From the NCBI GenBank assembly GCA_009103225.1, contig RHPI01000810.1, forward strand, positions 62,001 through 126,000: DNA of 64,000 bases. Reading direction: 5' to 3'. The stretch is from Chlorokybus atmophyticus (Eukaryota; Plantae; Mesostigma and Chlorokybus algae). Shown here in pieces: positions 1-64,000 of this stretch. Numbering within the stretch: the first letter of the stretch is position 1; each line of letters opens with the position of its first letter. Both the position numbers and the translations under genes were made by a program. The notes beneath the pieces are model-generated. The model ran no database searches and was not told the origin of the DNA. It was given only the letters and a program-made list of their open reading frames with translations.

Positions 1-539
1 GGCAGGGCATGGTGGTGCGGAAGTCAGTGAGGAGGAGGAGGAGGGGGTGGAGGAGGACGTGCATGCCATAACTGATAGCATTGACATTGCGAGTGATGAT
101 GATAGCATGTAGCAGGTTGCATGTATGTTGACGTAGCATGCATGCTTGGCTCATGTGCCTTGTGTTTATGCGTGAACGGCAATGATGTTGGGGGTGATTG
201 TTGTTGCACATGGGCTTGGGCTTGGTGCGCCTACAACTCAACTTATCCAACACCGCATTTGCTACCTCCACCTTGCTAAACTGCACATACCCCTAGGAAG
301 CATATTACCCCACCGGGGGGGGGGGTGGGAATGTTGTGGCAGTGCCAGGAGTCACATAAAGTTGGATACTCAACAACTCTTTGGGGGTGCGGAAGTTGCT
401 GCGCGACTGGAAGCAAACGTTTAGCAACGCATGACCTTGACCCTGTAAGCATGGCTTCGTATGATTTTNGGCCGCGCCCCCCCGAAAAACGGGGGGGTAA
501 CTCTATTAGGGGGCGGACAGTGATCGGGTAATTACGGTA
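1..539 (+). mobile_element. Probable right end of a Tc1/pogo-like DNA transposon remnant
   Basis: Ends in ...TCGGGTAATTACGGTA (reverse complement TACCGTAATT..., the same TA-CCG terminus type as the MITE at 54625-55004); upstream frame 1-110 reads acidic (EEEEEGVEEDVHAITDSIDIASDDD). No left end in the window. Confidence 0.35.
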
Positions 540-868
540 CGCACTTATATATGAGTAATCTTATATTGTACATACATTACACCATATATAAATGAAAGAT
601 ATGCATATATGTCATGATAATATATAGCATTATACACATTATATGCATATCATACTATAATATTATAGACAGTTGTATATATAGGTAGTTTTGTATGCAT
701 AATATATATGATACATGCAATCTTTTATACATAATATATAGATAGTTTCACATGGCTTATATGACCTGAACATGTCCCACATGTATGTATATTAATAATA
801 CATTAAGTACTAACGTTTCTGCCATGTTACGTGCGGAGATATATCGTGGTGCGGTTGTTTGGTCGGGC

Positions 869-2611
869 CATCACACGGCACCCGCAACTGCCGGGCTGCG
901 CGGCAGTTTGTGCGGCCCGGCTTCTCATTGGCTAGGCGGCGAGTACAGGCGTTACACCGTTAGATCCGTCTAAACAATCCTGGCCGTCCAAAGCACATCC
1001 AATTGTTTGAACGCATGCCAATAAATGCAAAATTAAGCACAGTTCTGCATACGTGGCCGCTTATGGCTGCATGTTGGTCATGTTTATGTGTTACAGATAT
1101 ATTATTAATAAACATGGAGATACATTAATACATGTTGATATCTCTGATGTGTTGCAAAATGAAGCACATCTGTTGCAATATGGTGCAATATGGCCAGCAA
1201 CCAGCAGTTAAGCGTTAGAAAACTTAATAATCAACATAACGTTCATGCCACGGTACGTGCTAAGATATTCAATTAATAATGCCAAGGTTACGGCCATAAA
1301 ATAATGCTAACCTAAATTACCTTAACGTTAGGATTCAACTAAACGAAAATATGCATTGTTAGGCCACCATATGGTCACGCTTGAATTTGATCAAATGGGA
1401 TGGAATGGAATCGCAACGGTGACAACAGCCGTTGCTAAAAAAGGCAGCGAATTGGCCAATCATTTCGGAGATGCATAAAAGATGCTGAAAAACATGTTTG
1501 ATGACGCAGGCCCCATACCCCAAAGACATGCCACCACTACTCACCCTCGTTCTAACTAATCCACTCTACCATGTAACGCTAATTGATTACACGCTATAGT
1601 GTAACTACGTCATCAAACATGGTCAACAGCCGAATACGTTCTGGAATAATATAATATATTAATATCTCGGTCTCACAACAGCAACGAGCGGTGCGGCTGA
1701 TTGGGCGGGGCGGCCGGCATTAGGGCACACGCAAACTACACCCCGAGGGCATCACATGCGGCACCCGCGACTGCCGGGTTGCGCGGCCCGCATGCCGCTC
1801 ATTAGCTAGGCGGCATTTATCCACTATCAGCCGTTCGATCTGTTATATATAGATCTCGACCGTCCAAAGCACATCCCCACTTCATGCAACTGCTCAAAAT
1901 ATATGCGAATAAATATCAATATTGAGCACAACGTGCACATGCCGGCATTTTGTTGCATATGGCCCATATGATTTGAGATGTAACACATTTATTTAAGGTG
2001 GCAAAACAATATCTTTGATGTGTTGCAATATGAGGCACATATGTTGCGATATGAATACATATGGTGCCATATGGTGCAATTTGGTTAGCAACCTACAGTT
2101 AAGTGTTTCAAAACTTAATAGTCAACGTAACGTTCACGCCACGGTACGTGCTGCAATACTCAGTAAGCAATGCCGTGGTTACAACCACCAAATAATGGTA
2201 ACCTGAATTGCCTTAACGTTAAGATTCAAGTAAACGAAAAATCGCATCGTTAGGCCACCATTTGGTCACGCATGAGATTGATCAAATGGGATCACAACGA
2301 TAGCAACAGCCGTTGCTGAAAAAGGCAGCGAAATGGCCAATCATTGCAAAGATGCGTAAAAGATGCTGAAAACAATCTCAGCGGCAACTGCTGACCAACG
2401 ACGACCCAAAATCGCTAGGGACTCGGTGCAACTGCAGCACAATTAATGGTTAAACCGGCCGCGTTTTTGGCGGTACGAGGTCGGGGCAGGCCCCATATCC
2501 CAAAGACATGCCGCCACTACTCACCCTCATTCTAACCAATCCACTCTACCTTGTAACGCTAATCAATTACATGCTATAGTTACTGCGTCATTAAACATGG
2601 ACAACAGCCAA
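869..2611. repeat. Diverged direct tandem duplication (units about 869-1632 and 1750-2611)
   Basis: Shared blocks CATCACA..CGGCACCCGC, CCGTCCAAAGCACATCC, AACGTTCA.GCCACGGTACGTGCT, AGGCCACCAT.TGGTCACGC and CCCAAAGACATGCC.CCACTACTCACCCTC occur in both units; unit 2 has about 100 bp extra (near 2370-2480). Confidence 0.75.
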
Positions 2612-3669
2612 AACACACATTTAAAACGGGAAAAAGGGAAATTCCTGTCTTGCAATGCATTCTGTTTGCAGTATAAGTGCATAAGACTAGCGCTTCAAAA
2701 CCGATGCAAGTTTGTTTCAATGCACTTTCGAGGCACGCATGCACGCGCATGCAAAATGATATTCTAATGTTCATTTTTCATGTACACACAAGCACCGTGT
2801 GTTACGATAAGGGTCTGGCCATCTAAGCCATAAAAGCCCATAGTGGTAGTTATGGCTATTTTCATTCTTATGTACTACGCATAGTTTCCTGGCTGCCGTA
2901 AGTTACGGCCAGTAACTAGCGCTGCAATTAGGGGCCGTATACGGCCAATGTGGCACTTTGATAACTATTTCACCCAAAATGTAGCGTTATGCAAACGTTT
3001 TTTCTTCGCGAAGTCGCCACATCAATCGATCAAAGGCCACGCAATGGCGTCATATAATTGTAGCAAAGGGGTAAAATGCCACGATGGCTATCTCGATACT
3101 GGTGACTGCTTACAAGATGCCACCAGTATTATTGATATTACTGTCTGTGCATTGGTGCTGCTGATATCCGCGACAAGTGAGTCTTATCTAGCAGGTATCA
3201 TGTTGACATGACAATTGTCATTGCCGACTGGCGGCACTGGCGGTGACGTTGGCGGCGGCGGCGGCGAAGGAGGAGGAGGGGTTAGTGTAGGAATGGGAGG
3301 AGCGGGGCCGTCAAAGGCTAGTGTGCCCAAGAATCTTGTGCGTAAACCTTTGTTTGGTGTTGGTGGGAAGGCTGTGCTAAGCGCTCCTGCCAGCAGCACT
3401 GTTGCTGACTGCGCACAAGATGAAGACACGGCCAACGAGGATGCAAGCAACCGACGAACCACAATTTAAAAATGCAAGATCCGGTTGGAAACAGATTGTA
3501 AAAGGGAACTTGCAGAGAGTTGGTCGGAGAAATTCGCCTAGTTGCGGTATGATTAAGATGAAGAGCATGCGTTTTACGAGGTGTGTAGACGAGTTGGCGA
3601 TGCGCGCAACGGCATGGCTTACAGTTTAAGAATGTTCAGGGTTGATAACTTCGAGGCGCATGCGGGAAC

Positions 3670-4751
3670 TGTCGGGCTGGGCTAGGTCGAGCACTAACAC
3701 GCCTCGAGGAACCGGAATATAGCCCCCCTTGTCGAGGACACTGTGCGAGCGCTTGACACTCATATCAAGTTGTGTTTCAGCAAATGCGATCAATAGTAGA
3801 GCATGTCAACAAGCCGTCTGTGTCGATGCAGTGTTCACAGTTTCTTGCACTGTGGTAAAGGATGGGTCCTCTACTGTTGAGTAAGGCGAATGAGCATAGC
3901 AACTACACAGATACCACACTCTGAATGCGATTAACACACCATCCACATGGGTGTAACCAAGTCCACCCTCATTATGATGGCAACAGCATCGTGTAAGGTG
4001 CGGTACTTGCTCCCACAATGGTGAAGGTTTCTTAGAAACTGGGACGGCTTACTGTGTACAGTCGTACTCCTTTCATAGCTTGCTGGCGTACATGACAACA
4101 ATCAATACCAAGTCCACGCACCGTAAACTCACCCATCAAGCCTCACATACCACACCGGACAGCAAGTCTCAACTCAGAATTTCTTACTCACAGTATCACC
4201 AAGTGTACAAGTGTCGGCTATTGCTATCTATATCATTGTGGCGGCACAGGAGTTAATGCACATAGTAAATGACACAGTCTTAACTATGAACTAGCGGTTC
4301 TGCTGGTTTATACCAAACTCCAGCGGATAGTTACGAATGCCGCCAAGGGAAGGCGCGGTTGAACTCACAATAGAGCGGCTATCGCGGGGGACCCTACGGT
4401 GTGCAGTGGTCGGGAGTAGCGCTCGCCGGGGACCCTTGGCTAGAGATTGTCAACGGGTCAGCTACGAGTCGATGCTTATGACGATAATCTGTTGAGTGGT
4501 TTTTCATGAGCCACTGATTAATGCTGATAGTGCGGGGGTGTGACATGGCTATGGGAATGTCCAAGGAGAATAAGCCCTCCTGGACGGTTAGCATAACAGT
4601 TGTCGGGCTGGGCTGGGTCGAGGGCTGACACGCCTTAAGAAACTGAAATGTAGCCCCCCTTATCGAGGACATCGTAGGTGCGAGCGCTTGTCACTTGTAG
4701 CGAGTTGTGTTCTAGCAAATGCGAACAACTGTAGAGCAAGTCAACAAGCCA
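3670..4751 (-). repeat. 3' A-NN-B-A repeat block of the outer element
   Basis: 4601-4751 repeats 3670-3816; 3817-4598 repeats 38844-39612; junction CCCGACA-AC-TGTTATG in element sense; G6 tract at 4752-4757 immediately upstream. Confidence 0.9.
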
Positions 4752-4789
4752 CCCCCCTTTAAGGTCTACGGCAGTCTCTGCCGCAGGCC

Positions 4790-5597
4790 TCAGCGTTTGC
4801 GGGTAATGCGCGCTTCATTGCGGCAGTCATTGCAATAGTAGGCCTCCAGTGGGACCTTTTTAAGTAGAGGGCCAAGATAGTAACAATGCATGCCGATGTT
4901 GCACCCGTCGCACAACTTCATTACAGCGTCGGCGTCGGCACTGCCACATTCTTCACAGCGCTTGCCATGGTCGGGGCGTGGGTGATGGATGACATCGAAC
5001 CCTGTTACTTGCGGTAGTTGGCATGGTGCGCAGTTGGTGATGTTGTCCTTGATGCGCTCGCCGTCGTTGCCAAGGAGGTCGTGCACACCAGAAGGGTGCA
5101 CCTTCAACTCCTGGTAGGCGACGCGCTGCACACTGATGTCTAGGGTGTCCTGTGTGCAAGCCTTTGGATAGATGAAGTCTCCAGCCTGAAAGCGCCGACT
5201 GCGCTGATTGTAGAAACCGATGCGGACACGCCTGTAATGTAGAATGTCGCGGTGTTTAGCGATGCGCAGGTTGTTTATGGCCATAGGGATTACGTGGCTA
5301 AAGAGGGCAGCGCGGGCCTTTATGTCATAATGCATCGAGTCATGGTTCCCGAGGTTGTTTAGCACCCGCGCGGCCTCTTGTTGTGCGAAAAGGCAGAAAT
5401 GGTTCACGTCCAAATAGCAGCTGATACGGATTGTATATGTTGAGGGCCGCCTACTTGGACAAGCGGTAAAGCGAGGGCCATCTAGGGCAGGTGCTCGTCC
5501 CATGTTCGCTTGCCGTAATCGATGACATACGTCCTGAGTGCCTTTTTTATGGTTTGAACAGTTCGTTTTGCCAACCCATCAGCCTATGGGTGGTCAC
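4790..5597 (-). pseudogene. Integrase C-terminal region plus PHD finger of the outer element
   Basis: Aligns with the integrase C-terminus of the inner element (FNNLRIAQHRD / INNLRIAKHRD). Ends in CEEC-x11-CDGC-x4-HCYY-x14-CNDC (about 4823-4957), a C4HC3 PHD with one Cys changed to Tyr. Confidence 0.85.
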
Positions 5598-7705
5598 CAC
5601 CGGTAAGAATGGCCCCCCAACAGTTCGGTCTTGCCCACAACTTAAATGGAGATCCAGGTATAACTTACTGAGGGATCCATATGCAAGCAACGTATCAATT
5701 TTTGCACTTTTTCCTGCTGCAGCCAAAACTTAGTTTGGTACCCAGCTGCCATAATGTCAAGTAGTTGGTGTGCATTAAGTTTGGTATCCGTCTTTTCTTG
5801 GATTTATCAATGGCCACATCTTATACAAATTTTTGGTTACATCATGTATCAAGAGGATTAATCTTAATGCGTGATCTAACCAGAAACATTATGGCCGCAG
5901 TTCGCGGCAAAAAGCCAAAACCGTCGCAACACCGGCCATTTAACGTCTCTCCATCGTCAACGTTGGAACTTGCACGGACGAGTCTGTCGGGTTAGTAAAC
6001 CACACCTAACCACCTTAGCACTGACTGACTAGACCACGACGACACAAGATATGGTGAGGTGTCTTTGCTAAATACATGATCCAGATACTTGCTCCGTCAA
6101 TAGTTTTACGTGCCAGTTGTATTGCATTCATGTTTACGCAATGAACAACATGTGTCCCGCGACACATGCACCACGGTTGCATACAACAGCTCTACACTGT
6201 ACACTGTACCGGTAAACAGTACTGACAAGTGTTTACAGTTTTTGATAATATTACGTGTACACCTACCGGTGATAAAAGGAAAAATATTACATGTGTATAC
6301 ATTACGAAAGACTGTAGACACAATAATCATAGACTATGTATCGAGACCTCGATAAATAGCCTATTATTATTCAACAGCTGAGCACCGGTAGGTGTTTTAA
6401 TATAAGTTGTTGGTTTGCGGGTAGCGTGGGGATTTTAACCTGGGTTAGCGACGCCAAGCATCCAATTACAGCGTTGGTTGTAGGGCAGGCTGTTGCCATA
6501 GACTCCCTGTGTTACCTACCATCGGCGAGTTGCGCCGATGCGTTATTAATTGATAGAGTGCTCAATGACAATTGGTCATATTATGATGCGTCATCATTTA
6601 GGCGAGTACCAAGTAGGCCGCGGGCACGCCTGTAGGTACTTAAGTACCTATAGGCACACTTGGACCGGCGATATATTGATGATATAAATATATAAAGGAA
6701 TAGTATCATACTATTCCTTTATATCAATCATTTGCTCTCGCAAGTTCTTCGAAATTGCCTATAAAAACTATCTTTATATCCAGGGTATTTAAGAGGCTGG
6801 GTGCAGGCGCAGTCCGGTAGATTACCCCCTTAATTTAATCGGCTTCGGGGAGGTAATCTCTCCATTATCTAATCTTAAATTACTCTTTATCGCAGATAGC
6901 TATCGATTACCGCTGCAAAAGATTGTCAGAATAGAGAGCCAATTTAGAGAGAAAGCCGGTAGGTTGGTCTGCCTGCAAAAAGCAACTTTCTTTACTTTTA
7001 TAATATAAAGATTAGAGAGAGATTACCCCCCCCCGCTGCAGCGCAGGCCAATTAAATTACTTAAAATACCTTAATGGGCAGACTGCTCTAAAAAAGAAAG
7101 TAAACAGCCGATGTGCGGTATCCAAGATCACTGGTAGAAAGGATCACCGCTCCACTGCAGCAGTACAGGGTTGTTTACATGGTGCATCATCGGTTAGAGT
7201 AACCCACAATTGGCAGATCCCGTATATCAAGACCGGCGATATATTGATAATCAGGTGGCCAGTAATTCAGGCGGTTGTAATAGTGCGATGTAGCGACCGA
7301 CGTTACAACTTTCTGACTGCTAGATCCATGCATTAATGACGAAACCAATCACGGTCGCAACAATGATTCGTACCGGCCATTGTTTTTACTTAAATGCGTT
7401 GTAATGTAACCACCGTGTCCCCAACGGTGTCACGAAAGTGGTCGATATTTTGATAGACATTCGTATAGGTCTTTGTCACGACCGTGGTTGTTAACAATCG
7501 TAACGCGCCGTCCTCGACGTTGTTAGAGGTCTACAATACAAATTAAGCGACCGGCCGATGGCCGCTTGTGACAGGTTCCAACTTATATAGGGATCTAGCT
7601 ATAAATTAATTAGGGATTTTGCGTATCCCTAACAAACTTTGCACTGAATTCTTTGTAATAAATTTAGGATCCAGCCTGACTTGCCGAAACCCATTTCCAT
7701 CGGTG
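5598..7705. mobile_element. Non-autonomous CACTA (En/Spm) element, copy 1
   Basis: Imperfect TIRs CACCGGTAAGAATGG / CACCGATGGAAATGG; 3-bp TSD CAC (5595-5597, 7706-7708); removal restores the integrase motif RTSRDHP. Confidence 0.85.
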
Positions 7706-8022
7706 CACGTGAGGTGCGACGGTGGTAAATGTAGGCGTGGTTGAGGAGCTCGTCGAACTCTCCCCAAAACTTAATGCTTTGATCTGTGACAATCTTAGCA
7801 CATGAGCCGAAGCGACTAAGAACGCGGTCTACGAAGGCACGAGCTACCCCCTTGCTGCTTATGTCTGGCAGTGGCAGTTGTTCTATCCGCTTGGAAAAGT
7901 GCTCAATCGTTATCTGGATGTACTTGTTCCCGCGAGCGGAGGGCGAGAGATTCCTAAGGATGTCCAAGCCCTAGCGGTAGGCGTTGGGTGCAAGGTGGCA
8001 CTGCGAGTGTTAAGGCTGGTGC
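7706..8022 (-). pseudogene. Integrase catalytic core fragment of the outer element
   Basis: ITIEHFSKRIEQLPLPDISSKGVARAFVDRVLSRFGSCAKIVTDQ matches the rve core of the inner element. Confidence 0.85.
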
Positions 8023-9429
8023 CACCGGTAGAAGTGGCCCCCAAACAGTTCCGCCTTGCCCTCAACTTAAATGGAGCTATTACTTAATTAGGGATCAGCA
8101 TGTAAGCAACGTATTGGATTTTGCATTTTTACCTGCTGCAGCCACAACTTAGTTTGGTATTTGACTGCCATTAAGGTCAAGTAGTTGGTGTGCATTAAGT
8201 TCGGTATCCGTCTTTTTTTCAACTTAATAATGTCCACATCCTGTACTATCTTTGGGTTCGATCATGTATTAAGGGGATTAAACTTAATGCGTGATCCAAT
8301 ACAAAAATGTTATGGCCGCAGCTCGCGGCTGTCGGGTCGAGGGGAGTCGAGGGTCACGCTGTCTCGGACAGCTGCATGGACAGCCATGCCGTGCTGGACA
8401 TGCTGCTGCGCCACCTGTGCAACGTGCAGCAAAAGGCAAAAGATGACCCCAACCCTCATGGTGACAAGTGCTCTGTGCAGCTGGTGTGCTGCTGCTGGGT
8501 AGTACGGGCCGGTGGAGTCGGTGTTCTCCCTAGTGTACATGCTGTGCTGTAGCACACAAAGTCAACAAGCCACTACTATAGGTAGTGCTGTTTACACAGT
8601 TCTTTGCATGAGTGGAAGAGAAATTACACTGTTAAGTGAGGTGAATGAGCAAGCAACACGTGGATGCTATGCCCTGACTGATACCAACAAGCACACCGCG
8701 ACCAAGTACACAAAGCTCACAGTAAAGACAAGCACAGTGCACAAGAACATGCACAGGCTCTCACACGGTGAGGGGATTCCTAGGAACCGGGACGGTGTGT
8801 TTCGTAGTTCAAGTCGCTTCACAAGCTCTTAGCTTTCTCACTTACAGTGTCACCAGCTGATCCGGTGAACACTGTGCCTACTTATACAAGTCAACTCATT
8901 ACTGTCCAGAATATAAGCTAACGGTTATATCGAGGCTATTTCCACAGGAAATCCCCACTCGATATAGAACCCAACTTATAACTGAACTCACAATTGAACA
9001 GCTACGCGCGGTGCATATGTAAGCTATGGTCATGAGCTACTCTAGAGACATGACCTAGCTACTGGTCAGAGACGCGCGCGGGTCGCCATGCTGGTAAGCC
9101 GGGCGAGGGTCTTGCTGTAGGCATACCCGATGACGACTGGCATGCTTGGGCGATAGGCATGACAGCTGTCGGGTCGAGGGGAGTCGAGGGTCACGCTGTC
9201 TCGGACAGCTGCATGGACAGCCATGCCGTGCTGGACATGCTGCTGCGCCACCTGTGCAACGTGCAGCAAAAAGCAAAAGATGACCCCAACCCTCATGGTA
9301 ACAAGTGCTCTGTGCAGCTGGTCTGCTGCTGCTGAGTAGTGCGGGCAGATGGAGTCGGTGTCCTCCCTAGTGTACATGCTGTGCTGTAGCACACAAAGTC
9401 AACAAGCCACCCCCCCTGAGCTTTNCCCC

Positions 9430-11470
9430 CCTGGGCTCTGGGGAAGGTTCCAGCTCCAGAGCTCAGCTTGTAGACGGTGCGGCCTACGGAGGTGTCAAGC
9501 GTGTCTTTGGTGGCTGCCATGCGATAGGCAAAGTCCCCCGCTTGGAACCGCCGTTGGCGCTCCTTGTAGAAGCCGCTGCGTACGCGCTCGTAGCGCAGCG
9601 TGTCGCGATGCTGCGCGATACGCAGGTTGTTGAAGGCCATGGGGACAATGCGCTCGAAAAGCGCTGCGCGCGTGGTGATGTCGTGGTGCATCCATTCCGG
9701 GTCGTCGAGGTTGTTCACGACGCGATCCACCTCCGGCTGCGCACGGAAGGGGAGCAATGGTGGTCGCCCGAACAGCAGGTAGTACGGGCTGTTCTCCCGC
9801 AGAGCCGCAATCGATATCCAAGGACCACCCACGGGAGGTGGTCATCCCAAGTGTTCTTCTCGTACTCCAGCACGTATTTGCGGAGTGCCTTCTTGATGGT
9901 TTTTATCGTACGCTCGGCGAGGCCGTCGGCTTGAGGGTGATCACGCGAGGTACGGCGGTGGTCGATGTAACATTTGTCCAAGAGGGTGTCGAATTCCCCT
10001 CTGAACTCAGTACCTTGGTCGGTGATGACCTCGGCGCAGCTGCCAAATCGGCTGAGAACGTGAGAGAGGAAGGCTTGAGACACCCCCCTACTGCTCTTGT
10101 CGGGTAATGGTACCAGCTCCACCCATTTGAAGAAGTGCTCGATCATGACCAAGATGTAACGGTTGCCACGCGCTGAGGGTGCCAAGCCCCCCAAGATGTC
10201 GAGTCCCCATCGGTAAAGAGACCGGAGATGGGGAGTGGGTGCAAGGTGGCGCTGCGCGTGTTGAGGCTGGCGCGCACCATGTCACACTGCTGGCACTAGC
10301 TGATGAACCTTTGCACCTGTTTTGTTAATCCATACCACCAATATTGTGCCCGCACTAGGCTTACTGTTCGCTTGACACCGAAGTGTCCAAGCTCAGTGTG
10401 GAGGGAAGTGATGATGCCCTCGCGCGTGCCCGGTGTCGGCACTTCCTTGTCTTCGTCGTGGAAACGGCGATACAGCTTGTCGCCTGCCCATGGATAGTGA
10501 CGGGTGCGTTGGTTGACTCGGTCCTTCTCGCGAGCGCTCATGCCGGAGGGAAGCTGGCCACTTTGAAGAAAGGAGAGTGATGGCTTGTCCTGCCATATGT
10601 CCTGCCTGGTGTCAGTGGGCGCCAGCTCTGTGTCATCGATGTCAATGTCGGCTGCGTGGGCGTCTCCCAAGGGTGTGGTTGTCGCAGGGTCGGTAGACTC
10701 AACGGCAGGAAGTTCCTCTGCCACTGCTGAGGCCGTGGTGTCGGTCTTGCGCCCTGAGCGCAACGTGGCAGCAGCAAACATTGCTGCCATGGTTAGGGCT
10801 GTTGCTGCAGGGATGAGCTCATGCCGAGCTCCAGTTGCGTTGTTGGTGCTGAGGTGAGGGTTGCGACTGAGGCCATCGGCGTCTTGGTTGGTGAGGCCAG
10901 CGCGGTGGTCGATCTCGAAGTCGTATTCCTGCAACAGCAGGGCCCATCGAGCAAGTTTCCCTGTCAGATGTTGGTTGGTCATCAGCCACTTGAGGGGCTG
11001 ATGATCGGTGATCAGTTGGAACTGTCGACCAAAGAGGAAAGGTCGGAAGAAGGAGATGGCCCACACTGCAGCGAGGCACTCCACTTCATAGCTGCTGTAG
11101 TTGGCCTCGGCGCTGTTGTTGCTCCGGCTGGCGTATGACACCACCCGCTCCTTCTTGTTCTCATCGTGCTGCACCAGCACCGCTCCCATCCCCAGCTTGC
11201 TCCAGTCGGTGTGAAGGATGAAAGGCTTGGCGTAATCCGGACGTTGAAGGATGGAGCGCTGGTGAGCCTACTCTTCAGCTCCTCGAAGGCCTGCTGTTGC
11301 GGCTCCTTCCATGCGAACTCCACCTCCTTCTTCAGTAGTTCGTTGAGGGGCCTCGCGATCTTCGCGAAGTCCTTCACGAACCGGCGATAGTAGTTGGCAA
11401 GTCCCAAAAAAGCGCGCAGACGTGTGAGGTCTGTCGGGGCAGGGTTAGCTGCCAGAGCCTCTACTTTTGC
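9430..11470 (-). pseudogene. RT connection, RNase H and DDE integrase of the inner element
   Basis: LGLANYYRRF; RNase H-like YASRSNNSAEANYSSYEVECLAAVWAISFFRPFL...TDHQPL; H2C2 (HTELGHFG...CQQC); rve core VITDQGTEF...HPQADGLAERTIKTIKKAL. Frameshifts and stops present; no PHD before the G tract, but an N at 9425 makes this end uncertain. Confidence 0.9.
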
Positions 11471-13537
11471 CTACTGCACATACACACCATGGGGCACAAT
11501 CATGTGCCCTAAGTACGGCACCTTGTGGGTGAAGAAAGTACACTTGTCGGGGTGTACGGTCATCCCCACTCCCTTGAGTCGTTCCAGCACCGCTTCGATG
11601 TGCTGAAGATGCTCCTCGTTGCTGCGGCTGAAGATGAGGATGTCATCGATGTAGCACCGCGCGCAGTCCAGCCCCTTCAAGGCTTTGTCCATGACGCGTT
11701 GAAACTTGGCGGGGGCATTCTTCAGCCCGAACGGCATTACCTTCCATTGGTACAACTGTTTGTTGCCCCAGAAGGAGGTCTTGTGCTTGTCCTCGTCCAT
11801 GATGGCGATTTGGTTGTACCCCTGACGCATGTCCTGGATGCTGAAGACTGTGCAGTCTTCCACATCATCAAAGATACCCTCTGCTGTGGGCATGGGGTAC
11901 CGGTCTTGCTTGGTCTTGTTGTTGAGGGGGTGATAGTCACCACACATGCGTCGCTCTGTCCAGTTGCCTGCTGAATCCTTCTTCAGTGGCATGAGGGTTG
12001 CTGCTGCGAAGTCCGATGTGAACTCTTCGATAAGGCCTGCATCCAGCAGCGCCTTACATCTCTGTTCCACCAAGTCTTCTTCCAACTTGGAGAGCCTGTA
12101 TTGTCGTCGGAACATCGGCTCAGTGTCCACCAGCTCAATGTCCATCTGGTACACTGAGCATGTACCCAATTCCTTCACATTGAAGCTGAATTGGCTCCAG
12201 TTGTTGAGGAGAGCCTCCAGCTTCTCTCGCGTGTCTTCTGTGGCCAATGGGCCAATGGCATGGTCCCAGGAGGTTGCATTGGCAACCACAGGAATGTCCT
12301 CCACTGTCACTGCTGCTTGCTCCTCCATGTGGATCACCTCGAGGGCTGTGTGAGCTGCCTTGGTGTCGGCTACGCGATCAGCCCACCCCCCAGCCAAGTG
12401 TTCGAGATCCTCGAAGGACACGTGGCGGTCTTGCAATGCGAAGCTCAGCTCCAGCAGCCATACCATGCTGTTCTGGTCCATGGCGCGACCAAGCAGCTGG
12501 CATTGCTGACTATCTGTCAGCGACGAGCTCGTGATGCTGTTGGGGAAGAGTCCCATGGCGCGTTCACGTTCGCGTGCGTTGGGTTCTTCCAGCCTGTTGG
12601 TGGTCGCATCGAACACCATCCCATCACCACCGTTCCGAAATGCGTAGGAGCCCGGGTAGGACACCAATGTGGGGAGTGCGCGACGGGGCTGCCCGGGCTG
12701 ATTGCACGGGTAGAAGTGGTGGTGGTCATGACGCAAGACAGGTTGTGCTGTGCGGCCGGGGTCAAGGATGTCATCGACCAGCAGGTTGCGCGGCCGAGCG
12801 CTGCGTGTGTATTCGGCGGTCATGAGTTCCTCCACGGTGGCCAGGTTTGTCCATTTGGCCCGTACACGATGTGCGCGCAAGCCATGTCGTGCCGCGTTCA
12901 CCTTGAGTGGGTGCCCCAGCATGGAGCAAACTTGTCGGTAGCTGGAGGCCACGTGCGGACGCTTGTCGTCCTCTAAAAGCACATGATCGATGACGTACCC
13001 CAGGGGTCTGGAGATCTGGTGGTGTTGAAGGAGGTGGATGATTCTCATCAGCTCCCAGAACAGCCCGGAGCGAGGGTTTTCGAGGCCTTGCCCCTTGCCT
13101 GCCCTGGAGTGTCCTTGGCATTCCCATCCAGCTATTAATAGGTCGACGTTGCCGAGGGACAGTAGGTGATCTTCACTGATCAGCCGGATGTCCTGTGGCA
13201 ATGCTTTGAGGCTGCCTTGCAGCGCCGAGAGGGGTAGTTGACGCGAATACCTTTCGTGCAATTGGCGTAAGTGGTGTTTGAGGACTGTCTGCGCGTGTGA
13301 GTCTGGGTCGCAGTAATAGTATTTGACAACCTTTACACCTGTGTTGAGGACCGCAGCAAGACCACTGCCAATGCCCCCAAACAGCTCCAACACCGTAATG
13401 CCCTGTTGCCTGCGAAAGGTGTGGAACTCCACCACTCTGGTGGCCACCATATGGTGGTCCTGCACCTTGTTGTGGCTTCTGTAGTTGGGGAAGCGCGTGG
13501 TGACCAGTGGATGGCTGAACAAGATGTGTGCGTCCAC
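11471..13537 (-). CDS. Pol segment: DNMT3-like C5 cytosine methyltransferase (about 12450-13420) fused in frame to reverse transcriptase
   Basis: Motif I ELFGGIGSG, IV IAGWECQGHS, VI VIDHV, VIII HRVRAKW, IX ERERAMGL, X QLLGRAMD; then RT motifs RMCGDYHPLN, MPFGLKNAPAKFQR, YIDDILIFS. Bounded by single in-frame stops (13568-13570, 11471-11473) where the outer copy has Gln. Confidence 0.93.
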   Translation of the reverse strand: MDAHILFSHPLVTTRFPNYRSHNKVQDHHMVATRVVEFHTFRRQQGITVLELFGGIGSGLAAVLNTGVKVVKYYYCDPDSHAQTVLKHHLRQLHERYSRQLPLSALQGSLKALPQDIRLISEDHLLSLGNVDLLIAGWECQGHSRAGKGQGLENPRSGLFWELMRIIHLLQHHQISRPLGYVIDHVLLEDDKRPHVASSYRQVCSMLGHPLKVNAARHGLRAHRVRAKWTNLATVEELMTAEYTRSARPRNLLVDDILDPGRTAQPVLRHDHHHFYPCNQPGQPRRALPTLVSYPGSYAFRNGGDGMVFDATTNRLEEPNARERERAMGLFPNSITSSSLTDSQQCQLLGRAMDQNSMVWLLELSFALQDRHVSFEDLEHLAGGWADRVADTKAAHTALEVIHMEEQAAVTVEDIPVVANATSWDHAIGPLATEDTREKLEALLNNWSQFSFNVKELGTCSVYQMDIELVDTEPMFRRQYRLSKLEEDLVEQRCKALLDAGLIEEFTSDFAAATLMPLKKDSAGNWTERRMCGDYHPLNNKTKQDRYPMPTAEGIFDDVEDCTVFSIQDMRQGYNQIAIMDEDKHKTSFWGNKQLYQWKVMPFGLKNAPAKFQRVMDKALKGLDCARCYIDDILIFSRSNEEHLQHIEAVLERLKGVGMTVHPDKCTFFTHKVPYLGHMIVPHGVYVQ

Positions 13538-13567
13538 CTGTGCGCGCCAGCGTCGTTCGGCTCGGTC

Positions 13568-14127
13568 TTATAATGCTACATCCACGGTGGCATCCTTTTC
13601 CTCCTCGTTGTACAGGGTGGGAGAGGAGTCGACGGTTCGACGTGGGACCGTGGCATCAGCAACGACTTGCGTCCGAGCGCCGTCGTATGTGGCCGTTGCA
13701 GCCTCCCGTGTGCGGGCATGGCTGCGTGTGGCCACGGCAGCCACTCTGCGTTGGGCGCGCGTGCGTGAGACCAACTCGAAAGGCAGGAAACCCTGCACCT
13801 CTCCGTCATCCTCATCCCAATGTGGCCGAAAGCACGCTCGCTCTGTCCAGCAGTCGAGGCCCATGCCCACAGGGAAGTTGAAGGAGCCGGCATTGGTGAC
13901 CACACATTGCTGGATGATCTCGGTCGTGTGGGTTGGGTCCAGCCCTGTCAACCGAATGCAAAAGACCTCCCTGGTGACCCCCATCACCTTATCTCGGCTA
14001 CCTGTGGCAGTGTCCAACACGTACGGGCAAGGCACCAAGTCGGAGCTGGTTATGCCAAGGGACCGCGCAAGGAAGCGCCCGATGATAACAGGCTGTGCTC
14101 CGGTGTCCAACATTACTCGCTTGGGTG
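13568..14127 (-). pseudogene. Retropepsin-type aspartic protease of the inner element
   Basis: KRVMLDTGAQPVIIG; same frame as the DNMT-RT ORF; upstream part lies beyond the solo LTR at 14128-14596. Confidence 0.85.
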
Positions 14128-14596
14128 TGTTGAGATTCGGACACTACTGACCATGCATGGAGTTGGTGCAAGCACAAGTACACACACTCTACCAGAGCAT
14201 ACACACAAGGCTGATCCAAAAGGCTTTCTAAGGATTACAACAAAGTCATACCGCGGGCTTTTATACCCGCCAGTTCTGCACCTGTCTACTCTAGAAGCCA
14301 CCACGACTTCTACACTCAACCGATTCCTAAGCTCTAAGTTGCACCACGTAGCTACTTTCAAGAGCTTTCCAACAAGCTATAACACGCGCCATACAATGAC
14401 GTAACCACCGAGCTACAACGTTTTTTTTACAGCGCCTGGAAGTCTCCAGACTCCGGACTCGACTCCGCGCCTGGAACCTTCTCGACTGAAGTCCTCGCCT
14501 GGACCTTTCTCGACTGGAACCTTCTCGCGCCTGAATTGTCTCGCGGCTATTCTTATCCACAGGGCAAGCTGACCGGATACAAGAATATCCTCAACA
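14128..14596. mobile_element. Solo LTR (TGTTGAG...CTCAACA family), copy 1
   Basis: TG...CA ends with 7-bp terminal inverted repeat; 5-bp TSD GGGTG (14123-14127, 14597-14601); removal restores INGLAP-KRVMLDTG. Confidence 0.85.
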
Positions 14597-15498
14597 GGGT
14601 GCCAGGCCGTTGATGGTAACGTGCTTGCCTTGGTTGGCCACCATGGCAGCATTGGCGTCGATAAGCAGCCTTTCCATACGAGTTGTCTGCACCTCTGACT
14701 CAGTTCTCTCAGCTGGGGGTGCTGAGCACATGGCAGCCAGAGCTCCTCTGCCTGCTGGGTTCGGAGAACCCCCTCCTTGCCCTCTCCCTCTGCCGAACCG
14801 ACCTTGTCGTGGTGGTTGGTAGACCCGGGGGGGCCTCGGTGCTGGAGGTTCCGGCACCGGTTGTGGTGGCGGCGCAGGTGGATGCCGCCTCTGCGAAGAT
14901 GGAATCGTGCCCGCGGGTGTACCCAATGGTTGTGGAGGAAACCCCGGCGGACCCGGTGTTTGTGGGCCTGCCTCGCGTTCAGCTTGCTCCGCGTACGTCC
15001 AGCGGACAGCATGAGCCGCCTCTCTGACCAACGTCCCTTCCCACGTGGCCGTGGGCTCGGTGTCCGTGTCGGTCCAATGATGATATTGATGCATGGGCTG
15101 CAGGTATACGGCGCGTAGTAGCTGTCGCCGCATGTCGTGAGTGATGGTGGGGACTCGCAAGATTCCTGCCATGTAGGCATCCCACCTTCCTTGTACCACT
15201 CCCACATCGAGCACGGTCATGGCGCGCGCGCGTAGGGTGCGCTGGAGGTCAGGTTGATGTGCGTGCAGCTCATGAGCAATGGCGATGCGCCGCTGTTGGC
15301 CAGGGGTGGAAGCCGCAGCAGTGCCTCTTGCACTCCCTCCAGCGTGTCCGGGGCTGTGGTGGCAGCCTCGTCGTATGCTTGTCGCAGCGACCGAACGAAT
15401 GCCCCCAACCATGATGCTCGGTTGCCAAAGGCAAACAGGGGGACAGCAGGGTGATTGGCAACGAGCCATGTCACGAGACGGGCTCGAGCGGCGCTGCC
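14597..15498 (-). CDS. Uncharacterised conserved region between gag and protease
   Basis: YMAGILRVPTITHDMRRQLLRAV...TATWEGTLVREAAHAVR is conserved in the outer element (MAGILNVSTITNRIRNELVRAI...TASWEATLVREAAHVVR, 34466-34726). Confidence 0.6.
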
Positions 15499-16496
15499 NN
15501 NNNNNNNNNNNNNNNNNNNNNNNNNNNNNNNNNNNNNNNNNNNNNNNNNNNNNNNNNNNNNNNNNNNNNNNNNNNNNNNNNNNNNNNNNNNNNNNNNNNN
15601 NNNNNNNNNNNNNNNNNNNNNNNNNNNNNNNNNNNNNNNNNNNNNNNNNNNNNNNNNNNNNNNNNNNNNNNNNNNNNNNNNNNNNNNNNNNNNNNNNNNN
15701 NNNNNNNNNNNNNNNNNNNNNNNNNNNNNNNNNNNNNNNNNNNNNNNNNNNNNNNNNNNNNNNNNNNNNNNNNNNNNNNNNNNNNNNNNNNNNNNNNNNN
15801 NNNNNNNNNNNNNNNNNNNNNNNNNNNNNNNNNNNNNNNNNNNNNNNNNNNNNNNNNNNNNNNNNNNNNNNNNNNNNNNNNNNNNNNNNNNNNNNNNNNN
15901 NNNNNNNNNNNNNNNNNNNNNNNNNNNNNNNNNNNNNNNNNNNNNNNNNNNNNNNNNNNNNNNNNNNNNNNNNNNNNNNNNNNNNNNNNNNNNNNNNNNN
16001 NNNNNNNNNNNNNNNNNNNNNNNNNNNNNNNNNNNNNNNNNNNNNNNNNNNNNNNNNNNNNNNNNNNNNNNNNNNNNNNNNNNNNNNNNNNNNNNNNNNN
16101 NNNNNNNNNNNNNNNNNNNNNNNNNNNNNNNNNNNNNNNNNNNNNNNNNNNNNNNNNNNNNNNNNNNNNNNNNNNNNNNNNNNNNNNNNNNNNNNNNNNN
16201 NNNNNNNNNNNNNNNNNNNNNNNNNNNNNNNNNNNNNNNNNNNNNNNNNNNNNNNNNNNNNNNNNNNNNNNNNNNNNNNNNNNNNNNNNNNNNNNNNNNN
16301 NNNNNNNNNNNNNNNNNNNNNNNNNNNNNNNNNNNNNNNNNNNNNNNNNNNNNNNNNNNNNNNNNNNNNNNNNNNNNNNNNNNNNNNNNNNNNNNNNNNN
16401 NNNNNNNNNNNNNNNNNNNNNNNNNNNNNNNNNNNNNNNNNNNNNNNNNNNNNNNNNNNNNNNNNNNNNNNNNNNNNNNNNNNNNNNNNNNNNNNN
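15499..16496. other. Assembly gap (N run)
   Basis: Run of N; other ambiguous positions at 469, 9425 and 54690-54859. Confidence 1.
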
Positions 16497-17501
16497 GGGC
16501 CGGCAGCGGCGCGCTATGCGCGCGCTGACCGGTATGGGCCTAAATTGGCCGGTCCTTGGATGGTGGGGCCGGTGACCGACCCTAAATCAGACCCCTGGGA
16601 AGAAAATTCCCCAGCTGATGAGAGCGCCAGCTGCCGAGGACGTCAGCGTTTTTAAGTGGGGGGAAATGTAACGGGAAGGTACATTGAATTACCACAGATC
16701 GACCATAAAAGCACCAAGTCTTTTGTGGTCGAGTGGGCTGTGACAATAACATCGTAAATGGTCACTTTAAAAGTGCCATCATCGATGGGTCGCGACTTGC
16801 CTAATGGTAGTCGCGCCGAGCTGATCAGTTCAGTCGGCGCGGCAGGGCGCGACCTGCCTATCGCGGCGACGCGGCCTGTGGGGCCGGCAGCGGCGCGCTA
16901 TGCGCGCGCTGACCGGTATGGGCCTAAATTGGCCGGTCCTTGGATGGTGGGGCCGGTGACCGACCCTAAATCAGACCCCTGGGAAGAAAATTCCCCAGCT
17001 GATGAGAGCGCCAGCTGCCGAGGACGTCAGCGTTTTTAAGTGGGGGGAAATGTAACGGGAAGGTACATTGAATTACCACAGATCGACCATAAAAGCACCA
17101 AGTCTTTTGTGGTCGAGTGGGCTGTGACAATAACATCGTAAATGGTCACTTTAAAAGTGCCATCATCGATGGGTCGCGACTTGCCTAATGGTAGTCGCGC
17201 CGAGCTGATCAGTTCAGTCGGCGCGGCAGGGCGCGACCTGCCTATCGCGGCGACGCGACCTGTGGGGCCGGCAGCGGTGCGATATGCGCGCGTTGACCGG
17301 TATGGGCCTAAATTGGCCGGTCCTTGGCTGTGGGGCCGGTGACCGACCCTAACAAACCCTATGGGTAATTCCCCAGCTGACCGGGCAGCTGCCGAGGACG
17401 TCAGCGTTCTTAAGTGGGGGGGAATGTAACGGGAAGGCACATTAAAATACCACAAATCGACCATAAAAGCACCAAGTCTTTTGTGGTCGAGTGGGCTGTG
17501 A
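16497..17501 (+). repeat. Tandem array (374-384-bp period) of a TRIM-like mini LTR element
   Basis: Units start TGTAACGGGAAGG at 16667, 17051 and 17425, each preceded by purine tract AAGTGGGGGG(A)AA; 13-bp hairpin TCGACCATAAAAG-8nt-CTTTTGTGGTCGA; same family as 55185-56206; left end hidden in the gap. Confidence 0.85.
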
Positions 17502-17575
17502 AAACTGGCTGGAGAAAGCCCCTGGAGAGCGGGATCAGCGCCCAGCGCGATGTCTGACATGGTGATCACGAGGTC

Positions 17576-20127
17576 TTATATTTTGTGGCGCTGGAGTCCG
17601 AGTGGGTCCAGTGGCGAGGGTTCGAAGTCGATCTGTTGGGCGGGCATGGGTTGCCGCGTTTGACTGGGTGCGCCCTTCAATCGTGCGTGTAATGCCAGGA
17701 ACAATTGGATGGCCAACCCCAATACTGCAGGTCGCCGGTAGGTGACCCCGAAGAGATGATCCCTCATCTTTGGTGCAGTGCCGGCGAGGATTTCATCCTC
17801 CAGCTGCTGTTGTGTGGGTTCCGGCATTGTGATACTCTGGAGGTGGTAGGGGCAAGATGCGATCATCGCGTGCCACGCGCGTGGTGCGTTGCCCCCCTGG
17901 TCCTGGTACGCAATGGTGGTGGGCTCCACGTTGCGTAGAACCGACGCCCAGGCGCGTTCTGCTTGTGGCCCGCGTGGCACTTGCTGTGTGACGTCCAGCG
18001 CTGGTGGCGGTGCCGTTCGAACCTCAGGAAGTGGTGCAGTGGGTATGGCAGCACTACTAGAGGCGATGGTGGTGGCACCTGCAGCAGTCGTCGTTACTGA
18101 GGTGGCGGCCGTGAGGGTGGCAGCAGTTGTGACCGATGGGGTCGCTTCGATGGAGGCAGTAGTGGTGGATTCACCACTTACAAACCCAACGACAATGGTT
18201 GTTGCGGCGTGGGTGCTCTCCATCACCGGGGACAGCGTTGTGCCAAGAGTGCTGACACCTGCTGTCGTGGTCGGTGTGGACGCCGACGGTGTCGTCGACG
18301 GCGTCGTCCCAGCGGTGGTTGTGGCTGCCGAGGCAGCACCACTTGTGGCGTCCGACGATGCCGTTGTTGACGACGCGCCAGCTTCCCTGCGCGCACGTCT
18401 TGATGGTTGTACGCGTGACGGCGTGGGAGTGTCCCTATCCCGTTTTGGTGCCATCGGTGCCCACCTAGAAGCATAGCAGGCTTGATAGTCCTGCTCCTTG
18501 TTCTCCTCCAGCTGTGCCACGCGCGCCATCAGGGCTGCTACTTGGTCAATAGCCGGTGGATTGGTTGGTGCCTTTACAGCAGCAGCTCCAGCGCGAGGAC
18601 GTCCCTCAGGTCCTTTGTGCTGTGGAGGGCGGTTTTTCCCTCTGTAGCCAGCTTTTTCCTTGCGGGCCCCAGCGTTGTTGTTGTTGTTGGGGTTGTGGCC
18701 ACCAGCGTTGTTGCCGTTGTTGCGACCACCAGCGTTGTTGCTGTTGTTGTAGCCGCCAGCGTGGTTGCTGTTGTTGTAGCCCCCGTTGTTGTTGTTGTTG
18801 TTGTTGTTGCCGCGGTAGCCAACAGCGTTGTTGCCGTTGCTGTAGCCAATAGAGGGCCGCAGCTCAGGGAACTTCAGCCAGCATACTGTCTCCAAGTGTC
18901 CCGTCTTGTGGCAGTAGTCGCACACAAGGTTGCCGTAATCTTCGGTGCACTCCTTTTGGTAGTGGCCATGTCGACCACACCGGTGGCACAGCACTGGAGC
19001 CACAAGGGCAGCATGAGCTGACCGTTTATCCTTGTGGTGGATGCCTTGCGGTTCTCGGCTGCGGTTCCGCCGAAGAGGCTCTGCACTTGTGCCTGCCATA
19101 GGCCGTGAGGCACTGCGGTTGGTGTCCAGCACCGCTTTCTCATACACTGCACGCTTATGGATGGCTTGTGCAGTCTCGAAAGCTTCCTTGAGGGTGTAGC
19201 CGAGGGGCCTGCTGTAGTTTAGCGTCAGGCGCGTTGACTCACTCAGGGTGGGATCCAACTCGGTCACATACACCATTGCTGCCGCCTCCTCACTGACGAT
19301 CTTGTAGTCAGTGTCTTTGAGCAATCCTTCCAACCGTGAATACAGTCGGAGAGGGTCCTCGTGGGGCTTCCGTCGAAAACGCCTCAACTCCTCCACCTTG
19401 CTGTTGGTTTGAGGTGGGAAGGTGCGCCGGAGTGCGGCGTAGAGGTCCTTCAACGGGGAGTCCGACATGGCCGCGCCCACCGTAAGCGCGGGTGCACGCA
19501 ATGCCACTGAGCCGAGGGTGAAAACACTGCCTCCCGCTGGAGCACGCGAGTTCGGTGTTGGTAGCAGGGGCGTACCCATCTCCAACGCTGCAGCTTGCTG
19601 CTCCTCTTGTTGCTCCCTGATGATGGCAGCGGTGCGGTTGAGTATCCTGATCCGGCGCTCGGCCTTCTTGCTTTCGATCTCTGCAGGAGTCAATGAGGCC
19701 ACTACCACCTCAACTTCTTCATTCTCTGCCTTCTCCATGGCTGCAGCTAGAGTGAGACCCGTGACTGAGGCGGGCGGGGCCGCTGCTCATCTGTCCAGTC
19801 CTTGCTCTTGAGGGCTTGCTGCCGCATCTTGGAGTGGAACTTGATGATGAACTCGTCAAGTGAGGTGGTGCCAGGGCGTCCGGAGAAGCGTAGGGAGTTG
19901 GTTGAGCTGGAAGGCTCCATCTCTTCGTCGTCACTGTCCGACGGTGGTGGAGATGCTCGTTGTCGAGGAGTGGAGTGAGAGGAGGTGAAGCCGGAGACGG
20001 GGCATGAGCCTCTGCTACTGCGGTAATCGCTCCCTTCACTTGCACGTTCGTAGGTAAGGTTGGGAGTTGGGCTCCAGCTGTTGAGGTCCCCTTCTTCTAT
20101 TGGCGAGAAAGGGGTGGGCCTGCTCAT
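17576..20127 (-). CDS. Gag of the inner element (720-aa ORF 17576-19738 plus frameshifted upstream ORF 19747-20127)
   Basis: Two CCHC knuckles (CHRCGRHGHYQKEC, CDYCHKTGHLETVC), Asn/Gly-rich and Thr/Ala-rich tracts; RFSGRPG...EFIIKF motif shared with the outer element. Confidence 0.85.
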
Positions 20128-22105
20128 ACAGCTGATGCGATGGTGAAAGTGGATGAAGGGTAGAGTGTTTGTGCTCTATAATGGGATCTCCAGTGCTGCT
20201 ATCACCCAACACACTAGCGCTTGTGCGCGCTATGCGATGACGGTGACAACACTGCACTGTGATGTGTACAACTACAGATTGCGATGCTGATGTACAGCCT
20301 GCAACTACACTCACTTGAGCAAAGAGGGTGACACTGTAAGTCAACAAGCCACTACTATAGGTAGTGCTGTTTACACAGTTCTTTGCATGAGTGGAAGAGA
20401 AATTACACTGTTAAGTGAGGTGAATGAGCAAGCAACACGTGGATGCTATGCCCTGACTGATACCAACAAGCACACCGCGACCAAGTACACAAAGCTCACA
20501 GCAAAGACAAGCACAGTGCACAAGAACATGCACAGGCTCTCACACGGTGAGGGGATTCCTGGGAACCGGGACGGTGTGTTTCGTAATTCAAGTCGCTTCA
20601 CAAGCTCTTAGCTTTCTCACTTACAGTGTCACTAGCTGATCCGGTGAACACTGTGCCTACTTATACAAGTCAACTCATGACCGTCCAGAACATAAGCTAA
20701 CGGTCATATCGAGGCTATTTCCACAGGAAATCCCCACTCGATATAGAACCCAACTTATAACTGAACTCACAACCGAACAGCTACGCGCGGTGCCTATGTA
20801 GGCTATGGTCATGAGCTACTCTAGAGACATGACCTAGCTACTGGTTAGAGACGCGCGCGGGTCGCCATGCTGGTAAGCCGGGCGAGGGTCTTGCTGTAGG
20901 CATGCCCGATGACGACTGGCATGCTTGGGCGATAGGCATGACACGGCAAAAACCCAAACATCGCAACGCAGCGGGATTTGCGACCACTTTGCCGGGTTTC
21001 ACACTTATGCGGATGCGCCTGTCGGGTTTGAAAGCAACGACCTACGACTTAAACCCTAACCGACTAGACTACAACGACACAAGACACGTAGCATGGCGAG
21101 CGTTATTATTATTACCGTTTAAAGCTGCCTCAACTGTCTCACGTGCTACAAGAATTGTTGAATGGATTGCATGCATGAATATGGTAGTTATACATATATA
21201 TATATACACGTATGTCAAGTTTATATATATGTATACATGTATATACATCTATAAGCCGGTGGCCGTTTATGTATATACGGCTACCGGTACCCGTGTTTGT
21301 ATCTTAATATATAATCGTGAAGGAAATTACGCAAATGTAGGTGACTTGAGGATGAAGAATGTGTTAGACCTGCCGTCCCATCCAATCGCAGTGCTTTGTA
21401 ACTGACAGATGTTTGCATAAAGTTCCCTGCGTCACCTGTTTTTGCAAGGTTGTTTGCGGTGAGTTTGGGAAGTGTTCAACTCATGTGCTAGTACTAATCA
21501 AAACACATGCAAGTAGCAGCTTTCTACTTGTACTTGCTTGCCCCGCGGCCTGCTATTAGCAGGCCGCGAGGCAAGCCATAAATAGGCCGCGGGGTTGATC
21601 TTGGCAACGATGAGGTCATGAAATCATTAGGGTTTGTACCAGTGCGAAGTAGTGATTGTAACACACACCTTGTTAAGTATACATTAGTGTACTATTAATG
21701 GAATCAATCACAACGTACATGATGATGTGTACACATCTATACATGTATAGCTTTAGCATGCAGCGTCAATGCATTTCTATACTATCGCCGTCCTTAATTG
21801 CGTTGGTCAGTGTAGTCGCATTGGTAATGATTTGGTCAGAATTGTAATCGCGATTAACACATGCCTCTCACGACTTAAACTTTTAATTACGTCAACGCCG
21901 AATCCTCGACGTTGATAAGGATTCGGTGCTTACGATTGTCACGGGCGGAGTGCCGTTTATGTCAAATTGTAACAATATTTCGGCTACAGTCATAACATAT
22001 ATATGGATCCGCCATAAGTTTACAAAATTCGCAATTTATGATTGGCTCCGTCAATTACAAAGTTGCGGATCCAGCCTAACTTGCCAACACCCATTTCTAC
22101 AGATG

Positions 22106-23064
22106 CGCGCACGAGGTCGCAGTGGGAGCCGTTACCCACGTACGCGCGGACTTGTGTGTACATGCCTTGCCATCAAAATTGCGCCGGCACCAAGCTAACG
22201 GTGCGCCTGACACCAAATTGGCCCAGCTAAGTGTGGAGGGCGGCGATAATGCCCTCGCGCAAGTGTGGTGCGGGCACCTCTTTGTCTTTGATACGAATGC
22301 GACGCAGGAGACGTCCGTCCTGCCAGTGGTAGTACTGGGTGCGCTGGTTGACCCGATCGCGCTCTTGTGTGCTGAGTCCTACCGGAACTTGTCCTTGTTG
22401 TAGGATGGCCAAGGAGTTGACGTTGAGCCAGATGTCCTGCCTTAGGTCCGTGGGAGGGAGGTCGATGTTGTCGACAACCCCCTCGTCGGTCCTTCGGAGC
22501 AGACTCCAGCGCATGCATGTTTAGGTTGGTAGCATTGTTGGCGCTGGTGGATGCGCCTGCCTCTGTAGTGGCAGTGGTGCGGCTTGAACGCAACGCAGCT
22601 ACGGCGAACATTGTGCTTACCTGAGGTGGAGGGGCTGAAGACCCCAGCTCGTGTCGCGCCCCCGTAGCGTCGTCGATGGAGAAGTGAAAATTGCGACTGA
22701 GTCCGTCTATGTCCAAGTTAGCAAGGCCGGCGTGGTGCTCGATTTTGAAGTCGTGCTCTTGCAGTCCTAGAGCCCAACGCGCAAGCTTGCCAGTGAGATG
22801 CTAATTGGTCATCAGCCAGCGAAGAGGCTGATGATCGGTGATGAGCCAAAATTGTCGACCTAACAGGAATGGCATAAAAAAAGAGATAGCCCACACAGTA
22901 GCGAGGCATTCGCCCTCGTAGCTGCTGTAGTTGGCCTCGGCAGCGTTGTTGCTACGACTGGCGTACAAGACGACTCGCTCTTTCTTGTTGTCGTCGTGTT
23001 GTACAAGCACAGCTTTCGTGCTGAGCTTGCTCCAGTTGGTGTGCAGCACGAAGGGCTTGATGTA
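22106..23064 (-). pseudogene. RNase H and integrase H2C2 region of the outer element
   Basis: YASRSNNAAEANYSSYEGECLATVWAISFFMPFL...TDHQPL, collinear with 10250-11230. Confidence 0.85.
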
Positions 23065-24561
23065 CACTGGTAGAAATGGCCCCCCAACATTTCGGCCTTG
23101 CCCACAATTTACATGGAGATCCAGTTATAACTTAATTAGGGATCCATATGCAAGCAACATATCCATTTTTGCACTTTTTGCTGCTGCAGCCACAATTTGG
23201 TTTGGTATCGAGCTGCCATTAACGTCAACTAGCTGGTGTGCATTAAGTTCGATATCCGTCTTGTCTTGAACTTAATGATAGCCACATCCTAAACTAATTT
23301 TTGGTTACATCATGTAATAAGGAGATTAATCTTAACGCGTAATCTAATTGAAAATGTTATGGCCGCAGTTCGCGTCGAAAAACCAAAAGAGCCACGGCAC
23401 ACGGGTTTTCGTCTCTCCGTCGCTAAGTTTCGAACCTGCGCGGCAGAACCTGTTGGATTAGCAAGCAACATGATACGACCTACCGAGCGACCAGCTAGAC
23501 TACGACGACACGAGCCACCCTACAATGCGTTCATAAGCATATGACCTACAGCGGCTGCCTCATATTGTCTCACGTGCCGCAATGCATGCATCACGCATGC
23601 ACCAACAGCTGCATACAACGGCACTACCGGTATATGTATATATACATATATATATACATACACACATATACATATATATAGTCATACATATAACCATATT
23701 TTTGTATATACATATATATACCGCGGTTTTCATATATATATACCACTTGTATCAAAACGATAAAGGTGAAGGTGGATTTTACCTATAAAGGTGACTTGGG
23801 GAGAGAGACTTTGTTCGACTTGCCGTTTTGTCCAATCACAGCGCGAGATTACCGGCAAATATTTGCATTATGCGCCCTGCGTCACCTGCTGAGGCAAGGT
23901 TGGTTGCGGAGTTCTGGTCAAGTCTTTACATGTTTACCTCATGTGCTACCACGGTTTACCAATCATTATACATGCAAGTCGCAGCCTTCTACTTCCTTGC
24001 CCCGCGGCCTGCTACTAGCAGGCCGCGGTGCAAGCCATCAATAGGCCGCGGGGTTGAACCGGCAATTTGGCAATGATGAGGTCGTCGAAAATTATTATGG
24101 TTTGTAACAATGCACAGATCGATCCTAGCGTTCCGAGTTTATTATGTATGAAGTCTCGTATTGTTGATGGAACCGGTCACAATTTTAATGATGATGTGTA
24201 CAGCTCTAGCATGCAATTTGAACGCATTGTAATGTTATCGTCGAGTCCTCAACTGCGTTCGGGAGTAAAGACGCATTGTTAACGAATTGGTCACAACTGT
24301 AAATGCGACTTACACACTCTTTCTCACGGCCCGAACCCTTGATTACGTAAACACCGAATCCTTAACATTGTTGGGGATCCGGTACTTACGATCGTCACCG
24401 GCGGATTGAGGTTTGTGACAGGTTGCAATAAAATTCCGGCTGCAGCTACAACGTATATACGGATCCATCATAAATTTACGAAATCCGCAAATAATGTCCG
24501 GCTTCGTCCATTACAAAGTTGCGGAACCAACCAGATTTGCCAAAACCCATTTCTACCGGTG
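23065..24561. mobile_element. Non-autonomous CACTA element, copy 3 (1497 bp)
   Basis: TIR CACTGGTAGAAATGG / CACCGGTAGAAATGG; TSD GTA (23062-23064, 24562-24564); internal TA/CA microsatellite near 23630-23740. Confidence 0.9.
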
Positions 24562-26824
24562 GTAGTCCGGTCGCTGTAGGATGGGGGCTGATGTCAGCCT
24601 TTGCTTCAGCGCGTCGAAGACGGCTTGATGTACCATCTTCCAATCTCATCCCGCTTCCTTCCTCAGCACAAAGCGGCAAAAGTAGTTAGCCAGCCCCAGG
24701 AAAGCACGAAGCCGAGTGAGGTCCGTCGGGGCTGGGATGGCGGTCAATGGCTCCACCTTGGCCTGCTGCACATGCACGCCGTCAGGCACTATCATGTGCC
24801 CTAGATTATTATCTTGTGTGTGAAGAATGTGCACTTGTTTGGGTGGATAGTCATGCTGATCGTTTTGACTCTGCGAAGCACCTCTTCGGTGTGTAGCAGG
24901 TGCTCCTTAAGTGTGTGGCCGAAGATCAGTATGTCGTGCATGTAGCAACGCGCGAAGCCACAGCCCTTGAGCTTTATCCATGACCCGTTGGAACTTGGCG
25001 GGTGTCTTCCTTGGTCCGAAAGACATCACCTTCCATTGGTACAGCTGGCGATTGCCTCAGAACGAGGTCTTGTGCTTGTCCGCAGCCTTGATCTCTATCT
25101 AATTGTATCCCTGTCTCGTGTCGAGGATGCTGAACATGGTGCAGGAACCGACGTCGTCGAAGATGCCTTCAGCCGTGGGCATGGGGTAGCGATCTTGTTT
25201 TGTTTTGCCTGTCTGTCCAGGTGCCATTGGAGTCCTTCTTGAGTGGCATAACGGTGGCGGCAGCGAAGTTTGAGGTGGATTCTTCTATAAGACCGGCCTC
25301 AAGCAATGCTTGACAACGCTGCTCCACCAGATCCTCCTCAAGCTTGGACAGCTTGTATTGCCGTATGAACACCGGTTCCTCGTCGACGAGGTCGATGTTC
25401 ATCTCGTACACACTGCATTTGCCTAACTCCTTGACGTCGAAGAACTGCGCCCTCCACTTGTCCAGCAGCTACTTGAGCTGCTCGCAAAAGTCGCGTGTAG
25501 CGGGAGGGCCTAGTGCGTGTTCCTATGAAGCGGAGTTGGCTTTCACCGGGATGTCCTCCACTGCGACTGCACCCTGCTCCTCCATGCGCCGTCGTCTCCA
25601 AAGCTGTGTAGACCGCCGTCGCATGATGTGGGCGCTCTACCCACCCCCCAATCATGTGATGCATATCCTTGAGGTTCACATAAGTCTTATATAGCGAAGC
25701 AGAGCTCCAGCAGCCAGACCATACTGTTTTGGTCCATGGCGCGGCCGAGGAGTTCTTGTTGTTGGCGCTCTATTAGCCCTGCATCTGTTACGCTGCTAAC
25801 AAAGAAACCCATATCGCGCGTTCACGAGCGTTAGGTTCTCCAGGCTATCAGTGGTGCTATCGAACACCATGCCGTCGCCTTCGTTGCGGAAAGCGTACGA
25901 GCCAGGATATACGACCAGTGTGGGTAGGGCCTGACGAGGTTGGCCAGAGGTGTTGTATTGAAAAAAGTCAGAGTGGTCGGCGTCGGGTTACGCGCTGTGC
26001 AGTGCGCCCGGGGTCTAAGATGTCGTTAACCAGCAGGTTTGGCGGGTGTGTGCTGAGAAAGTGCTCAGGCACCATCAACTCCTCCACAGCGGCGAGGTTC
26101 GTCCACTTGGCGCATATGCGATGTGCACACGAGCCGTGCAGCGTTCACCATGGCCGAGTGTCCAAGCAGGGAACATATGACGCGGTAGTCATGCCGCACC
26201 GAAGCATGCCTGTAATCCTCGGAGTGCACGTTCTCGATGACATATGGTAATGGCCTCAAGATTTGGTGCCGCTGCAAGATATTGATGATACGCAGCACTT
26301 GTCAAAATAGGTTGGAGCGGGGGTCTTACAGACCTTTTTCAGAGTCTACGCGAGAATGTCCTTGACACTCCCACCCTGCCACCAGCAGGTCCGCATCGCC
26401 CAAGGTCAGCAAGTGGCCTTTTGAGATGAGCTTAATGTCTTGTGGTAAGACTTTGAGGCTGCCTTGCAGTGCTGATGACGGTAGCTGCTGGGGATAACGT
26501 ATATATAACGTATATGCAATTTACATAAGTGGTGTCAGACTGCTGCCTGAGCTGTGAGGTCCAAGTCGCATTTGTGGTAGTGGTTGATAGTCATACCCGT
26601 GTTTAGTATAGCTGCCAACCCACTTTCGATGCCGCCGAAAAGCTCCACCATCGTAATGCCCTGTTTGCGCCTGAAAATGTGAAACTCGACAACCCCAAAT
26701 GCCAAGCATTACTGGTCGAACACATCAACAGCTTGCTGGTATGGCGGGAAGCGTGTTACCACTGGCTCGTAATGCAGCAGCACATGCGCAGCGATAATGG
26801 CATTGGTACGCCGCTTAGCGGGGT
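24562..26824 (-). pseudogene. Degenerate DNMT-RT segment of the outer element (DNMT about 25690-26690)
   Basis: GITMVELFGGIESG, DLLVAGWECQGHSR, YVIENV, LLGRAMDQ; RT FIRQYKLSKLEEDLVEQRCQALLEAGLIEE; multiple frameshifts. Confidence 0.88.
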
Positions 26825-29800
26825 TGTAACAGTCGAGGCCAAGTTTTAGGGGATTTAGGACCTTTTTGGGCCCATTTATCGAGCACCACGTTTTCATGAC
26901 TTGTGGCAGATATCGGCGAGTTACGAGTCTGCCGCGGATATCGACCGGGGCCCCAGGACCAGTCCTGAAGGTGCCCAGAAACGGAGGGCCAGTCGAGAAG
27001 GGCTTGACCAGATTTCTGGAAGGGCCTGGCGCCAAGTAGTATAACTTGACCATATGAGCACCTACTCAGGAGATCTTGGTGCGTAAGAAAGGTCCAGAAG
27101 TATACTACAAGGTTATGCAATAACATCTTAGCATCTAGTTTTGTGTAGCACAGGAATCGTCTAGACAGTAGCATGTGCAGACTGGTAGGTATAAAAGCGA
27201 CACTCCTAAAATGTGCAATACAACCTTTAGCTCCCTAGTTTCTGGTGTGCAAGCTTGGTGGTGGTTAGCAGAGGTTACTAGCGTGTGTCCACTGGTGTGT
27301 GCTTGCTTGTGTGACGATCAAAGGCACTACACAAGTCGGTGTGTAGCTTCGAGCGCATGCGCGTGCGTACGCGAGTGGCGGGGCGCGCGTGTGTGCTTGG
27401 CAACGGGGGCAAGGTTCCGGTGCGAATAACAAGTCTTGGTGAGAGGGTTGTTGATTGGACCACATTACAGGTGACAAGGCACGAGCACCGTCACAAGTGT
27501 TATTGGAGCACGGTTTACCAAGGTGAGAGAAGAAGTGTGTGGGCGTTTACACTTTTTTATTCGGAAGTGGAGTGTAGTGTGTTAGTGGAGATGGAGGATG
27601 CTCGCATGGAAGAGTTTCAAGCTGCCATCTTAGCATTGAGGGAAGAGCTTCATCACACTCAAACGGCGGCACAAGCACAACGCGAGGCGTATGAGCATGC
27701 GATGGCGCGTGTACAAGTTCCCATGGCATCAAGCTCGCGCGTGCATGTGACGGTGCCAAAGCCCAAGCCATTCAAGGGTCAACGTGATGGAGATGCAATG
27801 GACGAATGGATTCTTGAAGTAACGTCTTGGTTGAAGCTCACGGAGGTGCCCACGCATCTGCACGTGGAGGTTGCAGCGACATTGCTTGAAAGTGCAGCAC
27901 TTGTATTGTGACGGTGCTCGTGCCTTGTCACCTGTGAGTTGGTCCAATCCACAACCCTCTCATCAAGACACGGTATTCACACCGGAACCTTGCCCCCTCT
28001 GCCAAGCACACACGCGCGCCCCGCCACTCGCGTACGCACGCGCATGCGCTCGAAGCTACACACCGACTTGTGTAGCGCCTTGGATCGTCACACAAGCAAG
28101 CACACACCAGTGGACACACGCTAGTAACCTCTGCTAACCACCACCAAGCTTGCACACCAGAAATTAGGGAGCTAAAGGTTGTATCGCAAATTGTAGAATG
28201 TCACTTTTATACCTACCAGTCTGCACATGCTACTGTCTAGACGATTCTAGCGCTAGACGAAACTAGAAGCTAAGATATAATTGCAGAATCTTGTAGTACA
28301 CTTCTAGACCTTTCCAACGCACCAAAGATCTCCTAATTTGCTGCTCATATGGTCAAGTTATACTACTTGGCGCCAGGCCCTTCCAGAAATCTGGTCGAGC
28401 CCTTCTCGACTGGCCCTCCGTTTTCTGGCACCTTCCGGATTGTTCTTGGGGCCCCGGTCGATATCCACGGCAGACTCATAACTCGCCGATATCCGCCACA
28501 AGTCATAAAACATGTACCTTACAAATAAGGCCTAAAACGGCCATGAAAATCACAAAATTTGGCCTTGACTGTTACATGTATGGTGGAGACATCGTTGTAT
28601 GTGTTTTGGAAGTGGGTTGGCGCTACCATTGACCACCATGGAAGAGTTGGCGCTGGAGATCAGGCATCCGTTTGTTCCCGTGGAGAGTGTGAAGGCCGCA
28701 CGCGATAAAATTGCAACCCTTGTGCAAACGAGGTCGCTGACGGCGTACACGGCTATGTTCAAGCATTGGTGATGTCCATTACCAACATGACCGAGGAAGA
28801 GCAGTTGGACAGGTATACACATGGTTTAATACCTTTGGGACGCAAAGAAGTGGAGCTACGGGATTCTAAAACTATGGCGAAAGCTATACGCATTGCGGAG
28901 CGTCTCGACGCGTTGTACTTCAAATCTTTTGCAACGAATGCTGACTGAGGCGTGGGAGCAAGCAAGAGCATGGTGATCAGCCTAGGGGAAGCTTTCAACA
29001 TGCATGGACACGAAGGGAATCAGGTTCACAACTTGCAAAGGAGGGTGGAGCTGATTTTGGACCATCACCAATTGAGATGGGTGCCGTACACACGCGTAAC
29101 GGCGTGGCGAAGCACGATGGACATGGTAAGGCAGGTAGCAGCGTGCGCAAGTGTTACGTGTGCGGTTCAACACAACATTTGGCGGTCAATTGCTGAAAGC
29201 GGCGCACGCAAACGTCTGCATCAGCTTGCAACACATGTATCGCGCGACGCATCAACGCAATGAAGGAAAATGGCGTGGAGGATCAGGGAAACGACTGACT
29301 GCCCCCAGTAGGTAAGGAGGCTACTGCTGGGGATGAGGGGGAGCCTCACGCACAAATGAAGATTGTGACATCGCAACCAAGGAAGAAAATGGAGGTGGCT
29401 ATGAACACGCCCATGGTGGTAAGTTATGCAAGCGAGAAGGCAACAAAATACGTTGGGCTATTAGCATTTGCGATGACCGAGGACAATGGAGGGAGTGCAA
29501 CCTTATGGTTGATAGTGGAGCAAACATCAACTTCATGAGTGAGGAGGTTGCTTGGCGCTACGGTTGGCTTTCATCATTATGAGGAGGAGAAGTGAAACTC
29601 GCTAATGGGGAACCACCCTCTGAAGGTACCGGTGCTGCTTTTGTAACTAAGGAAATGTGTGTTCACATGGGGAAATTGACGGAGAGTATGCGTTTCTGCT
29701 GCATCACCCTACGGAACGGGTTTGATGGAATTTTGGGACTACCGTGGCTGTGGCAACGTAACCCATCTATCAATTGGAAGAAGCGTGTGCTCACCATCGA

Positions 29801-32800
29801 GGGGAAACGATGGAGAGTCCATTCAAGGTCTACGCGCGTGCTCCATCAAAGTGGAAGACCACTCTTGCGAGGAAAGCAAGAAGGGCTTTGTCATAGGTGC
29901 GCTGGACGTCGCTAAGGCAATATGCGCACGTGTGTTTAGCACCTGCAAGGGGATACAAGCACCGGAAAGGCACGGCACGCGCAATCAGGTGGGATAAGCA
30001 TTGCTCAAGTTTCCTATGTGCAATCGAGGAGGCTGCTATCCCCACAAAAAGCGAAGGATGCATGGTTGTGTGTGGTGCGTCAGAGCACATAAAAACAGTA
30101 CCGAAGCTGAGTGACTGCACTGAGACAGCTACGATGGACTCCGAGGTGTGCAAACTTGTTCAGGACTACCAAGATATCATGGTGGACGGACTTCCAGCTG
30201 AACTGCCACCCTGACGGAGCGTTGATCACCGTGTGGAGTTGACTGAGGGCATGCACAAGCCACCCAACATGCCTGTATATAAGTTGTCGCTTCTGAAGTA
30301 AGAGGAGGCCGAGAAGCAGATCAGAACGGACCTTCCAAAAAGAGGTTACATCCGGCCAAGTGACACACCTTATGGTGCACCAATACTGTTTGTGCGAAAG
30401 TAAAACGGAAGTTTGCGTATGTGCATTGACTACGGAGCGCTCAACACCATTGCAAAGAAGAACTGCTTTTCACTACCGCGTATTGACGAGTTGCTGGAGC
30501 AGCTACAAGGTGCGCAATACTTTACAACACCTAATCTTGCTGGAGGTTATCATCAGATCCGCATCGCACCTGATGACGTGGAGCAGACAGCGTTCAACAC
30601 GCGCTATGGACATTATGAGTAATTAGTAATGTCGTTTGGGCTTACCAACGCGCCAGCGACATTTCAGACGTTGATGAACAACGTTTTTGCTGACTTGCTG
30701 GGTAAGGGAGGCCTCGTGTACCTCGACGACATTCTAGTGTACTCGAAGACAAAGGACGAGCATGCGAGTCTTTTCAGCGCGTGTTGCAGCGTTTACGCGA
30801 GCACAAGTTGTACGCTCAGCTATAGAAGTGCCTGCTACGCGAGGTGGAGCACCTGGGCCATATTGTGTCACACGAAGGGATCAAGCCGGACCTCAACGAA
30901 GTGCAAGTGGTGCGCGAATGGTCTGCCCCGGCCAACGTGAAGGAGGTAATGTCGTTCTTGGGCCTTAAGGGGTATTATCGCAAGTTTATCATGGGATTTT
31001 CGTGCATTGCGGCCCCTTTGACCACCCTACTCAAGAAAGGGAAGTCTTGAAGCTGGTCTACAAAGGAAGAGCATGCATTTGCTGCGCTGAAGAAGGCGTT
31101 GACTGAGGCAGCCGTCTTGGTTCACCCTGATATGGACAAACCCTTCATTTCAGCTTGTGACGCATCCGACACAGCTGTGGGAGCGGTGTTACAACAAGAC
31201 CAAGGCATGGGTCTTCAGCCAATAGCGTTCTTCAATAAGAAACTGAGTGGAGCAGAGCTGAACGACCTTGTGCACGAGAAGGAGCTATTTGCGCAAGTGA
31301 TGGCGATGCGACAATGGCAATGCTTCCTTGAGGGCAAAAGGTTCGTGCTGGAGATGGACCATTCCCCGTTGAGGTACTTACAGACACAACCACATCTGAG
31401 CCGGAGACAAGCGCGGTGGTTGGAGTTCTTTCGACTTCTTGATTTTGAAATTAAGTACAAGCCCGCTACATCTAATAGTGTGGCCGACGCGCTAAGCCGG
31501 TTGAATGCGATTGAAGCACTCGCTCAAGTGCAACCGGAGTGGGCCGACCAGATCCCACAAGTGCTTTGCGAAGACACAGAAGGTAGGAGAGTCTTGCGGG
31601 ACATGGAGAGCACAGCAACGGACACAAGTGGACATTGGACAAAGCAAGATGGCCTACTATGGCATCATGGCCGCTTGTACATCCCCAATGTTGCACATAT
31701 ACGCGTTCAACTTTCAAAAGAAGCTCATGACGTACCCATTGCTAGCCACCAAGGAGTGGAGAGGACGTTGGCAAGCTAGAAACAACGATTTACTGGCGGG
31801 AGATGCATTGTGATGTACGCGACTATGTGGCGTTGTGCGACGCATGTCATGGGTGAAAGCAAGCAACAAAAAGTCAGGTGGGTTGCTACAACCTCTTTCC
31901 GTGCCATTATCCAAGTCAGAGCAAGTTACTACGGACTGTATTACGGGGCTGCCGAAGACAATAGAAGGGTACGACACAATACTCGTGTCCGTAGACAAAA
32001 CCAGCAAAATGGTATGTATGGCACCGTGTTGTGAGTCTTGCACAGCACTAGAGGCAGCAAGCTTGTTTGTGAAGCATGTCTTTCGTTCCCATGAACTACC
32101 ATGACGCATTGTGAGCGATTGTGGTCCCCGCTTCACAAGTAAGTTTTGGGAGGTGCTGCATAGTGCACTGGGTACTACCTTAAAGTTTAACACGGCTTTC
32201 CACCTGCAAACTGATGGTCAAATGGAGCGAGCCAACCGTGTGATTGAAGATATGTTGCGCTGCTACATGAATGCACGGCAAGACAAATGGGCGGAATTGC
32301 TGGAAGTGATGAAATTTGCCATCAACTACCACACCGATGCAAGCACGGGTGTCAACCCCTTTCGCATGAACTACAGCCAACACCCGCTCACACCGGTAAC
32401 GGCGTGAACACCGCGACGAAGTGACGTTCATGTGGAAGCGGTAAGCGATTTTCTTACAACGTGTGCGGACATCAACAAGGCAGCGAGAGAGGCGCTATTC
32501 GTGGCACAATATTGGCAAAAACATTATGCAGACGCGCATCGCTGACATGTCACATTTTGAGAAGGCGACATGTTATTGCTTTTTGCAAGGAGCTTACACG
32601 TGCGTGCTGGAGTTCACAAGTTAAGTGAGCGCTGGCTTGGGCCATTTCAAGTCATTAAAGTGATTTCGGACATGGCGTACAAGATGCATCGGCCCGACTC
32701 TATGCAAATCCACCCTGTCTTTCACATGTCCCTGCTGAAATCATATCCGGAGAGCCTCCATTGCGTCCACCGCTTAAGTTGGTTACGAAAGGTTATATGG

Positions 32801-33776
32801 AATACGAAATGGAGGACATATTGGGCGAGAAGACGGTGCGCAACGTGCGCAAATATTCGGTGAAGTGGAAAGGCTACCCGATGCATGAAGCCACTTGAAA
32901 ACCGGAGGAGCACTTGGCAAATGCACAACATATCCTGCATCAGTATTTGCAACGAGGATCAGAGAATCCTCGAAAGCTTTGAGGACGAAGCTCACATAAG
33001 GGGGAAGGAGTGTAACAATCGAGGCTAAGTTTTATGATTTTAAGACCTTTTTTGGCCCATTTATCAAGCACCACGTTTTCGACTTGTGGCAGATATCGGC
33101 GAGTTATGAGTCTGCCGCGGATATCGACCGGGGCCCCACGACCAGGCCCATTTATGGCCCATTTATCGAGCACCACGTTTTTTACTTGTGGCAGATATCG
33201 GCGAGTTATGTCTGCCGCGGATATCGACCGGGGCCCCACGATCAGTCCGGAAGGTGCCAGAAAACGGAGGGCCAGTCGAGAAGGGCTCGACCAGATTTCT
33301 AGAAGGGCCTGGCGCCAAGTAGTATAACTTGACTATGTGAGCACCTAATCAGGAGATCTTTGGTGCGTAAGAAAGGTTCAAAAGTATGCTATAAGTTTAT
33401 GCAATAACATCTTAGCATCTAGTTTTGTGTAGCACGGGAATCGTCTAGACAGTAGCATGTGCAGACTGGTAGGTATAGAAGCGACATTCTACAATGTGCA
33501 ATACAACCTTTAGCTCCCTAGTTTCTGGTGTGCACGCTTGGTGGTGGTTAGCAGGGGTTGCTAGCGTGTCCACTGGTGTGTGCTTGCTTGTGTGACGATC
33601 CAAGGCGCTACACAAGTCGGTGTGTAGCTTCGAGCGCATGCGCGTGCGTACGCGAGTGGCGTGGTGCGCTTGTGTGCTTGGCAGAGGGGGCAAGATTCTG
33701 GTGTGAATACCAAGTCTTGGTGAGAGGGTTGTTGATTGGACCAACTCACAGGTGATAAGGCACGAGCACCGTCATA
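26825..33776 (+). mobile_element. Chromovirus (Ty3/Gypsy with chromodomain), degenerate, with conventional LTRs
   Basis: LTRs 26825-27495 and 33011-33776; TSD GGGGT (26820-26824, 33777-33781); PPT AAGGGGGAAGGAG; gag with [25 protein letters not shown] (about 30720), RNase H, integrase, chromodomain (YSVKWKGYP..EATW, about 32800-32950). Confidence 0.92.
27907..28576 (-). mobile_element. Solo LTR of the same chromovirus family inserted antisense into its own gag
   Basis: 670-bp reverse-complement copy of the LTR; TSD TGTAT (27902-27906, 28577-28581); removal restores AALVWWR. Confidence 0.92.
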
Positions 33777-36700
33777 GGGGTCTTGTAGTGCCACCTCTAT
33801 GCTGCGCGTGGGAACGCTAACGGAGGCAGGTGGAGACGATCGGGCAATAATAGCCACAGCTGCTAAGCAGTGTGGGGAGCGTGTCTCCACCACGAAGTTT
33901 GCTAGCAGCTCACCACGCTCGCTTGTGCCAGTGCGCAAGTGCGAGTGGAACTAGAATCGTTGAGTCAATTGCTGATGTCGCTGCCAACTACATACAACCA
34001 TACCTGACCCAAAATCAAGGCGTAGTTGCCACAATCTGACACTACACACCTGACGGCGTAGTCAGTGGTGTGTAAGGGGTTGAGACCAATTAGAGTGATG
34101 GGGATGGCCTGCTCGGTGACGCCGAGCGCCTTCTGCGCGGTGTCCATCAAAGTGTTGAGCGTGTATGTGCAAGAATCCAAGTCAGCCGCAGTGATGTTCA
34201 GCGCGCGCGCCATGTACTTGCCGATAAAGATTGGCTGCGCACCTGACTCCATCGGAACGCGCTTTGGTGCCTTGCCGTCAATGAGGATGTGCTTGTTTTG
34301 GTTGGCCACCATGACGGCGTTGGGTGTGACGCTGGTGCGGTCGATGGCACGTCGTGAGGCGCGTTCGGCTGACGTGCCTGTGGATGGGTTGCCAGGGCGC
34401 TGAGCTACCATGGCGCTGCGTTGCTTGGACGGCCCGGCCTCGCTGCCTCCTACCCCCCCTAATGGTTATGGAACGGATGCCGGTCTTGGGCTAGGCTGTG
34501 GCGAGCCGCTTGAGGAAGACATATCGGTGGCCGCCTCCTCCCGCGCGGTGCGTACGACGTGGGCTGCCTCACGCACGAGAGTGGCCTCCCATGAGGCTGT
34601 GGAATGCCCTAGATTGTCGTCATCGCTGCAGACCTCACGCCGTGGCATGGGCATCAAGGAAATGGCGCGCACTAGCTCGTTGCGGATGCGGTTTGTAATG
34701 GTGGATACATTGAGGATGCCCGCCACAAAGGGATCCCACTAACCGCGCGTGATGCCCATGTCGATGATGGTCATGGCATGCAAGCGCACTGATGGGGCAG
34801 TCTCGGCTGGTCGCTGTCGCCTACAGTGTATATGAAAGTTGTTGAGCTGGACGCGCTGTCGTGCTGCCTCTAGGCAAGGCAGGGTGGCAATAGCAGCTCT
34901 GGCGGCTGCTGTGGAACGCAGTTGTTCGCCGCCTGTCCCGTCGTTGAAAGCGGTTTGCGGCATGGCGGGATGTGTGTTTACCAGTCACAGTAGTTGCTGG
35001 GCCTGGGCGCGGGTCATGGTGTTGTATCCCAATACAAGGTGCTGGGGATGCCTCTTAAATGCGTGAGTTGCAACAGCAGGTGTGCCCATATCTTCTGCTC
35101 CCCATAGAGACCCTATCCATGGCGGTGGTGGAAACCTGCGAGGGTGATGTTGCCTCCCGCGGTTGGTTCCGGCGAGTAGCTGTCCACGAATGCGTCAATC
35201 CTTGTGGGGATGCTTGCGCCTGATGGGCAGCGTGCTCTTGTTGCACCCATTGACCAACCTGTTGCAGCGCATGCATCCGTCGTACACAGTCACGCTGATG
35301 TGGATCCCCTAACGAATGAGTGTTGTTATGGAGGGACTAATTGGCTGCCCGCCGTACAACGGGGTGATCGCTCAGTGAAAGAAGGGGTGTCGGGTGCTCA
35401 GTGGTGGCGTGGTCGGGATAGATGAACGGCGCGGTGTGATACCTTTACCACAGGTACCAAAACAACCTACGTGCCACCCTGCTCAACACAATGTCACCGA
35501 AATGGAACTAGAAGTTGCGATGCCACATTGTGTCCCTCCCTGGATAGCACGTTGTTCTTGACATCCTCCTTGTCCTCTATATTGGGTGGTGGTGCGCACA
35601 GTGGTGTCAGTTGTGGTTGCGGAAAGAACGCGTGCGTGGTGCGAAATTCTGACATCAGTTGGCCGGGCACTCTAGAGGTGTCCGGGGAGGGGACCCTAAA
35701 AGGATCGTGCAGCGCCCGTGTTGATGTGCCCGCTGCAAGTGCGGAGGGTGCTGAAGAAGGCACCCGCTGTACCGTCAACAGGGGTTGTTGTGGTGGCAGA
35801 GGTGATAGTTGCGGTAATAGCTGCGGCAAAGGCAGCGCTGATGGTGGTGCCTACACCAATGGTTGCGGCAGCTGCCAATGCTTGTGCCATGAGCAAACTG
35901 CGAGCGACGTCGTCCGACGTTGACAATTGATGAGGGGACTTAACAACCTCCTCTGCTGCTGCAGCGGTAGCGATCTGTATGGCCTATAATAGAACCTCTG
36001 GCATTGATTCTCCAGCCTCGGCAACAATTGTTGGAGCTGTCTCGCTGCGTTCGGCTGCAGTGGTTACAATTATGCGAAGGGAAGCTGTTGTTGCAGCCAG
36101 ACCGGCGAGGTCAACTACCAATGTCTTCAGGGCTGGGGCTACAGATGTTGCAGACACCTTGGTAGGTGGTCTTACAGGGGCTGCCTCAGGCGGTGAGGCT
36201 GAGAAGCGGGACTGACAGGTGCCGTTGTTGGAAGCAAGGCATGTGCTGCTTTGGCTACTGCCTCAGCCGATTGTCTGGCGCTCTCTGCCTGTGGTGCGGC
36301 CGCCGCATCAACGGCTTGCTTGGCGGTAGCCTCAGGAGCTTGCTACGCGGCCGCAGCTTTAGCGGCTTCCTGACGAGTGCGTTCCCCTCGCGCGGGCTGT
36401 CGGCGTGTTGGTGAAGGAGGAGGCGACGGCCTGCGCTTTATCTCCATGGATGCCCACCGTGCTGCATACAAGGGATGGTAGTTGTCCTAGGGCTCCTACA
36501 GCTTGAGCTATAACTCTTGAACTTGGGCAGTGAGAGCTGCTACTTAAACTTGTGGCGGTGCTGGAGCCACCTGAGCAGTGGCGGCTGCGCGCTGTCCTGT
36601 GTTTTTGTTTTTATTGCGGCGGTCTGTTCTCCCTCGGTAGCCATTGCCGTTTTTTTTGTTGTTGTTGTTGTTGTTGCCGCTGTTTGGCCTCATCTCAGGG

Positions 36701-38630
36701 TGCTTGGCATAGCACACTGCTTTAAGATGTCCTGTCTTCTGGCAGTGACCGCACACCATCTTTTCGTACTCCTCGGGGCACTCTTTTTGACACTGGCGGT
36801 GCCGTCCATAGCGATGACAGAGTACAGGAGCAGGCAGCGCGGTATGTGCAGTTTTGGAGGCACCTTTGTGTTGAGATGGATGATGACAAGCATACACATG
36901 CACAAGTGCACGCCACAACACCAGCGTCAGGAGACCATACAAGACCATCTATTGCCATCATGTCCACGGATTTTATACTCGCCAGCTACAGATGCTTCAA
37001 CTCTAGAAGCTACTTCATCTAGCACACTTAACCATAACTTGTGCTCCAAGTTGCTCCACGTAGCTAGTTCAAAGAGCTTTCCAAAAAGCTATGGCACACG
37101 CCGAATAGTCAAGTAACCATCGAAATACAATTACTTTAATACAGGGTTGAGAAGTCTCCAGACGCTGAAATCGCCGACGCGCCTGGAACCTTCTCGCGCC
37201 TGGACCTCTCGACCTGAGTCGCATGGAACCATTTAGCAACTATTTTTATGCAGAGGGCAAGCTGACCGGCCGACCTGGATGTTGGAATATTCTCAACACT
37301 TTGTTGGGGCTGGATGTGTTTTAAGAATGGTCTCGTGGACTCGTCTGATTTTGAGGAGGGTGAACGTGAACTACAGTTGTTCATATCCAACACTGCTCCC
37401 TCCCACACGCGCCGCTCATACAGTGCCGATGCCACTTTGAACGCCAGCATTAGGAAATAATCGCTTGGCCTGGTGTTCCCCATTGTCAGGCAGACAATGT
37501 CATTCAGCGGGTGCTCCAGCTGACTGACGTATACAGCTGCAGCAGCGTCGTCGCTGATACTGCGACCTCGGATGTCACGCAGCAGCTGAGCAAGACGTGT
37601 GTACATCCGCAAGGTTTCCTCACCGTTCTTGCGTCTGAAATGTCTCAGCTCCTCGACCTTGTGGCTGGTCTGAGCTGGGAAGGTACGCCGTAGAGCAGCA
37701 TAGACGTCCTAAAGAGGGGAACCGGTGCGTTCCACAAGGATAGTGAATGAAGGCAATCACACCATGGCTAATCCCACAAAGATGGAGCCGGGCGCGGGAG
37801 ATTTGAAGGTGCCTTGAGAGGCTGTAGGGGCTTATGCCCTGGATGCGGCCTCGGCCGCTTCCGCTCTGGTCCTCACGGCAGCTTTTGAGGAAGCAGCAAC
37901 AGTGCGGCTACGTTGGCGCATCAATCGCATGGTGCGCAGCTCTATCTCCGCTGCTCGAAACTGCTATGCCTTTTCGTACTCCTCATCACTCATGACGCCA
38001 CATACCACCGGGCTGTCGCTGCCGTTGCTTCCTCTTCAGCAGTGGCCAACGCGTCAATCAGAAGAGGCCCAGGCATGGGTGCAGGCTGGAATGCCACTGT
38101 GGTAGCAGCATCTGGCGGGGGTGGCGTAATGACAGTCTCGCGGAAGCTAGCGATGCGATGACGAATGGCCACCGACCTCCGTACTTGTGCTGCTTCATGC
38201 TGCAGGATCTGGGGCGCCACCCGGAAGGACATCTCGTCCGACCATGTGCCAAACTTGGCAGCTTGGTAGCACATCTTGAAGTCGAACTTGACGATGAAGT
38301 CCTCCGGAGTGGTGGTGCCGGGGCGGCAAGAGAAATGCAGGGCATGGGTGTTGCTAAGAGCCTCTATGTCGTCGATATTGTTGTCGATTGTGTGCGAACG
38401 AGGATGGTGACGTGGAGGGGAGTGACGCGAGCTGTGTGGAGCCGATGGGCGGGACCGTGGCTGCTGCAGAAGTCCTTTGCGTCGTAGCTGAACCGTCGAC
38501 TGTAGGAGAGGTCTGAGTCCAGCCTCCAGCCAACTGGACTGGTTGCTGAAGCTTCTCTCCGTAATGGGATTGGCGACAAGTCCGCCGTGAGGGAGTTGTG
38601 TCTCTCTACGAGCTGGGGACCCACTCATGC
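33777..38630 (-). pseudogene. Protease, linker region and gag of the outer element
   Basis: KRVPMESGAQPIFIG (degenerate DTG motif); knuckle remnants CHRYGRHRQCQKEC and CGHCQKTGHLKAVC; FSCRPGTTTPEDFIVKF; collinear with the inner element. Confidence 0.8.
36869..37298. mobile_element. Solo LTR (TGTTGAG...CTCAACA family), copy 2
   Basis: TG...CA ends; TSD CTTTG (36864-36868, 37299-37303); internal similarity to 14128-14596. Confidence 0.85.
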
Positions 38631-38824
38631 GTATGCACGATGGGAACGTGGATGCAGCTATATTGTGTATGCTCTAGTATTATCTCACCCACGATGTCAC
38701 CTCACGCACTAATGTAGAATTGCGCTATGTGCGAGCGAATGACAAACACTACAATGTCGCAACCAGTCTGACGGCAACATTGCACGCAGCACGGATGCAA
38801 GACACTCATAAGCAAGGGGGTGGT

Positions 38825-39612
38825 ACTGTAAATCAACAAGCCATCTGTGTCGATGTTGTGACACAGTTCCTTGCACTGAGGTCAATAATGGGGACCTTTA
38901 GTGCTAAGTAAGGCGAACGAGCGTAGCAACTACACAGATACCACACTCTGAATGCGACCAACACACCGTCCACATGGGTGTAACCAATTCGGCCCTCGTG
39001 GCAACCATACCGTGTAAGGTGCGGTACTCGCTCCCACAATAAAGGTTTCTTGGCAACCGGGCGGCTCTCTGTGTACAGTCGTACTCCTTCACAGCTTGCT
39101 GGGCGTACATTACAACAATCCATACCAAGTCCACGCACTGCAAACTCACCCAAATCAAGCCTCACATACCACACCGGAACGCAAGTCTCAACTCATAATT
39201 TCTTACTCACAGTATCACCAAGTGTACAAGTGTCGGCTATTGCTACTTTTGCCACTGTGGCGGCACAGGAGTTAATGCACATAGTAAGTGATATAGTCTT
39301 AGCTATGGACTAGCTGTTCTGCTGGTCTACTATGCTCCAACGGATAGTCACAAATGCCGCCAAGGGAAGGCGCGGTGAACTCATAACGGAGCGGCTATCG
39401 CGGGGGACCCTACGGTGCAGTGGTCGGGAGTAGCGCTCGCGGGGGACCCTTGGCTGGAGATTGCCAACGGGTCAGCTATAAGTCGATGCCTATGACGACA
39501 GTCTGATAAGTGGTTCGTCGTGACCCACCAATTGATTCTGATATTGCGGGGGTGTGACATGGCTTTGGGAATGTCCGAGGAGAATGAGCCCTCCTGGACG
39601 TTTAGCATAACA
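38825..39612 (-). repeat. 5' B repeat of the outer element plus 19-nt motif at the PBS position
   Basis: 38844-39612 repeats 3817-4598; followed in element sense by TGGCTTGTTGATTTACAGT (38825-38843). Confidence 0.88.
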
Positions 39613-41289
39613 GAACAGAAGATCACAGAAAGGTGAGACGTTGCATGTGCAGTTTGTTGTTGATATATGGCAATGATGGAGATAATCGCTGATTGTATAT
39701 GTATCAGTGTGTAGACAAGTACCAAGCGGTGTTAGAGCAAGAGCAACTCCGAGCTGCATTTTGAGGAGGACAGCAGAACATTCAAGACAGTTTTGCTACA
39801 ACAAGAGATCAAACGCACAAGCTTGTACAGTTGCTGTGTGTCACACATCTTGCTACGCGGCCGCCCCATGACAGTAAGGCTTGCAATGCTTGCATGCTTA
39901 TCAGCTGTTGCTGCTTGAAGCAACAGTTGTCACGTGCACTGCATGCTGCACAAGTAGGGCTTCCGTGATTGCGCTGCAGCTATCCTCATTTCAAGCACTT
40001 GTTGTCATCATTGGACGGCATCACAGCGCCTGAAGCGCATTGGACTCTGCCTCTAGAGTGGGAGTTTGCAGAGGCGGTAGATGAGGTAAGTAAACTACGT
40101 GCATTGTGTGCATGTGCAGAGCAATTCATTCGGGTCGTTGGCAGGTGCTGTTGAACGAGGCACGCAAAGGTGTGAGCCAGTTACCATTTGGGGCGATAGC
40201 AATTGACGACAGCGCTGCATGTGATCTGACAGAGTAAACGTGTATGGAAGTCTTCTACATAGCAGAAGGCAAGCGAGTGTCAGCCTTTGTGAAGTTGCAG
40301 GCAGTTCACAACGCAGATGCAACACACCTTACTGCCAATTTAGTAAGTACATGCATAGTGCAAGCTGCATTGCGCTGCATGGCGTGCATTGCAGCTTGCA
40401 GAGCATGACTCGCCCTAATGGCATTGTGGCAAGCAGGTGGAGGTGATGGGGCTGGTGCTAGATTGCACGAAGGAATGTCTATCACAATGGCTTATGAGAT
40501 GTAGCAGCGACGGAGCAAGTGTTGTGATGGGAGCGATAGGGGGAGTTGCTACCAGGCTGCAACTACATCACGCACCATATATTACCAGCGTGCACTGTTA
40601 CGCGCATCGCATCGACTTAGTCGCAAAGGAGATGTCACATGTAAGAGTCATTTGCTGCGTTCTGGTTAAGCACCGGCACGCGTGCGTGCGCATTGCATGC
40701 ACATGTATCGATGCAGACGCCAAGCTGCATGTTGATAAGATTGTTCATGCAGGTGCAAAGCTTTCAACAGCTTGAGAAGTTGTTAAGCTGTGTATGCGTA
40801 CCTTTCAAGGTCTTCAAAGCGTGCGGAAGAGCCGAGGTTATGGCAAGAAGTTTGCCAACACGCAGGGATTGAAGATGCTGCAATTACATGACGTCAGGTG
40901 GATGGCGGTGCGTGGTTATTTAGCAAGCAATCTTCTTCGCAAATACACAGCTCTGATGGCGTTCTTCAGCGCACAAGTGGAGGCCGCCAGTGATGAAAAT
41001 GCCAAACAAATCTTAGAGGATTGTCGAGCATTGATAGTACTCTTACGGCTGCCTCCTTTGTGCATCTACTAGATGCACTTGATATCTTGATCAAGCGACG
41101 TCAAGAGAGAAACGTAGCTTCTGACCTTGTAGAGGACATAGACTCTTGCGTGCAAAGCACTCAAGCAGAGTACATCAATGGCAAATCTGCTGGCTGCATC
41201 CGGAAACAAGTAAGTATGTTCATGTTTGCTGCAAGTGCAGCAAGTGCTGCATGTCAAGCTGCATGTGCATCGGATGCAACCAATAGTTG

Positions 41290-42560
41290 CGTACTTAGGC
41301 AGATCAGCAATGTAGATGTGGATGAAGACGAGGCTGGCCCCTTGCGCATCACCAACAGCGCCACAGACACCTTGTGCTTGATGGCAGGCAGCATTGACTT
41401 CAACTTAGCCGCAACTGAAAGGTTTCGCAAGGCAGCATCAGCACGCAGCTCCGCCGTCCCTCGTTGTGCATCGGATCATGGGCCCTGCTACGACAATAAG
41501 CTAGACAACATCAAGAGACAAGCACAAGCTCAAGCCAAGCATCACAAATCCTTTGGCAGAACCTGGACGCCAGTCCACATTGGCGTGGACTACGACTACA
41601 ACAATAAAGCTTGGATGAACTCACAAGTAAGTGTCTCGTGTGCTTACCGCAGCAACCGCACATGCAACTTACTAATATGTATTATGTGCAATAGGTTTTC
41701 AGCCAATGGTTGTGTGCCTTCAATGGACATGAACAGACACATCTTGGTACTGATAGACAACTCCTCAACGCATGCCTGCTCATATGCCGAACAGGGCATG
41801 GAAGAAGGCTTTCGAACGCTGGAGTTGAGCAACATCAAGTGTTTGTTTCTCCCGGCCAACACCACTTCTAGAGTGCAACCTTTGGATGCTGGTATCGTTG
41901 CCGCATTCAAGGCCAGGTGAATGACAGTGCATGCCTGTTTCGAAACAAACAGAGCCTTTATTCTTAAAAGGATGTGAAAGATTTTGGGCTGGGGGGCCGG
42001 CCCCCCTGACCCCCCATGTTTAGCAGAGATTGTAATGCTATTGCTGGAGAAAGACTGGCATTACCCCTGCAGAATGGTATGCCACCAATCCCCCCGACAG
42101 CGACAGCACTATTCAGGCGGTGATACACAACATGGGTGACATGATGCAGCGCTTGCCCATCCCGCGTATTGATATGATGTTTGCCGCTGAATTTGTCGAG
42201 GTTGATGACACCCTTCTCACCGAGGCGAGCCAGAGTGACGAAGACATCTTGATGAGTGTCGGGGCATTGAGCGCACCAGAGGATGACACCAATGCGGATG
42301 ATGACGGTGTGTACGTAGTGTTAAAATATGCTTGCATGTTGAATTACACTTGCATGCTTAACACTTGCTGTGTGATAGATGGTGAGGAGACCGCACCATC
42401 GGTGGTTACAACGCTCGGGTGTCTCCAGCACTTGGGATGGTGTTGAAGCCTTCATCGCCAGCAGTGACTGCTTTATGCCTAAGCATCTGCACATGTCATT
42501 GCGGCACATCCGGAACGCGGTAACCTGCCATTAGTTGTTTGGCTCCTCGCATCAAACTCG
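41290..42560 (+). pseudogene. pogo/Tigger (DDE_1, CENP-B-like) transposase fragment
   Basis: ILVLIDNSSTH and FLPANTTSRVQPLDAGIVAAFKAR (about 41740-41917), acidic tail; HTH region not seen. Confidence 0.8.
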
Positions 42561-43019
42561 GTTGCAGGAGTTCTTTCATGTCTCGAGCACTGACGCATCG
42601 ACATCGCATGCGGCAACTAGCAATGCGACGGCTGAAGACCCTTTGTCAGTTGATGACTAGTGTAGTATGTTTAGGTTGACTTGTGTATTGTAAACATGTG
42701 ACTTGCTCATGGTGCTTAATGCGCGAGTAGCGCATACATGAGTTCATGCGCATGTCTAACATTGAAAAACACCAGCAATAACTTTGACATGTGTATAAAG
42801 CAATCAATCGAGCATGCACACACATGCATAAAGGGCATATCATCACTGCATCACATGCAATAATTAAGTTTGATCAGTTTTGTGCTTTTACATGCTATTA
42901 AAGTAAGCCATTAATAGAACATGCATTGGCTAGCTTAATAACTCACAAAGTTGAATAAATACATGTTTTTGCTACAAAACCGCGTTAATAGCATAAATAT
43001 GCTATTTACATCTAAGAGC

Positions 43020-44990
43020 ATGTTATTCTCTTAAAAGCCAAGAGCATAACCTTGCAAAGAGCATACAGCTGCTGGGGACAAACAGTATGCTCTTAGCAAG
43101 GGTAGACTGTACCACAGTCGCCATCCATTTGCCAAAAGAACTGCGAAGGCCACGTGCGAGCTGGCCTACGAAGCTGAGAGCACAGAAGATCCCACTTACA
43201 AAAAATAAAAGGCCAAGATGCATGGCGTCAACGAACTGTCGCCTTTGTGGAGGCTTTGGCGAACGTACAAGTTTGACTCGTGTTAGGACATGGTGTTTGA
43301 TACCATGCACACGCTTGCCGAAGGAGTTTGGCCAAGAGCTCCACAGCCTGTACTCTGATGGAGGGTGGTGATGAGCAGGTCAGCAAGATGGAGATTGACA
43401 GTTGGCTAAATGTGATGAGAAACGCACGGCCCAGGGAGTTGAGGCATGGTAACCGCTGGCCACATGGCCTCAGCAGTCACCTTAGATGGTGGAAGGCGCA
43501 GGAGCACCAGCTTTTTGTGCAGTTTGCTGTGCCTTATGTTTTTCACAAGCTTCTAAGTGAAGAACGGAGAGACCTCGTGATGTGCCTCCACATGATATTT
43601 CGCTTGTTCTTTGACATCTCATGCCGCTTGTTTTGGGACTTTGGCCATCTGGAGCTCGCCAATGCATTGCTGAAGTACTGGAAGGGGAACAGTGAGATCT
43701 GTTTTGACACCAATAAGAAGATTCTGGAGCAAATTGCGGGAACTTGCCACTTGCTTGACAACATCCGTCGACATGGTCATCATGATGTGTTCGGATGTTA
43801 TGCTTTTTAACGCTCTGTGAAGCTGTATGTCAACACCCCTTCCAACAACGAAGACTACGAGATCAGCTTCATGACGCGATTTGTCACGAGATGGTTTTTG
43901 CGACTCTTTGGCGTCATGCGTGATGATCAGAGGTCAGGCCTGCTGCTTCGCCACAGAGTCGCCAACAACCTATATGCAATTTGTAAATCAGAGTTCAAAG
44001 AGGCCACCTGGTATAAGGTGGCTACAATCAGGCACGCAGAGGAGATATGGGCGCTTGTGGAAGCATACCGCACCTTGGCACACTCTCAACACATTAAAAA
44101 AAAAAAGGTATATTGATTGGACGAGGCAGCATTCAGTACGTAGGGAGCGACGCCTTGTAGGACGCATCTGTACACAAGAGAGCATTGCCACCGACGCCCC
44201 GACGCGGAAGACAGTGCGCGACTACAAAGCCTGCATGAGGGATGGCCTGGTGTACAGGTGTGCTTTATGTTACGAGCACTTGCAGCACATTCTCTATCTC
44301 TCATGTCGATATTCCCAGCATTGTTAGTCGCACTGATTGTTAATGCTGGGACTGTTATACTGTCGCATTGTTATACATTTTTAAACAATCAAACACAATC
44401 AAAATCTCTCTCATACACACACAGACGCGACTGCAAGGATGCTGTGATGTTTAATAGAAGCAGGCCTGCCATTTTCAGCAAACAATTAATGTTCCTCCAC
44501 ACAGAGTGCAATGTCCACATTATTGTCCACACGTACAGCTTGCAAAAAGCTCCTGCTGGCAATCAATGTATGGACGCGGACTTCGGTGCACTGCATGTGC
44601 GCGCGTTGGAGGAACCCTACATTCTTGTCCGAGTGCAGCAGCTGCTTTGCAAAGTGTGGATGCTGACCGAGAGACCAAGGCTGCTTCCATACACGCTAGC
44701 TTACAACAGCAACCCCAGGCTGCGGTTCAGAGCAGATGACATTCCTCTCCCTGTATGGTCGGAAATCGAGGATGTCCTGCTTGTAAGACATGCAAAACGA
44801 GAAAAAGTTGGTCTTTGACTTCCGTGTGCCGACTGACCCATCAGAGTCAGTATTTGATAATCCTCGACTATGGGTCCCGGTTGTCCGACAGCCCCTAGTT
44901 GACGATGAAGGCAACATGTTGGTTGACTACTTGAAGCCTGTTTTCAGATCTCAAGTGCTCGCCAAGGTCCACCGCGGTGGGTGGTAATTA
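43020..44990 (+). pseudogene. En/Spm (CACTA) transposase remnant, 5'-truncated
   Basis: HGVNELSPLWRL...FD...FDTMHTLAEGV, WKAQEHQLFVQF, HLLDNIRRHGHHDVFGCYAF motifs typical of En/Spm transposases; stops and introns. Confidence 0.75.
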
Positions 44991-45339
44991 AGGACTGTTG
45001 TAACCAGAAGATGTCACCCATTGCGGTCAAAAGGAAGCTCAATTGGTAGCAAGCTAATCAAGGCAGATGGCAAGAGCAGCCAACAACTGAGGTGGTGCGC
45101 ATGTTCCATGACAGATATGTTATGTAATACAGGGCAGGAGAGCCTGAGGCAGATACGCATCACTTCCCTCATCTCACGGACAATCCTATGAATAGCCGGT
45201 TGTCCATGAGACTGTCTTGGCAACAGCACTATCGGGCATTGTGACTCTTATAGCTGTGTTTACACAAGGCATTACAAAGCACACATTGCATAATGTGATT
45301 CATACTTCTTTATGGCACAGATTACGCACACAAAGAAGG

Positions 45340-48060
45340 GTTCAGTGTACCAGCAAATACTTGCAGCGCGCAAAGGCCAACTGCGCTAGGCAACCTACAT
45401 CAAAGCTATAAACCAAGGGAACATCAGCCTGCGCCAAGAGGAGGTGGAGGAGGAGGACCAGCAGCAGCATCACTATTAGGAGGAGGAGGAGGACCAGCAG
45501 GAGGAGGAGCACAAGGAGGTCTTGGTATGTGGCACTGATCGCGGTAGCGGTTTCAGGCCAGTTGTCCTGCGGGGGTAACCACGCCCATTCAGCGGCATAG
45601 TCCATTGAGGGCGGTAGCTCATACAGTAGCGCGGCCACTGAACCCCGCAACGCAGCCATCCCTTGGTCAAGGTCACGGAGGTGGTTCACGAAGGTGGGTA
45701 GCATGACAACCATCACATCAAACATGGAAATCACGGTAGCGCGGCTTGTGATTTCAAAAGTGCCAGTATTGTGGGATTTGGCGTTCCTGTAGGAGTCTTA
45801 AAAGCCACCAGCACTTGGTTGAAAGCCAGTAAATGGTTGAGCACTCCGCTATAATTGCTACTACACCCGCCTGATTTGTGCTGCACGCTCAATGAAGCTA
45901 CCCGGCCATTCGACTTGGTCCTCTTGAAACCTTTATGGCCAATCGTCAAAGAGCTGAGTGTTTTGCATACGGCCCGACCCCATTGTACATTTAAATCCTC
46001 ACAATGCAAAAAATGGTTGAACACCTCGCGCGCCCACTTTTTGATTTTGTCAATAACGTACTGCACTCGGTCTTGTGCTACCTGCTAGAGCTGTGCTCTG
46101 TGATCTGCCACTTGCTTGTCCAGCTGTGCTTACAGTCGCAGTCGCAGCATCGACAGCCCCTGTGATAGTCCCTCCAACAACCTCTGATAACAGCCTCTCC
46201 GCTCGCTTTGCTGCTTCGCGCTCCAGCTGATGAATGCGTTGCCGAGCACTCTCCAGCTCTTGCCAATCTGGCCGATCGCAATTGAGCTGGATGCCGTTGC
46301 CTGCATGCGCAACAGCAAATCTATGTTTTGCAAATTAAAGCCATGGATCTGGGCCTCATATGATTCTTGATGCCTCGATAACTCCTCCGTCTCCTTGCGC
46401 AGGGTGGCAACCGGAGAGTTGGAAGCTGCACCCCTCTGCTTCATCTCCAAAGCCTTGCGCAGCTTGGCAATAACAGCATCTGATGCCCCAGCCCATCTGC
46501 TGCGCCTCCTGGAACCTCTTGCGCAGTTCGGCTAGAACTCGGTTGAACTCATTATTTGTTTTTGATGTCGTCTTCATCGACTCCTTCAACTCATTGCGCA
46601 CCTGCCCAAACTCAGCGTTAGCATCTGCAGCCCTCTGTTGCGTCTCCTGCAACTGATGGTGAAGGTTGCAACCTCAGCCCTATATTGTGCAGAGGACCGC
46701 CGCAATTGCGTTTTTTGGTTAAGAGCAAGCTGGAGTTGCTCCTTGCGCGCTTCGTCAACACCGATCGCGCTTTGCTGCAGGTTGTCGCGATTTCAAAAAA
46801 CGCGCACGTGTCTTTCCTGTCGCACAGCGACATTGCGTAAGTACAGAGCCGAATAAGTATCATTGCAGCGCAAGCTGTGGCAACAATCCCATAAACTGAC
46901 AGCCCCCCCCCCCCCTTCCCCCCCCTAATCACATACAAAGACTGTACATTGTGCAAGCTGTTCTTACCAATGCTTTCTTTGCCATTTCGTGGGCGCGTAA
47001 AAGCTGTTCTGCAGCAGTGTGCACAGCCTTCTCCCAATCCTCACTCATAATTGATGCAGCATTGGTTGCTTCATAGTGCTCCTAGTGGGCCTTCTTAAAA
47101 GCGTCAAGCGTTGTACGCGCTGCTGCTAAACTCTCCCCAGCTTGTGGCCGCACAGCTGCCGGCCGTACAGCTGGTGGAGTTGTTCGTGCAGGAGTTTCTA
47201 GCTTAAGGGGACGCTGCTTCTTCTCAGCTGGGGGTGTAGAGATGGTGTGACTTTTTCTCCCTCTCTTTCTCTGGGCAGATGGACGGGGACTGTCAGAGGG
47301 ACTGTCATGACGACTGTCATGGGGACGGTGCTTGGGAGGAGGATTGTCGGTAGGAGCACCGTGTTTGGAATTTTCAAGAGGTGGAGTGTCGTGGGGACTG
47401 TCGGCAAATCGAAGATTGTCACGCTTAGCTTGTTTTCCCAGCCAAGTCTTTGGTGGTGGAGGTGCGGGGTGCAAGGGCACTCTCAACTGATGGAGATGAT
47501 TATCGTGTGAATGGTGAGTATCAGGGGCGTTGATCGCCACTACAAAGTTGCGTCAGCTTGTGCCTCCACTGGTGTGTCATCTTCGCTATACTCTTTTACA
47601 AGTGTATGCACAATGTCCCACTTGGGTTCATCGAGCCATTCCTTTCTGGACTCCTTGAAGCTGCAGAAGGGAGCCCTTCTGCAGCATAGCTCAGATCTTT
47701 TTCTCCAAATCTTTTTCCCAGTCCTCTCCCTTTAATGCTGTCGCCTGCCAGGTGTGAGCCCCCTCTTTGATAGCAATGGCTGCTGAGTGAGTTTTGTGCA
47801 CCTCGGCAGCCTTTCTGTAGATAGTTGCAACCGTTTGCTGCAAAGACAGGTATGGTTTAGGCATATGTGTGAAGTGAAAGGTGCACCACTGTCTAACTTA
47901 CCCTGACCACGTTCTCTTGTTCAATCCGTAGGTCTAAGTCCCTAATGACTTGTTTTAGGTCGTCTACTTGTCTGTTTGCGGCCTCCTTCTATTTGTAAGC
48001 AGCATCATAAACGGCTTTTACAAAAATGAACAGATATTTAACGCTAAATATGAGCTCTAG
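45340..48060 (-). pseudogene. Unidentified multi-exon coiled-coil/low-complexity coding remnant
   Basis: Helical ORF pieces (46356-46652, 47082-47540) with intron-like breaks; no family recognised. Confidence 0.3.
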
Positions 48061-48539
48061 AATCTATCTATTGACACATGCACGTGATCTTGGTTGTTAG
48101 CATACATGTCACGGTGCATGCAAGTGCATTGTGACAGGCATGCAAACATCAAACTGTCGACGAGACAATTGGAGAGACTGTCATACTAAGAAGTCTGTCA
48201 GTGCAACTCACCAATCTTGTCTTTGCGGCCGCTTTGGGCATGCTAAACACACGCTGCACCAACCGCATGGAATATGCCATGGCACTCTCGTCCGGCTGCT
48301 TTGGTGGCTTGTTGGTAATCAGCCACAGAGCGTCCTCCATAGTTAGCTTCCAACCCCTCGCAAGCCTGAGGCCTCTCAGCTATTGGGGGGTGAGCAGGTT
48401 GCTTACAAGTCTAAATGCTGCTTGCTTGCTTGCATGGCAATCTTTGTTGACAGTCCACAGCTTGCGTTGCCTGAGTGTGAAGTAAAACTGTCTTTGCATT
48501 AACTTCACTTTGTTTGTTCAGGCAAATCAACTGACACAA

Positions 48540-51210
48540 TAACCACTTGGGAGGGAAGACAAATGCCCGCTGCAGCTATTTGCTTCAGAGCAAAGGGGAA
48601 CCACTTGCTGGGCCACGTCACGGGCTCGCAGTTTATGATGAAACTAGAGTTCAAGCATATGCGCACAACATATCAACAACCTGACGAAGCTGAAAAAGAG
48701 ATGACGAGCAAGTGGCCACTACCTCAAGGCATACACGTCAAGCAGAACGCCCAACACCGGCAGGAGCTAAGCAATGTCTGCGAAACAGTTTTGCAGGCGT
48801 CGAAGCCACTGGTCTTTGATGCAGACCATACCCTGAAATGGACCAAAGGCAAGTTGCTATTAGAGTTGAATTGTGTTTAAGCAAGCTTCCAAGCAGCATG
48901 GCATTTACTCCTCAATTTTACCGTGTGTCCTTATTCGTCTTGCAATTGACAGTTTTAAAGAACGTGCATGCTTTCAGTTGTCGGTTGCTCAGTTACCAAT
49001 TGCGTTGTGCTCTCTTCCAAGCTGTAGTCTGCTTGCTGATAGCTTCCAAATGACTGTCGCTGCTGTGTCTCATCTGCTTGTGTGTCGGCAGCACAAATCA
49101 AGAGTTATGTACTCCGGCTGCAGTACCCTATTGGCGACAAGCGCGGTAGTGGTTATAGGAAGAACACGCACGAACACAATGCTGCCAAGAAGCAAAGTCG
49201 TTCCAGCGACAGGCAAGCTACATCAGGCAGCCGCGCTACTGAAGCTGCTGCTGGCTGGGGCATCACATTTCCGCTCATGTGATTGGCAGGGACTTGAGGG
49301 CCAACCAGCAAGTGGTCATGCTTGCGCCTTTGACTGCTGAGCCTCTAACAGACGCTCACTACCAAGCCACTTGGCTGAACGAGAGGTAACTATTGTGCTG
49401 TCAGTTGTCGATCAAGTTCTATAGTCCTCACTGGTTTGCTTAGCTGTTGCCTCTATGGCTGTGTGCCGACTTCACACATGCTGCTTGCTAACTCGGAATT
49501 TCCTAGTAGGGGTGCGGACTTGTTTGTTGAGAATCAGGTGTTTAACATTGCCAACAAAGCAGTTGTTGTTGGCGTCGCCACCATCAAGTCCGTACGCGAG
49601 CCAAAACAACCAATACGGATGTACAATGTCTGCGGTACCCACTGGATGCCAATGAGAAACGAGGATGGCGACCTTGGCATTTGCCTACTTGTGAAGGAAA
49701 GGAATATGCTCTATGACATTTTGGCAAGCAGCTGCCGTGGTGGGCGTTATCTGAAGGTACATTGCATGCTGTGGCTATGCACATGCTCCAACTGTTACTG
49801 TATGGTGGAGTGCATAAGGCATTCTTGTGTTGAACAATCTAACATGCAGAACACAGAGATGGAGTGGCCCATGATGTTCTTGGCCGGCAGAGGCATCTGT
49901 TCATGTGAGGCATGTGGCAACGACGATCGCATTGTGGTGCTGGGTTGCATAAAGGACATACTGCCTATGACCGCAGCTCGGCACAGCACAGACACAGACA
50001 CAGAGGTCAGTAAGGGCTGTTGTCAGCGCACGGTATGACTTAAAGGCACGCGTTTGCGCACACTCACAACAGCACACAAACCATTTCTTACATCACATCA
50101 CGCACTGTCTCCAACAATCTGTTGCTCTCTGAGAGACACAGACAATCACACACACACACACACACATGCACACCAAGCTTGTATGGCGTTTCGGTACGCC
50201 GCGCGCTTGTGGTCCCCCTCACAGTTACTTGACAGTCGCAGGCTGTCAACGTATAAACAGTCGCCAATGCATGGTATTGATAAATGTATGTCATGTGTCC
50301 CCTTCGCAGTCACTTGACAGCCACAAGGTGTCCCATATGGACAGTAGCCAATGCACCCTATTAACGGATGTATGACATGTACAGGCTGCTGGAGCTGAGC
50401 CCGACTAGGAAGATCAAACGATTGCAATGGACTTGGATCTTGCAGCTGCGATTGTGCGACACCCAACGCCCCCACTAGAGAGCAGGCAATGGATGTGTAT
50501 GAGTACTACCAGCACATTGAGCATGCAGTGTTCAGCGTTTGTCACCAGATGCCATTCAAGAACCCTGACGAGATGAAGGATTACCCAGACGAGCGAATCT
50601 GGCGAGCAGTTGTTAGGTTTGCAGCAAAGAAAAGGTGGTTGGTGGCCAACGACGAGGTTGAAGGAGGGTGCGAGTGGCGATTGAATCTTGCAAACTGCCA
50701 AGTATGCATACTGAACGGCAAGTCATTGACAGTCCTTGGGTAGTTGTTAAGATGACTACACATTGCAGGGTTGTTGAGCGAGGCAAGGAAGAAAAAGCCA
50801 TGGCAACCTAAGAGGCAGTGGATGCGACCGCCCTCGTCATCTTAGGTGGGTGGTTTACTGTGCTACAGTTACACGTGTGTCTCAAAATTGTATGTCTTGT
50901 GTAAGCACATGTAGATTTTCAGTTGTTTCGCAGATGTCATCTAGCACGTTGGCTGGAGGGGCTGGAGGGGCTGTCTAGCAAGGGTGTCCCTGGCTCTTGA
51001 GGTTGTCGGTGGCTCCGAGGCTGGGAGTCAGCATGCAAAGAAAGGCTTGCCAGGAGTGTGGCTTCACATGGGGCCCAGAGTACATGTTGCCTAGGCACAG
51101 GTGCAACACAACAAAGCTGCTGTTGTCAGCTGCGACTATTAACAGCAGCGTGCAATGCATAGTAGGAGACTGTGGGCATAGTATCATACCGCTAGCTCGA
51201 TACACGTGAT
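48540..51210 (+). pseudogene. Unidentified multi-exon coding remnant, possibly a CACTA accessory gene
   Basis: ORF pieces 48563-48880, 49436-50038, 50489-50743, 50997-51209 (CQEC...HRC) lying between the En/Spm transposase and the subterminal repeats. Confidence 0.3.
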
Positions 51211-51244
51211 CATGAGCTGTCGATGGACATTCCATTACAACATT

Positions 51245-51853
51245 TTATGAATTGTATGCACCAGGTATGGTGCATGAAACAGCGCTCACACCACGCATGG
51301 CTCCCAGGGATATAACATCATGACAGACCATGCTTGGTGCACCAAATCAAGGTAGACCGCACCATGTATGGTGCGGTGTCTGGCAGGTCCATACATGGTG
51401 CCGCATGCGCAACACCTAGTCGGTAGCCATGGACAATTCATGGCGCGACCGTCAATCAGACTGGCACCACACATGGTCACTGTGCTAAGAGGGTAGCGCA
51501 CCATGCATGGTCCGTACAATCTCAGTAACAAACAAGCCTTCCGGTTCGTATCCATGAGACCAGTTATGGTGCGACTGTCAGTCACCGAACATGAAGCAAG
51601 TAATAAAACCATGCATGATCCACTGTTCCAGGGGGCATTGCACCAGGCATGGTCCACGAATCTTATGTATACTGGCCACCGTGCCTGATGCGTCCCAAGA
51701 GACATGGGAACCTATGACACGAAATTCGGACCATGCATGGTGCGACTGTCGATGAAAAACCGACTATGCATGGTCCACCGATTTCACTTAGCAGGGGCAA
51801 ATCCCGGTCCTACGTCACGGACCATTCATGGTCCTTTGACGTCAGGCGGTGTG
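51245..51853. repeat. Cluster of about 12 degenerate palindromic ACCATGCATGGT motifs, probable CACTA subterminal region
   Basis: Copies near 51294, 51326, 51361, 51500, 51608, 51641, 51730, 51762, 51820; followed by GGCGGTG(TG), a possible CAC-type right terminus. Confidence 0.6.
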
Positions 51854-52220
51854 CAAGCTGAGGCCGAAGTAGCTGGAGGAGCCGAAAATGCAAATAAGAA
51901 AGCATTGCAGAGCTTGAACCACGTGGTTTCAACGAATGTAGGTAGATTTACCAACCAGCGGCAGTACCGGTGAGCAGGAGGGAGACCTCGCGGCACTTTG
52001 TCAGTGTCCTACTAGCCGTGGTACTCGGCGTATATAGGCTGACCTCGGCAAGTCAGTGTCGTACCTCCTTCGTGCGGTCACCTGAAAGCTTTTTAGGCCG
52101 CGCTTGCCTTGTACGTCTCGCCTGAGCCGCGGACTGTGCGGCGGCGTTCGTGGCAGACAGCCGCTCCAGCTTGCCCACAACACGGTCAAGTACATTGGCC
52201 ACAGCGGTGGACGAGGAGTA

Positions 52221-53769
52221 GGGTAAAGTGCCCTAATTTGGCCACCGGCGCTTAATGCAACGGTGCATAACATTGCAAATACTTCTAGCAGTAGTTTGTG
52301 ATAGCACGATCCTTCTTATCAAGGGCTACCTATCGCAACAAATATCATTGAAAGAAATCATGTATAGCAACCATAGGATTTTTTCAAAGATCACTTTTTC
52401 AATGGTACTGTTTCGCGTTTCTGTCACGTCTGCAAGGCTGGCTAAAGTCATTCTCTGTTCCTTACCTATGTAAGTAAGATGAGACCGGGTGCGCTTTCCA
52501 TGTCATAAGCATGTGTAGTGATTGTGGGGTGGCTCTTACGTGGTCTGCTCTTTAGCCTAAGAGGCCTTGAGTGAGATAAACTACACAAGGTATTGCATAT
52601 CAGCAAGAACCGAGCTAGTCGGTACCATTGAGGCATGGCCATGTGAGCCATATGTCCGCATATGAGTGCATATGTGAGGATATGAGGTACGTACTGGATG
52701 TATGCATGTGTATGCATGCAGGCGCATATGTGTGCATATGCGCGCATATGTATGCATGTGTGTGATGTCCTAGGCTGATATGACCAGCCAAGGACGTTCA
52801 CATTGCCCAAGGGTGATGTTTGTGATGTCAAAGGCTGATGTGACCAGCCAAGGACGATCACAATGTCCGAGGTTGATGTGTGATCAGTCTTGGACATTAA
52901 ACAAGAGGTCCAAGGGCTGATATGGCAGCCCTAGACATGAGTTGTGGTCAACGCAGCCATGACAAGGCAAGTAGCCTTGGACTTGGATGTTCTAGGTCGG
53001 AGAGCAGCAAAGAGGGTGTATATGAACGGCCTCAACAAGTGTTGAAGGGGGCTCAGCATGTGCATACTCGACTCTTGTGTGTGGGGTGCCTAGTTTAGTT
53101 GTTCAAGGGGCTCTCCCTCTCATCCCATGTGGGGTGTGATGCTTGTGGCAGCTCTGCACATGTGTGTGGGGTGTGCTTGAGTGTGCATGTGTGTGGGAGC
53201 TGAGTAGAGAGATTGGTGGCATCCTCTCCTTCCTTGGTGCGGTGCTGTGACTTCCCCTTCAAGGTACTGCTCCGTGTGTTGCTGGTCGGGCTTCCGGAAG
53301 TAAGTCCTTGTGCTTGTGCATAAGTTTGCCAAGCCGTCCAGCAAGTAAGTGAGTGGTATCGTTACAGTTTCGCGGCTACTCTCAGTTATGACACCCCTAC
53401 CAACTTAAAGCACCATAACTTACGCAATACTTTTGCAAACGGGTCGACAACAAATGTCTTGGAAAGTTCACCATGAGTACAAGCCACTCCCCAAATCTTA
53501 TAGTTTGACGCGGTCAGCAGAAAGTTATTACATGTGCAATGAAAAGTGGCCGAATTAGGGCAAAAGTTTTAAAGGTGGGAAGGCTCTACCTCCCCCACTT
53601 TGACCCATTATAACTTTTGCGATACCGCTCCATTCGTAAAAGTGAATATCCTCGCGTAGCTCAACTCTAGGGCTACAAGAAACATATATGGTTGTCCGCC
53701 AGTAAGTCACGCATAACAATATCATACCCTTAAAATCTGAAAAGTGCGCCAAATTAGGGCACTTTACCC
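52221..53769. mobile_element. Non-autonomous DNA transposon with perfect 22-bp TIRs and TA TSD
   Basis: GGGTAAAGTGCCCTAATTTGGC at 52221-52242 and its reverse complement at 53748-53769, flanked by TA; internal ~60-bp repeats near 52760-52880. Confidence 0.85.
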
Positions 53770-54624
53770 TATGCCACTCTTGTCGAGCCGCCGGCTGCAG
53801 CGTCTGTAGCGGCTGCTGCAGCACGTGTCGTAGCCACAAGTCAACGCGGTTGGCCTTAAAAGAATAATGTTTGCTAAAGATAAGCTTATGCCGAGGCCGA
53901 AAAGATGTAAATTAACGGAATATATTGGAATAATGGGCGGTGAGTGATGAATTAGCATTGAATCCGCATCTCCACTAATGTAATGTCGGCTACTACAATA
54001 ATGGCGGCATACCAATATGCATTTAGCGTGGGCACACTGAGCGGTATGGTGTAAACCGAAATTAAGAATGAGAAAAGTGCCCGCTTAAATAGGGCACAAC
54101 TGTGGCATGTTGCTAATGCGTTTGTACGCAAGAGAGACAAGAAAAGGAATGCATGCTATTGGCTAATGCAATATGTATTGTGCATTCTATTCAGGCGCGT
54201 GGCCTTGCTGTCTAACTAAGAGCATGTTGAGAATACGGCGCTAATAAGACAATGTGAATAAGCATGCGCCGCTACAGCGATCGTTTTCGATTGCTATCTA
54301 GCGACCATTCCAGATTGCGTTCTTGCCGTCCTCTTTCGTTCCTTCCAACCTGCGACTTTTTGACAGGTCGCAGATGTCCCTCTGAATCTTATCCAGCCGA
54401 AAAATCGCCGCGTTATCCCCTTTGGGAGTCGAGCCCGCGAAATTTAGGCACCGATGCCAAGTGTTACGATAAGGGTTCGACCATCTAAACCATAAAAGAC
54501 CATGGTGAGAATCACGGCTATTTTTGTTTTCATGTATTCTGCCCAGTTCCCGGGCTGCCGTAACACCGTGCTTGTAATTGAGAAAATGAATGGAACGTTG
54601 TAACACATGTAAGCTCGGCACATG

Positions 54625-55004
54625 TACCGAATCTGCCTAAATACAACCCCCCCTAATACAACACTCCCATTGATTTTCGGGGGGGGGGGNNNNNNNNNNN
54701 NNNNNNNNNNNNNNNNNNNNNNNNNNNNNNNNNNNNNNNNNNNNNNNNNNNNNNNNNNNNNNNNNNNNNNNNNNNNNNNNNNNNNNNNNNNNNNNNNNNN
54801 NNNNNNNNNNNNNNNNNNNNNNNNNNNNNNNNNNNNNNNNNNNNNNNNNNNNNNNNNNNGGGGGGGGCTTTGTTTGACACCCCCCTTTTACGGGCTAAAG
54901 AATGCCTTAATACACCCCCCCTTGTTAATGTTGCGGGGGGGGCTTTGTTTGTAGGGGGGAGGGGGGTGGGTGGGGGGGGGTGTGGTATTTGGGCAAATAC
55001 GGTA
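54625..55004. mobile_element. pogo/Tc1-like MITE (coordinates include the TA TSD; contains an N gap)
   Basis: Imperfect TIRs TACCGAATCTGCCTAAATAC / TACCGTATTTGCCCAAATAC; G/C-run-rich interior. Confidence 0.65.
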
Positions 55005-55184
55005 AGCCAATTGGCAAATTGCTAGCGCAGTGTCATTTTAGCAGCAGGGGCTATAGTGCAACATGGCGCTTTAACCATCATGCCATAGCAACAAAAATCG
55101 CTACCATAGAGAAAGTCACATGTCTCACATTTGCCCCATCTCATACACCATGTTCATGACGATAAATGTGGGGTGTATTGCCTG

Positions 55185-56206
55185 TGTAACGGGAAGGTAC
55201 ATTTAATTGCCACAAATCGACCATAAAAGCACCAAGTCTTTTATGGTTGAGTGGGCTGTGACATTGATCATCGGAGCTTGAGACCCGGGTTCAATTCCTG
55301 CCTTGCACACGAATTCCGCAGTCGTTGTTTCTGAATCCAGTAACATCGTATTTGGTCATAAGTGCAATCATCGATGGGTCGCGACTTGCTTAATGGCAGT
55401 CGTGTCCGCGTTCAGTCGGCGCGGCAGGACGTGACCTGCCTGTCGCGATGCGACCTGTGGGGCCGGCAGCGGTGCGCTATGCGCGCGTTGACCGGTATGA
55501 GCCTAAATTAGCCGGTCCTTGGGCGGTGGGGCCGGTTACCGACCATAATCAGACCCCTTGGATGATTCCCCAGCTGATGGGAGCCAGCTGCCGAGGACGT
55601 CAGCGTTCTTAAGTGGGGGGGAATGTAACGGAAAGGTACAATAAATTACCACAAATCGACCATAAAAGCACCAAGTCTTTTATGGTCGAGTGGGCTGTGA
55701 TAGTAATGTCAAGTGCATTATGGTCGATTTGTGGTAAACTTAATGTACCTTCCCGTTACATTTTTCCCCACTTAAGAATGCTGACGTTCTCGGCAGCTGG
55801 CTCCCATCAGCTGGGGAATCATCCTAGGGATCTGATTAGGGTCGGTCACCGGCCCCACCGCCCAAGGACCGGCTTATTTAGGTCCATACCGTATCAACGC
55901 GCGCATAGCGCATAGCGCATCGCTGCCGGCCCCACAGGTCGCATCGCGACAAGCAGGTCGCGTCTTGCCGCGCCGATTGGGCGCCGGCGCGACTGCTATC
56001 AGGCAAGTCGCGACCCATCGATGATGGTACTTATGACCATTACGATGTTACTGGATCGAGAAACACCGACCGCGGAATTCGTGTGCAAGGCAGGAATTGC
56101 ACCCGGGTCTCAAGCTCCGATGACCAATGTCACAGCCCATTCGACCATAAAAGACTTGGTGCTTTTATGGTCGGTTTGTGGTAATCTAATGTACCTTCCC
56201 GTTACA
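55185..56206. mobile_element. Inverted dimer of a TRIM whose 161-bp LTR carries a tRNA-like Pol III promoter
   Basis: Outer LTRs 55185-55345 (+) and 56046-56206 (-); truncated inner LTRs 55624-55700 and 55718-55760; 5-bp TSD GCCTG (55180-55184, 56207-56211); A-box TGGTTGAGTGG 55244-55254, B-box GGTTCAATTCC 55288-55298. Confidence 0.8.
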
Positions 56207-58545
56207 GCCTGTGTGGCGCATGCCGCTTCACTATGGATGGAGGTGAGTGTGTGTGATGAGCACATTGCACAAAATACGACGGACTTATGCCAGCCTGCAT
56301 TCTTTAGCATACGCATTGCATTCCCATTATAGTGTGATCTTATGCAGGGTTGTTCATTGGTTCGGGGTGGCATGCTTAAACGCGGTATGCTTAATCCGCA
56401 AGCACGTGCAGTAGTGTACAGAAATGTAATTAGTATTGTGCTGAGCCCCACAATCATCCCCCTCGGTATGGGCGCATCTTTGGTTGTTGATGGCTTAAAC
56501 TATGGTTATTTCTTTTGTTTGCAACTGCATTGCAAACTTATATTGTAAAACTGAGCGCAAGTGCCATTTTGGAGATTTAAATCAAGTTAAACCATAATAT
56601 ATTCTTTCTCAATCTGAGCTCAAGCTTACGGAATACATAAGTAATGTGGTTAGCAAGTGTTCTTGCTGCTGTACATATATATCCCAACTCTGTGATTATC
56701 AGTTGTAGCTATGAATGTTAATTATAGTCTTCTCTCGTTTGTGGGCACATCCGCCAATGCGTATTTGTATGATAAATAAATAAAACATTGACGGGTCACT
56801 TGTACATGAGGGAAAAGTTTTTCAATAAAGGCACAATCACATTTTATATACACAAGATGGTTATAATAAAATTCCAATAGTGTGAAATATACTTGCGTTT
56901 TAACGACTGCAAATGCTTCTCGAATTCAATGTTATCGTCATAGCTGCATGTTGCAAAGGTAACAATTAGAACAGTGACGGCGGTGGCATACAAGATACTT
57001 GTTGCGTATCATGTTACCTTTGATGGCATTACGCAGTATTTGGATACTGAGCAGCAATACTTGCACACCACTTGTGAATGAAGAGAAATAACATGATTAC
57101 GGTTTAAGACCTATCGCACAGCGCAACGCTCGTACGACAAGCGCGAAACACGTGTTAAGGTAACCGACACCAGGGAGACATGTGTGGTTCCTACAACAAC
57201 AATAGAGCACTAATGTTGTCACTCATTAGTGCATGGAAGCTACATGGCTGCCATATGCTGCACAAGTCAGCCAATTTATGCATGAGTGGACTAACTTGTG
57301 TGACGGGATTAAACAATTGTGGTCTGCTCTCATGCTGTTTGATAGGGGGTGCTTATGTTATTGTATTGCTCTTGCGTTGCTGTACTTGAATGCCATTTTA
57401 TGACTGCAAACTGCAAACTGCCTAATGACTGACTACCTAGTGGCTGACGTCAGGTGCCCATCGTTGTACATTCAATGCGGCGTGCGTATGCGCATGTGTT
57501 AATGACTACTGCCCACGACCTACAACATACACCTAACTCACTAGCTCAGTGCTGGTGTTGCAATACTTACACCCTACCATGCCGCCAGAGGAAAACTAGA
57601 GCGACGGAGTAGATACTCCCGCCCCCTGCATCACGGCACCACACATACCACCTCACAATGGGCGCAAACTTCATCCCTGGCTGCAGCGACGCAGTTGCGG
57701 CCAACCGGACGGCAGAGCGTCAAGACGGTGGGAGGAGGGAGGGTGTGGGGAAGGGAGGAGGGAGGGTAACCACCAACTGCAACGTGTGCATGCATGACTA
57801 CCAGGGGGGCGTAGATGTAGGTGTAGGAGTAGAGTAGGTAGCCCGGTGGTCGTGTATGTAGCAACGAGGTGAGTATGTTTGGCAGAGTGTTGCATGCGTG
57901 GAGTGGTCTGAATGGGCATACCCCTCTCGCATTTTCTGTACACGTGCTTGCTGTTCGTCTCCACCCAGCCTGTACTAAAGTGCAATTGTTGCCGCACTTG
58001 TGCACTCAAGTTGGTTGGACGGTGTTTGCTGCTGCTGTTGCCTGCTTCACCAACGGCATTGCATTGCATTGCACACAGGTCACTTAGCATAGAGTAGTGT
58101 AATGGCCCCGGGTGTAATGCAAGTGTTGCCTTGCTCGTTGGTTTGAGTGTTGCTGTTGTTGTTCGTTGATGTGTATAATATAGTATGCAAGGATTGTGCA
58201 CAAACTTCATGTTTGCAATATGACTCATATCCTATGCATCACCAAGATTAGGCAAATGCGTGATTTGTCATCAGCCCAGTAGTTGCTCCGCTTGCACTGC
58301 GACACAAGCAGCCAACAACTGGTCACAGTACTGTGATGTCCAGTGTTTGCTCTTGACAGCATTCTCTGCACCAGCCTCAAGAACAGGGTTTTCCTCTGCC
58401 ACCACAGTCACATCCTGGCAACTGCTTGTTGGGTGCCATAGATTGACTGACTTGTGCAACGGGATCCAACAATCGCCACTTGGCACCAGCACATATCAAT
58501 GCAGCGTACATGCATCACAAAGACTAGGATGCAATGCGTCATTTG

Positions 58546-61500
58546 TCAACGAGCCGATAGTTGCTCCGGTTGCACTGCGGCACAGGCAGCCAACAACTGG
58601 TCACAGTACTTTGATGTCCTGTGTTTGCTCTTGACGGCATTCACTGCACCAGCCACAAGAACAGGCTTTTTCTCTGCCGCCACAGTTACAGCCTGGCACA
58701 CTGCTTGTTGAATGTTGGGGTCGCGGTCGTCCATATGCACGAGAAAGCCGTTCAGCAGGTAGCGCGTGTTCGTGTCGTCATAGGCAGCAGGCATGCCTTG
58801 AAGGAAAGCGTACACACAAGCGGTTGCCAATAAGCGAATGGCGTCACTGCTATCGTCCATGCGTTTCAGCAGCTCGGGATAGATGGCGCGGCGCTGCTCG
58901 TCTGTGAGCACAGCCCCAGCAACAAGTAGTAATTGCTCCATGGCGTGACAGCTGGCACGCCGAGTGTCGGCGTAGAAGTCTTCTTCCATACAAGAAGTCA
59001 GCACAGGCAGAACCTGTTCCGACGCCAATGCCTGCTGCAGCTGATCGCGATCGCAAAGACGCCTCCTGAAATATGTGCCTAGTGCCACCATAGTTGCGTA
59101 GCGGACAGCTGCAGCACTCTTGCCGACCTTCCAAACCGCCGCAGGTGCAAGCAGCTCAAGCAAGACCTCAACCGCATGTGCACGAAGTGCACTTGCATGC
59201 GCATCAGACTCAAACAACCGATCAAGAAGGCGTAGCAGCCGTATCCTCAAAGCCGGGTCCTTGTCTGCATGCAAGCAGTCCCTGAAAACCATGAGTACTT
59301 TGTCCATGTGGTCTTGTAAACTGCTGCCAGTTTGCTGCAGAAGTGCCTCGAAGAGTAGCGCGCCAGGAGATTGACCGCTCCATTCACTGTGATCTGTGAT
59401 TGCTTCGTCAAGAAGTGCTGACATGTGCGTTGAACAAAGGGCTTCAGGGTTTGTATGGGTAGCTTGCGCTAGCTGAGTGATGGCTGAAGACGCGCCGGCT
59501 GCAAGCTGCGGATTTTCTGCTCCTGCAGACTGAAGTTGCAGCAACGCATGGAAAAGTAGACCAGCAACTGGCTGACAGCGGCCCTGGGCGAGTCTGATCA
59601 CATTGTTGATGACCAGCAGGAGCTGATTGCGCACAGCTGGGTGGTCACTACTCCGCAGGTCGCTGCTTGTACATGCCTCTGCCACCTGCAACAGCCACCC
59701 AAACCAATCACTATGAGCACTGCATTTAGTTGCTTGCATTAACATGCGCAAATTACCAGGAAGCAGTGCAACAACAGTTCAAAGCTCTCTTTAGGGTGCA
59801 TCATGTGCAGCCTATCAGATGAACATGCCAGAGTGGCGTACCTGTTCTAGGCAGGAGGTACTGAAGCGATCTGGCGGGCATGATTGCAATAATGCCGCCA
59901 ACATGACCAGGCTGTTAGCGCGCTGCGTCGTAGTGGACTTGCTGCCAGCCGCATCCAGCACCAGCGGCATCCAACTTTCCGCAGGTGTGAAATGACCAAT
60001 CACATGCATGCAGCTGACAACGCGCTGCGCGACAGCGACGTCATCGTCTGATATAGCTGAGCAAAGAGGAGGTATTAACACATCCAGCTTTGTTGTGGAG
60101 TGGCTCTCTGCGAACACCTGCACAGTCCCCATCAGGACTGGCGCAATGCTGTACGGCACAGGTGACAAACATAATCAAACCCACCAGCAGAGTGTACAGC
60201 AATCGCGCTGCTCCTAGTCTGCCCGCTGCAGTCCACAGTTTCAGCTCTTCCAAAGCGGGCTGCAAGAGTTCACTAAAAAAGGATGTAACCATCTGTGTGG
60301 TTTTCCGGTGGCCATGCCAATCCCCAAAGGGAGCAGGCAGGGAAGCGCTGTAGGCAACCCCATTGCGTTGTGCGGCATACTCCACCTGTGAACATGCTTC
60401 CTCATAACTAAACACGCTAACCACAGTACAAGACACGCATGCAAGGCAATGCATATGCGCTAGCAGGATTAACCATGAACTCTACCTTAGAGGTGGATGT
60501 TTGCATCTCATTCTGGGCCTGCACCCAAACATCTGCAATGGCTTCCGTTTGACAAAGTGTTTCAGACGCAATGCTGGAAGAATCATCCGTGATGCCTAAT
60601 AGAAGCAATGGTAACAGCGCTGGTACATGTGTATTTGCTGCTCCTCCAGGGTTACCACCACCGAGCCAGCGTGCCACTGCCTGAAAGAAGGCCTGCGCAG
60701 CAATGTCAATGAGTAACAAGTGCATGCGCTTAACTGTCTAAGTTGGTGCTAATCAGCTGAAGAACACACCTCCCTGACTGGCAGTGACCGGTCAAATGCT
60801 AAAGGTCGTATGCCAGGTGCCAGTATTTCCTTCATGAAACCAGCCGGTAGGCCACATGGCACAATCGCTGTCAACGCCTCAAGGATGGCCACTCTCACCT
60901 GCGCGCTTGCAATGGCATAATGAGATTCAGCTGGCACAAGCTTTACACAAATCCTTGACTGCTGTTTCCAACACAAAAATGAAGACTACTGATCAACAGG
61001 CTATTACTTGACATCGTTGCTTTAAAGCAGGCAGTGTGCATTGCCATAACTTTGAAGTCTTGCACCCACCTAATAACATACCCGATGATGCTGGTGAGAG
61101 ACGTTGGTCAGCAACGCCTTTACAAGTGCTGCAGAATGCGCCTCAACTGCAGACGCAGGCACAGTCGTGGCGATGCGCACAAGGCCATGACAAGAAGCCT
61201 TCTTGATTTCGTGATAGGTGTCGAGTAAAGACCTGCACATTATCTGCGAGAGAGAAAGAAGAGGATTCATTGAGAAAAGATGCAAGTGCGGGGAGCATAC
61301 AGATCATCAGCTGTGTCAGCTTACACTGGCCACATCATCCATGAAACCTTGCAAGGCACCCGCATCACGCTTCGGCAAGACATCTCCCACCAGTTGCATG
61401 AGCTGAAGCCTTATCTCCTCAGATGGCTCCAGCACAGGTGTTGAGCCTGCCCACTACCAAGTAAAATGCCATGCATGTGTGTGCATGCGGGTAACCAATC

Positions 61501-62504
61501 CCAAAGACAACATTCAAGGCACGAAAGTAACATCTGGCCTTCATGTCTAGTGAAATCTAGTGAAAATCAAGCATTGTGGCTAGCGTCCACAACAGGGTGC
61601 AAAACCAACCATATGCTTACCCATTCTCTGTCGGATGACAGGCATGACTGCTGGCAACAGCATTTCCACCTGCATGCAACCAATCAGCACACGCATACTC
61701 TAACTTTATACTAACTGTCTGTCATCGGGAGCTTTGACTGACACAAATGACTTACGGAAGGCATAAGACTCGCAACGTCAGTAACAAGTCCGATGGCAAG
61801 CTCGCGGCATTTTTCCACAGCGTCACTGAACAGCCGCACTGCTGAAGGCAGCACTGAAGAGCAGACGATGTCCTGCACGCGCAAAGTACGGATTGTCCAA
61901 CACGACAAGGAAGAGGTGCATGTAAGCTTCTTGCAGAGTGCAGCAATAAACCCCAAGCCAGCAAGTGCTAGGGACGGCTGCACATGTTCTTTCATACCTG
62001 CAGCAGCAAAGGGTCAATGTTGCTCTGCAGCAACTTCTTGCTCAACGCCTCCAGGGACCGCCGGCGCACATTGCGATCGGCATCGGAAAGTCCGTTGATG
62101 TCCCGTTGAATTGTCTGGTACAAAACGGAGAGACGAGATTCTTAACCACCAAGTGCACAGACAATTTGCTGGAAAGCTATCATCAATAAAAACAACGCGC
62201 GAAAGTGCATTACGCTGTATTCCTGAAGCTCTGTCCAATTGCACACATGTGGTGCACACAATATGGACTGAAGTAAGAGCTAAGCTGCTTGTTGAAAACC
62301 ACGCAGAACGGGTGAATGAAGGCGTCAGAGCAAAAATATAGCAACCATAGAATTATATGCTGGATTTACCACGCCATGCAATTCACAAACAGCGCGCAAG
62401 GTGACAAGTACAAGCTGCCGCTGACGAGTTAATAATGCAAACTCACGAGCATGCACCTGCAAGATCTCACTGCGGGCAGCACCGCCGCCCGACCCTTCCT
62501 CCAT
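58546..62504 (-). CDS. DNAAF5: Dynein axonemal assembly factor 5 (HEATR2), multi-exon HEAT-repeat protein
   Basis: Exon 1 62457-62504 (MEEGSGGGAARSEILQ), exon 2 61998-62114 (TIQRDINGLSDADRNVRRRSLEAL), RLFSDAVEKCRELA, long last exon with VWKVGKSAAAVR and IYPELLKRMDDSSDAIR; GT-AG introns. Internal exon borders not all resolved. Confidence 0.85.
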
Positions 62505-62845
62505 GATCACAGCAGCGCCAGCAGCATTGGCGCTTTGAGCTATAACTTTTACAGCTTCATCCCATGCCGGTTGCGCTGCGCTACAACGAACCCTGCAATG
62601 CAAGCGCCCTCAAAGTCAAGGACCATGCCGACAACCTCCACCGCCGCCGCGGTCCATTAACCAACAATAATTGCTGCAACAACACTGTTGCTTTTGCCTC
62701 ACCAGAAGCTTGTGCGAGACGCACAGTCTTGTGCGCTACCGCACAAGAAAAGGCCTAACCCTAGGCGAAAGTGGCGGCGAGGGTGGTGGCGATGGCGGCG
62801 GCGAGGATGGAGGCCTGAGGGGACGTGAAAGCTCTGTTTGTAGAT
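62505..62845. promoter_or_regulatory. Candidate bidirectional promoter between DNAAF5 and CBF5
   Basis: 341 bp between divergent ATGs; telo-box-like CCTAACCCTAG at 62754-62764; two TGTGCG..CGCACA inverted motifs at about 62709-62747. Confidence 0.45.
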
Positions 62846-64000
62846 ATGGGTTCGGAGAAGAAGGAAAAGAAGGAGAAGAAAGAAAAGAAGGCTGCGGTGG
62901 CTGGAGGAGGAGCTGGAGCAGCGGACGCCAACGGGGCCGCCACCGCGGTGGCTCAGCAGACCACAGACTTCCTCATCAAACCGGAGTCGACCACAGCGCC
63001 GCTTGACACATCCAAGTGGCCCCTTCTGCTGAAGGTGTGTTGTGCTGGAAATGCATATTTGCAAAGGTAAGTTTTGTGTTATCGTTATACCGGGCACATG
63101 ACTTAGTAAGTTGTTTGGACTGGGCTCAGCAGAGTCAGCTGGTTGGTCAATTGTATGCTACTCGCATTTTTAGCTTGCGAGGCAGGCATTCAGCTCAAAC
63201 ACTCATCAAAGATTCTGTAGACTATTATCGCTGTCATAGCAAAAAGTGCATGCTTGTACGTAGCGGTCATTGGATGGTGTGGCAGTATGTGCGACCTATA
63301 TGTAGCAGGAGTTTGCCGCTTATGAAGTTAACAGCCAGTTGTTGGCGGCGCGCAAGCTCTGCACATTTAGACCAATTTTCGCATTCAGAGTCCAACCTTG
63401 GTATGATCAGTTCTGTGATCTGTCGGGCGGGCTCTTGAAGAATGATGCATCTGACAGTACTCACTTAGTTTATGCACGGGCCCGAAGTTGCTGATAATGT
63501 GTCGCTATACTTCCTGATAGGACTCTGGTGATGCTTATTGAAAGGGTTTATGTAGTAGTGCGCTTGCTTGCTCAATGCAGCGCTGAATGCCTTCAGCTCG
63601 GCATCGAACAAGCATTATGCATGCATGGTTAGGTCAACTGTCATTGTGTTTGACAGAATTACGATAAGTTGAACGTCCGAACTGGCCATTACACGCCAAT
63701 CCCTACCGGGCACTCACCACTTCAGCGACCGTTATACGACTACGTCCGCTACGGAGTTATTAACCTTGATAAGCCCTCCAATCCCTCTAGCCACGAGGTG
63801 ATTGACTGTGGCGGTGTTGTGAGCGACGTTCTTGTGCTTGCATGAAAAGTGTGTGAGTGTCGCTTCTTGGTTTGCAGGTGGTGGCATGGATTCGTCGCAT
63901 GCTCAGGGTAGACAAAACCGGTCACAGCGGCACACTTGATCCGAAGGTCACAGGCTCGCTCATAGTCTGTGTAGACCGAGCAACACGCCTTGTTAAAGCG
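62846..64000 (+). CDS. CBF5: Dyskerin / H/ACA snoRNP pseudouridine synthase, 5' part (exons 62846-63034, 63657-63797, 63878->64000)
   Basis: [23 protein letters not shown] | [25 protein letters not shown]...[15 protein letters not shown] | [26 protein letters not shown] (catalytic HSGTLDP); phase-0 GT-AG introns. Confidence 0.97.

Follow-up and report, generated by a model that had tools for sequence, protein, structure and literature searches.

The DNA stretch analysed here (the window, 64,000 nucleotides from Chlorokybus atmophyticus) contains two retrotransposons, E1 (3670-39612) and E2 (8330-20943). Both lie on the minus strand and share the order B-internal-G tract-A-NN-B-A, TG...CA ends and 4-bp target-site duplications (TSDs); for a random pair of 4-mers in the 64-kb window, the probability of a match is p=0.0044. 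The coordinates of the individual parts bear out an earlier note on this DNA, which had claimed this layout as well as the ends, TSDs and junction sequences given below.

Two split-repeat elements in the window

E1 (B-gag-PR-DNMT-RT-RH-IN-PHD-PPT-A-NN-B-A) is old and broken up by nested insertions. It is flanked by two copies of GAAC (3666-3669 and 39613-39616). Its B1 repeat (38830-39612) provides the TG start, which is the 5' insertion end, and is followed by an 11-nt primer-binding position (38819-38829), which is decayed and pairs with 39209-39219 in B1 with one mismatch, not significantly when compared with shuffles. Then come gag and protease remnants (33968-38673), broken DNMT and RT (24583-26825), a broken RNase H and integrase zinc-binding region (22134-23070), the first piece of the integrase core (7707-8018) and the C-terminal part of the integrase with a PHD finger (4790-5604; PF00628, E 1.6e-4). 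A G tract at the polypurine tract position (4752-4757) precedes A1 (4601-4751), the internal junction CA-AC-TG (4592-4607, spacer 4599-4600), B2 (3803-4598) and A2 (3670-3816), whose CA end is the 3' insertion end. The junction, CCCGACA-AC-TGTTATG, is a putative integrase attachment site at which cleavage would occur. The two copies of A are identical at 122/146 positions and those of B at 689/776, and the sequence is gap-free from the PHD region through A1-B2-A2.

The younger E2 has an E1-like layout, in which a PHD finger was not seen, and sits in a MITE inside E1 between two copies of CGGC (8326-8329 and 20944-20947). B1 (20338-20943), with the TG start, contains a predicted self-primer (20619-20632) 33 nt below a TATA-like box (20660-20665), the two spanning 20619-20665; the primer-binding position (20327-20337) is the 11 nt past the end of B. 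The coding region comprises gag with a zinc knuckle (17576-20175), an aspartic protease (13568-14143), a cytosine methyltransferase fused to RT (11471-13567; PF00145, PF00078), the RT end with RNase H and integrase H2C2 (10296-11470), and a frameshifted integrase (9430-10281) with an rve core and D-D(34)-E. The G tract, again at the polypurine tract position (9410-9416), is followed by A1 (9167-9409), the junction CA-GC-TG (9158-9173, spacer 9165-9166), B2 (8559-9164), which carries a copy of the self-primer (8840-8854), and A2 (8330-8572). The junction reads CCCGACA-GC-TGTCATG and its core, GACAGCTGTC, is a palindrome. Repeat identities are 236/244 for A and 592/606 for B. The sequence of E2 is interrupted twice, by one N at 9425, which lies 9 nt from the G tract, and by a gap of 998 Ns.

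A 14-nt repeat, M, which had been missed in the earlier note, closes B and opens A. It is found at the end of B1 (38830-38843 in E1, 20338-20351 in E2) and at the start of A1 (4738-4751 and 9396-9409), and as one copy at the B2|A2 join (3803-3816 and 8559-8572). M was kept in both elements, even though no alignment is found between the A bodies of the two. A 793-bp repeat (21339-22100 and 23789-24556) and other TGTCGGG matches in the window were considered as further family copies and rejected, since they belong to MITEs.

The TSDs had been said to be validated by excision, E1 interrupting a hAT reading frame and E2 a MITE. When E2 is removed in silico, the joined flanks match two sister MITEs without interruption (75-76% over ~450 bp), and after removal of E1 one reading frame stays open across the insertion site. 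The hAT assignment is tentative: Pfam gave no hAT domain in 25 ORFs from the E1 flanks, and the label stems from a motif resemblance.

Neither of the two elements has two full LTRs around the internal region. Among the matches listed, at least six short-read contigs from two studies bridge the E2 junction, and 11 others (runs X1 and X2, two studies) depart into unrelated flanks at 9164-9167, ten from the end of A and one from the start of B. These observations, together with the metagenome loci described below, support the conclusion that the insertion ends of both window elements are the two halves of the internal CA-NN-TG junction.

Relatives and encoded proteins

The counts for distant relatives cover two families from a small number of related metagenomes, after deduplication at 97% over 800 bp. 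The 3' end was classified in 36 of 64 locus clusters, the other 28 being too short or from unmapped families. The full layout was present at 17/36 and a single A (B-internal-A) at 18/36, with L050/L051 counted apart from both classes; the full layout, whose generality the earlier note had wanted checked, is not the rule. All 19 distinct 5' ends start at B, with no A upstream, and none has a full LTR. The junction spacer was 2 nt in 17/17 copies. The junction core recurred in further families (L001, L002, L006, L024, L081-L083) and is shared between families whose A and B bodies are otherwise unalike; in L079 it is changed on both sides (GGCA-GC-TGCC). Scans among viral contigs found no relatives.

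The B|A join behaves differently from the junction. Indels, scored by eye, were present at 10/17 joins vs 0/17 junctions (Fisher p=3e-4), which is the mark of end-joining; the joins of the other seven copies were blunt and uniform. In the two scored families the overlap at the join was at most 2 nt and the scars varied: L018 has lost ~150 bp there with its TSD still exact, and L033 has gained a 17-nt insert. Moreover, A2 and its own A1 have 28 element-specific variants in common, with 10.0 expected (0/10000 permutations). A B|A join that is made anew is supported by these data. Of 15 two-ended loci, eight have exact TSDs, four have one mismatch and three have none.

By Pfam, the domain order in window elements and metagenome loci is PR-RT-RH-IN, as in Ty3/Gypsy, and the integrase (rve) is the sole nuclease-type domain found in the ORFs of either set. 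PFV and Ty3 integrases were its top matches by sequence (PDB) and fold; the fold confirms the family, but does not show where the missing residue lies. A set of 142 proteins gave 87 matches to the pattern, 85 of them with the DD(34)E spacing (the other two were fish Gypsy), and all 33 pattern matches from 80 loci had a spacing of 34 and not the D-D(35)-E of Ty3/Gypsy. As controls, the chromovirus at 26825-33774 of the window and L086 have DD(35)E and paired LTRs. In agreement with the earlier note, no tyrosine recombinase was matched in 23 + 32 ORFs scanned, a set that leaves out some short window ORFs and the 998-N gap of E2. L002, which is intact, carries two long ORFs; its remaining frames reach at most 169 aa, it gave no recombinase match, and a search of its other frames for a nested recombinase was negative. 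A chromodomain after the integrase was not matched in the ORFs scanned, and a PHD finger was seen only in L002, L037 and E1.

Klebsormidium nitens proteins were among the homologs, one of them carrying DNMT-RT-RH-IN. In a tree of 37 RTs, built without the named reference lineages Chlamyvir, Tcn1 and Phygy, the K. nitens and window RTs were set apart from three other Gypsy RTs with 84/77 support; this group of 33 rows is below the star threshold in a midpoint-rooted tree with long branches. L079, sister of one K. nitens protein (100/100), has a CA-NN-TG junction. Both window elements are decayed members of a retrotransposon clade that is widespread in green plants.

Priming and the route of integration

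Self-primer pairing beat at least 39 of 40 shuffles in 13/19 B1 copies, and in 11 of these 13 the primer lies 31-33 nt below a TATA match. In E2 there are 14 perfect pairs, reached by 0/40 shuffles. The primer sequence differs family by family, and six of the 19 copies, E1 included, have no significant pairing. These comparisons point to a predicted self-primer ~32 nt below the TATA box, new here, that would pair with the site after B; a tRNA-type PBS, raised since M starts with TGG, was dropped in favour of this self-complementary site. With A-NN-B counted as the LTR, a PBS lies after the 5' repeat and a PPT before the 3' repeat. The proposal that reverse transcription would make A-NN-B the LTR is thus supported by the G tract before A and the predicted self-priming site after B.

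We consider it probable that in this Ty3/Gypsy-type clade the DDE integrase cuts the internal CA-NN-TG junction and that the true cDNA ends are joined together. The transcript would start inside B, ~30 nt below the TATA box, and its first ~11 bases would prime reverse transcription at the site after B, as in Tf1-type self-priming. Plus-strand priming at the G tract, as established for LTR reverse transcription, would then give a linear cDNA, A-NN-B-internal-A-NN-B, with two junctions. The upstream junction would become double-stranded first, because the minus strand has to copy one LTR only and the plus strand ~10 kb; integrase would therefore commit to this junction and cut after CA on both strands. 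As the scars suggest, the free end of B would be linked to the free start of A by end-joining or by annealing of a short repeat, which in the families of the window would be M. This most likely happens before strand transfer, and the genomic copies fit either order. Insertion with a 4-bp TSD would yield B-internal-A-NN-B-A, the product observed, in which promoter, repeat and junction would be preserved for a further round. Copies of the form B-internal-A could come from a one-LTR intermediate, from cutting of both junctions or from A-by-A recombination. Against this model stand the blunt, uniform joins (7/17) and the clean single M of the window, which are also expected from template jumping by RT, the 3/15 two-ended loci without a TSD, and the 6/19 B1 copies without significant primer pairing.

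Alternatively, after the internal cut the two pieces might be inserted first, without a circle, and the host would repair the chromosome break left where B ends and A starts, end-joining giving the full layout and annealing between A copies giving B-internal-A. This accounts for full and single-A copies being about equally frequent (17:18) and for the loss in L018 and the insert in L033, but it requires a double-strand break at every insertion and the same junction bias as the model preferred above. Matching TSDs at 12/15 two-ended loci imply that mis-joining is not common, and we regard this order of events as unlikely. Still less probable is that RT itself makes the B|A join, a third strand transfer through terminal microhomology producing an over-long or rolling cDNA that is then cut internally by integrase. 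M at both predicted cDNA ends, preserved in E1 and E2 despite non-aligning A bodies, the 7-nt overlap in the L081/L082 family, and L050/L051, which show template switching through the primer site, the two attachment ends being present and the TSD exact, would fit such a transfer; the short overlaps and varied scars of the two scored metagenome families argue against it.

The literal form of the mechanism put forward in the earlier note, a closed two-LTR circle cut randomly at either junction, gives the layout, the 2-nt spacer and the scars at the join. However, it also predicts the mirror layout B-A-NN-B-internal-A, which was found at 0/19 5' ends of the metagenome families (p=2e-6 if 50% is expected, 0.004 if 25%). 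Unless mirror copies were selectively lost, this contradicts random cutting, which is therefore very improbable. An assembly artefact, ordinary LTRs rearranged by chance, or a PAT/Ngaro-like insertion through a tyrosine recombinase has hardly any probability left and is refuted as a general explanation: the N beside the E2 G tract and the topology, which is that of split-repeat recombinase elements, are outweighed by the contigs of two studies bridging the junction, the identical layout in 17 distinct metagenome loci, the TG...CA ends with 4-bp TSDs, and the intact L002 with its two recombinase-free long ORFs.

Known systems and significance

The elements share gag-PR-RT-RH-IN, Gypsy RT and RNase H, PPT, TG...CA and a short TSD with canonical Ty3/Gypsy elements (Metaviridae), and differ from them in having no full LTR pair, insertion ends that are not the reverse-transcription ends, and DD(34)E. 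PAT, TOC1 and Ngaro have split direct repeats and a tyrosine recombinase. They resemble the present elements in the A-coding-B-A-B topology and, likely, in being inserted after a junction within an end-joined intermediate has been opened; here, in contrast, no recombinase was found, and a DDE integrase, a 4-bp TSD, a PPT and Gypsy RT are present. The Tf1 primer is 11 nt long. Tf1/sushi and Tcn1 are described as self-priming elements (PMC4600332, PMC6317226), with a PBS complementary to the predicted transcript 5' end and not to a tRNA, a relation that complementarity and TATA spacing also indicate here; they have ordinary LTR pairs, whereas our elements carry a PHD finger and DNMT and gave no chromodomain match. 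Retroviral integrase is reported to cleave the internal palindrome of 2-LTR circle junctions (PMC1905944, PMC4372172, PMC1180852), as would the DDE integrase here on its palindrome of two attachment ends. There the joining of the cDNA ends creates the junction, which is a side path; here the junction is part of the LTR itself, has a spacer of 2 nt and explains all ends seen.

The layout, of which the earlier note knew no description, is already in print: the Fig. 4c legend of PMC5890265 (de Mendoza et al. 2018) notes a DIRS-like repeat structure for KnitGypsy-Dnmt3 of K. nitens, and the paper also gives the split-repeat layout of SymbioDIRS. Gypsy domains, a DNMT inside Pol and DIRS-like repeats are common to KnitGypsy-Dnmt3, compared by its description, and the window elements, but no junction, TSD, priming or mechanism was found in the text of PMC5890265. 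It was the only paper on the layout in the literature searched, which lay outside Repbase, theses and subscription journals and yielded no mechanism. The PHD-bearing Gypsy-7a_cRei of Chlamydomonas is described as having a left LTR without the final 8 bp of the right one (PMC9940879), as would follow from a very short A; its membership of the clade, judged from that description, is a lead only.

On balance we favour the view that this is an ancient green-plant Gypsy clade in which integration is uncoupled from the ends of reverse transcription. The attachment ends would be one internal palindrome, cut as the only route by an adapted DD(34)E integrase that picks one of two identical junctions; end-joining of the element's own cDNA would regenerate a replicating copy, and an active member may already proliferate in laboratory Chlamydomonas. 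To our knowledge, in all textbook LTR elements the integrase works on the termini that reverse transcription produces, and two-LTR forms arising by end-joining lead nowhere or serve as a side route. In this clade as a whole, end-joining appears to have become obligatory and internal cleavage the principal route. LTR finders, which require two full LTRs with TG...CA by the criteria in PMC6317226, would mis-annotate such elements. The clade would provide a natural, testable system for the old retroviral question of whether a junction of joined ends can be the regular substrate of an integrase. It would also demonstrate two origins of the split-repeat layout, based on different enzymes.

Two Gypsy elements with split repeats

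The layout proposed in the earlier note, B-internal-G tract-A-NN-B-A with split direct repeats A and B, was borne out for both Gypsy elements, E1 (3670-39612) and E2 (8330-20943), on the minus strand, as were the junctions (CA end of A, 2-nt spacer, TG start of B) and the 4-bp target-site duplications (TSDs). Both encode gag, protease (PR), cytosine methyltransferase (DNMT), reverse transcriptase (RT), RNase H (RH) and an rve integrase (IN); a PHD finger was found in E1. E1 is free of assembly gaps from the PHD finger to the element end, and E2 spans two, one of them 9 nt from the G tract. A 384-bp tandem repeat (16497-17504) adjoins the 998-N gap of E2, with an inverted pair at 55185-56206. 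As had been claimed, excision of E2 restores the surrounding MITE: its two halves rejoin and then match two sister copies. Excision of E1 was said to restore a hAT frame: the empty site does have an open frame, but the hAT label gained no Pfam support among the flank ORFs of E1.

Three mutually related transposons without coding content, presumably CACTA-like, are inserted in E1 pol (5597-7707, 8022-22105 and 23065-24563); each has short inverted ends and what looks like a 3-bp TSD. On the plus strand, E1 also harbours an ordinary chromovirus-type Gypsy (26825-33774) with paired LTRs and a 5-bp TSD, which itself contains an inverted solo LTR (27906-28576) with its own 5-bp TSD. Domain searches also detected a DDE_1 transposase remnant (40997-41920) and a HEAT-repeat dynein-assembly-factor-like gene (58546-60481); taken with the homologs, this gene points to a green-algal host.

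Short-read contigs of two studies, one run of which may be the window's own source, were aligned to the E2 junction. At least six spanned it, several with 8-17 differences, which indicates that diverged subfamilies also have the junction. At 9164-9167 at least ten contigs pass out of A at its end, and at least one out of B at its start, into flanks unrelated to one another; at B's far end (8559) the loose ends among the matches listed are primer-site-like sequence, not random flanks. The E2 junction is not an artefact.

Insertion ends and integrase of the relatives

The proteins of the two elements appear to belong to a clade that is also present in Klebsormidium, Closterium, liverworts and Haematococcus. 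From a metagenome-contig scan 80 of 455 loci were taken (64 after duplicate removal). In this sample, 36 clusters had classifiable 3' ends: 17 with A-NN-B-A, 18 in which one A leads straight into flank and one rearranged. All 19 distinct 5' ends open with the TG of B and lack an upstream A. Fifteen two-ended loci had an exact 4-bp TSD (8), one mismatch (4) or none (3). The junction core is nearly that of the window despite only 37-49% RNase H identity and was found again in further families; its spacer is 2 nt in 17/17 relatives' copies, and in one locus (L079) the core is altered on both sides. Such constancy, together with the two-sided change, is as would be expected of a protein-recognised pair of attachment ends.

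In the intact-looking L002 (976-8229) an in-frame stop separates gag-PR-DNMT from RT-RH-IN-PHD, and many homologs begin at RT; read-through may be used. DNMT lies between RNase H and integrase, not between protease and RT, in relatives P0005, P0007, P0009 and P0015, so it would have moved or been gained twice. In L049/L058 (7789-12903) the RT-RH-IN segment is inverted inside the element. The eukaryotic retrotransposon contigs L081-L086 were placed in bacterial genome bins, likely through contamination; the assembly of L081 is a closed path whose 127-bp ends are identical, a result that a multi-copy family would also give.

An rve integrase of retroviral fold was found, and no recombinase among the 23 + 32 ORFs scanned or in the other frames of L002, in agreement with the claim of a DDE integrase without a tyrosine recombinase. 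The second D and the E are 34 residues apart in 85/87 matched proteins and 33/33 matches in loci, compared with 35 in ordinary Gypsy controls; DD(34)E is uniform across clade integrases (e.g. window 9718-10281). Relative to PFV integrase the missing residue falls, by phmmer and with uncertain placement, immediately ahead of the active-site loop. The abstracts of PMC1905944 and PMC4372172 describe cleavage of an internal two-LTR palindrome by retroviral integrases.

Predicted ends of reverse transcription

The G tract lies directly before A, and the sequence just past B pairs with a stretch within B (in E2, 14 perfect pairs, 33 nt below a TATA match). In 13/19 copies the pairing exceeded that of 39 or more of 40 shuffles; 11 of these lie 31-33 nt below a TATA match, and the predicted primer differs from family to family. 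Three further families pair over 13-16 nt below a TATA-like word, scored without shuffle control. Complementarity between the site past B and a predicted primer inside B is the Tf1-type arrangement (PMC4600332). Given G tract and self-pairing site, reverse transcription would yield A-NN-B as the LTR, as the earlier note had argued, and the insertion ends would fall inside it.

L050 (3880-4320) and L051 (3190-3900) are one insertion (overlap 99.5%) whose left side shows an inverted A end and whose right side shows an inverted B start; its TSD, CATT, is exact. The right-hand inversion starts where primer and primer-binding site pair, which would fit a cDNA that folded back at that point before it inserted.

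The B|A join and the order of steps

The seam between the second B and the terminal A (A2) was blunt in 7 and altered in 10 of 17 cases, whereas none of 17 junctions was altered (scored by eye). Alterations comprised deletions of 1-7 nt, additional bases, a 17-nt insertion and, in one copy that keeps its TSD, a deletion of about 150 bp. In both families of the window, B ends and A begins with a 14-nt repeat that the join has only once. Variants common to A2 and the A1 of the same element far exceed what chance would give, so A2 is recopied from A1. By these patterns the B|A join is newly made; an internal attachment junction combined with an end-joined B|A seam is strongly supported by sequence.

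The simple circle cut of the earlier note was not supported: a closed circle offers two equal junctions, either of which could be cut, and cutting the downstream one gives the mirror layout B-A-NN-B-internal-A, seen at 0/19 5' ends. The integrase would therefore use the upstream junction preferentially. In standard LTR reverse transcription the upstream LTR duplex is finished well before the downstream one, and this head start could cause the preference. That the free cDNA ends would be joined before insertion is the best model and, in our estimate, a fairly probable one; joining after insertion, as break repair, seems unlikely, and production of the B|A join by RT more unlikely still. That the integrase cuts there, which junction it favours and in what order the steps follow are inferred from the sequences.

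The earlier note knew of no description of the layout, but the legend to Fig. 4c of PMC5890265 gives KnitGypsy-Dnmt3 DIRS-like repeats with Gypsy domains; the accessible text of that paper adds nothing on its repeat layout, and the name is absent from the other papers searched. Gypsy-7a_cRei, active, PHD-bearing and with an 8-bp LTR offset (excerpt of PMC9940879), may be linked to the clade by PHD finger and offset, as a lead only. No mechanism for the layout was found in the literature searched, which excluded Repbase, theses and most subscription journals. The layout is genuine and widespread, the searchable literature leaves its mechanism unexplained, and the element is a Ty3/Gypsy variant.
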